A stretch of DNA of 60,000 nt from Botryllus schlosseri (taxonomy: Eukaryota). Numbering within the stretch: position 1 is the stretch's first letter; each line of letters starts with the position of its first letter. The position numbers were made by a program, and so were the translations under genes. The notes under the pieces were generated by a model, which was not told where the DNA came from, did no database searches, and was given only the letters and a program-made list of their open reading frames with translations. Location of the stretch: positions 5,148,001 through 5,208,000 of the forward strand of contig CM119371.1 of the NCBI GenBank assembly GCA_051294905.1, given 5' to 3'. This document shows, in pieces, positions 1 to 60,000 of the stretch.

Positions 1-3000
1 TTTCCACAGTTTTCACCCTATATGACGTCATTATCGTTGGTACTCGCATACTCGACTCGATGTCTAATACTCGATCCATAATGAAGTCAGTGAAGTACTC
101 GATTTTGTCAGCCGTAAACATGTTATACAACATGCTATGAAAAATCATGGTAGGTCAGCATTGGAAACGAGTCACCATGTTCGACTCGCAAGTCATATCG
201 AGTCATTGCATATTTTGAATTGATTCAAGTTACTCGATTTTTCCAGGCCATGTCAAAAGTAGGAGTCTAGAGTCAGGGAAAGTCACTCATTTTTTTATTG
301 TGACTTGAGTCAAGGTAAGTCTCTCGATATTTCAAGGAGACTTGGGTCAGATGAAGTCACTGGAGTTAAGACAAAACACCTAAAATTGCTCACCAAGAGT
401 TAAATTATTAACGAGAATTATCGCTTTGATATTATTTTTCCTTGAGGAAAGCTGTAAACCTTGATTTGTGGTATCGCAGCGTAAGAAACATGTGGTATAA
501 AGGCACAGCATTACTGGAAACAACATATCTATGAAGTCGTGGTCCAGCCACGTATTGTCACCAACTGCAATGAAATAGGTATGGTTGAAAAATACAAATT
601 ATGTAATGTGGTGTAGAAATGGCATTACGTTATTTGTGGTCGCATAGTTGAACTTTCCAAAATTTTCACAATGGTATGCAGTCACAAGAGGTTATACTCA
701 AATACTCAACTTGAAGCTTAATACTTGGATCAGGTTAGAATTTGTCAGCTACTCGATTCTGCTCAGCCCTACACCTAATACCCTCGCAGCCTCCTTTTAC
801 AAAAATTCCTTATCAATGTTGGCTGATACTCACAAACACAACTCAGTGACCAGGCGTTCACTTTGAAGCTGTGTCCATACTTGCCGACAACTTCCGGGGC
901 AATATACTTACTTTCGTGTGCTGCAAAAAGTATTCTTTTTGTGGCTGTCAAAGTCGACCTTGGCAGCTTGAGCGAACTCTCCGATCTTCACAACTATATT
1001 GTTCACGGATAGGTTCCACAGCTGTCAATACAAATTTCACATTCAGATACACAAGTTTACAAACTTGTACAAACTAATAATCTAGCTAATTTATGACCAG
1101 CTTGGTACTTTTTTTTGAGTAGTTCAAGTTTTAGTAGCGGATTTGAAAAGCGAGTAGTTCTAGTTGTAGTTATGAAAAGTGCATGGTTATTGATATGCGT
1201 TTCCAAAGCAATTTCCGTACATCTAGAAAACATGAGTCGTCGTTTGGCGGGAATCGTGATACCGGTGTTCAGTTGTTTGATGTTTTTGCAGCCATCGCTA
1301 GATCACAGTCATAACTAGAAACAGTGGCGTAGCCAGTGAGTGGGTTTTGGGGGTTGACACACCTGTCATTTTTAAATAAAACGCCGGTCATTTTGAAATA
1401 CTGATTCTATCTTCGAATTTCCTAGTTCATTTGTTATTCAGTAATTTGTGTCATCAGTTATTAATTAGTGGCAGAATCTTCATGGTCATTAACTCCGGTT
1501 TAGAATTTTGAAAAGTGAGTAGTTTGTAGAAGTCTGACACTACTGCCAGAAATGTTACCTTGATATCCATGTGAACCATCTTACAATCGTGAAGATGAAA
1601 AACTACAAGCAGAAAATGTTGCACTTAGCAACGAGTCTCTTGTTCTGTGATGGCACACCTTCTTTAGTAAACTTTCATCAGTAATGAAAACAAATGGAAA
1701 GGTATAAAGGATTGATGGCATCAAAACATAAATATCATCTGTTGGACAAGTCTAAATCAGTTGTTGTCAACCTTTTTGCGGTCGCAGGCCAGTACAATTC
1801 TGCAACAAATTTTGTGGACCAGTGAAACTACATTTAATTTAAACTACATAAATTGGAAACTACATTTATTGCTTCCTTTTTGATATCGGACGTACTATAC
1901 CCAGAGCTCGGCAAGATCAAGTTAATGAGTGATTTCGTTCTAAATCGAGTATTAGGCTTCTTTTCGAGTATTTGGGTATCCCCAATTATGATGTCACACC
2001 AGAATGGATGATGCGGAAAGTACCAATATGGACCTTTTATGCGACCGTGAGTAAGATCATGGCAGTTTTACATCACATTAAAGATCATTCCGTATTTTAC
2101 GACCATGTCTATTTCTTGCACTTTGTGTTGGTCGATCAAAACTTCAAAGAAATGTCATTTTCACTAATATGCGGAGCTGTGTACTACATGTAAAGTATGC
2201 TGTGATACGTCTAATCGAGGTTTACAACTTTCCACACTGAGAAATAGGTTCGTAATATAATTTCCATCGGTAATTCACCTGTCAGTTAAGTTCAAGTTAT
2301 TGTTGATCATCATTGCTTATGTGGAAGGAGCGTATCATTTCAGTACTCAAAAAATCATCTCTCACTTGGCCTACTGAGTTCGAATTATTAGAATATAAAC
2401 TCGGTCAGGATTTAAGGACTCAAATCATGACGCCATGTCATCATAGTTGCGTCGCTAGAAAATTTTTATATATTTTAAAACTAGATTAGAATTGCAATTA
2501 CAGCTGCACATTTCCAAATTAGATTAGAATTACTTGGTTCGGAAGAATCCGTGAAATCCAACGGCGTGTTTGCAATACAAATTGCAGTGAAGACTGATCT
2601 CAAGGCACATTTTGCGTTTCTCATGCTCATTGAAGAACAGTGCCTGAAATTCAGATTTAGATTTTAAAGTGAGTTAGTAGTTCTACTTCTTATTCCAGTT
2701 GTTAGTTTAAAAAATAAGTAGTCCTACTTATAGTAGTCATTTTGAATGTCCAATAGTTTGAACAAGTCTGCTGAAATTCAGATGAAATTTGCATTGTATT
2801 GAAATAGGGTTTTCTGTGGCATGTTTGGAAAAGAATCAGTACTAACGATGCTATTCATTCCTTTGAATACGACTGCACTTTAATGCAGACTCCGAATAAA
2901 ACGGGCTAGTAAAACCAATCAAAAATGTCATTCTACATGAGAAGTTCAATATGTGGCCATAGGTGAAATGAGTTTTGATTGTTTTGAAACGTGACTAGAA

Positions 3001-6000
3001 GCTGAATTGAACAATCAGGAGGAGCATGACCACTTCATGAATGTCAAGAGGACGTTTATTTTATAAGGTATAATGATAGCCCCCGTTCATGCAATAATAT
3101 CGAGTCTATATTACAGTTTGAAAGATATCGACCATTAGATGTAAAAAAATACCTGTAAATTTTGTGGCGCCACAACATGGTATCAGGCAGTCGGAAAGCT
3201 GTCATCTGTGATCGCTACCCGGAAATATTCATCAATTTCTTTTCGCTTAGTAGTGGTAAAAATAGTCATCATAGTTGGTACTCGACTATAGAAGTAACAT
3301 TGTAATGTCTGCTCAAGTACAAGCTGAAGTAGCAACTTCAAAGTAGGAAATAAAGCAAGTACGGTATTCTAGACCTAGTTTTGCCTAAGAAACTGAACTG
3401 TCACATAGGAGACACACAAGTAGTCTGAAATCATAACCACTAGACTTACTTGAGCAATTAGTGCAAATATACTGCAAAACCTATTTGAGTACTCTGAAAG
3501 GATAGAAGTTCTATTGTTATGACGACGTATGTCGACAAGTGTCCAGATGCATCTTTCTCTTGTTCATTACATGTTCAAAAACATAGGAACAGCGCGCAAA
3601 ATTGTTCAAATAAATGCTCTGAAGGTTTTGGAAATGTGAATTAAGCTAGATGCCATATTATTTCAATATCAGCCGAATATATCGGGGTTATCGTTGAAGG
3701 TGCTACTTATCGGTATTGGCTCAAAATACGATATCCGTCGGGCTCGAGTTGTCATGAGTGAGACTCGAGTACGCGACTCGAAACGTAATACTCGATTCAG
3801 AATCGAATCAATCAGGAACTCAAATTTGCTGAGCCCTACGAAAAAATCTTACTGTTCAAACTCTGCAGAGGACGCTTTGGTGACGGCTTCCCGAGAACCT
3901 AGACGCCATGGTCAAGCAGATTGTGGGCAGTTTCTGTGAAATGTTGCCGTTGAAGAACCCGGTCGCCAGCACTTTCTTTACAGAGGGTCGTTGAGATGGG
4001 TCGCTTGCCAACATTCTAGTAAGAAAATCACAGATAATAATCAAAGCACAGATATCAACTCACATTTTAACATCATTTGGAAATCAATATTTGTGAAATT
4101 ACAACTATTATACAAATGTAGATTTTGATTTGATATCTTAAACTTATTCCGTGTTTGGATAGGAAGAGATTCAAGGATCAGGATGAGCAGATTTGGAGAC
4201 TTGGACACCTAGAAAATTTTCAGCTTTATGAAGTTATATTAGGATTAGAATTGCAGTACATCTACAAAGTATTTTCCATATGAGAGTACAATTATAATGA
4301 TAGCAACACAGCAATCTTCAAATGATATGAAAATGAGAATGATAGCGACATAGTTTTTGTTTCGAATTGGAGTAGAATTAGTATAACAGCTAAAGAGTTT
4401 TTCTCCAAATCAGGCAGTTATTAGAATGATGGCTACACATTGGATTACAATTGGAATTACTCAGCTCATGAAAACTTGGACATCGAATGAGGATCAGTTG
4501 ATATCAAATCAGAGATAATTCTGATAAGCAAAAGAACGTCAAATGTCTGTACATCGAGCTTGGTTAGTTTCGTACGATACAGCTCTTCTGCAGTAGTTTT
4601 AGGAAAACCAGAAATTAGATTACAGGCATTCACTCTTACTAGTTTTATTAGACAACTACACAACAATTATTACCTTGATACCTCTGTCGATGATCTTACA
4701 ATCATGAAGATAAACAACGTTAATCAGAATTGGTTGCATGCGATAACGAGTCTCCGCTTCAGTGATGACGCGTCTTCATTTGTGAACTTCCATCAACGAT
4801 TGAAAACATAAATTAAAGGTAATCGGATTGACAGGATGAAAACAGAAATATTATTTGTTGGCAACATCTAAATCAGTGGTTGAGATAGCGGGCCTGTAAA
4901 ATTCAACAACAAAATTTTTGAACCGATGAACTTTCAAATTTAAAACTTCATTTCATGCATTTTTGATATTTGACTTGGTATACGTAGGGCTGGGTGAAAT
5001 CGAGTGCCTGATTAATTTGATAAAACGAATCGAGTATTAGGCTTTGAGTTGAGTATTCGAGTATCACTTATTATGATGCAATACCAGTATGGATGATTTG
5101 TAAAGTTTGTCAATCTGCCAAACATACCAATTTAATTGCACATTGTGACAATGCTGTGAGTTGACCACGACTTCACAGATATGTCATTTCCAGTAACTTG
5201 CTTAGCTTTGTGCTACGTGTTTCGTATGCTGTGATCCGACCTATCGAGGTTTATAGCTTTCCACAGTGGAAAATACTATCAAACCATAATTCTCATTGAT
5301 AAATTCACTCTCACTTCAGCTCAGTTTGTTTGCCGCTTGTGGCCAGGAGCATATTATTCCATTACTTGGGAAAATCGCATACCACTACTCTACTCCGATC
5401 ATTAGAATGAATATTTGATTCAGAATTGAGTACTCGAATCATTGTGACCAAAGCGATAGCGATCAAAGTTGTGTAACGAAATTTTCAAATCAAAACTAGA
5501 TTAGAATTAAAATTATATCTATACAGTTTTATTTTTAAAGTAGATGTGAATCATATTCATAGCTACTGTCTCGTGCTTGAAATTAGATTTTTAGCTACAT
5601 GTTTTTTTTTAAACTAATTAGACTAGAATTACGCAATCCGCAAATGAAATGAACCCAAAATCAGTTTACTTGATATCAATTGGTTGCCCAAGTCTACCAG
5701 TAATACACGTTGCAGAGTTGATGCCTTTGCGACCATCATGGTTCCTGAGGCAATACAGTTGTAACAACGAAATGCTTTTACCCTTCTTTTGCACAACTCG
5801 AGAATGATGTCGACAAAATCCGAGATATCCAACGACGTGCTTGAGATTCATACTGCGGTGGGGACTCATCTGTCGACACATTTTGTCTTTCTGATGATCA
5901 TCCGTGAGCAATCCCTGGAATTCAGATACAGGGTGCTAGTTTTAGTTGCAGATTTTGAAAAGTGAGTAGTTCTAGTTCTATTTGCGAATTTATAGTAATT

Positions 6001-9000
6001 TCAGTTGCCAATCAACTGGGAAACGCCTGTCTTCATTCGGAGTGAATCATAACATTGTGGATAAACCTTTTTTCCAAATTCGACCAGAATTAGAATGATA
6101 GCTACAAATGTCTTTCCAACTTGCATTGGAATTGTAATAACTTACCCTAATTCATCAAAGAAATAGTACGAGAAGCAAGTTCACTTGATAACAATTCCGG
6201 GTTTATTCTCGTAAGCACGAGAATAGCAAATGTCCGTAAACCAAGCTTGGCTCGTTTCATACAATACAGTTCTTCTGTAGCATATTTAGGAACAACAGAA
6301 ATCAGATTGAAATTAAAATGTGGACGTAAAGTCATTGACAAATCAGATTAAAACTAGATTACCAGTATTTGGGGCTCTAGTAAGGATAATTAGACAAGAA
6401 TTATGTAGCTGTCCAAGTCTGCTAGGAGGTTTAATGAACGTTACAGAGCTGATACAATTGCAACCACCACAGTTTGTGAGACAGTACAGTTGTTACGAGG
6501 AATTGTTTTTACCCTTCTTTTGCGCAACTCGAGAACGCTGTAGACTAAATCCTCGTCTTGGAAAAAACCGCAAAATCAAACGACTTGCTTGTGATTCCAG
6601 CTGCAACAGTGATGATCTCCTGACACATTTTGTCGTTCTGATGACATTTCCTGAAATTGAGATTCGTACAAACAAATACCCAATCTAATTACGTGACGAG
6701 CAACTAACTACGTCTTCCTCTGACTAGTCGTATTTCTAATTGTGGACTTGGAAAAGTGAGTAGTTCCAGTTATAGTTGCACATTTTGAAAATCCATTATG
6801 GTACTTTGCTGGCCAACCATGTATACCAAGGGTAAATTAAAAAATGCATCAAGTTATAAGTGGGAAGCTTATGGCTAGGACTGGGAACAATGATTCGGAT
6901 ATTGAGCATCAATTCTAATGATGAGAGTCGAGAAGTGAGAGATGTTTTTTTAGTTTTAAAATGATACACTCCTGGCCACCATGTTGAAATCTATCAACGA
7001 GAATTATAATTTTGACATGATTTTCCTCTGTGGAAGCCAGGAATTCTCGATTGATCATATCGCATCATACGAGATATGTCGTACAAAACAATACACGTTC
7101 GTGGAAATGACATTTCTCTGAAGGAATCAACTCACAGCACTGTCACAAAGTGCAATGAAATAGGCATGGCCGAAAAACTACAAAATTATCTTTATTATGA
7201 TGTGGAACTGGCATTATAATCTTTGTGGTTGCATAAAAGGTACGTATTTGAATTTTGCACTTCAATCACAATGTTGTTGGCGATGTAATGAATGCTGCTC
7301 AAATACTCGACTCAAAGTCGAATTACTGGGGTGCGCGACATTTTCCATCTCTACACCTAAGACCCTTACAACGCCAATGCTGCATCATACTTACATAACA
7401 CAGCCCAACGACCGGGTGTCCACTTTGAAACTGTGTCCTTACTTTCCTAGAACTTCCAGGGCAATATAGTTGGATGTGCCGCATAATGTAGTCTTTTTTT
7501 GGTAGTCAAAGTCGGCTTTGGTAGCTAGGCCAGAATATCTTCATCTTTATATTGTTGTTCAGGAAGAGATTCTTCAGCTGTCAATACAAATGTTGCATTT
7601 TGTTACACAAGCATCCAGACTTGTACAAATTACCAGTCTAGTTGGTTGATAGCCAACAAACTACTGCTTCTTTAATTAGATCTAGTTGCAGATTTGAAAA
7701 GTTTGGTTGTCGGGCAACCAGAAAACACGTTTTGTATGAATCCTGATAACGTTTTTCTGTTGTGTCATGTTCTTATTTCTTGGTTCATGGCAATTCAGTA
7801 ATTCACGTACTAGTTAAGTAGTTCGTTGTGGATTCTTAATGTTCGTTAGTTCTAGTTCTAGTCGAAAATTTTGGAAAGTGAGCAAGTCTCGTTTTAGTAA
7901 TAGTAGCGTATTTCAATAGTCCCGTAGTTTGTACAAGTACGGTACCACTGCAACAAAATGTCATCTCGATATCCGTGTAAATGATCTTACCAGTATGAAG
8001 ATAAACGACTCCAAGCAAAATCTGTTGCATATCGTAACGAGACTCTGGTTCCGTGATGACGCGCCGTCTTGTGAAGTTCCATCAGCGACTCGCAACAAAA
8101 ATCAGAGCTTATTGGATTGCCCCATTGAAATCACCAATATTATTTGTTGGGCACATCTGAATCAGAGGTTCTCAATCTGTTTGAGCTCGCGGGTTGGTCA
8201 TATTCGACGTCTAATTTCGCATACCGGTGAACTTCCAATTAAAAATGACATGTAATGCTGCCTATTTGATAATAGACATGTCCTATGTAGGTATTTGTGA
8301 AATGAAGCACCCAAGTGATTTGATTATAATTCCCACTACAGAAGGCTGTAAGAGTCTATGACCTGTGTGTGAGTCATGATCAACCCACAGTATTCTCACA
8401 AAGTGTAATGAAATAGGTGTGGTCGAAAAAATACAAAATTATCATGATTGTGATGTGCAAGAATGCAACTGGCGTTAAATTGTTTGCGGTTACATACTTT
8501 AACTTTCTCCACCTTTCATACTGCTATGACGTCATTATAGATGGTACTCGAGTTCTTGACTCGAAGTCCAATACTCAATCTAGAATCGAGTCACCCAGGT
8601 ACTCGATTTTGCCCAGTTGTAACCATATTATAGAATTTTTAAAATCTCACCGTTGCAACTTGGCTCAACGTTGCAGTTGACATTCCGATAATCAGGCAAG
8701 CAGGTGGTCGGTAGTTGTTGTGGAATGTAGCCGTGGAAAACTCACTGGACAGTGATTGCCTCGCGGTGGGTCGTTGTGATCGGTCAACAGAAAATACACT
8801 GGGAAAAATCATGGTAGAAAATTCAGAGTTGGAAATGTGTCACCATGTTCGAGTCGTAAGTCATATAGAGTTATTGATCATTTTGAATTAGGTCAAGTTT
8901 TCGATTTTCCAAGGCAGGTTACTCGGTTTTTGAATGTGACTCGAGTCAAGTTAAGTCACCTGATATCTTAAGGAGACTTCAGTCAGCTAAAGTCACTCAT

Positions 9001-12000
9001 TTTTAAAGGTTACTAGAGTTAAGTAACACGCTTGAAAAAGTCCCAACACTGCGGATGCAGAACACATTTGAAAAAGGCAAACTCCCAACTCCACGTCACA
9101 GATATAACATACATTTTGATAAGATCGCAAGCTGTGATTGATATATTATGTGGAATAATATTTTCATTCTTCACGATTTTAAAGGCTTCCTGCAACGTCA
9201 TGACTCCAAACGGTACCTTACGGACCAACAATGTCAAACCACGATAGAGAAAACATGAATCAAGTTACTTTGTTTGATGTTGATGAGGGTGGGAACAATG
9301 ATTCAAGTTAAGTAGTAAAATAATTATTTTCGAGTTCTAAAACGATACGTTTCTTGCCACCAACATTAATTTTTCATAGAGAATTATAGTTTGAATACAA
9401 TTTTCCACCGTGGAAGGCTGTAAACCTTGATCAGTTATATCACAGCATACGGAATAGGTAGTATGAAGGTAAAGTGCTAGTGGAAATAACATTTTTGTGA
9501 AGTCAGGATCAACCAACAACATTGTCACAGTGCAATGAAATAGGTACGGCTAAAAAATAACAAATATTTTTTCAACTTTCACATCTTTCATACTGGTTTG
9601 GCGTCAGAATGATTTATACTCGAATACTCGAGTCAAAGTCTAATACTCTATTCAAAAATAAAATCATGTATTCGATTTTGCCCACCTCTACAGCTAAGGC
9701 CCTTGTGACCCCCATTTAGTAAGTCCCAAGTTAATGCTGCATCATACTCACGAAACACATCCCATCGACCAGGTGTCCAATTCATGACTTTTTTCCATTC
9801 TTGCCGAGAACTTCTGGGTCAAAATAGTTGGGTGTAGCTGAAGAACTATTCTTTGTTTGGCTGTCTATGTCGACTTTGGTAGTTAGGCCGAAATCTCCTA
9901 TCTTCATCTCCATTTTATTGCTCAGGAATATATTCCCAAGCTGTCAAGATAAATCCAGTTACACAACTATATAGACTTGTACGAACTACCAATCTATTTG
10001 GTTGATGGTCAACTAAGTAGGCCTACTAGTTTTGTAGGTAATTCTAGTTCTAGATAGGCATATAAAAAAGTTTACGAACAACTAGTTGACACAAGTCGTG
10101 ATATCGGTGTTATGTGGTTTGATGTTCTTTCAGTCGCAGCCATTGCTAGCTCAGAGTCACCACTATTAACAGTCGTGTAGCCTTAGGGAAGGTTATGGGT
10201 CGACACCTTCTCATTTACACTAGAAACCCGTCCTTCTGAAAGGCTGATGATCTCTGATATTTCTTAGCCCGTTGCGATTCAGTTATTCATATGTTTAATT
10301 ATTATCAGTTAGCCGTGTATTTAGTTACGTTAGTGGCAGATATTTAACAGTCGTTAGTTCGAGTTGTTGCAATGTAAATAGTCTAGCTGTAGCTACGTAT
10401 TTTGAAAATCGAGTACTTGTAGTTCTAATTCTAATTCTGAATTATGGAAAGCAAGTAGTTCTGGTTGTAGTTGTGAATTCATAAAAGTGAGTAGTTGTAG
10501 TTTGGGTTTCGTAATGAAAATCCATTGGTTTGAACAAGTCTGGTACCACTGCAAGCAATGTTACCTGCTTATCCCTTTTACTGATCTTAATCGTGAAGAT
10601 GAACGACTGCAAGCAGAATCTGTTGCATGTAATAACGAAACTCTGGTCCTGTGACGACGCATCTTCTTTTGTAAACTTCCATCAGCGACTATCAACAAAA
10701 TTCAAAGCTCATGGGAATAATGGAATGAAAACGACAATACTATTTGTGTGGAACATCTAAATCAGTAGTTCACAACCTGTTTGAGTTACTGGTCAACAAA
10801 AATTCTGACATAAAACGTAGCAGACAGGGTGACCTTCTAAAATAGAAATTCATTCCATGCTGCTTTTTTGATTTTAGACACGAAACAGAGTGATTCGATT
10901 CTAAACCGAGATTTAGGCTTCTAGTCGATCATTACTTATTATCACGTCACAACAGTACGGAAGATGCGGAAAGTTCAAATATGTAACTTTATTGTGACAA
11001 AAAACAATATCATGCCTGATCTACATGACATCAAAGATAATTTGTATGTTTTTGCCATACCGGTACCGTACCTATTTCATGCACGATGTGGCAATGATGT
11101 GGGTTGATCACAGCTTCACAGATATTTGGAAGGCATTTGCTATATTTAGTTTTATTAGATAACTCCGCTATGATTATTTAGTTACCCAAGTCTGACCATG
11201 ACAATGTAAAAGTACTTCGTTACTGATCAACTCTGACCTAGTACAATGCAAGCAATATTACCATGATATCTCTGTGAATGATCCTACAGTGATGAAGTTA
11301 AACGGGTCCAACCACAATCTGCTACATGAAAGAAAGAGTCTTTGGTTCTGTGATGGAGCGCCATCTTTTGTAAGCTTCCATCAGCGACTGACAATATAAA
11401 TTTAGGGATTGACAGGGTGAAAATAACAATACCATTTGCTGCAACATCGAAATCAGTGGTTCTCAACCTTTCTGAACTAGCGGGCCAGTAAAATCTGACA
11501 GCAATTTTTTGCGCAGATGAACTTTCCAAATTAAAAACTTCGTTTCATGCTGCCTTTTTGATATTTGACTACCTGACTGATTTGAAATTGAATCGAGTAG
11601 AATGCTTCGAGTCGAGTATTACTTTTTATGGTTCCATACCAGAATGGTTGAGAAAATTCAAATATGTGGACTACCTTTCACGCTGCTACAAACAATATAC
11701 TAAAGACAATTTGTCTATTCTCGACCACGCCTATTTCATTACACTATGTTGTTAATGCTGTGATTGATCACGACGTCACAGATATATCATTTCTAATAAC
11801 GTGCATAACTTTGTACTCCATACTTCATATGCCGTGATACTGCTAATTGAGGTTTACAGCTTTCAACAGTGGAAATAGTATTGAAGCTATAATTCTCATG
11901 GATAAATCCACTCCCAGTTAATCTCAGTTTGTTTTTAATCATTTCACCTCTTGTGGCAAGGAGCGTATCATTTCAGTACTATAAAAAGTCGTTTTCACTA

Positions 12001-13068
12001 CCAGACTCTGATTATTATGATTTACTCAATTCAGATTCGAATATTCAATTCATTGTGACATCCCCTAGTGGTCAAAATTGTGCAACTAGAGAATTTTCAG
12101 CTGTTAGTAACTAGATTAGAATTACAATAATAGCTAAACACGTTTTTTTTTAAATTTGATTAGAAATTTGATTAGAACAGTGATAACTACACCCTACACA
12201 AGTCTTTCCACTTTAAATTATAATTATAATTACTCATTTAATCAAAGAAATTGTACAAAAATACGGTGTCAGTTCATATCACATCAGGGTTTCTTCTCAT
12301 AAGCACGACAATAGCAAATGTCTGCACATGTGGCTTGGCTCGTTTCATACGATACAACTCTCGCGTAGCATTTTAGGAGCACCAGACATTACATTAAAAT
12401 TAAACTGTGGACGTACCGTAAACGCATTGACGAATCAGACTCTCACAAGATTACCAATATTTGGCTCCATTTTGGTTGATTAGACAAGAAGTATCTAGTT
12501 GTCCAAAGTCTGCTAGTAATGAACATTACAGAGCTGATGCAATTGCGCAACACTTTGAGAGGCATTACAGTTGTTACAAGAAAATGCTTTCACCTTTCTT
12601 TTGCACAACTCGAGAACGATGTCGACAAAATGGAAAAATCTGTGAAATATAACGACATGCTCGTGATTGGAACTGCGATGGAGGCTCATCTCTTGACACA
12701 TTTTCTATTTCTAATGATCATTTCCTGAAACTGAGACTCGTACAAATCACCTATGTAGTTCGGTGACAAGCAACCAACTAAGTCTTTCTCTGACTAATTC
12801 TATTTCTAATTGTGGACTTAAAAAATTAAGTACCGTAATTTTCCAAGTATAGTACGCCCCCATGTATAATACGAACTCTTAAAATGGCATGCAAATTCTG
12901 GAAAAAGCCTGTGCCCATGTATAGTACGCACCCTGCATTTAAAGTACACGAATAGCTGTGTTTCAGTATACTATGTCGACATGTCGTTCTGTTTTGCGAT
13001 GTCACTATTCAACAATCATGACATAACCATCGCTAATCATTATGCAATTAACAGCACTGTCTCTAAAC

Positions 13069-14448
13069 CAGAGGCCTCAAACTCAAATGTGCTCGTGGGC
13101 CTGTTTCCCAGTTTTGACGACGCCGCGGGCCGCAGCATTTATAGGGGTATTCTATGTCTTTCCAAGTAGGCCATATTTAGTGGGAATGAATTGTCCTATT
13201 GAAAGTGAGACGATCAAGCAGACTGACAGTAAACATACATCGTCAAAATGTGATTCACTCTTGTATCAATTTAGACCTGGCACGAAAAGAATCATCACAT
13301 TTATAACTATTTGAATAGAATTGTTGTCATACTTGATATATATTAATTATAAGCAATGTTCCCTCTAAGCTGCGCATGTGCGCTAATGTACAGTGCTGAC
13401 ACAGTCTCTGCGCACAGAAAATCCAAGTTGCGCACGAAAAATCCGAAGTGATGACCTTTTTTTAGTCGTTACGCACTGTTGTCCAAGGGTCTGCGCAGTG
13501 AGTTGGTGAGTGTGCGCAGACTCGTCAAAAATTGAAGGGAACATTGATTATAAGATATAAGCACCATATGGGGAACAAATGTATAATGCCATCATAAACG
13601 CTATCGGGTTATAATTTTGCAGCTACTATTAATATTTTGGATTTAACAGATTGATGATAGAGACTGATCTGAAATCAAAATATTTTTAGGTTGGGCATTG
13701 TAATTCCGATCCAGGATTTGGGTATACTTCTGATAAGTAGGCTATTAATCTCACGGCCAAATATCTTCAAATATAGGATCAGAAACAAGTAAAAATATAC
13801 TATAAATATATTATTGAATATGTCCTAGTGAGGGAAATCTCGGAACACCGAACGGCCCATTGTTGTTACATCTTTGGAGCGTACCACTACGGTACTCGGT
13901 GGCCTTAATAACATGATTTAGCGACTAAAGATGTAACTAACAGATTGCCAATGGTTGCCATGACCACTGGCTTAATTAGCGAAATACCAAGCTACGACCT
14001 TCTGATCTATTACTATTCCCCTGATACGCGATTTGTTTGTTGCGATTAGTTTGTTGCGTACACGGCATTTCGAGTCACTTCGAGTCCAGCCGAGTCATTT
14101 TTCTTTTGCCATCGAGTTAGCCCGAGTCTGAGTAATTCTAAGAAAGGTCGCGTCCAAGTCCAACTCACAAATTCCAGTCACGAATCGCCTACGGGTCAGG
14201 TTTTGTCATCATGAATTGGAAATGTGGCGAAATAGTAAATCTTCCACTTCATGGTAGCGTTTGTAATCAATGTGATAGTGAAGTTTGATGAATAGTTTCA
14301 GGCTATCGCAGCAATTTAAGAGGGTAATTTCACTTTATGTCCTGAAAAGATATATGTGACACTTCTATATTGTCAAATTAATAAAAATCTAAAATGTCGT
14401 CGCGGGCCGCACAAAACGCTCTGGCGGGCCGCGTGTTTGAGACCTCTG
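13069..14448. mobile_element. Non-autonomous hAT element
   Basis: TIRs CAGAGGCCTCAAAC ... GTTTGAGACCTCTG; perfect 8-bp TSD CTCTAAAC (13061-13068 and 14449-14456); CGCGGGCCGCA subterminal motifs. Confidence 0.85.
13354..13546. mobile_element. hAT-type MITE nested in the hAT element
   Basis: TIRs CAATGTTCCCT ... AGGGAACATTG; perfect 8-bp TSD ATTATAAG (13346-13353 and 13547-13554). A partial copy lies at about 56078-56147. Confidence 0.85.
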
Positions 14449-15099
14449 CTCTAAACGGTGGTAGATAGCAGTCAAAGCCTGCAGTGCTGGCGACGCGATA
14501 GTTCAGGCAAGCGACACGACATCTTGAGCACGAGGCCTATTACAGGTGCGATTGCTAATCATTATACAATTAATGGCAATGTCTTGCTACTCGGCCTGAA
14601 TCATTGGGCCCAGTCCTAGTGATCAAAGCTGTGCAATTGAAAAAATTCATATCTTTCGAACTAGATTAGACTTATACCGATATAGTGTTTTTCCTAACTA
14701 AATTAAAATAACAGTTTTCCGAATAAAATTTGAATTAGAATTACTCGATTCACCAAACAGATACAGAAAAAATTTAGTTAAGTGCATATCATATCTGAGT
14801 TCATTCTTATAAGCACGAGAATAGCAAATGTCTGTACAGTGTCTTAGAGAGTGCCGTACACCTTGTTTTGCTCGTTTTGCCCGGTACAATTCTCCTGTAA
14901 CATTTTCAGATACAGCAGATTAGAATTAAAATGTGGGCAAATAAACATTTTACAAATCGTGTTGGAATTAAATCATTGCCATTCGTCTAAGTCTTAGACT
15001 CTAAGACCTCCAGAATTATCTAGTTTTCAAAGCCTGTTAGTAATGAGCGTGAAAGAGCTGATGCACTTGCCAACGTATCACAGTCGTATCAAAGAAATA

Positions 15100-16046
15100 C
15101 CGTAATTTTCCAAGTATAGTACGCCCCCATGTATAATAAGTACCCCTAAAATCGCATGCAAATTCTGGGGAAAAGCCTGTACCCATGTATAGTACGCACC
15201 CTGCATTTCAGTACATGAATAGTTCCGATTTCGTATACGATGTCATTCTGTTTTGCGATGTCACTCTTGAACAATCATTACACAGCGACCGCTAATCATT
15301 ATACAATTAGCGGGATTGTCTTCAAATGATAGTAGAAAGCAGCCAAAGCCTGCGAGGCGGGCGGCGCGATAGTTCAGGCTAGCGACACGACATCTTGAGC
15401 ACGAGGAGACCTTTTACAGATGCGATTGCTAATCATTACACAATTAACGGTATTGTCTCTAACCGATAGTAGATAGCAGCCAAACCCTGCGAGGCCGGCG
15501 GCGAGTTAGTTTAGGCCAACGAACCGACATCTTGTGCATGATGCCTATTACAGATGCGATTGCGCCTAGGCTAACGGTTATGTCATGCGCAACAAGTCTC
15601 TTGGAGATGCGACTTATTACGCAAGCGATTATATCTTGCGCACATGGCCTCTTGTATAAATTGGCCACACGGCCACTGTATGTATAAATTGCATATGCGA
15701 TTGTTCAGGCCTGTCGTTGACGCGGTGAATTGGCGAGAATTGCCTCACGCGAGTGTCTATTAGCGACCTTATTTAGCTCGCGTACAAATGGCAAACCAAC
15801 TCAGCAGGGTATCGCGTGCTTTTGCACACGACTCTCGTTAATTAGCAACACGCTTCCCACTAATTACTACGCGCGATGGCGGGAAGTGATGCGCGATTGG
15901 AAACAAACATGAAGATAGGTGTGATTCCAAGTTTTTTATCGAGGGAGATATTTTTCAAGGCTTGTTGTACCCATGTATAATATGCACCCCCCTATTTTAG
16001 GGCAAAAATCGTGAAAATCTTGCGGATTATACATTAAAAATTACGG
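15100..16046. mobile_element. pogo/Tc1-mariner-like MITE
   Basis: TIRs CCGTAATTTT ... AAAATTACGG with TA TSD on both sides. It is inserted about 8 nt from a PLK E2 donor site, and the paralogous intron at ~36145 lacks it. Confidence 0.85.
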
Positions 16047-17699
16047 TACTTATACCCTTCTTTTCCACAACTACAGAACGATATGGACAAAATTCATGTC
16101 TTTGAAAAATCCATAAAATCGAACGATTTGTTTGTGACTCAACCGCGATGGAGGCTTGTCTATTGACTCATTTTGTCTTTATGGTGCTTATTCACAAGAA
16201 GTGCCTGAACACCAAATTATTGATTGCATTTACTGCCTGGCCCGTGATACGTTTGACAATAACATCGTATCGATATCACGCTTTGAAAGATATACCGGTA
16301 TCGGCCATGGGAGGCAACAAATATCAACAATTTCTGCGTGGCCACAACTTGGTCATAGGAAACAACGCGACTGCTACACTGGAAATATTAATAGATACCT
16401 TATATTTTACAAGTGTCCATATACAGCGTTTCTAGTTTATTTCTTGTCCACGTATGACAATGACTGTGAAGGGATTATATCCTGAAAATGTGGTTAAATC
16501 TTCGAGAATGTCGATGCTATCAGTGAAGGTGCTTGGTATCAGTTTCATTAGTATTGGCTCAAAAACCCGAAATCGAGTTTGCTCTAGTTATAAAAAGCAT
16601 GTAGAAATGTCAACTTGCAAGTTCTTGACCATATTTGTTTTCACAAGAGTATTTACAAAATGGTATTATAGCATGTGACAAATATAAACATTCACGCAGA
16701 TTCTAAAGTGTCGATAAAGACGTCTCACCTTTGCCACATTTTATCAAGTGAAAGCTTGTTTGTTCCGACTCCAGTGAGTTCAAAGCATTTGGCAAATCAG
16801 CTTTTGTCAAGAAACGGTCCCCGCGTGTATAGTTCCCAGAGAGTCATCACACATAAATTCGGAGATCTCTTTCGTCGCAAGGTATACTTTTTTAGACATA
16901 ATCGTGAAATCAAATCAAAATCAATCTGCAGAATGAAATATCGTACATTAACATGCTGGCACCAGACTACTGGATGCTTAAACAGCACAACTAAATCAGA
17001 ACGAACGACATTTGAAAATCAGTGACTAACGAAAACACATCTCAATGGATTTGATTCCGAAGCACCTCATTCATTACATTTTATCGGAATAAGATTGGCT
17101 TTCAACATTTACATTAGTAAAAAATTACTGAAGAATCAGACTGACAGAACTACCACTATACAGGATAAACTGAGCAATTAATAGCTAGCAATGGCTGCAA
17201 GATCATCCCACAAATGAAAACCGATCATGACGATATCCAAGAAATGTAGAACGCTTGTTAACAAATGTACATCAATACACAAAAATGTAAAACGATAGGT
17301 GTCTCTTTCATATTAACCAGTGTTAATGCAATAGGCTGCATGAGTATCATGATATGTACATGGAAAATATGTGAGCTCATACAGTATGATAGCCAAGAGA
17401 GATGTAGTGATACGTTCACTCTTCAGGGCAATCACTTGGCACTGCTAGCATCAAAGCAACGCTGAGATAGCTACTTATGCACGACTCGAATAACCCAGGT
17501 ACTCGATCATACCCAGCTCCAGACGTGAAATATACCTAATTCGCCATCTTTATGAATTTGCAACTCTTTGAAATTCGATAAGTCACCAAGTATGCAAATA
17601 CATATGCAAATTGGTGATTGATCAGGTTCTAGGCAAAATGGAGTTTTTCATTGAACTGGAGGTCATTTCGAATACTTCCGACCTTTTTTCACTTGATCC

Positions 17700-17851
17700 A
17701 GACCTTACATGACTTCAAACACAACATGTTAATCCATATGATGCTTGATGTTGGCCGTTTCAGAAAGTTTCACATTCATGATTTTTGATATCAGCATGCA
17801 GAACTGTATGAAGCTTGTGGTTAGATTTCTTAATAAAGGCTTTTCCACATA
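17700..17851 (-). pseudogene. Detached 3' remnant of zinc-finger array 1
   Basis: The reverse complement encodes CGKAFIKKSNHKLHTVLHADIKNHECETF*, the same repeat type as 18328-19476. Confidence 0.75.
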
Positions 17852-18323
17852 CCGTAATTTTCCATGCATAATGCGACAAATTTTGCTGATTGATGCACAT
17901 TACGCATTGGTAGAAGTTTTGAAAAAATCTCTCTCGAAATAAAACTTGAAATCACACCTTTCTATATGTTTGTTGTCAATCCTGCATCACATTCAGCCAC
18001 CGTGCCTAGTGACTCGTATTAGAAGTGTTGCGAGCTGCCAATTCGCGAGGAGCGCAGTGCTGCGCACGAGCGCTGGCAATCGTCGCTACTTTAAAGCGTC
18101 AGCGACAGGCCTGAACAATTACATCTCCAACAGGACCAGAGCGCAAGATATAATTGCTGGCCGAAATAGACGCACCTCCAACAGGCCTTGCGCCCACGAT
18201 ATAGGCCTGATCGTTGGCCTGGGCAATCGCATCTGTGATAGGGATCGTGTCATGATATCATTGCTGGTATGAACTATCGCGTCGCAAGCCTCGCAGTGGC
18301 GTATTATTCATGGGAAATTACGG
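17852..18323. mobile_element. pogo/Tc1-mariner-like MITE inserted in the zinc-finger array
   Basis: TIRs CCGTAATTTTCCATG ... CATGGGAAATTACGG with TA TSD. Removing it restores TGT GAT ATA TGT GGA AAA (CDICGK). The internal sequence is related to the 15100 element. Confidence 0.85.
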
Positions 18324-18327
18324 TATA

Positions 18328-19476
18328 TCACAGTAATGCTTTTCCACACATGTCACATTTATACTTTTTGATGCCAGCATGCATATCCATATGTTCCTTG
18401 AGGCGACCCTTCACCGTAAATACTTTCGCACATACATCACAAATATGATTTTTGATGCCAGCATGCATATCCATATGATGCTTGAGGTTACCCGTCTGAG
18501 TGAATACTTTACCACATATAACACAGATATGATTATTGATGCCAGCATGCTTATCCATATGCAAATTGAGAGTACCCTTTCGAGTGAATACTTTACCACA
18601 TATAGCACATGCATGATTTTTGATTTCAGCATGCTTCTCCATATGATGCTTGAGGTTAACCTTCACTGTGAATGCTCTCCCACATATATCACAAACATGA
18701 TTTTTGATGCCAGCATGCATATCCATATGAACCTTGAGGCTGGCATTCTCAGTGAATGCTTTACCACTTACAGCACATGTATGATTTTTGATTCCAGCGT
18801 GCTTATCCATATGCAACTTGAGGGTACCCTTCTGAGTGAATGCTTTACCACATATACCACATATATGATTTTTGATGCCAGCATGCATATCCATATGACG
18901 CTTGAGATTATCCTTCTGAGTGAATGCTTTACCACATATAGCACATATATGATTTTTGATGCCAGCATGCATATCCATATGAAGCTTGAGATTATTCTTC
19001 TGAGTGAATGCTTTACTACATATAGCACATGTATGATTTTTGATTCCAGCATGCTTATCCATATGACGCTTGAGCGTGCCCTTCTCAGTGAATGCTTTCT
19101 CACATATATCACATACATGATTTTTGATGCCAGCATGCATATTCATATGAAGCTTGAGGTGACCCTTCCGAGTGAATGCTTTACCACATATAGCACACGT
19201 TTCATTTATGATGCCAGCATGCTTGTCCATATGCAACTTGAGGGTACACTTCTGCGTGAATGCTTTACCACATATAGTACATTTATGATTTTTGATGCCA
19301 GCATGCATATCTGTATGAAGCTTGAGGTGTCCCTTCTCAGTGAATGCTTTACCACAGACAGCACATATATGATTTTTGATGCCAGCATGAATATTCATAT
19401 GACGCTTGAGGGTATTCTTCCGAGTGAATGATTTACCACATACATCACATTCAACATTGTTGATGCCAGCATGCAT
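18328..19476 (-). CDS. Tandem C2H2 zinc-finger array (13 fingers, one with C>S, plus a truncated 14th); probably a last exon or pseudogenic remnant
   Basis: 382-aa ORF of 28-aa/84-bp repeats CxxCGKAFTxKxxLKxHMDxHAGIKNHx. A degenerate in-frame finger (KAFTGNSYLKHFIDMH) lies just upstream of the ATG. No effector domain was seen. Confidence 0.8.
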   Translation of the reverse strand: MHAGINNVECDVCGKSFTRKNTLKRHMNIHAGIKNHICAVCGKAFTEKGHLKLHTDMHAGIKNHKCTICGKAFTQKCTLKLHMDKHAGIINETCAICGKAFTRKGHLKLHMNMHAGIKNHVCDICEKAFTEKGTLKRHMDKHAGIKNHTCAICSKAFTQKNNLKLHMDMHAGIKNHICAICGKAFTQKDNLKRHMDMHAGIKNHICGICGKAFTQKGTLKLHMDKHAGIKNHTCAVSGKAFTENASLKVHMDMHAGIKNHVCDICGRAFTVKVNLKHHMEKHAEIKNHACAICGKVFTRKGTLNLHMDKHAGINNHICVICGKVFTQTGNLKHHMDMHAGIKNHICDVCAKVFTVKGRLKEHMDMHAGIKKYKCDMCGKALL

Positions 19477-20816
19477 ATCTATAAAATGCTTGAGGTAACT
19501 ATTCCCAGTAAATGCTTTCCAGTTTCCAATATATATCGAAATGGCGTTATTTCAAGTCATGAACAATAGTCAATACTGGATCCACAGATTGCTTTTCTTT
19601 ATGACACTAAAGAAAAGACCCCCAGATTTTCAGCAGTTCAGCATATAAACTTAGTTCAATTATAGTATGGCCACATCTGCAATGCATGAAAGTGTAGAAC
19701 TAATTTAAACAAGGATTATTATAAGATTGTAGACAGAGAAATCACGATACGGGGATAGAGTACAACATACAAACCTATCAATTACATGGAAATGACTGCA
19801 GCAATGAGAGTGTAAAAATCATTATAATACATTGTAATGTACCGGTAGTCTTATTGTTTCATTTTGTCGGACATCATCAATAGAACTATTAGATTGGTAC
19901 ATCAAGTTTCAATCATTTTAGTAACAAATCATTCATAACACGCGAAAAAAACACAACGACAGTAGCGCACTTCGGTGCATGTCTGCAAATGAATTAGAGA
20001 AATTTTCATAGAACCACAAAAAAGATATATCTGTGACCATGAACATTGAGCAGCTTCAATGAATATGCCTTGAAGTAGATTGCTCAGTAATAAAGTTCAC
20101 ATTAACAGTGCTACATTTCCTTTTATATAGGTTGAAAAGAAAAATATTCCTGCTAGTTTGTAGCTTGTCTTTCCTGTCAGAAGCACCGCGTCACCACAAC
20201 GCCTATGGTATGTTATAAGCTAGTCTGGATAAACATTACTGGACGATCAACAATCAAGATGGTCATTGACTCAGTGCATGATCAATTTACAACTGAATTT
20301 TTGACGGTGAATTGCGCCCAATTCATAGCCAACCATAGATATAAAATAAACATTCAGGTTTATGACAATTCATATCAGAAAATTACGTATCACTTTTCAT
20401 TGAACACAGTTTGAAACACGCCAATAACAAATGCATGACAACATGACCATCATTAATCACGGTTCCAAGTGACTACGTCAACATTTATGGCATTCATGAG
20501 TGGTTTAGGTTTATCGTTTTGTGGAAGCGTCCATGACCTTTAACCCGACCTTAATTTTACGCCACCACAGCTGCAAAACGAAACCCAATCCTACAATACC
20601 CTATCCTTAACCGAACATGAACAACTGGATAATTATAGTTATCTAATTACACTAATTAGAGCAACATGTTGGTACTACAATTCTAATCTAATTTCCGAAA
20701 TATGTCTGCGCTCTAATCGGCGTTGGGATGACTCGAGTCACGACTTGACTCGAGTCAGACTCTAGTCAACTTTTTCGTATGACTTGACTTGACTCAGCGC
20801 TTCAGAAATGTGGATT

Positions 20817-21120
20817 GGAAAGGAATGGATGTAGTTCATGTTTGTCCTTGATGTTATTGTGGCATATACACCGACTTGTGATATACATGCACACAATGTG
20901 CATTTGCCGCTGGACAAGGAAGGTGCAGATATAGCCTTTTCCGGCATTTTAAGTCTTGCACCACCCCTCCATGCCATCCCAGCAATGCATGAGCGCCAAG
21001 CAGGGAAGTCATGGATAGCAGTGATACTAATCAGGCCTTTGGTCTGACCCGTCCAGGGATCGAACCCACGACCTACAGATCAAAAACCAGGATGCTTCAC
21101 CATTACGTTATCTTGTCGGT
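20817..21120 (-). mobile_element. tRNA-derived SINE (copy 1)
   Basis: On the minus strand: ACCGACAAGATAACGTAATGGT (A-box-like) ... GGTTCGATCCC (B box), then GGTCAGACCAAAG..CTTCCCTGCTTGGCGCTCATGCATT and a short TCCTT-type tail. Paralogous to copy 2. Confidence 0.8.
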
Positions 21121-21159
21121 TCGACTCGTGACTCGGGCAAAATTTACGGGTCAATTTCA

Positions 21160-21489
21160 AAGGAAAGGAAAGGAAAGGACGTAGTCTATTTTTGTCCTTG
21201 ATATTTTTGCGGCATATACACCGACTCATGATACACATACACACGATCTGCGCATATGCATACCATGAGTGCATATGCCGCTGGACAAGGAAGTGCAGAT
21301 CTAGCCTTGACGACTTTCTAAGTCATGCACCACCCCTCCATGCTATCCCAGTAATGCATGAGCGCCAAGCAGGGAAGCCATGGATACCAGTGTTACTAAT
21401 CAGGTCTTTGGTCTGACCCGGCCGGGAATCGGACCCACGACCTACCGATCAAGAAGCCAGACGCTTAACCATTACGCTATCTTGTCGGT
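21160..21489 (-). mobile_element. tRNA-derived SINE (copy 2)
   Basis: On the minus strand: TAGCGTAATGGT A box, GGTCCGATTCCC B-box-like motif, the same central domain as copy 1, and a (TCCTT)n 3' tail at 21160-21180. Confidence 0.82.
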
Positions 21490-21608
21490 ATCAAGTCATC
21501 AAATGAACGATGTACCATGGGTATGTTCGGATCGGTCGGAATACGCTGGTGCCACTTGTGAGAACAACTAGTCATTAACCGATTGTAGGTTTCAACGATC
21601 CTCTATTG

Positions 21609-21997
21609 CAGTGGTTCCCAACTTTTATCTACCCACGTACCATTTTGAGGTTTTATACAGTGCTCGCGTACCACCTACATAAGTTACGTGCGGCGAAGAC
21701 GGTTAAAAATGTTTTCACCGTGTTGAGCTGTCGATGGCAGCAAAACATAAAATAAACTGCTCATACTAAGGCGCAGTATATGATTTCTGTAGTGGATCGA
21801 TTCGGAATTTGTGTGGTCAAATATACTAAAACGTAATTTGGTTAGGTAAGTCGATCTCTTCGCAGTAAGCTGTCATTGCTGGGATTGCAATTACCCAAGA
21901 AAAAGACCTTACCACAAAATCTTCACACTTGTACTACCAACTCCCTTCGATCGAAGGGAATCGACCCATGTACTTCCCGGAATGTTGTGTACCACTG
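21609..21997. mobile_element. hAT-type MITE
   Basis: Ends CAGTGGTTCCCAAC ... GTTGTGTACCACTG; perfect 8-bp TSD CTCTATTG (21601-21608 and 21998-22005). Confidence 0.82.
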
Positions 21998-22939
21998 CTC
22001 TATTGTTACATCACAAATACATCGACCTATTGACCACAAATGAAATGATCACAGCTTACGTTGTCGTAGTTAGCAGTATAGATTAATCAAATACAGAGAT
22101 TATGAATCGAGGGTCCAGCAAGCATTTTCAGTGTGTCCGCAAATCCTACAAATTTGCAAAATTGTTGAAGACCAAATTTATATTTCTCAATTAGAGGAAT
22201 CACGAGGTAGTTTTGCTTCTTAATTGTTCAAACTTCAGGACTGACATAATCATAATGATGGTCTTGGATGAAATATTCTACTAGGGAAACTCATTTTAGA
22301 AAACATTAGTCTACTCACTGATACAAAGATATTGCTGTTTAGAGATGAGATGTGTTGTAGGGTTCAAAACAATCTATTTGCAAAAATCCCTTTTCATCTG
22401 TGACATAAATAACCGCTATTCCATATTAACTTCAAAATGAGCTGCTAGATAAAAATGAATTGGCTGGACCTTGTGTGTTCTGTTTCTCAATATTGATGCC
22501 ATATATATCATACCAAAAAATTGTTTTGTGAAGCGCTACAGTCAATTATTACATCCGCCACCAGCTATCATTGTGGAAATTGATTTTTGGCATTCGTTCA
22601 TGTCAAATCGAAGGTGTGGATTTCCAAGCACGACAACGTGTTCCAAGAAATGCAGCTACAGGATTCGCAACATAAAGTCCACCCAATCTGTACATCAATA
22701 ATTCAATAGTATGATTTTATTTTTGATGATTTTTATTACTAGCCTACAGTTGATATTTGCGTCATAGTAGATTACGGTTGCACGATATTTGAGGTAAATT
22801 TGAACCAAAAATCGGGGCATGTGGTCAGTCTATTACGGTATTCTATGACTACTTACAGTCGAATCACATCGTTTATGTTAAGCTAATTTGAGAAAAAACG
22901 ATATAGGCTGAGTTAAAGCACGCATCAAAATTGTCAAAT

Positions 22940-23330
22940 GATTGGTTGGTATCGCAGGTCACACAAGCTGGTGACAAGCTGGAAAAAAAAAGGATTGATT
23001 GATCAAGTTACAAAGTTGCTCAACTTGACCAGTAAAAACACAATTTCGCAAGGAATAGGAGGGCTATTTTCAGATGTGAAGGATCAAGTTCGGAAACACG
23101 TTGTTTCTAAAAATAACAAGCTGTCCGTATGATCTTTACAAGTGGACAAAACTGCCGACGGACTCAAAATCTCATCTACTGGATTTTATTCGCTTCAATA
23201 ACCATGAGACATTGATTGGTGTTTGAATAATCCCCTCGTGACGGCTGTTACAGTAAGGCTGTTCCGGAAATAACATATCTTAAAACTTTACTCGCATAGT
23301 GATGAAATTGTCAGGTTGCCTAACAACGTT
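22940..23330 (+). mobile_element. Degraded hAT (Buster/Charlie-like) transposase fragment
   Basis: LTSKNTISQGIGGLFSDVKDQV...SLQVDKTADG resembles the LSxxTxxRRI..D..Q....FxLQLDESTD segment of Buster-type transposases and contains stops. Part of it is repeated inverted at about 51220-51390. Confidence 0.5.
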
Positions 23331-24276
23331 AGAAAGCAAGAAAGGTGATTCAGGTGATTCGTTTTACATTAAACAGAACTACTATACCTGTAACAAGGAA
23401 AACAAGACATTCAACTAGAATTAAAGTAACGAACCATTGCAAAAATTAGATTAGTATTGGATTGCTGGCATTTTGCTCTAATTAAACTGATGAAACAACC
23501 AGAACTATCTCGATGTCCAAGTCTGCTAACAGATATGGACATTTACCAGTTACACTCATTTTCTGTTCGGTCATAGGTCTGGTGATCAGGCAAAATCAAA
23601 CATCTGTATATCGTTAATGATCGATGGCTGTTACAACACAATGACAATGTTTAAAATCAAAATAATATTAGGGTGATTGCCGTTGAAGAATTTCAGAACA
23701 ACACAAAATTATTTTATAAATTCAATAAGAATGACTGAATATTTAAAAGCTTCAAAATTAAATTATATTCCACGTCACAAAGAAATACAAAAACATGAAG
23801 CTCAGTCTATAATAAATCAGAATTCAGTCCCATAAAATCAAGAATAGGAAATGTCTGTAAACACAGCTTAGTCGATTTCACACAACACGGATCTCTTGTA
23901 GCATTTTCAGGAATAGCATAAATTTAATTAGAATTAGAGCACATTAACATTTCACAAATTAGATTTTAATTATATAACTACCGTACCATTTCCCTCTAAT
24001 TTCTCTAATAACACAGCTGGTAATATCTAGTTGTCCAAGTCTGCTGTAGCGCTAATCAACATAAGGCTGTCACCCACTATCTCCATCTCCTGAGTAGTTG
24101 TTTGTAAGTCTCGCTATGAAATTATTTGCATTTCCACTTATCATTTCTACGGGCGTTATCTTGGCAGCATGAAAAATTCCAACCTAATTTTCAAATAGTA
24201 ATGACCCTCCGAATTAGACAGAAACATGATAAGGAAGTGCTTGCATTTTAAAAAGAGAAAATCACCACATAATAAC

Positions 24277-24849
24277 GGCCCTGTGGATATAAAGCTGTAT
24301 CAGCTGTATCACCCTGTGGATATAAAGCTCTATCAGAGGTATCACTCTACCTTTATGGGATCGGTGTCTTGTGTTCAAACAATTCTTGATTTTTTATTAT
24401 TATTTTTTTTCAATTACTTTACTTGGGATGCAAAATAGTCAGGTATCGGAACACAAGGGTATCGTCCTCTACAGTGATTATGCAAACATACAATGTCAGA
24501 CGTAAACTAGATCATCTCATCACCATCATTGGTTTATGAGCATTATCAGGACGCATTATAGCCAGGGCCGTAACAACACTTGGTCAGCCCCCCCCCCCCT
24601 AAAAAAGTTGGTCTTAGGCCCCCTATGGGGTGCTAAACCGACCCCCCAGGCTGTACGCTGTTTATCGCTACATATCATCTACATTGGGTGATATATGAGT
24701 GATACAGCTGCTGATACAGCTTTACCCACAGAGTGATACAGCTTTATATCCACAGGGTGATACAGCTGATACAGCTTTATACCCACTGAGTGATGCAGCT
24801 TTATATCCACAGGGTGATACAGCTGATACAGCTTTATATCCACAGGGCC
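24277..24849. mobile_element. Mutator/foldback-like MITE with tandem-repeat TIRs
   Basis: TIRs are built from GGCCCTGTGGATATAAAGCTGTATCAGCTGTATCA units; perfect 9-bp TSD CATAATAAC (24268-24276 and 24850-24858). Confidence 0.82.
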
Positions 24850-25998
24850 CATAATAACCGATTGCTTTACTTCCAACAAATTCGATCACCGATGTATGGC
24901 AGTAATAATATAACTCTTAATATCATATCAAGGAGTGTATGATTACAGTACCGTACTTGAAAATCATCTCTTACTACTCAACCTGAATTTTTGCAATTAC
25001 GGTAATGCGACATTCGAGTACGGTCAAGCAGCTCTATATGCTTCTAACACAAATCCTAATGCGAAATTAACCAAAAACATGAGACAAACATCAATACTTC
25101 CAGGGATGAAAGGTTTATACAACAAATTACTCAATTTGAAATTTTTAAAAAATTGCTATGCACATGCTGCAATACCTTCTTTGATATATTCCACACACAC
25201 TGGGAAATGTTCCTCATGATTACCAACAATCAATGTTCTCTATGAGCACGCCAACATTTATCGTTTTTACGTGAGATTCAAGTGTTTCTTATTTTCATCA
25301 CTTTTGTCTTCACCTCTTAATCGATACAATTGAGAGTCATTTGACCTGTGAAATGCAATGCACATTTTGAATGTGCGGAAACAATATATCATTTCCAATC
25401 GCCAAAACAAAAATGTGACAGTGTCAGAAATTTCATTTGCGTTCGCGTACTATATAGTCATGGTATTTTTTGGAACGCCTATTGGTCGTGATCATGGGGA
25501 TCACTTCCCAATATGTAAATCCGTACCGAAAAAGTGCTGCAGAATGTCAGATATAACCTTTTCGAAGATATATCTTTATCCAAACTCTATTACAGGCCGT
25601 TGTCAAGATATACATGCATTGAAAAAGCACCGTTCTTCGCCAGACTTGTACAAACTACTGGATTTTCAAATTGAGTAACCAAATTCGAATCATTCAATTT
25701 TAGACACGCTATAGAAAAAACTCTCGCAAATATAAAACACAACTATAGATTCAATCCCGAACGAATAGATCATCTTTATCTTATTAGAATCGGCTTTCTG
25801 CATGAACAATGAACACCGGTGCAAGTTTGAAATGGGATGGGTTTTGACCCTCCTCGAAAACCACCCCATAGCTGCTCAACTGTTACTAGTGATGATTCTG
25901 TGCTAGCAATGGCTGCAAGAACATCACCCAATAAAACACTGGCATCACCATTTACGTTAGATGACAACACGTTTTCTACTTATGATTCAAGTTTCAGT

Positions 25999-26111
25999 AT
26001 ATCGGCAGCTAATTTTCTTTTAAATGCACAACGAGAACTATAACTAGACGCTGTTCAAAATCATGAACTAGAATTATAACTAATTTGACATTAGAACTAC
26101 AACTAAGAGCT
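25999..26111 (+). repeat. Left copy of the 113-bp LINE target-site duplication
   Basis: ATATCGGCAGCT...AACTAAGAGCT is identical base for base to 31174-31286. Confidence 0.95.
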
Positions 26112-26323
26112 TTTCAGTGATTTTATTTCAAAGTGCATACACAAAAAATAAATTGTATCAGCTTTTAAGATGTTAATCTTATGGTTAAGCATGATGATAA
26201 GTGTGGGGTTCAACGTATAGAGTATATCATGGAATACATCAAGTTAGAAATGTTCAGGTTTTCCTTCAAGTAAGCTTATTCACAAGTATATTACGCTCAT
26301 ATATCATTTATATACAGACACTT

Positions 26324-29300
26324 TTACGTCAAATCGCGCGCGCTTGTGTCTTCCGTTCTTTTTTGCTCACGGGCCCGGTTTTCTCTGTTTGCGTTTATAC
26401 GTTTTCGGATGATTTCGGTTTGTGCTCCTATTTCTTCAGCATACTCATTTTGTATGTCTAGGGATATTTTCCATCTCCATATTTCGGTTTTGAGATCCAT
26501 GTATGCTGGTATTATCGTAGAGGCATGTGGCCCGTCATACGCGTTCGTTTTTATCTTCTTAGGCTCGGCATCGATGTGTGTTTGGAGTGCATCCTCCAGG
26601 TCATTTCTGATGGTATAAAATATTTTTTTGTAAGTTTCGCATTCTACATATAAGTGGTGTAGAGTCTCTTCGTCGTTCCTGCAAAGTTTGCATTTATTTT
26701 TTATCTTCTTGTTTTTGGTGCTTTCCCACCCAGCCGCCATTTTTCTTGATCCTGTAAAATAACTCTCGGTGTTAATTCTGTAGGATATGACTCTCTGGTT
26801 GTTGTTGACGAGTTCTTTCATGTTGTTCTCGTACAGCCATATCCTTTTCCAGTTCTTCATTTCTTCTCCCTTATTTGTTGCTGTCTGCCTGAGGAGTAAC
26901 GCATATACTTCTTTCTGGGCAAGCTCGTGTGCGTCTTCGTTTTCCCTCAGTATCGAGGTATATGCTTCTCTTTCTTTTTCCCAGCTTTCCGTTGGTTTGT
27001 ATCTGTGAGGACAGTTGTTATTGTATAACTTTGCATTTATACTTCTCACCTTTGTTGAGAGGTTATATACGGCCTCCGAGTGCCAGATCTCTTTAGGTTC
27101 GTCGAGCTGGGATAGTTCCTGCATCCTTTTGATTCTCCTCGTTTTCACCGCCGTGTCAATGTCTGGCATTCCAATTCCCCCTTCTTTTCTTGGTCTTTTC
27201 AGGGTGTTTCTGCTCTTCTGCTCTAGTTTCTCTGGGCTCCAGAGTAGATCGAATAAGAGTTTTTCCATTTCCTTCAAATATTCTTTACGCAACTGCTTAT
27301 TGGAATAAGTATATGTTACTTTGGTTATTATGAAAGCTTTTATGGCAGTAATTTTCCCCAGCCATGACAGTTTTTTGGATTTGATAAAGTTAGCCGATTT
27401 TCGAAGTCCTTGTATTATTTTTCCATAGTTTAAGTCTTCTTCTTGTTCTCCATGATGTATGCCCAGGATTTTTGCACTCGATCTTAGCATGTGCGCATGT
27501 GGCGAGCTTTGCAGGATACATCGTGATCTTGGGTTCAGTGCTAGGATTTCTGTCTTTTCTCTGTTTATTTCCTGCCCCGTCACCTTATATAGTTTGTCGT
27601 ATTCCTCTAGTATCTCATGTATTGAGCCTGTTGAGCTAATGTATAGGGTTACATCATCAGCAAATTGGTCCAGTTTATGGGTTATGCTTCCGATTCTTAT
27701 TCCTTTGATTTTCTCGTTTGTATCTATCCTGTTGGCTAGAGGGTCAGCACTTATGGCGTATAGTGTCATGCTGAGAGGGCATCCTTGACGAATCCCTCTC
27801 AGACATGTGACTTCCGCTGCTTTTAGTCCATTTACTTCCACTATTGCGATTGGGTTGTTATATATCTCTTTAATGGCGTTTAGTGTTTCGCGAGTGACTT
27901 GAAATTTTTCTAGCACTTTGATTAGCATACTGTGGTTCACTTTGTCAAAAGCTTTTTTAGCATCGATGGTCATTATGTATCCTTCTATAGGTTTATCGCG
28001 GTGATATCTCAGGACAGCTTCGATGTTATTGTGTATTACATCCATCTTCCTTCCCGGGATACCTGCTTTCTGCGAGGTACTTATCTTTTCTGATATTTCA
28101 TTGGTCAGTTTCTTGTTCAGGATTTTTGCCATGATTTTATAGTCAGTGTTGAGCAGGGAAATGGGACGCCAATTCTCCAATTTCCTTTTTTCTTTCCCTT
28201 TATGGATCAAAATAACTTTTGCCAACTTCCAGCTTTTTGGCATTTTTCCTAGTAGTATTGCATTATTTACTAGCTGTGTAAGTTTTCTGCCAATTGCTTT
28301 CCACATGGTGATGTAGAATTCTACAGTAAGACCATCAGTACCGGGTGATTTCTCTTTAGCCATAGATTTAAGTGTATCGTACACCTCTCCTCTCTCTATC
28401 GCTGCTGGGTGTTCTTTGTCCATTGTCTGTTCTTCTGCTTTGAACTTGTAGGTGGAGAGGTATAATTCTTGTCGTTCCTGGTTTGCTGTTCCACTTTGCG
28501 ACCATAGCTCTTCATAGAAGGATTTGATTTCTGCGGTGATGCTATTTGCATCGGTTGTTACTGTTCCGTCGGCCATCAACAGTTCCTTCAGTTCTGCCTG
28601 CTTTTTTCTGTTTTTTAGGTGTTCCCAGAACTGTTTTGTTTTACTCTGTTCTCCCTGTGGCACTCCTGGGATGGCAGTTAGTCTCAATTTGCCCATTGTT
28701 CTTTCGTAGCTTGTTTGAAAGCTTGCGTTTTTGTTGGTATACGCTGTGTATCTTTTGCTTATATTGGCTATCTTTTTCTTTGTTCCATCCCACCACTCTT
28801 GAATTGTATCATATTTTTCGATGTTATTTTCCTCATTGCAAATGAGGTTCGCTATGATATTTTGGTATGTTTTGTCGGACAGTAATTCTTTGCTGCATTT
28901 CCAACTTTTCCTGTCCCAAGAAGTTTCGGGTTCTATTCTGATGTTTAGCGTAGGGCTTATGTGGTCTGCGACCTCATTATTTTCATGCGTTGCATGCACT
29001 ATGTGTTCTAGAAGTTCTTTTGACGCATATATTCTGTCAATTCTTCTTCCACTTTTCTTCGTCACGTGGGTATATATCCTTTTATGCGGATACATATGTC
29101 TGAACGTGTCGATCAATTCTGCTTCTTCTATTATGTTTTTAAAGCGTTTATCGTTGCTGTTGGTCGTTGATAGTTGGTTGTTGGTGTCTTTTGGGTTTAT
29201 AACAAGGTTAAAGTCTCCCCCCATTATCGTTGGGATATCTATATTGTTAATTTCTTGCTCTAGTTTGGTTAAGAAGTCTCTTCTTAATTTTCTTGGAATT

Positions 29301-29647
29301 GGTGAATCCCCAGATGGAGCATATACGTTCAGGATGGTAAGTGGGCACTGCGCTATTTGCATAGTAATGCTTTGTAGTCTATTTTCAATCAGGATAGAAT
29401 GATCAATAATTTTACCTCCATATTCCTTCTTTATCATGATGGTCGTGCCATCATATTGTCTCTTATAGTTTGTAGAATTCATGTATGCTATATATCCAAT
29501 TTTCTCCGCCCATTCCTTAGTGGATTCATGGTCCATTTTGTGGGTCTCCTGTATGAGAAGTATATCCATTTTTGATTTTAGGATGTATTCTTCCAAGTCA
29601 TCTAGTCTTTGTGTTATGCCATTTACGTTGATCGTTGCTACTTTCAT
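26324..29647 (-). CDS. LINE ORF2: apurinic-like endonuclease, reverse transcriptase and C-terminal Cys/His zinc motif
   Basis: 1107 aa. APE motifs MKVATINVNG, LIQETH, NVYAPS, GGDFN, RIDRIY, ADH. RT motifs KSPGTDG, NWRPISLLNTDYKI, DAKKAFD, GIRQGCPLS, QFADD. C-terminal CKLC...ETLHHLYVEC. Confidence 0.95.
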   Translation of the reverse strand: MKVATINVNGITQRLDDLEEYILKSKMDILLIQETHKMDHESTKEWAEKIGYIAYMNSTNYKRQYDGTTIMIKKEYGGKIIDHSILIENRLQSITMQIAQCPLTILNVYAPSGDSPIPRKLRRDFLTKLEQEINNIDIPTIMGGDFNLVINPKDTNNQLSTTNSNDKRFKNIIEEAELIDTFRHMYPHKRIYTHVTKKSGRRIDRIYASKELLEHIVHATHENNEVADHISPTLNIRIEPETSWDRKSWKCSKELLSDKTYQNIIANLICNEENNIEKYDTIQEWWDGTKKKIANISKRYTAYTNKNASFQTSYERTMGKLRLTAIPGVPQGEQSKTKQFWEHLKNRKKQAELKELLMADGTVTTDANSITAEIKSFYEELWSQSGTANQERQELYLSTYKFKAEEQTMDKEHPAAIERGEVYDTLKSMAKEKSPGTDGLTVEFYITMWKAIGRKLTQLVNNAILLGKMPKSWKLAKVILIHKGKEKRKLENWRPISLLNTDYKIMAKILNKKLTNEISEKISTSQKAGIPGRKMDVIHNNIEAVLRYHRDKPIEGYIMTIDAKKAFDKVNHSMLIKVLEKFQVTRETLNAIKEIYNNPIAIVEVNGLKAAEVTCLRGIRQGCPLSMTLYAISADPLANRIDTNEKIKGIRIGSITHKLDQFADDVTLYISSTGSIHEILEEYDKLYKVTGQEINREKTEILALNPRSRCILQSSPHAHMLRSSAKILGIHHGEQEEDLNYGKIIQGLRKSANFIKSKKLSWLGKITAIKAFIITKVTYTYSNKQLRKEYLKEMEKLLFDLLWSPEKLEQKSRNTLKRPRKEGGIGMPDIDTAVKTRRIKRMQELSQLDEPKEIWHSEAVYNLSTKVRSINAKLYNNNCPHRYKPTESWEKEREAYTSILRENEDAHELAQKEVYALLLRQTATNKGEEMKNWKRIWLYENNMKELVNNNQRVISYRINTESYFTGSRKMAAGWESTKNKKIKNKCKLCRNDEETLHHLYVECETYKKIFYTIRNDLEDALQTHIDAEPKKIKTNAYDGPHASTIIPAYMDLKTEIWRWKISLDIQNEYAEEIGAQTEIIRKRINANRENRAREQKRTEDTSARDLT

Positions 29648-30957
29648 TTTTCAGTATGGTATGATATGGTGCTTGTGTCAGACGTGAGGTTAGGATTATC
29701 TGACTCATCACTGTCGCTGTGGTCATGTTTTCTTCTTTTCTCCGATTCTGTATTCTCACTGCTGTTTGAGTCTCTGAAACGTTTGTTTGGTTCAGAGATC
29801 AGCGAGTCGGGGTCAATTGCTGTCTCGTTCAGTGGATCCAGTGGTTCATTTTCTGCTAATTCGTAGTTCGGGGTTGTTCCTTGTTTTTCTTCGTTTAGCG
29901 GCGATGTGGATGTATCTTGTATATTTTCATTTATTGTCTCACGGCGTCTGGTTTGAGCGCCTATTTTTGCTGCAAACATGGTTTTGTTAGATTCAGCGTT
30001 CCTGATCTTGACTTCTAAGTTGCTGTTTTTTTTTCGATTCTTGATTATTGGCTTGTCCATTATTTTGGGTTTGGGCGTATTTGGTGATGATTCTGTCCTC
30101 TTTGGGTTCTGCTTATTTTCGTACCACATGTTGTTATCGTTTTCGTCATCTGTTCTGTTATTTTCTTCTTCATGTGGGATGTCGCTGATTGCCTGAAATC
30201 TGTTCCGGAGTTCAATGGCTTGGGGTACTGTTTCTGGACATTTTGCTTGGGTATGTCCCTTTTTGTTGCATTTGGTACATTTCTCGTATTTGCTTGGGCA
30301 GTCTTTTATGTAGTGTTCTTCCGAGTTACATAGGTAGCATTTCTTGTTGTAAATATCGTCCGCCGTTTGGATTGGGCATGTGTATCCATCTATGTTTATC
30401 GCTCTTGGCATATTCTGTTTGCAGAAGTCCTCGACCCAGGCATTGGTAAAGCCATTGTATAGTCCTGTGTTTTTTCGGTATACTCTAGTGGTGCTGACTA
30501 CGGTGCCAATTCCTAGTCTGGATATTTCCTTCCTCATTGTATCGGCTTTAGATTCCGTTGGAATTCCTCGTATTATGAGGTGAGTTGCTGGGAGTCTTGG
30601 AAGTTCGATCTTTATAGTCTCGAATCCAGTTGCTCTCTCTGTTTGGTCTAACTCCTTGTATACCAAGTCTCTTGTATTCTGGTCTCCTTTTTGTTCTTTA
30701 AATGTAAGTATCCAGGTACCTTTTCGGATTTCGTACAGCGCTTCCATGTCTTTGCGGTACGCTTTCGTTGTTGGGTTTTCATTGATTTGGTCCCATATTT
30801 CGTCAAAAGTTAGCTCCCCAGGGCCTTTCACGAAGAGTGAGCGCGGTCTTCGGTGGCTGAAAACCGGCTTTGGTTTTCCGGCTGCTGCCGCCGCATAGTT
30901 GCCATTTTGCTGTCCGGTATGTTCATCTTGTATATCCATATTTGCTGCTTCGCCCAT
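29644..30957 (-). CDS. LINE ORF1, gag-like nucleic-acid-binding protein with two CCHC zinc knuckles
   Basis: CYLCNSEEHYIKDC and CTKCNKKGHTQAKC, an N-terminal YAAAAA motif and a low-complexity C-terminus. The ORF-track start at 30969 is TTG; the first ATG is at 30957. Confidence 0.9.
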   Translation of the reverse strand: MGEAANMDIQDEHTGQQNGNYAAAAAGKPKPVFSHRRPRSLFVKGPGELTFDEIWDQINENPTTKAYRKDMEALYEIRKGTWILTFKEQKGDQNTRDLVYKELDQTERATGFETIKIELPRLPATHLIIRGIPTESKADTMRKEISRLGIGTVVSTTRVYRKNTGLYNGFTNAWVEDFCKQNMPRAINIDGYTCPIQTADDIYNKKCYLCNSEEHYIKDCPSKYEKCTKCNKKGHTQAKCPETVPQAIELRNRFQAISDIPHEEENNRTDDENDNNMWYENKQNPKRTESSPNTPKPKIMDKPIIKNRKKNSNLEVKIRNAESNKTMFAAKIGAQTRRRETINENIQDTSTSPLNEEKQGTTPNYELAENEPLDPLNETAIDPDSLISEPNKRFRDSNSSENTESEKRRKHDHSDSDESDNPNLTSDTSTISYHTEK

Positions 30958-31173
30958 TTCTATATCCAATTTATATCCCCGTATGATTTGTAAATCCGAT
31001 ACCGTATATATCCAGTGGTACGTTTATATCCAAAGTCACAACTTGAATATACGAAACAACGTACCACCTTAACGCTCTCTTCTCAAGTCAAACAATCAGA
31101 TCCACGGACCATCAGTTATATATATATATATGTATATAGTTATATAGACTTAACGCCTTAACACAATCAATCC

Positions 31174-31286
31174 ATATCGGCAGCTAATTTTCTTTTAAAT
31201 GCACAACGAGAACTATAACTAGACGCTGTTCAAAATCATGAACTAGAATTATAACTAATTTGACATTAGAACTACAACTAAGAGCT
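31174..31286 (+). repeat. Right copy of the 113-bp LINE target-site duplication
   Basis: Identical to 25999-26111. Confidence 0.95.
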
Positions 31287-32789
31287 AAACTGAACAGTGA
31301 ATATGAAAAACAGTACACCCGAGGTCTGGCATACGCAATCATTGGGCATACCTTATGGAGTCATAGCGACACCTTAGGGTTGTACGGCGGCTAAAAAGTA
31401 GAAAGCAGAAATGCCTGACAGGAAATATTCTTTCTGATATTTTTGTTTCGTGTGACAGTCATATGGAGTTATTCTTTTGATGCACAGTTGACTATAGGCA
31501 CCAATATTCTATAGTGTGGTGCAATGAGATCGATTTTCGTATTTTATGTTACTGGCCAATCATTCGGGCCATAGAAGACTTGCTGATTGGCGCAGGAGTT
31601 CGCCATGTTAGTAAAGGTTGGAGACCACTGATCTTATATCAGTTTGACAATTTATTAAATATATTATTCCACATCTTGCATGGTTATTAACATTAGCTTC
31701 GGTATGGTCGACGAAATAAAAACCTATCGTCTGTTTTGTTGCCTCTCTGTGATTCGTTTACGGCTCAATGCCCTCGGCCTCAATATGGATGGGGGACTCC
31801 CCTCTGTCTGAGTAAATATTAAATATATTTGATTCTTGCTCAATGCGCACTGCTCAGTAAAAGTATAGATTACTACTCTCCGTAAGTTAGTAATAATTCA
31901 GATTACTGTTCTTATAAAGAAGAAGCTACACACTTTATGAAATAACCTTTTACCAGTGTCAAAGACTAGTATAATTATCCCACTTGTATTTATCAATTTG
32001 CGAATTATCATCAAATCTCTGGACTAGACATCGTCACATCGATATGGCAGATTTTACCGTACGTCCTCACCGCGTATTATCAGTTCCGCTGTTATAATTC
32101 CATCTGTTTTACTTGAGGACCTGAAGTTGAGGTTCTGGGCAGACTTCCAAAAATTACCAATCTGGTTAGTTGACGGTTTTTCAGTAGTTCAAGTTTCAGT
32201 TGCATATTTTGAAAATTGCTACTTCTAGTTCCAGCGTTGTGCATTTAAAAAGATATTATTTACCCAAGCGCTATATAGAAAACATGTGTCGTAATTTCAC
32301 AGGAATCGTGATATCCGTGTTCTGTTGTGTGATGTTCTTGCAGCCAGCCAATGGCAATAATGGCCCATTGCTAGCTCGGACTCGGAGTCGTCGCTATACT
32401 AACAGACTTGTATAGTTGTATGGATTCTGTGTCCTGTGCTCACACAATTCCCAGCCAGCGGCTTACTGTTATATTAGGCAAAACTTACCGAGATTCCAGT
32501 CGGGCTATAACAGTAACAGAGATGTAGGCTACCCCGTGCTTCTAGTTCCAGTTCTAGTTGTCTAGTCTTCTAGTCAAGTCTTTGAACTACAAGTATGAAT
32601 CAAGTTTGTTATGCATATTTTTAGACAATAAAACATTTTTATCAAGTAGCCAGTTAAATGTTACCAAACAAGTTATTATTGATCAACCTTATTAGACCAT
32701 ATCAGTTTCAGTATCTGTTAATGCACGACATTTCATTTTGCAGGCTGATTTGTGTTTGATTTCACGATAATGTAAGATGAAGTTGACAA

Positions 32790-35700
32790 TCGCCAGACTC
32801 GTGTGTGATGGTTCTACTGGGAAACGATACAAAGAGGTTGATTTCTTGGCAAAGGGGGGTTTGTGAAATGCTGTGAAATCACGGAAGTCCAAACAAAAGA
32901 AGATTTCGCTTGTAAAATTGTGCCAAAGGTGAGTTAAGTGTGCTGACGCAAGTAATCTATGTGACTATGTTGTATGCACCAATGCCTTCTTTTGTTAACT
33001 GTGTTGAAAACAAGGATTTGGTCTAAAGCTTGCAAGTTGTCATTCTCAAAGCCAATCTAACACAATGAAGCAGACCTTGGGCACTCTTGTGCCTGCAATG
33101 TCGTCAGATTCTACAATTCAGCTTCTAGTCCCAGTTCAAGACTAAGTCCGCCTCGGGCCACATATTGAACAGCTCATGTAGAATAACATTTTGATTAGCT
33201 TTAGTAACTATCTTCATCTCAAGTCTGGATTAAAGTGTAATAGTATTTGTTGTTTCCGTCTCTTTTGCCAACATGCCATATTACACCACATTTGAATACA
33301 AATCGAATACAAATTTCTTGCAACTATAACTAAAACTAACTCAAGACTAAAGACTAGAACTGCTCCCTTTTCGCAACACACAACTAGAGATGGGAACTGC
33401 TCACACACACTGCTCACTAGAACTACTATCTTAAACAAATACTTGCCACTAGAACTAGAACTACTCACTTTATGAAATGTGCAACTAGAACTACTCTAAA
33501 TACCTGTAGTCAGTTGACCGTCAACTAAATAGACTGGTAATTTTTACAACTCTAAATTTCAGGCACTGCTCTGTATGAGCATAAGAAAGACAAAATGTGT
33601 CGAGAGATCAGTCTCCATCACAGTTTGAATCAAAAACACGACGTTGGATTTCACGGATTTTTCCAAGACAAGGATTCTATCTTCATTGTTCTTGAGTTGT
33701 GCAAAAGAAGGGTACCGGTAAGCGATACAACTGTCATGTACGTCTAACTGTGATGGTCGCAATTGCATCAGCTTTGTGAGGTTCATTACCTGACAGACTT
33801 GGAAAACTAGATAATTCTGGTTTTCTTATTAGACTAATTATAGCTAAATGCTTGTATGTTGGTATTTTAATATAATTTCTGGTTTACCTGAAAATATTAC
33901 TGGAAAACTGTATACCGTAGTGGTAAACAAGCCAACCTTAGTGTAAATACAGTTGTCATTCTCTTGCTTATGAAAACTCTTATTTGATATCAAGTAAATT
34001 TGATATTTTTTGCATTTCTTTTACGAATTGAATGATTTAAATTATAATCTGATTTCGATAGCTTGTGTAGCTATAATTTTAATTTTAATCTAGTTTGCCA
34101 AAGCTGAATAATTCCTCTTTACACAACTGTGATCAGAGAGCTGGCACAACTATTCGAGTACTCAAATCTGAATCTGAATTCTAATGATTTGAATGGAGAA
34201 GCGAGAGATGATTTTTTGGAGTACTGAGCTTGTACGTTCCTAGTCACAAGAGGTAAAGATGATTAAAAATAAACTGAACTCTGCTGAATGTAGAGTAAAG
34301 TGGGTAAATTTACCAATGAAATTATTATACTTTCAATAGTATTTCTCACTGTCGATATCTGAAAACCTCGACTGGTCATATCGCAGAACACGGAACATGT
34401 GTACAAAGCTACTCACACATTTAAAAAGCTCATCCAGTCAAAGACTTTTCATTGTATTCAGCGAGATTGTCAACTTGATGCTGTAATGGAAGCTTCTTTT
34501 AGATATTAGTCTACCAACAAATAATATTATTGATTTCATTCTAGCAATCCAATTGTCTTTGTATTTTATTGTCAGTCGCTAATGGAAGTTTACAAAAGAA
34601 GGCGCGTCATCACAGAACCAGAGACTGGCTATTACATGCTACAGATTCTGCTTGCAGTGGTTTATCTTCACGATTCTGAGATCATTCACACGGATATCAA
34701 GGTAACGTTGCTTGCAGTAGTATGTTGCACTGGGTCAGAGGGGATCAATACCAATGGACTTCTTGATTTTCACAGCACTCAAGACATGGGCAACTAGTTA
34801 TTACAAATTATACTGATTAGAGTGAATGCCTGCAATCTTAATTCTAAGCCAATTATGGTTTTCCTGCAATTGATACAGGTGAAGTGTATACGGTAGTGAG
34901 AAACAAGCCAAGCTTGTTATACAGACATTTGCCATTCTTGTGTTTATGAGAATGAATAGTGATCTAATATTATTCGAACTTCATTCAATGTCCAAGGTCT
35001 GGCGAATTCAGCAATTATATTTCAAATCATTTTGAAAAATCTGTGCAGCCATCATCTAATTATGGTATAATTTGGAGAAAAACTGTTTGGAAATAACTGT
35101 GTAGATATCATTATAAAATACTGTAACATGGGAAAAACTTTGTATCTGTAATGCTAATCCTAGCCCAATTTAGAAAAGCTGAAATTTTTTTAATTTTCCA
35201 AATAGTTTTATCCTGATACTTGAATTCCTTCCTTACTGTTTCAAATCTAGATTCTTATTATACTTTGAAATCCACAAATCCTGATTCCAAAAAATATTTT
35301 TAAATGTGTGAGTTACTATTTGTGATTTGATTGCCATTTGTGATTTTATCACCAGAATGTTGGCAAGCAACCCGTCTCAGTGACTGTTTGTAACTGAATT
35401 GCTGGGGAGCGAGTATTTCAACCATTCAACGGCAACATTCCTCAGAAAGTGCCCAAAAGCTGCTTGACCATGGCGCCTAGAATTTCGGAACGCTAACTAC
35501 AGCAAAGGCGTCCTCTGCAGAGTTTCAACAGTGAGTTTTTCGTAGGTCTCGGCGAAATCATGTTCCCGATTAATTCGATTCTGAATCAAGTATTACGTTT
35601 TGGGTCGCGTACTCGAGTCTCATTCATGATAACTAGAGCCCGATCGATATCGTATTTTTGAGCCAATACCGATAAGTAGAACCTTCACCGATAACCCCGA

Positions 35701-38700
35701 AATATTCCACCGACATCGAAATAATATGGCAACTAGCTAAGACATATTTCCAAACCTTCCGGGCATTTATTTGAACTTGCGGTCATTGCTATACTTGGAT
35801 ATAAAATAAACTAATAAGGATGCATCTGAACGCCTGTAAGCAGAGTCGGTCTGTAGCGTTAGTGCCTCTACTTTTATGGACTACTCAAGTGGGTTTTGCC
35901 ACCACACCCCGAACCTTCACCATTATTAGTACTGATGACAACTAGAACTACTCACTTCTTAAAATCCGCAACTGAAGCCAGTATCTGAATTTCAGGCATT
36001 GTTTGTGAAGTAGCATGAGAAAGACGAATGTGTCAAGATATCGGTCTCCGTCACAGTTTGAATCACAAGCACGTCGTTGGATTTCACGGATTGTTCCAAG
36101 ACAAAGATTTTGTCTACGTCGTTCTTGAGTAGTGCAGAAGAAGGGTAAAAGTATTTCCTCACTATAAACGTAATGCAACGCTAACTGCGCCGGTCGCAAA
36201 TGCATTAAATCTGTCATGTTCATTACCAGCAGAATTGGATAACCAGATAATTATTTTTCTATAATGTATTAGGCTAAATATGGCAAAGTACTTGTCATGT
36301 AATTCCAATCTAATTAGTCAACTAATTCTACATATGTAGTGTGAAACGAGTCACGATCGGTGAACTATTCTCTTGCTTATGATAATCAAGTCCAATTTGA
36401 TATGAACTGAACTTGATTTCTTTTCCCAACTAGGTAATTAAATTCTAATCTAATTTGGATGGGTGTTCAATATATTTCTAATCTACTTTGAATAATTTGA
36501 TCATTTTCTAGTGACACAACTGTGATCACTAGTGCTGGGCACAGTGATTTGATGACTCAAATCTGAATCGAGTATCAATTCAAATAATTTGAGTCGAGTA
36601 GTAGGAAATGATTGTTTCGAGTGCTGACAATATACGCTTCATGCCGCAAAATGGAAAAATCATATTAACTATGAGCTGAATTGAACAATTGAGAATTATA
36701 TTTCTCACTGTGAAAAGCTGTGAACCTTGATTGGTCGTATCGCAGTATACGAAACATGTAATACAAAGCTATGCACGTTGCTGAAAATGACATGTCTGTG
36801 AAGTTGTGAGCAACCGAAAGCATTGTCCCATAGTGTGATGAAATAGTAATGGTAAAAATAGTGCAAAATAATCTTTATAATATGACTAGAATAGGTATTA
36901 TATTCTTTGTGGTGTTGCTATGAAGTTAACATGAGTGACTCAAACTCATTACTCGATTCAGAATCAAATCACTCAGGTACTCTATTTTAGCCAGCCAGAT
37001 TTATTTCACGTTCAGTATCAAAAAGCAACTATTAAATAAAGTTTGGAAGGTTCACCGGTCTGTGAAAACTGTCTTCAAATTTGACCGTCTCTCTAACTCA
37101 GAAAGGTTGAGAACCACTGATTTAGATGATGTGTCCAACAAATATTATTGTTTCTCTCATTCCAGCGATCCAATTACCTTTTATTTTTGTTGTCAGTCGC
37201 TGATGAAAGTTTACAAAAGAAGATGCGTCATCACAGAACCAGAGACTCGTTATCACACGCAACGGATTCTGCTTGGTGTTTTTTGTCGTCACGATTGTAA
37301 AATCATTCACAGAGATATCAAGGTAACATTGTGTGCAATAGTGCATTCGTAAATAATCTTCGAAAATTATGTCAGAACCAGAGCCGACCGATGATTGGTT
37401 TGTCAATTTGGGGATAAAACTATGTACATTATGTACCATCAACGTAAAATGATTGATGGCGCTACAAGCTCTCTAAAGTGAACTCGTACAAACTACTGGA
37501 TGTTCAACATGCACAACAAGAATTAGAACTGCTCACTTTTCCAAATTCTCTAGTTGAACCAACGACCATTGAAAATCCGTAACTAACTAACTAATACACA
37601 ACTCGCTAATGATTGTTTGGTTAATAAATTACAAATGAGCTGAGAAATATCGGAGATAGAATTGGCATCTCAAATTGATGGGGTTTTTAGTTTAAAACGG
37701 GAGTGGTTTCGACCCACAATACTCAGCCCAGCCTGTACCATTGTTTGGCACGATGACTCAGAGCTAGGGCTGTCATGAGTAAACTCAAGTCAAACTCGAG
37801 TCGTGCTTATTTGGTGACTCGTCTTGACTCGAGTCATATGACTGTCACTGTAACTTCGAAGAATAGTGAAGTCGCCACATGATTGGTATTCCCTATATCA
37901 GTCTTGAAAATAGGGCCAGAAACTGTAAGACTGATGAAAATAACGATAGTATGAATGCAAGTGATTCTATATCACTCGAGGAGAGTTGGACAAAGTGAAT
38001 TGAAACGGAGTGTAATGATAACTGGACATTGAACATAATGACTTGGACTCGAGTCAAAACGCCATATATCAGACTACACTTTTTACTATCTGACTCGGAC
38101 TCGGACTTGAGTCGGTGGTGAATTATAAATGAATCGACTTGACTCGAGTCAAAACTTTAAAAGTGAGATTGACATGTGACTCGGAACCACTCACTTTTCA
38201 AGTCCGCATCTATAACTTGAACTACTTAAAAACAGTAGGTATTGACCATCAAGTAATTGGATTGGTAGTTTGTACAAGTCTGTTTACTTTTGTTTAAATA
38301 ATTGCGAAATTTGTACTGACAGCTTGGCAACCTGTTTCTGAACAATAACATGGAGGCGAAAATGATTTTGGCCTGGATACCAAATCAACTTTATGAGGCC
38401 CACACAACCATATTACCCCTGTAGATCTCAGAAAGAAGGGACGCAGTTTCGAAGGAAACAACGAGTCACTGGGTTGTGTTTTGTGCGTGTAATGCAACAT
38501 TAAACTGGGACGTCATAAAAGGAGGTTATATATGTCTTAAAGATAGCGTTCTGCAAAATCGAGTACCTAAGTGATTTGGTTATTAATCGAGTCGAATATT
38601 TGAGTATCTCTCATGACGTCGTAAATTCCAAATATGCACATTTTATGCGATCGCCATGCAGGGTTGGTAACCAAGTCACAAGGTCCCGAGTCGCAAGGCA

Positions 38701-39617
38701 ATCTCACTTTTGTAGTTTTGACTTGAGTCAAGTCGAGTCATTTTTAATTCACCAACCAGTCAAGTGCAAGTGAATGAGTAGATGGTCGAGTCCAAGCCCA
38801 AGTGTTGTGGCTGGAGTACGAGTCCAAGTCATCGTGTTAACTGTGGAGTGTTGAGCTCAAACTGATTCAAACCAATTTTCAACTCTGCTCGAATGATATA
38901 GAATTGCTCACATTCATAACACCGTATTTCCCCTCAGACCTAACAGTTTCTGGCAGACCAATTACCAATCTTGTGGTGATTTTAATATTCTTTGAAGTTA
39001 CAATGAGCTGTCTGTCTTGGCCATCCTAGTCATATGTCCTGGTTTGAGTCATGCACAATGACTCGAGTACAAGTCAAGTCAATACACAAGGTGACTCGAG
39101 TCGAATCATATTACGCGCCTGAAAAAATGACTCGAGCCGTGTCACTAAAAAATTAGGACTCGTTTCGAGTCATGAATCCAGCCATCACAGCCCTGCCACT
39201 GTGAATATGATGTCGGTACTACATCTCATTATAAAGATAATTTAGTCATTTTTCGACCATACCTATTTCACTGTACTTTGTGACAATGCTGTGGCTTGAT
39301 CACAATGTAGGCAATACCGCCTATCGAGTTTAACAGCCTTCCACGGTGGAAATGCCATTAAAACTATAATTCTCATTGATAAATTACGGTAACTGTTAGG
39401 GACAACAAGTGTATATTTTCAGTAAATATACGAATATAGCGACACGATATCAACACTAAAATACCATGATTTTTTCAGCATTTTGTCTATTGACCCATCT
39501 CAACGACCTTCCGTGAAGCCAGTTGTCTCCAGCTACTTTGTGAAAGCCTACATACCTCAAAAACTACAGACCGTCTGTTTGCCTATCACAAATGTCAACG
39601 CGAGACAATCTTCACCG
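32790..39617 (+). pseudogene. PLK1: Array 2 of decayed PLK1-like kinase exons (8 copies)
   Basis: E1 ~32790-32928 ([37 protein letters not shown]|gtgag), E2 33563-33711, E3 34576-34701 (SLMEVYKRRRVITEPETGYYMLQILLAVVYLHDSEIIHTDIK), E6 35356-35530, E2 35996-36144, E3 37197-37322 (..IIHRDIK), E4 38323-38482 (LGNLFLNNNME.., internally deleted), E6 39479-39617. Copies are AG/GT bounded and several have stops or frameshifts. Confidence 0.88.
37766..39194. repeat. GACTCGAGTC/GACTTGAGTC-motif dispersed repeat family (MITE-like); two copies in this span
   Basis: Motif clusters at about 37766-38185 and 38658-39194; also about 170-370, 8840-9020, 20725-20800, 47210-47300, 53600-53745 and 58550-58775. 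TSDs were not resolved. Confidence 0.55.
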
Positions 39618-39870
39618 GTGAGATTTTTACGCAGCAAGTTAACAATTAGATCTTGACCAAAACCAACCACCGCGAAAAACAATTTATTTTATCGTTTATA
39701 AATTTTCACATGTTCATGGGAAGCATTGGTTTCATGGGGATCACTTCTCGGTGTGTGGAGAATAACGAAGAAGTGTCCCCGTTTTAGCTCGCTACTGGAC
39801 TACGAGCGGCGGCACTGCCACACATGCTGTGCATTACGCTTGAAACACAGGGTAACGTATCACGATTTCA

Positions 39871-40110
39871 TTGCAGTACTTCACATCAAGAATTAACTTC
39901 GCATATGATGGATGGGCTGCTGTGATGAAGGCATTCCAAAGTAAATATAGTCAGAAAGACTGGTACTGTGGAGTATGTGACCTTCAACTTACAGAGAGCA
40001 ATTCAATTCGTTGTGACTCCTGTCTCAACCGGGATCATCTCCTATGTGCTGGACTTAACACTTCCCCGAAACAAAACAAATGATTCTGTGGCCGCTGCAA
40101 AAAACAATAG
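39871..40110 (+). pseudogene. PHD-finger coding remnant, probably transposon-derived
   Basis: WYCGVCD...SIRCDSCLNRDHLLCAGL....KQNK*FCGRCKK gives the C4HC3 spacing, with the conserved W codon changed to TGA. Confidence 0.6.
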
Positions 40111-41941
40111 ACGCCTCTGTTAGAAAAATAGGTAGCGGCAACTTTGACATTGAAAGTACTTCAATGTTAGTTTTCATGCTAGATGTTCCCAGTGAAAACA
40201 CGCTATCAATGCTCAAATATCTTGGAAGCAGCAAATTGTATGCACAGCATTTACTGTCACTTGCAATATGGAACGTACGGAAATGCCAGCACGCATACCA
40301 GATTAACACCCAATGATCATATATACATTGAAAGTTATACAAAAATATTTTTCGAACAGTTTGTCGTATGTGTTCGATGACTTTTTCATACCTGCTTGTG
40401 CTTAAGTTGTTCACTCCCTTAATACAAGACTCTCGTCGAAGGGAAATATCTACTTGGGCCCATTTAATAGCTACCTAACCAAGAGATCTATCAACTGACC
40501 TATCATTTTGAATGGGTTACCATCTGTGAATTGCTGTATGGCAAATACCTCATTACCTCTTGTCGCCATAATAACACTCTTGCCATACCTGATTACCTCT
40601 GATAGTCCTATTAACGCTCTTGACCTACCTGATTGCCTCTGATAGTCGTAGTAACACTGTTGCCCTACTTCGCCCAGACATTGCTTCATTCATTCATTTG
40701 CTATCATTTAATTTTTCTTCATCTTTTCAACTACAATTCGTTACAGACGGATGATACAGACACAATGTAGGCATATACTTGTACCATGCGAGTTTTATCA
40801 GACCACTTGACTTCCAAGGCTGTATCGATCTCTCCTATCCGACACCAAATACTGTGCATGCACATATTTTCTGTATGATCATTGCTGCTGTCCATTTGTT
40901 CTGTATTTCTGTTCGTATGAAAATAAAGACGCACAGTCTCTCTCAGTTGGTATTCCAATCAATACTGCGCAGCAACATCAAGTATGAGTACTCGTAGTAC
41001 AGCAGAGGTGACAATTCCGTCTTAGCTGTACAAGTTCACGTACAATTGGTTAGGTCAACGACGCTTGCATGAGTTCAGAAATAGGTGGACGGAGCAAGAA
41101 TCTCGGCGAATCGTTCGTATTCTGACTGCATCCGGTTATTTAACCATAGCACTTTGGAACTCTTCGTATGGCGCAAACATTCCCTCGGAGCTCCAATTAT
41201 GAGCATACAAATCAGTATCCTACTTGTTCTTACTTCATTAAGCGTAGGTGAAGATCTCTTGTAAAGGTAAAGGTGGGCGTCAAGTTCTGGTACTTTCACG
41301 ACAGCAATTTGCAATTATTAGTATGGCGTAAACTTCCCCTCGGAGCTATAATTATGAGCATACAAATCACTGATCAAATCAGTAAGAGTAACCATTCAAA
41401 TCAGTAACCAGAAATGCGAATAAATAATGTACAAAACCGAAACCTGTCAAAAACGCATACGGTCTCCATAGTAACGGGCCTACGTCACACGGTGCCGGAC
41501 GAATAGCCTGAGAAAATTATTCGTCCGGTAACGGACGAGTAGCCACCGCCTTTTTTATTTCATCGATCATACAAAAGCTAATGTTAATAACCATGCAAGA
41601 TGTGGAATGATAGATTTATTAATCTCCGAAACTGATAATAAATCAGTGGTTTTCAACCTTTACTAACATGACGAACCCTTGCGCTAATCAGCAAGCCTTC
41701 TATGGCCGAAAATTATTGCCCAGTAAGAGTATCATAGAATACCAAAATCTACCTCATTATACGCCTGACACATCACTGTAAAATATTGTTCCTCAAGTCA
41801 ACAGTGCATCAAAAGAACGACACTCTATGATTGTCTCACGAAAAAAAATATTAGAAAGAATATTTCCTGCCAGGCAGTTCTGCTTCCTACTTTTTTGCCG
41901 CCGTACGACCCTAAGGTGTCGCTATGACTCCATAAGGTCTG

Positions 41942-42409
41942 CAGAGATGAGCATGGATTAGGATTAGGTTTTGAAAAAAACAGGATTTGTGAAATTTTGT
42001 CGGATTTGGATTAGACATTATTTTCAGAACGGATTTGGATTGGATTCACCTATTTTCTGGGAGGTTGAAATGTCGTGTGGCGAATGGCGACAAACTATAG
42101 ATAACTAAGGTAAACCGGTTTACCTTAGTTATCTATAGACAAACTTTATTTAGATCACTTAATGATGTACTTATGGTTACTAAGTTATCGTGAATCAAGT
42201 GAATCGTTTGTTGTGAAAGAAAATTTTCGAATCCCTCCATTGCATAAATTAGATTTTTTTCTGAATTTCCAGCTGGAATCGGATCAGGATTGGACATGGA
42301 CTTGAATTTGAAAAAGTTATGGAGTTATGGACTAGGATTTGGATTTGGATTTGAAGGTTCGGATTTGGATTGGATTAGGACATAGAAATTTCAAATCCGC
42401 TCATCTCTG
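41942..42409. mobile_element. hAT-type MITE with GGATTT/GGATT repeats
   Basis: TIRs CAGAGATGAGC ... GCTCATCTCTG; perfect 8-bp TSD AAGGTCTG (41934-41941 and 42410-42417). It is absent from the paralog at about 31345. Confidence 0.85.
42096..42137. mobile_element. 42-bp perfect palindromic mini-insertion
   Basis: TATAGATAACTAAGGTAAACCGGTTTACCTTAGTTATCTATA flanked by the direct repeat GACAAAC (42089-42095 and 42138-42144). Confidence 0.7.
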
Positions 42410-44321
42410 AAGGTCTGCCCAATGATTGGGTATGCGAGACCTCAGGACTCAGGTGTTCTGCTTTTCATATTCACTGCTCAGTGCTCAGTTTAGTTTAGTT
42501 GTTAGTTGTAGGTCGAATTTTCAAGTAGTTCTAATTCTAGTTCGTGATTTTGAATAGTTTATAGTTATAGTTAGGGAAAATTAGCTGCCGATAAACTGAA
42601 ACTTGAATCAGAAGTCGGAAGTAGAAAACGTATTGTCATCTAACGTAAATTGTGATGCCAGTGTTTTATTGGGTGATGTTCTTGCAACTAATAACAATTA
42701 CAAGCTCAGAATCATCACTAGTAACGGTTGAGCAGCTAAGGGGTGGTTTTCGATGGTCAAAACCCATCCCATTTCAAACTTGCACTGATGTTCATTGTTC
42801 ATGCGGAAAGCCGATTCTAATAAGATAAATATGAAGTCGATTCAAGATTGAATCTATACTTGTGATTCATAGTTGCGAAGGCAGTTAGTTCTAGTCTTTT
42901 CTAGCGTGTCTAAAAGTGAGTAATTCGAGTTTAGTTTACTCAATTTGAAAATTCAGTAGTTTGTACAAGTAGGCTATGACTGAGAACGGTGCTTTTTCCA
43001 TGCATATGTCTATCTTGAAAAGGGCCTGCAATAGAGTTTGGATAAATATATATCTCCGAAAAGGTTATCTGACATTCTGCAGCACTTGTTCGGTACGCAT
43101 TTACACATTGGAAAGTGATCCCCATGATCACCACCAATCGGCGTTCCCAAAAACTCCATGACCACGTACGCGAGAGTAAGCGAATGAAATATCTGACACT
43201 GTCACATTTTTGTTTTGGTGATCGGCCAGAGTGGAATTGGTGGCAACGTCACACACAACTTTTCCTGTGATTACTTGATTATTCTACGCAAGAAACCCTT
43301 CTGTCACGCGCAACTTATTGCTGAAAACAACCACTTTTTCCATTCTGGGCGTACGGAAATGATGTATTGTTTGTGCACATTCAAAAGGGGCATTGTTTTT
43401 CACTAGCCAAATGCAACTCAATTGTCATTCGATTAAGAGAGATATCCAAGAAATGAAAATAGGGAGCACTTGAATATCGCGCAAAAACCATAAATGTTGA
43501 CATGCTCAATTGCTCATGGGGAACATTGATTGTTGGTAATCATGGGGAACATTTTCCAGTGTGCGAAGTATACCAAAGAAGGTATTGCAGCATGTGCATA
43601 AGTTCGCTAATTTTAACAATCTTCAGACTGATTATTTTCGTATAAAGCTTGCCTCCCTGGAAGTATTGATGTTTGTCTGATGTTTTTGGTTATGGTCACA
43701 TTATGATTTGTGAGAGCTGCTTGTATATGGTGTCTTATCGTTGGTTCCTATATGTTCATATTTTCACTGTTGAAAATTTCACTAGTGCCGATGGGTACAA
43801 TGGTTACATTACTGTATTCGAATTTAGTATTAATTGCAATAATTCAAGTAGAGTAGTGAGAGATGATTTTTTCAAGTACGGTACTGTAATATAATCTTAC
43901 ACTCCTTGATAAGATACTAAGAGTTATATTCTTACTGCCATACATCGGTGATCGGATTTGTTGGAAGTAAAGCAAATTTCTCTTATTAAAATACAAACTC
44001 TTTCTTGTCCTGTTTCAATCTTTTTGTATTTTTGTGAAAAACATTCGATAATTTTGACGCTGTTGTATATGCACAGTTGATTTTGCGCACCAGTATTCTA
44101 TAGTAATGCATCAGTTGTGCAATGTGATGGATTTTGGTTTCCGTAATTTCGAAAATTTGTAGTTTGCTGAAGGCCTGCAGATTATCGTATGGGCTTGCCT
44201 AGTTATCGTAGTTAGGAAAGGCCAAGAACTACTGCTAAAACAGTTATAGCTTTCACAATGCCTTGCCGTTTGATTTGATAAGTGGGTGGTGGAAGTTTTT
44301 AATATTGACCGAGGAGGTGTG

Positions 44322-45550
44322 GGGTCAAGTGTAGAATACGGCCAGTGATCCCCATGACCATCACAGATCATTGTTTCACATTACACCAACAAATTCTTCC
44401 CATGAACACATCAAAATAAATTGTTTTTCTTTCCTGTGGCGTGACGGACTGACGGATATTGGGGTTGTCGGAGGGGCTATTAGGGTTGGGGGAGCAGGGA
44501 TGCTGGGAATATTAGGGTTGCCGGAGGTGGGATATTAGGGTTGCCGGTTGTGGGATATTAGGGTTGGGGGAGGGGGATATTAGGATTGCCGGAGGTGGGA
44601 TATTAGGGTTGCCGGAGATGGGATATTAGGGTTGCCGGAGGTGGGATATTAGGATTGGGGGAGGGGATATTAGGGTTAGGAGATCTATATCCATCACCCC
44701 AACCTTAATCTTGGGATGGCCTAACCCCAGCCCCTCCGGCTACCCTAATATACCCCCAACCCTAACATACCCCTAACCCTAATCTCCCCCCTCCGGCAAC
44801 CCTAACATCCCACCTCCCCTAACCCTAATATCCCACCTCCCCTAACCCTAATATCCCACCTCCCCTAACCCTAATATCCCACCTCCCCTAACCCTAATAT
44901 CCCACCTCCCTCAACCCTAATATTCCACCTCAGGCAACCCTAATATCCCCCTTCCCTAATATCTCACCTCCGGCAACCCTAACATCCCACCTCCCCTAAC
45001 CCTAATATCCCACCTCCCCCAACCCTAATATTCCACCTCCGGCAACCCTAATATCCCATCTCCGGCAACCCTAATATCCCACCTCCGGCAACCCTAATAT
45101 CCCACCTCCCCTAACCCTAATATCCCACCTCCCTCAACCCTAATATTCCACCTCAGGCAACCCTAATATCCCCCTTCCCTAATATCTCACCTCCGGCAAC
45201 CCTAACATCCCACCTCCCCTAACCCTAATATCCCACCTCCCCCAACCCTAATATTCCACCTCCGGCAACCCTAATATCCCACCTCCGGCAACCCTAATTT
45301 CCCACCTCCGGCAACCCTAATATCCCACCTTCCCCAACCCTAATATCCCACCTCACCAATCCTAATATCCCACCTCCGGCAACCCTAATGTCCCACCTCC
45401 GGCAACCCTAATATCCGACTCTCCACAGGCAAAATAAAAACAATTTATTTTGACGTGTTCATGTGAAGCACTATGAGTTTTTACATGTTCATGTGAAACA
45501 TTAATCGGTGATGGTCATGGGGATCACTGGCCGTATTCTACACTTGACCC
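44322..45550. mobile_element. Mutator/foldback-like element carrying an inverted TTAGGG-containing minisatellite
   Basis: ~120-bp imperfect TIRs starting GGGTCAAGTGTAGAATACGGCCAGTGATCCCCATGACCATCAC; perfect 9-bp TSD GGAGGTGTG (44313-44321 and 45551-45559). Confidence 0.88.
44455..45420. repeat. ~23-bp minisatellite AACCCTAATATCCCACCTCCGGC in two opposing arms
   Basis: G-rich orientation at about 44455-44680 and C-rich orientation at about 44697-45420. Confidence 0.9.
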
Positions 45551-48345
45551 GGAGGTGTGTCTTAAAAAGTTGAAGAACTACTGTTCTAGACAATATATAT
45601 TCGGTATACTGCCAACGTTCCTGCTGGTATTACAGTGTTATAATAGTTGGGCTTTGTAAAGTAGACAGACTTTTGGGGTTGTTTGAAAATCAATTTTGTT
45701 TTCAAATCTTACTGGCTAGTTGATGAATATGCCAAGTTTGTTAAGCGAAAACTAATATGGTGGAAAATTATTGATTTTTAACAACAATCAAAAATTTCAT
45801 TGAAATTGTATCGGCTCCCACATGGAATTGTTAGGTTGTCTACAAAAATATTGAAAGATTTATATTCATCAACTCCAACCCATAGAAGTATCAGGGTACG
45901 AAATGTTGGATTATGAAAAATAATACTCTTTCCTATAGGACATTTCATCTTTAAAACTGGATTGAACGGGTTCATGAGCCTGTATCATTGCACAGTTCCA
46001 GTCTTGCGGAGTTAACTACGCCTTGTGAAACCTAAAACGATATTTGGGTCCCGTGATTCTAATTTTTTGCAAGCTCCAAAGATGATCTGAAAAGCGCTAC
46101 AATAGTAATTGCTAGGGCTGGGTAGTGTCCTAGTGGGCATCAGGTTTTAATGAATTGATTGGGACAATAAGGGATTGTTTTTTTCGGAGTTTCGAAATCA
46201 TATGATCCTCGCCACTAAGATGTAACTTGTCAAATCAGAATTCGAGTTTCGATGCTATTTTCTTCTGCGAAAGGATTGAAAACATGAATTGTTGTCAAAA
46301 GTTGAATGAAATGGTTGTGGTCTAAAAACACCAAGCTATCTTTATTGTGATATAAAACTGGCATTATGCACTTCGTGATCGCGTAAATGGTACATATCTG
46401 AACTTGACACATCTTTCGTATTGTTATGTCGTCACAACGAAGGATACTCAAATCCCCAACTTGACTCGAAGCCTAATACTCGATTTATATCTACTGATTA
46501 CGCATGGGAGAACTCATGCGGGCACCACGTTAAAAGGTCTAAAATTAGAATTAAAATTGTTGAAACCATATTGAATGGTTCCGGGAATTCAAAAGGTCAT
46601 ATACATAGCATTTCATTAACTATATTCATAAATATGGTAAAATGCCATGCAAAATTCTTCCATCTCGTTTTGATTGCAGAAATTCAAAATGAAATGAGGT
46701 CTATAGAAAGGGAACCAATTTGAAAGCTAGGATTTATCAGGCAGTGTCCACTCTGTGTGCAGTATGTGCTAAAATCTTCTAGTTTAGTCCTGCCGTCAAT
46801 TGTAGCCAGTGTTGGGTTCAATTCACCACCTTTTCTATCCACGACAATATGAATATCACCAATAAGTGTTTCCGGTGAACATGTTAAAATTTATCGTGTT
46901 CGTAATGGGTTAAGGGCAGACTTGGACAACTAGAAAGCTTTCAGCTTTTTTAAAGTTAGCTAGCTAGCTACACATATTTTAAATTTCCGAATTTGATTAG
47001 ACTTAGACTTACCGATACTGAATTTGTGAAAACTTGGTAGTTAAATCAATTTAATCTCGTATCAAATCATAGAGTTCATTCCAATACTTATGGAAATGTG
47101 TGTGCTGTACAGCAAGCTTGACTCGTTTTACATGGTACAGTTCTCTATCATTTTCAATAAAATCAGACAACAAATAAGAAACAAAATGAGAGCATATTCA
47201 CATTTCACAGTCACCATCGAGTCATGTCAGGTCAATCGATTTTTGAAGGTGACTCGAGTCAAGTCAAGTCAAGTCACGAGTCAATTCACGATTCAAGTCA
47301 AATTGAATTTTCGAAGTATGAGTGATGATGAAAAGTCATTACAGTTTGCTGACTGTGTAAAATCCAGCTTAATTGACCAAAATTACCATTTATCTTGAAT
47401 CTAATAACGAATATAAAGTTAACTATACATGCAAAAAGGCGTTGTATCATTCACCAATACGCAGAACTTCTACATGAGTAACTGAATAGCTACATGCTAT
47501 ACAGTCTGTTATTATCTGCCAAAATGGCGAATCGAATACGAAGCCTCAGGATGTTGAAACAAATTGCTATGGTACAATACACTACTCAGCTACATGTCCG
47601 TGAGAATTTGAAAGCATAAACTATATTCACTCAATTTAAATTATACAAGAGAGTTGGTAAAGGTGAGCACTGCATAGTGTAAGCACTTGATCCGTCTAAC
47701 AAACAGAGATGCGTCCCTATTAGATCAGTGGTTCTCAATCTTTTTGGCTTCGCGTATCCATTTTCAGATCGCAACCGACCCCCGTGGGCCCCTCATGCAT
47801 ATGCATCTGTGGTGCCTTTCCTGTCGGCAAATCAGTTCAATTAGCTTGAAATTAATTTCAACTTGGAGCCTTCAAGGCGAGACGGTGGCATTTACGGATT
47901 TCATAGGAAATCTGCAAAGATCAACGACAGGACTGAGCATGGTGACCCTGATCTTGAGAATTGGCTGCAATTAGCTCATGTGTAGAAAAATTCTCATTAA
48001 GTAGTAGAGTTGTTTATGAATAATACCCTGAATGATGAATATCATGTGACATCAACAACTGTTATTGGTATTGTAATTAATCATGTTTCATAAAAGTCCG
48101 TTGCGTACAGCTGCTTGTCTGCATCTTCGCCATTTCGGACATGCCCGTGAAAAGTCGAGCATGCTAGCATTAGACATGCATTCATTTCGATAAGTGAGGC
48201 TTAAGTCGTGAGATGGTAATGCCACTCAGATTTGGGTAGTGGTCGTAAACGTTGAAGAACCACTGGTCTCAAAAAGATTGCCAAACACACACCTCTGTCG
48301 GCTAGTGCTATCGGAGCTGGTGGTTAACGCGACCAAGGCAATGAT

Positions 48346-49335
48346 TGCGGAAAAGCGTTTGCTCGGATCGGACACTTGAAAACACATGAGAATACACATA
48401 CTGGAGTCAAAAACTATGAGTGTCAGATATGCGGAAAAGCTTTTAATCGGCTTTGTGACTTGAAAAAACATGGAAATACACATACCGGAGTCAAAAAATA
48501 TAAGTGTCGGATATGCGGAAAAGCGTTTACCCAGCTTGGTAACTTGAAACAACATGGAAATACACATACTGGAGTCAAAAACTATGCATGTCAGATTTGC
48601 GGAAAAGCGTTTGCTCTGATCGGACACTTGAAAACACATGAGAATACACATACTGGAGTCAGAAACTATGAGTGTCAAATTTGTGGAAAAGCATTTATCA
48701 GGCTCAGTAGCTTGAAAATACATGGATATACACATACCGGAGTCAAAAACTATGCATGTCAAATTTGTGGGAAAGCGTTTATTAAGCTCAGTAACTTGAA
48801 AAGACATGGAAAGGCACATACCGGAGTCAAAAACTATAGGTGTGAAATCTGCGGACAAGCATTTACGCAGCTCGACTACTTGAAAACACATGGAAATACA
48901 CATACTGGAGTCAAAAACTATGCATGTCAGATTTGCGGAAAAGCATTTACCCGGCTTGGTAACTTGAAACAACATGGGAAGACACATACTGGAGTCAAAA
49001 ATTATGCATGTCAGATCTGTGGAAAAGCGTTTATCCATCTTGGTAACTTGAAACAACATGGGAATACACATACTGGAGTCAAAAACTATGCATGTCAGAT
49101 CTGCGGAAAAGCGTTTACCCAGCTCAGTCACTTGAAAACACATGACAATACACATAATGGAGTCAGAAACTATGCATGTCAGATTTGCGGAAAAGCATTT
49201 ACTCAGATTGGTCACTTGAAAGAACATGGGAATACACATACTGGAGTCAGAAACTATGCACGTCAGGTCTGCGGAAAAGCGTTTACACACCTTGGTAACT
49301 TGAAAAGGCATGAAAGTACACATTCAGTTGAATAG
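48346..49335 (+). CDS. Tandem C2H2 zinc-finger array (10 intact fingers, 1 degenerate finger and a 5' half finger); 5'-incomplete
   Basis: 28-aa/84-bp repeats CQICGKAFxxLxxLKxHGNTHTGVKNYx, open to TAG at 49335. The ORF-track start (48376) is TTG, there is no in-frame ATG, and an in-frame TAA sits at 48325. Confidence 0.75.
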   Translation, partial: CGKAFARIGHLKTHENTHTGVKNYECQICGKAFNRLCDLKKHGNTHTGVKKYKCRICGKAFTQLGNLKQHGNTHTGVKNYACQICGKAFALIGHLKTHENTHTGVRNYECQICGKAFIRLSSLKIHGYTHTGVKNYACQICGKAFIKLSNLKRHGKAHTGVKNYRCEICGQAFTQLDYLKTHGNTHTGVKNYACQICGKAFTRLGNLKQHGKTHTGVKNYACQICGKAFIHLGNLKQHGNTHTGVKNYACQICGKAFTQLSHLKTHDNTHNGVRNYACQICGKAFTQIGHLKEHGNTHTGVRNYARQVCGKAFTHLGNLKRHESTHSVE

Positions 49336-52300
49336 CGGAACACATGTCTTTTTCTTCTTGTGATGATGATCTCGAACATGATGCAGTAATGTTGACAGCT
49401 ATACCTTATACTAAAATATACTGTTACTTAGAGTGGACGTACATTTACTCTGCAATCATATCAATACAATTTACTATTGCGATCAAATCTGTACGATTAC
49501 TCGACACATATATCTTTGAATCACCCTTCCGGCTAAATAACTACTTTGACGGTTGCGTAGAATGGTGGTGGACTTATATTTTCGTGTTACTAGGCCTCTT
49601 GCACATATGCATTTATCTCTGCCACAATAAAATTTCTTTACACGTTTTTTGTCTCATCTTAATTTTTTTCACTTTGAAAATATTTCTCCCAGTTTCATAT
49701 TTCAATTACGGTGAATGATTAGTGCCTGAAAATTTGTTTCTCACTGCCTCAATCAGGTTTCAATGAAGACTTCTTTTGCGGTAATTTGCGCTGGGTCTGT
49801 TGTTCAAAGTAGTTTGATGTGGATATTCAAATCTTCGTATCACAATGTGATGAGCTAATACTATAGTTTATGTCACCTAAATTTTAAGTTTCGTGAGCAT
49901 TAGGGCTGTTCAAAAATAACATTTTTTTCCTGAATCTTGCTGGCTACGTGATTAAATCGTTAGGTTGCCTTAAAAAACTACGCACACCAATTTTCAATTC
50001 ATTCCAACCAATATTCGCGGCAAATTCAAAATTTTCAAACTGTACAGTGTACAGTGTATTGTTGTGGCCATTTTGTATATATGTGTTTCTTCTTGCCATC
50101 CATTTCATGCAATTTGACGACATTTCCACTTCCTCATGAGATTTCAATTCGTTCAGCACATATTATTTTTATTCTGTTTGGATTTGAAATCTATTGAATA
50201 TCTGATAAATTCTGTGTGTATTTCTGCATCTTGTCAGCAATTTCGTACCTATATAAGATTTTGTTTCATTCAGATTATTTGTAATTCATAGTGCTACAAC
50301 ACTGCACCACATTACTCTTTACCTTGTTTTGTTTTGTTTGATGAAACCTTGAAGCTGCTACGACGAACTCATGAACCCTGTTTACTAAAGAGCCAATCTG
50401 AGGTAAATCGTGGTATGAATAAATTAGGCATATCAATCGAAATACCCAGAGCTACCGACATTACAGACACTGCTGGCGAGAGCTCGATTATAGCTGCAAG
50501 CTATACGGAAAATCCATTTTGATCGGTGGTTTCAACTCTGGCCTAGCAGGCCAGATATTTATGGTTTAATTCGTGACGGTTGCTTCTCCAAGAACTCAGC
50601 AGCCGTAGAGAAAAACCAGTGTCACTCCCTAGCCAACATGATTGGGTAAGGAATGATATTCTGTGTGAAACTTGTGATGAATTATTGTACTGACAACAGA
50701 GCACTAATCTTCTGTGGCAATCCAACACTATGGAGGCAAATAATGGCTTAAAATCGTCATTCACTGTTACTTTGATTTTATCGAATTTGCGGGTTGCAGA
50801 GAATGCCCTTTCTGAAGAAGTATGCAGGGTACTATGAAACATTGTGCCATAGTAGTATTCTAGTATTTTATGGTAATGCTTTTTGGCTGTCTGTGCCAGA
50901 TATATATTTGATGTCTTTGTAATAGCAAAATGTATGAGGTGGGAGTCTTGTTCATTAACTACAGAACTAGAACACCTCCATCTTTTATATCCGTCATCAC
51001 AGCGCTGCAATTGATGCATTTATCTGTTTGAAATTACCCAGAAACATTTTTATCAAGAAAAAACATCACTCTATATTCAGGCATGCTTGGAACGTGATGT
51101 TTGATTATGGCCTAGTGTCGTAATTGACTCCGCACATACTATTACTTGGAAAAATAACCGAAATGTCGATTTCAGATTGCATAGCTTTTGCTGGTCGAAA
51201 TCGAGCAAAATTTGGTGTCTAACTTTGTTAGGCAACCTGACAATTTGGTCACTATGCGAGTGAAGTTTCATAAAACGTTATTTCCGGAACAGCCTTACTG
51301 TAACTAACAGCCGTCACGAGGGGATCATTCATCCACCAATCTCTCAATGTTATTGACGCGAATAAAATCCACTGAATTTTGAGTCCGTCTGTAGTTTTTT
51401 CAATTTGTAAAACCTGGTCTGAGCTAGCAAAGGTTGCAAAAATATCAAGCAACAGAACACCGGTATCACGATGACATACATTTTCTAGTTGTCAGCAACT
51501 ACATTTTTTTGAATGAACCATTCACTATTCAAGATCTGCAACTAGAACAACTTGTTATTTTATTCCATTCATGACTGTCGCGACAACTGAAAAATATCAA
51601 ATATTCTCTGTGCAAATCCTGTTTGTCAAATGACATTGACACAAATCAGGCCGATATCTTGAAATCAATGTTAATCTCAAATTCATGTCAAATTACAGAG
51701 ATATCATAGATACAAATTAGGACTCTTGCTCGTATGTGACGTTGTCGAGAAGATTGTTGGCACTTGAGCTGTGCAGAATGAATCGGGTGGGTGCTTGAAT
51801 CTAAATCGCGCATTATTGTCAATGATTCCAGTTGAATAGTGAGAAACGATCGGTTCTAACACCGAAGTCTGGTGCTCCTTATCATTCAGAGTTGATTGAT
51901 CAATGAAAATGATTGCTTCGATACTCATGTCCACTGTGCAAAGCTGTCAACTTTGATTGGTCATATCGCAACATACTTAGCATGAGGTACAGACGTGCAC
52001 GCATATTAGTGGAAATGACGTATCTGTCAAGTCGTGATCAACCTACAGCATTGTCGGTTTATCGCTTTGAGAACCACTGATTTAGACGTTCCCAACAAAT
52101 AGTATTGTTGTTTTCATCCTGTCACTCCAATTAGCTTTAATTGATGTGCAGTTAAAAATATGTGCAACTACAACTAGAACTGCTCAGTTTTCAAAACTAG
52201 TAACTAAGACTAGAACCAACGAACGTTCAAAATCCGCAACTAACTAACTAAAATATAGCTTAGTATAACTGATGATTTAATTTCTGAATTACAAATGAGT

Positions 52301-55300
52301 TGAAAAATATTGTAGATATCATCGTCATTTTAAACAGACTAGGTTTGAAACGCGATAGGTTTATACCCCCAAAACCACCTCTGCTTATATCGATGTCTTT
52401 TGGTAGTGATGACTCTGAGTTACCAGTGGCTGCAAGATCATCGCACAACAGAACACCAGCATCATGATGACACACATTTTCTAGTTGTTCGGCAACTGCA
52501 TTTCTATTGCAATGCACAACTTGAACTAGAGCTGCTTACTTTTTAAATACGCAAATGTACAACTAAAACTAGAACTACTCAAAAAAGCAGCAGTTACCGT
52601 AGTTCGCCATCATTTAACTGGATTGGTAGTTTCTGAAACTCTATACTTGTGTAACTTGATGTGAAATTTTAACTGACAGCTGGAGAACCTCTTCCTGAAA
52701 AATATGGAGAAGTTTGAAGATTTCAGTTGAGCTACCAAGGTCGACTGTGACAGCCACACAATGAATACTCCTTGCGGCACTCCCGACTATCGACGACCCG
52801 GAAGTTCTCGGCCAGAATCGACACATATACGAAGTGGACACCTTGGTCGTGTTTTGTAAGTATGATGCACCAATAGCACCATTGATTAGGGATTTTTATG
52901 AAAATAGGTCGCAAGGGTCCTAAATCTAATTCTGGGCCAAATCGAGTACCTGACTGATTCTATCATGATCCGAGTATTCGGCTTCAGGTTAACTATTTGA
53001 GTATCACCTCTTGTGACGGCATAATGCTTTGGAAATTGTGGATAGTTCAAATATGCGACCACAAATAATGTAATGCCATTTCTACACCAACTTGAATAAT
53101 TTTGTATTTTTTCAACCATACCTTTCCAGTTCCACTCTGTGACAATGCGTGGCTTGATCACGACTTGATATATATGTCATTTCCACTAACACTGTACGTT
53201 TATACTACATGTTTCTTATGCTGCGATGCGGCCAATTGAGGTTTACAGCCTTCCACGTTATAAAATGGGGACGAAATCATAATTTTCGTTGATAAAATTA
53301 ACTGTTGGAGGCAAGAAGCATATCATCTCACAACTCGAGTCGAATCATTGTGCCAGGACTAGCAACAAACATCTGATTTGATAATTTGATGCATGTTTTT
53401 CTTTATCGTAGGTATATGCATTGCTGGTCGGTGAGCTACCGCTTGAATGCCAGACGTTGCAGGAAACTTTCATTAGGAGAAGAATGGATACACGATTCTA
53501 CAAAATAATCGCCTCCAGCTTGTGACCATGTCAAAAGGTATGTTTTAACTCTTTTGCTTTTTTTTCCAATGTGCTCCGCAGTATTGGGATGACCGCGTCA
53601 ACTTTTTCAAGTGTCTTGACTTATCGAGTCACAATAAAAATCGAGTAACTTGACTTGCCCCGAAAAATCGAGTAACTGGACTCGATTCAAAATATGCAAT
53701 GACTTGATCTGACTTGTGACTCGAACATGGTGACTTGTTTCCTACACTGACCTATCATGATTTTCACAGTTTGTTGTCTGTTAACCCATCACAATGAACT
53801 ACTGTGAATCATGCACTGTCCAGTGAGTCTTTCAAGGCTACATTCCATAAGAACTGCCGACCATCTGCTTGGCTATCACGCCCTGAATATCGCGGAGTCA
53901 AATGGAGCCAAGTTTCAAAAGTGAGATTTTTACAAGTATAAAATATGGTTATGAATGGGCAAAATTAAGTGTTTGAATCTTGAGTATCATTTCAGTGCTG
54001 GAGTAAATCATCTCTCACTTGTCGGCTGGAATCATTGGAATAAATACTTGATTCAAATTAGACTCCTTGAACCATTGTGCACAGCCTGAGAGCACGAACC
54101 GGGGTCATAATGACGTGAGTCATGACTCGACTCGAGTCATTGCGCATGACTTAACGAAGTTGTAAAACTTACGGCAAATCAAGCCAGAAAGTGTCTTATT
54201 TGTTATTTTTCGACGATGCCTATTTCATTGCACTTTGTGACAATGCTGTGTGTTGATCATGACTTCCCAGAAATGTCATTTCCACTAACACTGTGCTTTA
54301 TTACTCCATATTTTCTAAGCTGTGATGCGACCAATCGATGTTCACAGCCTTCCTCAGTGGAGAATAGTATTCAAGTTATTGTTCTTGTTATTAAATTTAC
54401 TGTTGGCGGCAAGAAGCGTATCATTTCATTACTGGAAAAAATCATCTCTCACTACTCGACTCGAGCCATAGTGCCAAGGTCACATTAAAAAATCTAGTAA
54501 CTGGACTCTAGACATTTAGAATATGCAATGACTCTATATGACTTATGAATCGAACATACTGACTCGTTTGCAACGCTCTCCTATCAGGACTTTTCACAGC
54601 ATGTTTTCTATTGACCCATCACAACGACCTACCACTAAGCAAGCACTGTCCAGTGAGTTTTTCCACGGCTACATTCCACAACAACTACCAACAACCTGCT
54701 CACCTGATTATCGGGAAGTCAACTTGAGCCAATTTCAACGGTGAGATATTTATAATTCTATAATATGGTTACGGCTGGGCAAAATCGAGAATCTGAGTGA
54801 CTCGATTCTAGATCAAGTATTAGACTTCAAGTAAGAACTCGAGTGCCATCTATAATGACGTCATAGCAGTATGAAAGTTGTAGAAAGTATGCAACCGTAA
54901 ACAATATAACGCCAGTTGCACATCACAATCAAGATAATTATGTATTTTTTCGACCACACCTATTTCATTACACTTTGCTGTTGTTTGATCACGACTTACA
55001 GATATGTCACGGATGCTTACAGCCTTCTATAGTGGGAATTATAATCGAATCACTTGGGTGCTTCGTTTCACCAAGACCTGCATAGGACATGTATTCATGT
55101 AATTTTTAATTAGAAAGGCTCACTGCTACGCAAAATTAATTGTCGAATTTGACCAGCCAGCGAGCTCGAACAGGTTGAGAACCTCTGATTGAGATGTGCC
55201 CGACAAATAATATTTGTGATTTCATTCGTGCAATCCAATTAGCTTTGATTTATGTTGCCAGTCGCTGATGAACCTTCACAAAAGAAGGCGCGTCATCACG

Positions 55301-56213
55301 GAACCAGAGACTCGTTATTACATGCAACAGATTCTGCTGGTAGTTGTTTGTCGTCACGATGGTAAGATTACTCAAACTGATATCAAGGTAACATTTGGTT
55401 GCAGTGGTACCGGACTTGTACAAACTACTTGATTTATGGACTACAACTAGGCTTATCCACTTTCCAGAATCTTCAACTAGAACTGGAACAAACGACCGTT
55501 AACAATCCACAACTAACCACTTAACTAACATATTAATTACTGAATTGCAATCGACTAAGAAATAAGAACATCACACAACAGGTAAAATGATATCACGATT
55601 CACATGAAACGTGTTTTCTAGTTGTCCGACAACGAAACCTTTCAAATCCGCAACTACAACTACTAAGAAAGCAGTCGGTTGTTGGCCATCAACTAACTAG
55701 ATAGGTAATTCGTATAAGTCTGGATGCTTGTGTAATTAAATGTGAAATTTGTATTGACAGGAGAATCTATTCCTGAGCAACAACATGAAGATTGGAGATT
55801 TTGACCTAGCTACTAGAGTCGACTTTGACAGCCAAACAAAGAACACGTTTTGTGGCACATCCAACTATATTGCCCCGGGAGTTGTAGGGAAGTAAGGACA
55901 CAGTTTCAAAGTGGACACCCGTCGATGGGTTGTGTTTTGTGAGTATGATGCAACCTTGGGGTTGTAAGGTTCTTAGGTGTAGAACTGGGAAATATTGCAC
56001 ACCCGAGTAATTCGGCTCTTAATCGAGTCGAGTATTTGAGTAGCATTCATGACAGCGTTACCAACATTTTCATTGCCCATTGTCCAAGGGTCTGTGCAGT
56101 GACGTGGTGAGTGTGCGCAGACTTGTCAAAAATTAGAGGGAACATTGACTAGAACTACTTGCTTTCCATGTCCACAATTAGAAATAGAACTAGTCCGAGA
56201 AAGATGTAGTTAG

Positions 56214-56869
56214 TAGGGATGGTGTGAACCTCTGAAATGTTCAGGTTCGTGTGAACGCGAACCTTTTTTGAAAGGTTTTATGTGAACGCGAACGTGAACC
56301 TCATGACGTCACGTGACGTCATATTGCTAATTCCAAACCTATCTTTCAATGCAGTGATAGCTTATACTAATGTACATGACACCTATTACCTAGCGACGAC
56401 TCCGGCCACATAATGCCCCAGTGATGTGACATAATAAACATATGAAATCAAGATTGACCCCGTACGCCTGCTAGAATTTTTACATCAGACAACGATATAA
56501 ATTTCATTGATTGGTTGAATAAGCATCATTCGCTGACTACCTACATGTAGTGTATTTCGCTCTGGATGTTGTGTGATTGCGGGTCAAGCTCACAGCAGAG
56601 AGTCACTAAATATTCACAAACGTTAAGCTGGATATTTCGAGCAAACTTTTGTAACAAAGCAATTGGATTTTTGAAATTTTCAAGGTGCATGCTCGTTTAG
56701 TGTTGAATTTTTATATGCTGCCAACGCCATGCATAGAGTGAAAATAGTAATATGCGAAAAAGGTTCACAGTGCAGAACCTACCAAGGATCGTTTGTGAAC
56801 GTGAACCTCTAAATTTCCGAGGTTCACACACAGAACGCGAACGTAAACCTCACGTTCACACCATCCCTA
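56214..56869. mobile_element. hAT-type MITE
   Basis: TIRs TAGGGATGGTGTGAAC ... GTTCACACCATCCCTA; 8-bp TSD GTAGTTAG/GTATTTAG (one mismatch); GTGAAC subterminal repeats. It is absent from the paralog at about 6710. Confidence 0.82.
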
Positions 56870-58283
56870 GTATTTAGTTGATCGTTACCAAACTAGATTG
56901 GTTATTTGTATGAGTCTCAATGTCAGGCAATGATAATCAGAAAGACAAAATGTCAAGAAATGTCATCTGTCTAAATCGCAGTTTTAATCGCAAGCACGTT
57001 TGATTTCGCCGATTCTTCCAAGACAAGGATTTTGTCGACATCATTCTCGAGTTGTGCAAAAGAAGGGTAAAAACATTTCCTCGTTACAACTGTAATGTCT
57101 CTCAAACTGTGCTGGTCGCAGTTGCAATTCTAATCTAATTTCAGGTTTTCTTGAAATCGCTACAGGAGAACTGTGTTGAACGAAACTAACCAAGTTCGAT
57201 GTACGGACATTTGGCATTGCCGTACTTATGAGGATGAATGCTGATTTGATATGAAAATTTGCACAGCCATCATTCTAATTACTGTCTAATTTGGAGAAAG
57301 CTGTTTAGCTTTCATTCTAGTTCTAGTCCAATTCGAAACAAAAACTGTGTAGCTATCATTCTCGTTTCCATGTAATTCGGAGATTACTGTGTTGCTATCG
57401 TTATAATTTTATTCTAATATGGAAAAAGAACTGTGTAGATATACTGCAATTCTTATCATAATATAGTTTCATGACGTTGAAAATTTTCTAGTTGTCCAAG
57501 TCTCCATATCTGCTTATTCTGATCCTTGAATCTCTTCGTATCCAAACACGGAATAAGTTTACGATATCAAATCCAAATCTACATTCGTATTATTGTTTTA
57601 AATCCACTAATGTTGATTTCCAAACAATCTTAAAATTTGAGTTATCATCTGTGATTTGATTAATATCTGTGATATCCTCACCAGAATGTTGGCATGCGAC
57701 CCGTCTCAACGAACCTCTGTAAAAGAAGTGCTGGCGACCGAGTGCACAACGTGGCGCCCAGGTTCTCGGAAAGCCGTCACCAAAGAGTCCTCTGCAGAGT
57801 TTGAACGGTAATATTTTTTGGAAGGCTTAGCAAATTCGAGTTCCCGATTGATTGGATTCCGAAATAGTATTGCGTTTCGAGTTGTGTACTCGAGTATCAC
57901 TCATTATAACTCGAGCCCGACCGATATCGTATTTTGAGCCAATACCGATAAGTAGCACCTTCACCGTTAACCCCAATATATTCGACGGCTATGAAATACG
58001 GCAACTAGCTTAAAGTACATTTCCAAACCTTCAGGGTGTATATTTGAACAACTTTGCGCGCCGTTGCAATGCTTGAACATGAAATGAACGAGAAAAGATT
58101 AATCTGGACACTTGTAAGGAGAGGTGGTCAGAAACAAAGTACTTCCACTTTTACAGAGTACTCAAGTAGGTTTTGTCGTGTACTTGCACTAATTACTCGA
58201 GTCAGTCTAGTGGTTCCGATTTTAGATAACTTGTTTATCTCCTGTCACAGTTGACTTTTTAGTCAGAACTAGAATTAGAATAC

Positions 58284-58504
58284 TATAATAGGGTTGTGGG
58301 TAAAAGATGTTAGGGTTAGGGGATGGCAGATATTAGGGTTGTGCGATTGAGGGATATTTGGGTTATATGTGATATAATCCCCGAACTAACGTCCGAAAAC
58401 CCAACCCTAATGTATTTTATCCCCCAACCCTAACATCCATCATCTTCCAACCCTAATATCTCCCACTCACAACCCTAACACCCGGCACCCACAACCCTAG
58501 TATA
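58284..58504. mobile_element. Small degenerate foldback element with TAGGGTT/AACCCTA units
   Basis: Inverted ends TATAATAGGGTTGTGGGT ... ACCCACAACCCTAGTATA, with units resembling the 44.5-kb minisatellite. Confidence 0.55.
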
Positions 58505-60000
58505 TCTCCTCTTTTAAGAGGATTTGTCCTCTTCTTTGACTTTTTTGAAAGCGGACTTGATATGAAAATAGTGACTTGACTTGACTCGAGTCAAAATATG
58601 CAATGATTCGATATGACATGTGACTAGAAAATAGTAACTTGACTTGACTCGAGTCAAAATATGCAATGACTCGATATGACTTGCCACTTGAAATCGTAAC
58701 TTGATTTGACTCGTGTCAAGATTGGCAAAGACCTGAGATGACTTGTGACTTAAAGGCGACTTGATCCCAACACTGACCTACCGTGCTTTTTTCCACAGCA
58801 TGTTATCTATTGACCCATCTCAACGACCTTCTGGAGAGCAAGTTGTGTCCACTTTTTGCAAGGCTACATTCCTCAACGACTATCGACCACCTGTTCGACT
58901 ATCATTATGACATTATCACAACACGTCAACTCGAGACAACTTTCAATGGTGAGCTTTTCATAATTCTATGATAAGGTTGTGGTATATTGCGGCCAAACTT
59001 GGACAACTAGATCATTTCCATCTATTCAAATTGCGTTACAGTTAAAATCATAAATGTAGTTTTTTCCAACTTGGGCTGGAATTAGAATTATAGCTTCACT
59101 GATTTCTCAAATTAGATTAGATTTAGAATAATAGCTACACAATGATTGCCAAATTAGATAAGAATACTGATTATAGCTAGGTATATAAGTTTTTTTTCAA
59201 AATAGTTTATAATTAAAATCATTGATACACAGGTTTTTTCAAATTAGATTGGAATTTGATTTACTGAATTCACGAAAAGGAAATTGCATCAAGTTCGGTT
59301 CGTATGAAGCAGAGTCCATTCTCATAAGCACGAGAATGGCAAATATCTGCTTGGATTGTTTTACGTGATATAGATTCCTGTAGCAATTTCAGGAAAGTCA
59401 TAAAGTAGATTAGAATTAAAATGATAGCGTAGAAACATTTCACAAATTAAATTTGAATTAGATTACAGGCATTTCGCTGTAACTAGTGTAATTAGACAAC
59501 TAGAAATATTTAGTTGTCCAAACCAGATCAGTAAGATTGGGCTAAATCAAGTCTCTGTGTGAATCGATTCGGAGCTTAATACTGAGTGTCGAGTAAACTA
59601 ATCTAGTACCTGTGGCCGACAAGTAGTAGTTTGCCTATCATAGCAAGTCGATATCAGACGTTGTAAGAAATATCAGTATTGGCCATGAGGGGCGATACAA
59701 TATCAACTATTTTGATGACGTCACAACTTGGTAGTAGGGAGTTAGAGAACTCTAATCTATGACTGTTGAACTGGGAATATTCATCTGTCACTTATAGACT
59801 ACAGACATGGATGGTCGAAGTAATCAACGTTGATACTTAGCTACAAGTATAGAGTTTTCACTCAATTACAAGTGGCTTGGCTAGGCGGCTACTTCGGGTT
59901 CACGGCAATATACTGGGCGTCGATTCAAGCCCTGTGGATAGCGTTTTATGTTTTTTGTGGATGCAGTGAAATTTTGTCTGCAGGGCGGCCGAGATTACAG

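What the first reader, a model, noticed from the sequence alone, without database searches (positions are those of the whole stretch)
834..58948. About 34 scrambled copies of Polo-like kinase exons
Seen: six PLK1-type kinase exons recur with their own flanking introns and mostly intact GT/AG sites, but in non-colinear order. Array 1 reads 1-2-2-3-3-4-5-6-3-4-2-2-3-6-2-3-4, array 2 reads 1-2-3-6-2-3-4-6 and array 3 reads 4-5-6-6-3-4-2-6-6. Many copies have stops or frameshifts, yet three E3 copies (34576, 37197, 55262) are still exactly 126 nt and open. Known: PLK1/polo is normally a low-copy, conserved mitotic and meiotic kinase. Inference: a lineage-specific birth-and-death expansion of PLK kinase modules by repeated exon-level DNA duplication. 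It could reflect an amplified germline gene family, a source of noncoding or small RNA, or carriage by a large mobile unit.
Basis: partly seen in the sequence, partly recalled or inferred. Interest (0 to 1): 0.7.

Follow-up and report, generated by a model that had tools for sequence, protein, structure and literature searches.

The report
Decayed PLK1 exon copies, zinc-finger cluster
The window holds 34 broken leftover copies of exons of the cell-division kinase PLK1, which were copied along passively as a surrounding cluster of zinc-finger genes kept duplicating, so they are ordinary genomic debris, though unusually abundant.

Summary
The window holds 34 PLK1 kinase-domain exon fragments in exactly the three orders reported; array 1 lies on the minus strand.

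They are dead, unprocessed pseudo-exons. 30 of 34 carry a frameshift or stop, and only the three E3 copies are intact.

Between copies, exon identity (0.79) equals non-exon identity (0.77), and codon positions diverge evenly. NG86 dN/dS is 0.62, against 0.75 (0.62-0.90) in a neutral simulation.

The window is one slice of a field of about 2.5 Mb (C1:4.03-6.51 Mb). That field holds at least 300 such fragments in 22 alternating-strand blocks. It surrounds two intact PLK1 genes that encode identical 567-aa proteins.

The fragments are co-amplified with two families of C2H2 zinc-finger genes whose reading frames stay open.

Non-colinear junctions are shared between arrays, so multi-kb blocks were duplicated, not single exons.

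Three bulk RNA runs showed no spliced or locus-specific reads, and no positive control was run.

Verdict: neutral duplication debris riding in an expanding zinc-finger gene cluster. A known kind of thing at unusual scale, of modest interest.

The parts
16724..16914 (-). PLK1 E1 fragment #1 (array 1)
   Evidence: 76% id to parent exon, 3 frameshifts, 1 stop
16050..16209 (-). E2 fragment #2
   Evidence: 80% id, 1-nt deletion, 2 stops, AG/GT
12588..12716 (-). E2 fragment #3 (5' truncated)
   Evidence: 78% id, 2 stops
11254..11400 (-). E3 fragment #4
   Evidence: 126 nt, 2 stops
10561..10700 (-). E3 fragment #5
   Evidence: 2-nt deletion
9739..9952 (-). E4 fragment #6
   Evidence: 3 frameshift indels
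9106..9234 (-). E5 fragment #7
   Evidence: 65% id, 2 frameshifts
8641..8785 (-). E6 fragment #8
   Evidence: 3 frameshifts, 2 stops
7954..8101 (-). E3 fragment #9
   Evidence: 2-nt deletion, donor AT
7382..7589 (-). E4 fragment #10
   Evidence: 5-nt deletion, 1 stop
6507..6658 (-). E2 fragment #11
   Evidence: 3 frameshifts, 1 stop
5776..5922 (-). E2 fragment #12
   Evidence: 17-nt deletion
4669..4812 (-). E3 fragment #13
   Evidence: 126 nt, 1 stop, acceptor AA
3842..4030 (-). E6 fragment #14
   Evidence: 84% id, 1 frameshift
2527..2651 (-). E2 fragment #15 (3' truncated)
   Evidence: 117 of 150 nt, 1 stop
1555..1694 (-). E3 fragment #16
   Evidence: 2 stops, acceptor damaged
823..1033 (-). 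E4 fragment #17
   Evidence: 2 frameshifts
32755..32936 (+). E1 fragment #18 (array 2)
   Evidence: 2 frameshifts, 1 stop
33555..33714 (+). E2 fragment #19
   Evidence: 86% id, 1-nt deletion
34564..34709 (+). E3 fragment #20; exon 34576-34701, intact
   Evidence: 126 nt, open, AG/GT
35341..35544 (+). E6 fragment #21
   Evidence: 8-nt insertion, 2 stops
35988..36150 (+). E2 fragment #22
   Evidence: 1-nt deletion, 2 stops
37184..37333 (+). E3 fragment #23; exon from 37197, intact
   Evidence: 126 nt, open, AG/GT
38311..38495 (+). E4 fragment #24
   Evidence: 3 frameshifts, 1 stop
39467..39586 (+). E6 fragment #25 (3' truncated)
   Evidence: 108 of 167 nt, no donor aligned
52674..52868 (+). E4 fragment #26 (array 3)
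   Evidence: 2 frameshifts, 1 stop
53410..53544 (+). E5 fragment #27
   Evidence: 4 frameshifts, 1 stop
53761..53931 (+). E6 fragment #28
   Evidence: 3 stops
54591..54724 (+). E6 fragment #29
   Evidence: frameshift, 1 stop
55249..55391 (+). E3 fragment #30; exon from 55262, intact
   Evidence: 126 nt, open, AG/GT
55749..55951 (+). E4 fragment #31
   Evidence: frameshift, 1 stop
56914..57072 (+). E2 fragment #32
   Evidence: 3 frameshifts, 1 stop
57678..57818 (+). E6 fragment #33
   Evidence: 44 nt deleted
58784..58902 (+). E6 fragment #34 (3' truncated)
18328..19551 (-). C2H2 zinc-finger exon 'ZNF1': 407-aa open frame, 12 canonical fingers, directly upstream of array 1 on the same strand
   Evidence: With its flanks (17000-21600) it has at least 17 paralogs at 77-92% in C1:4.1-6.5 Mb
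48328..49335 (+). C2H2 zinc-finger exon 'ZNF2': 335-aa open frame, 10 canonical fingers, upstream of array 3 on the same strand
   Evidence: With its flanks it has at least 20 paralogs at 78-93% in the same field
24862..31722 (.). Left arm of an inverted repeat that brackets array 2, split by the LINE insertion
   Evidence: 24862-26106 and 31211-31722 match 43975-41552 in reverse at 75-89%
41552..43975 (.). Right arm of the inverted repeat that brackets array 2
26324..31023 (-). Non-LTR retrotransposon inserted into the left arm. ORF1 is 459 aa with a CCHC knuckle; ORF2 is 1108 aa with endonuclease and reverse transcriptase. Both are open
   Evidence: strong AT skew at 26-32 kb

Best explanation
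The 34 fragments are unprocessed (DNA-duplicated) pseudo-exons of PLK1 that now evolve neutrally or nearly so.

Inferred history:
1. PLK1 lay in or next to a cluster of tandem C2H2 zinc-finger genes.
2. A segment holding a zinc-finger gene followed by the 5' half of PLK1 (exons 1-6, with introns) was duplicated and lost function.
3. Internal deletions, local re-duplications and inversions scrambled it.
4. The scrambled block was then copied again and again, in direct and inverted orientation, as the zinc-finger cluster grew by segmental duplication. Non-allelic recombination or replication template switching is the inferred mechanism.

Shown here: DNA-level origin, decay, near-neutrality, shared junctions, co-amplification with zinc-finger genes, and confinement to one field of about 2.5 Mb that also holds the two functional PLK1 genes.

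Inferred, not shown: that selection on the zinc-finger genes drove retention of the amplicons, and the molecular mechanism of duplication. On this reading the PLK1 pieces have no function of their own.
For: 1. Decay. 30 of 34 fragments have a frameshift or stop, and 3 of 34 are intact.

2. Neutrality between copies.
- In 18 block alignments, exon identity is 0.792 (3366 columns) against non-exon identity 0.773 (9047 columns). The youngest pair gives 0.853 against 0.849.
- Codon-position differences in 24 nearest pairs are 0.215, 0.181 and 0.214.
- NG86 omega is 0.62, against a neutral simulation with the intron-derived spectrum of mean 0.75 and 95% range 0.62-0.90.

3. Contrast with the parents. 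Parent genes A (C1:5790872-5807146, minus) and B (C1:6285475-6298495, plus) encode identical 567-aa proteins. They differ at 44 of 1704 CDS sites, all at third positions.

4. Single or few origins. Copies share derived residues absent from the parent: E3 A11V in 6 of 8 copies and E2 A13C in 6 of 8.

5. Inherited scrambling.
- Window 7263-8876 aligns to 56075-54526 at 80.6% and spans E4-E3-E6 in both arrays.
- Window 3474-4649 aligns colinearly to 35899-34806 across the E3>E6 junction.
- Array 3 is an inverted paralog of 3364-10053.

6. Field. Matches at E<=0.01 number 34 for E1, 102 for E2, 106 for E3 (95 on C1:4.03-6.51 Mb, parents included), 84 for E6 and 36 for E9. Nearly all lie on C1:4.03-6.51 Mb, and the E3 hits form 22 alternating-strand blocks.

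7. Co-amplification.
- ZNF1 plus flanks has at least 17 in-field paralogs at 77-92%.
- 13 of 18 in-field copies, the window's own included, have E3 fragments on the expected side and strand within 25 kb.
- ZNF2 plus flanks has at least 20 in-field paralogs.

8. Zinc-finger genes look maintained.
- 6 of 6 sampled ZNF1-type copies keep open frames of 314-427 aa.
- They hold 69 canonical fingers, with the highest entropy at positions that I map, from recall of the standard finger numbering, to helix positions -1, +3 and +6.

9. RNA. In three bulk RNA runs, 264, 79 and 128 reads were laid on window 1-18300. Of these, 260, 79 and 127 fit only partly, and no GT..AG joint between fragments was seen.
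Against: - Omega of 0.62 sits at the low edge of the neutral simulation: 2.3% of simulations reach it or lower. Second codon positions are slightly less diverged. Some residual constraint, or an early constrained phase, is therefore not excluded.
- Omega against the parent is 0.29, below the roughly 0.5 expected if the copies had been neutral ever since they split from the parent. GC-to-AT decay at GC-rich third positions may explain part of this.
- E3 copies carry 2 frameshift indels where 11.3 are expected from the other exons (Poisson P about 0.001). Three intact E3 copies out of 8 has P about 0.05.
- Splice dinucleotides are retained more often than the average site, although local alignment biases this count.
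- The RNA test covered only array 1 and three runs sampled at 6-13%. It included no small-RNA library and no positive control.
- ZNF1's 3' flank showed almost no reads either, so expression of the zinc-finger genes is not shown.
- Only gene positions, not the sequence, of most of the 2.5-Mb field were examined.
Confidence: 0.78

Rival explanations
1. The inverted PLK1-fragment arrays are transcribed, for instance in the germline, into hairpin or antisense RNA. That RNA yields small RNAs (piRNA or endo-siRNA) which tune PLK1 dosage, in the manner of pseudogene-derived small RNAs.
For: Arrays in opposite orientation lie within 15-40 kb of each other: array 1 is on the minus strand, arrays 2 and 3 on the plus strand. 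An inverted repeat brackets array 2. The field shows 22 alternating-strand blocks. It surrounds the two functional PLK1 genes.
Against: - Fragments are only 64-86% identical to the parent exons, which is poor for small-RNA targeting.
- Exon parts are no better conserved than spacers.
- Three bulk RNA runs gave almost only partial, repeat-like reads on array 1.
- No small-RNA library was available.
Confidence: 0.07
2. A transposable element (Helitron-like, Pack-type or a large DNA transposon) captured PLK1 exons and amplified them.
For: - Gene pieces in scrambled order with intron flanks resemble TE-captured fragments.
- Interspersed repeats that also occur in parent introns 5 and 9 sit at the E3>E6 junctions.
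- A different, polo-box-only PLK1 segment is dispersed at 98-99% identity on C8, C12 and C16.
Against: - Almost all kinase-exon fragments lie in one 2.5-Mb field: 95 of 106 E3-type matches are there, and the rest are a few on unplaced contigs or other kinases.
- Copies are 64-85% alike, not young.
- The repeat unit is tens of kb and carries host zinc-finger genes.
- Terminal TE hallmarks were not searched for.
Confidence: 0.08
3. Some fragments are used as coding exons of new or alternative transcripts, for example a truncated kinase N-lobe protein or chimeras with the zinc-finger genes.
For: Three E3 copies are intact with AG/GT. E1, E2 and E3 are all phase 0-0, so they could be combined in frame. 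E3 shows a deficit of indels. ZNF1 and array 1 are head-to-tail on one strand.
Against: Every E1, E2, E4 and E5 copy in the window has a frameshift or stop, or is truncated. No splice joints were seen in the RNA reads. About 11% of 126-nt exons are expected to stay intact by chance at the measured decay rate.
Confidence: 0.04
4. Assembly artefact: a mis-assembled or over-expanded repeat region.
For: Ampliconic regions are hard to assemble. The two parent genes form an inverted pair 480 kb apart, which could in principle be a misplaced haplotype.
Against: Copies differ by 15-35%, far more than assembly duplicates or alleles would. The parents differ at 11% of synonymous sites and 4-16% in introns. 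Contigs of an unrelated 2015 run laid on 29 of 30 bins of window 1-18300 at 95% identity or better, though only in short pieces.
Confidence: 0.03

Closest known systems
Unprocessed (duplicated) pseudogene fragments inside segmental-duplication or ampliconic regions
   Same: Exons are copied with intron flanks and splice sites. Homology runs in multi-kb blocks that include non-coding DNA. Direct and inverted copies cluster locally, neighbouring genes are co-duplicated, and decay is neutral.
   Different: The scale and the source gene are unusual. At least 300 fragments of one essential mitotic kinase lie in about 2.5 Mb, and kinase exons E2, E3 and E6 are roughly three times more numerous than E1 or the polo-box exon E9.
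Tandem C2H2 zinc-finger gene clusters that grow by local duplication (such as vertebrate KRAB-ZNF clusters; this comparison is from recall, and PMC4592553 was seen only as a search listing)
   Same: There are dozens of local paralogs. Each has a long single-exon finger array that stays open, a conserved Cys/His scaffold, and hypervariable residues at the positions I map to helix -1, +3 and +6.
   Different: This is a tunicate-type genome. No KRAB or other effector domain was found in the finger exons, and upstream exons were not modelled. Expression was not shown.
Gene-fragment capture by Helitrons or Pack-type transposons (from recall)
   Same: Pieces of a host gene, with intron sequence, appear in non-colinear order and in many copies.
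   Different: Copies here are not dispersed, are old and divergent, and ride in units of tens of kb together with host genes. No TE termini were identified, and none were searched for.
Bona fide PLK1 / polo genes
   Same: The fragments match PLK1 best among solved kinases and derive from this genome's own PLK1 exons 1-6.
   Different: The window holds no polo-box exons and no continuous reading frame, and the order is non-colinear. The real genes lie 0.58 and 1.08 Mb away on the same contig.

Membership tests
PLK1 (polo-like kinase 1) gene | Kinase-domain sequence closest to PLK1 rather than to other kinases | tested here: met
   PDB phmmer gives PLK1 at 2.7e-10, then PLK2 and PLK3; AKT2 scores 1.6e-4. 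tblastn with ascidian-type PLK1 gives 34 fragments.
PLK1 (polo-like kinase 1) gene | C-terminal polo-box domain present | tested here: not met
   The window has no match to residues 314-572 of P0002 other than one chance-level hit at E 8.8.
PLK1 (polo-like kinase 1) gene | Colinear exons that give a continuous open reading frame | tested here: not met
   30 of 34 fragments have a frameshift or stop, and their order is non-colinear.
Processed pseudogene (retrocopy) | Exons joined without introns | tested here: not met
   Fragments are 0.4-3 kb apart. They keep AG (27 of 32) and GT (29 of 34) and 90-200 bp of upstream intron homologous to the parent.
Unprocessed pseudogene in a segmental-duplication amplicon | Homology between copies extends through non-coding DNA at the same identity as the exons | tested here: met
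   Exon identity 0.792 against non-exon 0.773 over 18 block alignments.
Unprocessed pseudogene in a segmental-duplication amplicon | Local clustering with co-duplicated neighbouring genes | tested here: met
   95 of 106 E3-type matches lie on C1:4.03-6.51 Mb. The ZNF1-then-PLK-array arrangement recurs in 13 of 18 in-field ZNF1 copies. ZNF2 is co-amplified as well.
Unprocessed pseudogene in a segmental-duplication amplicon | Neutral evolution after duplication | tested here: met
   Codon-position differences 0.215/0.181/0.214. Omega 0.62 against a neutral simulation of 0.75 (0.62-0.90). The observed value lies at the lower edge of that range, so a small residual constraint is not excluded.
TE-captured gene fragments (Helitron or Pack-type) | Copies dispersed over the genome | tested here: not met
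   Kinase-exon fragments are confined to one field plus a few unplaced contigs.
TE-captured gene fragments (Helitron or Pack-type) | Defined element termini, target-site duplications or TE genes around the fragments | not tested
   No search for termini was made. The only TE genes seen belong to a LINE inserted later, at 26324-31023.
Small-RNA (piRNA or endo-siRNA) source locus | Transcription of the locus | tested here: inconclusive
   Three bulk RNA runs gave almost only partially fitting reads on window 1-18300. There was no positive control and the tissues are unknown.
Small-RNA (piRNA or endo-siRNA) source locus | Small RNAs of 21-30 nt mapping to it | not testable with these tools
   No small-RNA run was listed.
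Tandem C2H2 zinc-finger gene cluster | Arrays of canonical C-x2-C-x12-H-x3-H fingers in long open frames | tested here: met
   Pfam zf-C2H2 at 3.7e-71 and 5e-69. Each of the 7 arrays examined holds 9-14 canonical fingers, in open frames of 314-427 aa.
Tandem C2H2 zinc-finger gene cluster | Hypervariable DNA-contact residues on a conserved scaffold | tested here: met
   Entropy is 2.0-2.2 bits at finger positions 10, 13 and 16, mapped from recall to helix -1, +3 and +6. Cys and His are invariant across 69 fingers.
Tandem C2H2 zinc-finger gene cluster | N-terminal effector domain (such as KRAB, SCAN or BTB) | not tested
   Only the finger exons were scanned. Upstream exons were not modelled.

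The most novel reading that the evidence does not exclude
The field is not inert. The opposed PLK1-fragment arrays around the two functional PLK1 genes would be transcribed in the germline into double-stranded or antisense RNA, and small RNAs made from it would set PLK1 dosage. Alternatively, the field is the trace of a meiotic-drive-type arms race over PLK1 that the co-amplified zinc-finger genes police. The E3 indel deficit, the retained splice sites and the omega at the low edge of neutrality would then be the footprint of weak selection.
Probability: 0.06. Interest if true: 0.7.

Novelty: new member of a known kind. Interest (0 to 1): 0.3.

Why it matters
- Annotation hygiene. Hundreds of PLK1-like pseudo-exons in 2.5 Mb of a sea-squirt-type genome will produce spurious kinase gene models, inflate kinome counts and attract mis-mapped reads. 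The real PLK1 genes are the two copies at C1:5.79-5.81 Mb and 6.285-6.298 Mb.
- A worked example. An essential, normally low-copy gene that happens to sit in a fast-duplicating gene cluster can seed a very large pseudogene field. An apparently 'scrambled exon' pattern can arise from a few rearrangements followed by block duplication.
- The more interesting object may be the passenger's vehicle. It is a large, locally amplified C2H2 zinc-finger cluster with hypervariable contact residues, in a non-vertebrate chordate.

Tried and rejected
- Retrocopy origin: rejected, because intron flanks and splice sites are present.
- No RNA holder listed. The run search listed no holder on record as RNA. Its three small-share rows (0.05-0.06 of words) were not interpreted.
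- Intron homology test. A global-alignment test of deep intron homology to the parent used a poor scoring scheme. All scores were close to the shuffles and one control scored highest, so it is uninformative and unused.
- First automatic model of parent gene A. It skipped exon 8 because that exon's tblastn hit fell under my threshold. This was corrected.
- Full-length PLK1 as a genome-wide query. Other kinases crowded the result, so I used single exons instead.
- Pfam Pkinase over the genome. It listed only other kinases.
- Sequence around the window.
- Rfam at gathering thresholds: no match in the window.
- Earlier findings of the scan. Two notes from elsewhere in the same genome were unrelated apart from calling it sea-squirt-like. 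Nothing turned up near the window, by sequence or by words.
- Literature. Four full-text searches listed no paper on PLK1 pseudogene amplification or on such a zinc-finger cluster in tunicates. Only the listings and the starts of abstracts were seen.

Full report
**What is there**

The window is G000:C1:5148001-5208000 of a 495.5-Mb assembly in 219 contigs. The best named relatives of its PLK1 are from Ciona, Styela, Clavelina and Phallusia, so it is an ascidian-type tunicate genome.

I ran tblastn of a 572-aa PLK1 from that search (P0002) against the window. I then aligned each hit to this genome's own PLK1 exons. This gives 34 fragments of coding exons 1-6, the kinase domain.

- Array 1 (minus strand, 16914 down to 823) reads 1-2-2-3-3-4-5-6-3-4-2-2-3-6-2-3-4.
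- Array 2 (plus strand, 32755-39586) reads 1-2-3-6-2-3-4-6.
- Array 3 (plus strand, 52674-58902) reads 4-5-6-6-3-4-2-6-6.

The kinase family call is sound. For the E3 frame, PLK1 structures score 2.7e-10, PLK2 and PLK3 follow, and the next family (AKT2) scores 1.6e-4. No polo-box exon is present in the window.

**State of the copies**

- 27 of 32 acceptors are AG and 29 of 34 donors are GT.
- 30 of 34 fragments carry at least one frameshift or in-frame stop.
- One more, an E6 copy, is truncated.
- Only the three E3 copies that start at 34576, 37197 and 55262 are full length (126 nt), open and flanked by AG/GT.
- Identity to the parent exons is 64-86%.

**The parent genes**

Two full-length PLK1 genes lie on the same contig: copy A at C1:5790872-5807146 (minus) and copy B at C1:6285475-6298495 (plus). 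Each has 11 GT-AG coding exons and encodes the same 567-aa protein, which is 82% identical to P0002.

The two coding sequences differ at 44 of 1704 positions, all of them third codon positions. Introns are 84-96% identical. Both copies are therefore under strong purifying selection.

**Are the fragments under selection?**

Against the parent, pooled NG86 dN/dS is 0.29. That figure includes the constrained parent lineage, so copy-to-copy comparisons are more telling.

- In 24 nearest pairs, differences per site are 0.215, 0.181 and 0.214 at codon positions 1, 2 and 3, and omega is 0.62.
- A neutral simulation used the substitution spectrum of the non-exon parts of the same blocks. It gives omega 0.75, with a 95% range of 0.62-0.90.
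- In 18 block alignments that contain both exon and spacer, exon identity is 0.792 and spacer identity 0.773. The youngest block gives 0.853 and 0.849.

The copies therefore evolve at, or very close to, the neutral rate.

Some residual signals are not explained:
- Omega lies at the low edge of the simulation.
- E3 copies have 2 frameshift indels where 11.3 are expected.
- Three intact E3 copies out of 8 has P about 0.05 at the decay rate of the other exons.

**How the 'scrambling' arose**

Homology to the parent covers the exon plus about 90-200 bp of upstream intron. Homology between copies runs through whole spacers. Non-colinear junctions are shared between arrays:

- Window 7263-8876 aligns to 56075-54526 at 80.6% and contains E4, E3 and E6 in both.
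- Window 8606-10053 aligns to 53965-52563 (E6, E5, E4).
- Window 3364-4434 aligns to 58283-57265.
- Array 3 is thus an inverted paralog of the middle of array 1.
- The E3>E6 junction region of array 1 (3474-4649) is colinear with that of array 2 (35899-34806).

Copies also share derived residues absent from the parent: E3 A11V in 6 of 8 and E2 A13C in 6 of 8.

So a few rearrangements in an already dead copy were propagated by duplication of multi-kb blocks. Thirty-four independent exon-level events are not needed.

**The wider context**

I searched the whole genome with single parent exons. Matches at E<=0.01:

| Exon | Matches |
|---|---|
| E1 | 34 |
| E2 | 102 |
| E3 | 106 (95 on C1:4.03-6.51 Mb, both parents included) |
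| E6 | 84 |
| E9 (polo-box) | 36 |

Nearly all matches lie on C1:4.03-6.51 Mb, with a few on unplaced contigs. These counts are lower bounds by the tool's own statement. The E3 hits form 22 blocks of alternating strand.

Between the arrays the window holds two long open C2H2 zinc-finger exons: 18328-19551 on the minus strand (407 aa) and 48328-49335 on the plus strand (335 aa). Each lies upstream of a PLK array on the same strand.

- The first, with its unique flanks, has at least 17 paralogs at 77-92% identity within the same field.
- In 13 of 18 in-field copies, E3 fragments lie on the expected side and strand within 25 kb.
- The second, with its flanks, has at least 20 in-field paralogs at 78-93%.
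- All six sampled ZNF1-type copies keep open frames of 314-427 aa.
- Their 69 canonical fingers have invariant Cys and His. The highest entropy falls at finger positions 10, 13 and 16, which I map from recall to helix positions -1, +3 and +6.

At the stop and indel rates measured on the PLK fragments, frames of this length would not stay open by chance. This last point is my own inference from the rates.

**Expression**

Three bulk RNA-seq runs, sampled at 6-13%, were laid on window 1-18300. They gave 264, 79 and 128 reads, of which 260, 79 and 127 fit only partly. No GT..AG joint between fragments was seen. Depth peaks fall on a high-copy repeat at 12.8-15.9 kb.

No positive control could be laid and no small-RNA library was available. 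This is weak evidence against transcription and says nothing about small RNAs.

**Interpretation**

The best-supported reading (about 0.78) is neutral, unprocessed pseudogene debris. A block holding a zinc-finger gene followed by the 5' half of PLK1 died and was rearranged. It was then copied in direct and inverted orientation as the zinc-finger cluster expanded by segmental duplication.

The driver (selection on the zinc-finger genes) and the molecular mechanism (non-allelic recombination or template switching) are inferred, not shown.

Rivals:
- A small-RNA source (0.07).
- Transposon capture (0.08). This is disfavoured by the confinement to one field, the old and divergent copies, and the large units that contain host genes.
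- Use as coding exons (0.04).
- Assembly artefact (0.03).

**Comparison with what is known, and novelty**

This is a member of a known kind: duplicated pseudogene fragments in an ampliconic gene cluster. Its size and its source gene are unusual. Four full-text searches listed nothing on it. Only the listings were seen, and most subscription journals are not in that library. Interest is modest (0.3).

Noticed in passing
G000:C1:5790872-5807146 (minus) and C1:6285475-6298495 (plus); loci L015, L016, L020 and L019, L017, L018: Two full-length PLK1 genes lie in inverted orientation 480 kb apart and encode identical 567-aa proteins. They differ at 44 of 1704 CDS sites, all at third codon positions, and their introns are 84-96% identical. 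They are either true paralogs under strong constraint or a misplaced haplotype.
   Followed up: partly
L009 (C8:20705000-20714999), L011 (C16:22458000-22467999), L013 (C12:20414000-20423999); also C16:22489152, C12:20461280, C15:165015: A polo-box-only PLK1 segment (exons 8-10 or 8-11, 85-91% identical to the parent) is dispersed on other chromosomes at 98-99% mutual identity over 3-7 kb. On C12 and C16 it occurs as inverted pairs 41 and 25 kb apart that share the same TAG stop. This looks like a recent, possibly transposon-borne dispersal, separate from the old kinase-exon field.
   Followed up: partly
window 26324-31023 (minus): A non-LTR retrotransposon with both reading frames open: ORF1 of 459 aa with a CCHC knuckle, and ORF2 of 1108 aa with endonuclease and reverse transcriptase. 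It is inserted into the left arm of the inverted repeat that brackets array 2, so it is younger than that repeat. It accounts for the strong AT skew at 26-32 kb.
   Followed up: partly
window 44504-45424: A tandem repeat of about 29 copies of a 23-bp unit, with a 223-bp higher-order period. A short inverted segment of the same unit lies at 44504-44677. The unit contains a CCCTAA-like, telomere-type motif.
   Followed up: no
window 12811-15860: A high-copy interspersed repeat splits the spacer between two E2 fragments. It draws nearly all of the RNA and contig depth laid on array 1.
   Followed up: no
window 4225-4620 and 34839-35061; parent gene region (pB coordinates) 8152-8330 and 13625-14040: The same pair of short interspersed repeats sits at the E3>E6 junctions of arrays 1 and 2 and also in introns 5 and 9 of the parent PLK1 gene. 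This hints that repeat-mediated recombination made the E4-E5 deletion.
   Followed up: no
G000:C1:26.136-26.145 Mb, C1:21.97-22.13 Mb, C1:9.6-10.2 Mb, C1:32.5-37.2 Mb: Further clusters of related C2H2 zinc-finger arrays lie on the same contig. The one at 26.14 Mb shares ZNF1's unique flanks. The others match only the finger array, at 72-81%.
   Followed up: no
window E3 copies (fragments 4, 5, 9, 13, 16, 20, 23, 30): E3 copies carry 2 frameshift indels where 11.3 are expected from the rate in the other exons (Poisson P about 0.001), while their stop rate is as expected. This is unexplained.
   Followed up: partly

Follow-up and report, generated by a model that had tools for sequence, protein, structure and literature searches.

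The analyzed window is a 60,000-nt stretch of the Botryllus schlosseri genome (assembly GCA_051294905.1, contig CM119371.1, positions 5,148,001 to 5,208,000 of the forward strand), and all coordinates below refer to it. The window contains a LINE on the minus strand, which is composed of the following features:

26112–31173, minus strand: full-length non-LTR retrotransposon, probably of the L1/Tx1 group, 5062 bp, with ends set by comparison with the 3' ends of 12 and the 5' ends of 2 further genomic copies
30958–31173, minus strand: 5' UTR, 216 nt, with a (TA)n run near 31109–31146 flagged as a simple repeat
30957–29644, minus strand: ORF1, 437 aa, open, with a stop codon that overlaps the ORF2 start in ATGA
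30229–30345, minus strand: two CCHC zinc knuckles of ORF1 (aa ~205–243; Pfam zf-CCHC, E 1e-6; nucleocapsid knuckles match in PDB)
29647–26324, minus strand: ORF2, 1107 aa, open
28973–29638, minus strand: APE endonuclease of ORF2 (aa 4–225; Pfam Exo_endo_phos, E 7.3e-16, above the cut-off)
27461–28189, minus strand: RT of ORF2 (aa 487–729; Pfam RVT_1, E 6.8e-32, above the cut-off)
26624–26872, minus strand: candidate C-terminal Cys/His motif of ORF2 (aa 926–1008; zf-RVT, E 2.7e-4, 22 bits, below the curated cut-off of 27.5 bits)
26112–26323, minus strand: 3' UTR ending in ...GAAATAAAATCACTGAAA, without poly(A), as defined by comparison of genomic 3' ends

The two open frames and their Pfam domains (APE and RT) bear out an earlier note on this DNA, which had described an intact LINE. 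The Cys/His motif is also visible in the ORF2 translation as a C-x2-C...H-x4-C pattern near aa 985–1005. For ORF1, the Pfam search returned no RRM match, and the single-sequence fold prediction, with a mean pLDDT of 38 and a pTM of 0.25, was too poor to use. Position 26112 is the canonical 3' end of the family, ...AAAATCACTGAAA, common to 12 of 13 genomic matches; in the same proportion of copies (12/13), ...ATCACTGAAA is followed directly by unrelated flank, with no poly(A) or A-rich tail. The predicted RNA fold of the 3' UTR is no more stable than those of shuffled sequences (z -0.5). The 5' end at 31173 lies two G's past the start common to the other full-length copies, and these G's are missing from the full-length copy on contig C4.

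As judged from its predicted proteins, the element is an APE-bearing non-LTR retrotransposon that probably belongs to the L1/Tx1 group. ORF2 combines an N-terminal APE-type nuclease with an RT in the same frame, as in other APE-bearing LINEs, and the family displays further LINE traits, namely the lack of terminal repeats of its own, variable 5' truncation, and TSDs made of host DNA. Among solved structures, a set without CR1, Jockey, RTE, I or Tx1 references, human L1 ORF2p is the closest to ORF2 (E 3e-76, 260 bits; R2, E 7e-18), and the endonuclease part matches L1 endonuclease structures with E-values of 1e-12 to 2e-14. The assignment by the earlier note is therefore probable at the level of the combined L1/Tx1 group. 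The search for homologous proteins gave 219 matches at E <= 1e-10, and identity to the closest proteins in the database reaches only 50% and 40%; cluster members of 10 homologous proteins are named just 'exonuclease III', and the ESM Atlas holds unnamed RVT_1/Exo_endo_phos clusters. A poly(A) or A-rich 3' tail is typical of the L1 clade proper, and the element has neither. Tx1 members are said to be site-specific, each inserting into one repeated target sequence; unlike them, the Botryllus family has insertion sites that differ from copy to copy and is therefore not site-specific. The flanks of 28 distinct tail sites are unrelated save for a preference for an AG start, and a site-specific Tx1-type element was rejected on these grounds. 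Elements of the R2/R9 group have a single ORF with a restriction-like endonuclease C-terminal to the RT and target rDNA; this group was rejected as well, given the two ORFs, the N-terminal APE-type nuclease, and a non-coding target within a zinc-finger gene cluster. The overall layout resembles that of L1/Tx1 elements with a Type I ORF1, in which ORF1p consists of an RRM and one or more CCHC knuckles (PMC5203782): two ORFs, CCHC in ORF1, and an APE-RT order in ORF2, with the candidate Cys/His motif behind the RT, are shared, whereas the Botryllus element differs in its 3' end (...CACTGAAA, not poly(A)) and in that Pfam detects no RRM.

The element is bracketed by a long direct repeat, and the target can be compared with a related sequence elsewhere in the window:

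25999–26111: target-site duplication (TSD), copy at the element 3' end, 100% identical to 31174–31286 and continuous with the left flank in paralogs
31174–31286: TSD, copy at the element 5' end, continuous with the right flank in paralogs
42488–42601, minus strand: inverted paralog of the target (~83% identical; aligned as L029), comparable to an empty site in that it carries the 113-bp stretch a single time

The direct-repeat search recovered the two 113-nt copies with 0 differences at a spacing of 5175 bp, and they adjoin the exact ends of the element, in agreement with the earlier note. Their length is exactly 113 bp because the adjoining outside bases differ (25998 t versus 31173 c; 26112 t versus 31287 a). 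A perfect repeat of this length is far beyond chance; the runner-up in 24000–33500 is a tandem repeat of 57 nt. The 113 bp are host DNA, since they occur once, with contiguous flanks, in the paralog inside the window, in a copy on contig C17 and in further paralogs; the claim that they represent host target and not an LTR thus stands. In the window, the left flank 25398–26017 matches 43222–42576 at 84%, and repeat plus right flank (31211–31295) match 42572–42488; with both flanks matched, this paralog therefore holds the 113 bp once. On C17, the match of left flank plus repeat and that of repeat plus right flank overlap on one copy of ~105 bp. Among the aligned paralogs from elsewhere in the genome, the left flank is contiguous with a single 113-bp copy in 10/10, and the same right flank follows in at least 5/10. 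The stretch is a multi-copy host sequence that matches the genome at 24 further places, and the element landed in a non-coding part of a C2H2 zinc-finger gene cluster. The tRNA scan of 24000–33500 found none.

The insertion is very young, because its repeat copies show no differences and because the element is identical (5060/5060) to the second full-length copy on contig C4, which confirms the recent origin proposed earlier. A third full-length copy, on contig C11, is 99.3% identical. Since both ORFs are open in all three full-length copies, two of which are identical, the family looks currently active, as had also been suggested. Other copies are truncated at element positions 4536 (TSD-corrected), 4048 and 2790.

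We favor, at a probability of roughly 0.85, the insertion of a young full-length L1-like LINE into non-coding DNA by target-primed reverse transcription, with a sporadic distant second break. The two breaks would be located as follows:

31286/31287, plus strand: presumed first-strand (priming) nick, ...AAGAGCT^AAACTGAAC, at the junction of the element 3' end with the repeat
25998/25999, minus strand: presumed second-strand break, ...GCCGATAT^ACTGAAAC, 113 nt from the first nick, at the repeat boundary

With the nick order and strand that we infer, the endonuclease would nick the plus strand of the window between 31286 and 31287 (empty site ...GAGCT^AAACTG), and the resulting 3'-OH would prime cDNA synthesis from the RNA 3' end (...CACUGAAA). 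L1 copies gain extra 5' G's when cDNA is copied from capped RNA; the two extra G's at 31173 would be accounted for if the cDNA reached the capped 5' end. The opposite strand would be broken 113 nt away, as compared with ~10 nt at other insertions, and fill-in of the two 113-nt single-stranded overhangs would then yield the perfect duplication. The distant break is presumably sporadic, whether the endonuclease cut at an atypical position or the host introduced the nick. The proposed first nick fits the preference of the family, since the flank beside the 3' end starts with AG (AGCTC) here; such a start occurs at 14 of 28 distinct tail sites versus a background of 0.055 (P 5e-11).

The sites around both breaks share a short motif with the element, which raises the question of how the second break was positioned:

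25992–25998, minus strand: host heptamer ACTGAAA directly outside the duplication, the same as the 3'-terminal heptamer of the element (26112–26118)
31289–31294, plus strand: host hexamer ACTGAA, 2 nt beyond the first nick and the inverted partner of 25992–25998, present in paralogs as AAACTGAAC

The heptamer is ancestral, as TTTCAGT occupies the same place in 4 of 10 paralogs. One alternative is that a target copy of the 3'-terminal heptamer of the element places the top-strand cut, so that TSD length equals the distance to the nearest heptamer. The distant break lies directly 5' of host ACTGAAA, a 7/7 match to the element end (background 1.5e-4 per position and strand), and the first nick lies 2 nt 5' of the inverted ACTGAA. 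Moreover, the ACTAAAG right after the TSD of the C4 copy is identical (7/7) to the 3'-terminal letters of a sister subfamily (...ATCACTAAAG), whose end occurs at 8 of 29 tail sites. A chance of such a motif coincidence of ~1e-3 per boundary hints at a non-random break position, although this is a post hoc estimate, as are the other statistics on the heptamer. Against the idea, no such heptamer follows the TSD in three of the five defined insertions (C7, L066 and L070), the position of the C4 boundary is uncertain by 1 nt, and no strand-consistent mechanism could be built, as the strand that is cut carries the host heptamer in RNA sense. We consider motif-positioned cleavage unlikely on balance, and it is similarly doubtful that the second break of full-length insertions is sequence-guided, maybe via the RNA/cDNA end or the nuclease. 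If true, an APE-type LINE would have its second strand cleaved under the guidance of sequence, possibly through the RNA or cDNA end, and 113 versus 8–9 bp would report heptamer distance. A search of the window for the inverted hexamer pair gave 0 matches, as expected since the element interrupts the site. We also considered a first nick at the heptamer, which would let the whole primer pair with the RNA end, and discarded this geometry as the less parsimonious one: DNA-templated synthesis would have to run for 113 nt before a template jump.

The sporadic character of the distant break is suggested by the other copies, among which short TSDs were resolved at only four insertions, a small sample. 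The full-length C4 copy has a TSD of 8–9 bp, AAGACTGA(A), the 5'-truncated copy on C7 has one of 10 bp, TGTAGTATTG, and the shorter elements L066 and L070, which share only the 3' tail, have TSDs of 14 and 12 bp, respectively. No flanking direct repeat longer than 14 bp was found at any of nine other copies within 500 bp of either junction. Neither the young copies C11 and C4b (L005) nor the older copies L006–L013 have a definable TSD, and the relaxed 12-nt candidates at L053 and L067, with one mismatch each, are at chance level (~0.5 expected over 29 sites). The earlier note had proposed that the second-strand cut is routinely placed ~110 bp from the first, and had itself named ordinary short TSDs at other copies as the observation that would make the event a one-off; precisely such TSDs (8–9, 10, 12 and 14 bp) were found. 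The only case for a family trait is the insertion at 25999–31286; it is contradicted by the sequence-identical C4 copy, by the C7 and tail-sharing insertions, and by the lack of longer flanking repeats at the nine copies. This reading, very improbable in general, is refuted for the copies in the B. schlosseri assembly. Its model was R9 of bdelloid rotifers, a non-LTR element reportedly flanked by a similarly exceptional TSD of ~126 bp. R9 has a single ORF and a restriction-like endonuclease, is rDNA-specific, and produces a long TSD as a rule, whereas the Botryllus LINE has two ORFs, an N-terminal APE-type nuclease in ORF2 in place of the restriction-like nuclease of the R2/R9 group, varied sites, and a long TSD as an exception. 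Because sister copies have ordinary short TSDs (8–14 bp), we see in the 113-bp duplication an infrequent product of a known mechanism rather than a trait of the family.

Alternatively, a haplotype merge or mis-join during assembly could have made the second 113-bp copy, a possibility that is weakly tested by contigs. Junction support comes from Logan contigs (runs X1, X4, X6 and X14), which break at the repeat, and not from raw reads; the host flanks are multi-copy, with the 24 other matches of the repeat and very high contig depth at 25488–25975. However, both junctions coincide to the nucleotide with the canonical family ends, a precision that a mis-join would not yield, and the assembly contains no near-identical allelic contig, the best other match to either flank being 84–89%. 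In addition, a 4255-nt contig of run X1 links ORF2 and the 5' UTR to 30 nt of the repeat copy at 31174 and so joins the element 5' end to the repeat; this overlap is one letter below the 31-letter bridging criterion, and the contig is a mosaic with C11-copy alleles at 14/14 listed variant places. Among the contigs listed, none bridges the 26111|26112 junction, and none joins the two flanks past the element as an empty allele would, although contigs are no proof that such an allele is absent. A 5011-nt contig of run X6 (guessed to be RNA, with no run on record as such) covers 26110–31108, with zero depth on the unique flanks. We therefore regard an assembly artefact as highly improbable. Least credible is a pre-existing tandem 113-bp duplication, or homologous (Campbell-type) integration of a circle with the element and one 113-bp copy: either would equally produce direct repeats around the element, but tandem copies occur in 0/10 paralogs, an insertion that hit a tandem joint exactly and left no TSD itself is improbable, there is no evident source for a circle of precisely the element and the target stretch, and the two extra 5' G's fit cDNA from capped RNA.

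Thus, the insertion is real, recent and mechanistically ordinary, and nothing beyond its duplication sets it apart from ordinary insertions of young transposons in non-coding DNA. The closest parallel is human L1 in cultured cells, likewise an APE+RT LINE that uses target-primed reverse transcription and has mostly short TSDs, with a minority of >100 bp attributed there to a distant second nick (PMC5223499; PMC2912911). According to PMC5223499, TSDs of >100 bp make up as much as ~10% of HeLa-recovered events and most events in NER-deficient cells, with Gilbert 2002/2005 and Symer 2002 cited for long L1 TSDs; according to PMC2912911, which describes extremely long L1 TSDs, the extreme ones in HeLa cells went with 5'-truncated inserts. 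Unlike the HeLa events, the Botryllus insertion arose naturally in the genome of a non-mammal and involves a full-length element; unlike human L1, this element lacks a poly(A) tail, and CCHC knuckles are present in its ORF1. Of all steps of LINE integration, the second-strand break is the one understood least, and a natural, full-length, essentially zero-age 113-bp case together with an identical sister of 8–9 bp forms a clean example of both outcomes. Since identical copies give both lengths, the TSD distance is not fixed by the element. The seemingly active family could be used for studying the second-strand break, for which the heptamer coincidence offers a concrete hypothesis. Variant copies of the family are present in other samples.

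A repeat search over 24000-33500 returned a single outstanding direct repeat, the two copies of which (25999-26111 and 31174-31286) are 113 nt long, 100% identical and separated by 5062 bp, whose AT skew of -0.2 to -0.4 marks a pronounced asymmetry between the strands. The repeat length is exactly 113 bp, because the bases just outside differ on both sides. The intervening LINE carries the following features:

30957..29644, minus strand, ORF1, 437 aa
within ORF1, minus strand, CCHC knuckle (Pfam)
29647..26324, minus strand, ORF2, 1107 aa
ORF2 aa 4-225, minus strand, Exo_endo_phos nuclease (Pfam)
ORF2 aa 487-729, minus strand, RVT_1 (Pfam)
ORF2 aa 926-1008, minus strand, zf-RVT (Pfam, sub-threshold)

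At 29644-29647 (-), the tetranucleotide ATGA contains both the stop of ORF1 and the start of ORF2, an arrangement that suggests termination-reinitiation coupling. The repeat search and the ORF calls agree with the earlier note, which described identical 113-bp repeats around an element with both ORFs open.

Among solved structures, the best match to ORF2 is by far human L1 ORF2p (E 3e-76, aa 345-835; R2 proteins, E 7e-18), and the nuclease part of ORF2 matches the L1 endonuclease; ORF1 matches only nucleocapsid-type knuckles. In a set of 5.8 billion proteins, the two closest share 50% and 40% identity, and the remaining matches listed reach at most 33%. The 'Type I' ORF1 variants of non-mammalian animals, with RRM and CCHC, fit the Tx1 clade according to PMC5203782; Pfam detected no RRM in ORF1, and the predicted ORF1 fold is poor (pLDDT 38). 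The previously proposed label of an L1/Tx1 element is reasonable as a group-level name. The element ends without a poly(A) tail and shows no site specificity. The R9 element of bdelloid rotifers has a long target-site duplication (TSD), a restriction-like endonuclease and an rDNA target.

In the assembly (495.5 Mb in 219 contigs; the window is C1:5148001-5208000), a search with the terminal 289 nt of the element gives 13 matches, 12 of which terminate in ...GAAATAAAATCACTGAAA and continue into unrelated sequence; thus, 26112 is the true 3' end, with no poly(A) behind it. The first 300 nt have three matches, namely the window copy, C4:11101991-11107050 and C11:6121868-6126928; the C4 copy begins two bases later, and the window copy has two extra 5' G's. 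Since both canonical ends are fixed by these genome matches, the 113-bp repeats abut the element to the nucleotide. An assembly artefact is an unlikely source of the second 113-bp copy because both junctions coincide with canonical element ends, and we estimate at about 85% the probability that the insertion is real. Assembled contigs of sequencing runs were compared with the locus: a 4255-nt contig of run X1 (26949-31203), a mosaic of copies, begins in ORF2, crosses the 5' UTR and covers the first 30 nt of the repeat, one letter under the bridging threshold. Among the contigs listed at the element 3' end, coverage ends at 26110-26111, the point of divergence between the family copies.

The duplicated sequence is host target DNA, as had been claimed from its single occurrence in a paralog within the window, and further paralogs bear this out. 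The left flank (25398-26017) is 84% identical to 43222-42576, and the repeat with its right flank (31211-31295, 31295-31354, and 31346-31722) matches 42572-42488, 42476-42410, and 41942-41552, respectively; these alignments reveal an inverted paralog of the target with the 113-bp stretch present once. The 113 bp have 24 further genome matches (72-98% identity), 16 of them on contig C1. The stretch is present once and continuous with the left flank in 10 out of 10 aligned paralogs, at least five of which have the same right flank. On contig C17, one match covers left flank plus repeat and another covers repeat plus right flank; the two overlap on one copy of ~105 bp. The assembly contains no allelic contig that is nearly identical and has the empty site, the best other flank match being 84-89%. 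Inverted C2H2 zinc-finger ORFs lie on either side of the locus, at 18328-19551 (-; zf-C2H2, E 4e-71) and 48328-49335 (+; E 5e-69), and the target is non-coding DNA within a locally amplified zinc-finger gene cluster.

The opposite orientation of the C2H2 ORFs and the inverted paralogy between 24862-26106 and 43975-42502 indicate an inverted segmental duplication in this cluster, the paralogs of which lie scattered over C1 between about 4.05 and 6.4 Mb. Adjoining the target, the region 25488-25975 looks like a high-copy short repeat, possibly a MITE or SINE; contigs are 15-40 times deeper there than on the adjacent element (1517 vs. 43 in X1), and many of them break at 25639-25670 and about 25887-25927. 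A 66-nt inverted repeat, 76% complementary, has its arms at 25910-25975 and 32281-32346. The region 24270-24856 contains 33-nt and 57-nt tandem units, with mutually inverted halves (66-nt arms, 92% complementary, 455 nt apart), and an ORF fragment at 36939-37352 (+) has a weak Pkinase match (E 6e-6) below the cut-off.

Target-primed reverse transcription with two nicks 113 nt apart would produce the observed structure. The first nick would fall on the plus strand between 31286 and 31287 (...AAGAGCT^AAACTG), and the second break on the minus strand between 25999 and 25998 (...GATAT^ACTGAAAC). A search with a 25-nt tail pattern (at most 2 mismatches) found 29 genome sites (L047-L075) vs. 0 for the reversed control. 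At 14 of the 28 distinct tail sites, AG stands first in the flank adjoining the 3' end (background 0.055, P 5e-11), and wherever the TSD is known this AG belongs to it; because of this preference, the window site (AGCTC...) looks like a typical first-nick site. The AG preference itself suggests that first nicking or priming favours ...CT^ on the primer strand. At the other end, the two additional G's fit a cDNA copied as far as the cap, as can happen in L1 copies. L1 TSDs are usually 5-30 bp, and those >100 bp account for up to ~10% of insertions recovered from HeLa cells and for 57-91% in NER-deficient cells, where a distant unrelated nick has been proposed (PMC5223499); extremely long TSDs occurred mainly with 5'-truncated inserts in the work of Gilbert et al. 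(PMC2912911). A single 113-bp TSD is thus a known, rare outcome, since published L1 events include TSDs >100 bp.

Alternatively, the second break might have been positioned by a target copy of the element's terminal heptamer. Written in the orientation of the element, the sequence of the empty site is G-TTCAGT-TT-[113 bp]-ACTGAA-AC, so that ACTGAAA, identical to the terminal heptamer, lies directly 3' of the second break, and an inverted ACTGAA lies 2 nt 3' of the first nick on that nick's own strand; both host motifs are ancestral according to the paralog alignment. The identical C4 copy has, right after its TSD, ACTAAAG, the heptamer with which the members of a sister subfamily end (...ATCACTAAAG, 8 of the 29 tail sites). 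The two strands of the 60-kb window together contain 18 occurrences of ACTGAAA (1.5e-4 per position and strand), and by a post hoc estimate the hexamer is expected by chance within 3 offsets at ~1e-3 per boundary. However, such a motif is absent at three of the five insertions with defined TSDs, and because no strand-consistent mechanism could be derived, we retain guidance by the heptamer only as an improbable alternative to a sporadic distant break. In the C4 copy (L001; G000:C4:11101991, -) and a second copy on the same contig (L005, or C4b; G000:C4:11269007, +), AGACTGA stands right after the tail before the sequences diverge, and in L001 it is also found upstream, as its TSD; a shared target preference might explain this, as might 3' transduction of 7 nt from the L001 locus into L005.

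The insertion is very recent, in keeping with the earlier note: the repeat copies have 0 differences, and the element and the C4 copy agree throughout their alignment (5060/5060 positions). The C11 copy is 99.3% identical (31 mismatches and 3 gaps, BLAST), and ORF1 and ORF2 are open in all three copies (window, C4, and C11). Variant copies occur in contigs of other samples: X14 has 12 other letters in 1521 nt, and X1 carries C11-type alleles at 14 out of 14 listed variant places. The LINE belongs to a small, apparently active L1-like family. In run X6, which is RNA only by guess, one 5011-nt contig (26110-31108; 2 other letters, 1 gap) spans nearly the whole element, and depth on its unique flanks is zero; this contig may be a full-length transcript, but the run is not established as RNA and thus gives no proof of expression.

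Target-site duplications of other insertions; the last two were drawn from the 29-site tail set.
C4 copy, full-length, sequence-identical: AAGACTGA(A), 8-9 bp
C7 copy, 5'-truncated: TGTAGTATTG, 10 bp
L066 (G000:C4:18296190-18299214), 844-bp insert, only the last ~30 nt common with the LINE: 14 bp
L070 (G000:C9:14584327-14587351), 1064-bp insert, only the last ~30 nt common with the LINE: 12 bp

When the 500 bp on either side of an insertion were compared with each other by BLAST, none of nine other copies had a direct repeat >14 bp; two young copies, C11 and C4b, have no definable TSD, and the TSDs of older copies are too decayed to be read. These lengths contradict the proposal of a family that routinely places its second-strand cut ~110 bp away, and the duplication of 113 bp is an isolated case rather than a trait of the family. 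The L066 and L070 inserts, which have the tail ...GAAATAAAATCACTGAA[AG] in common with the LINE, are candidate non-autonomous partners mobilised via the 3' tail.
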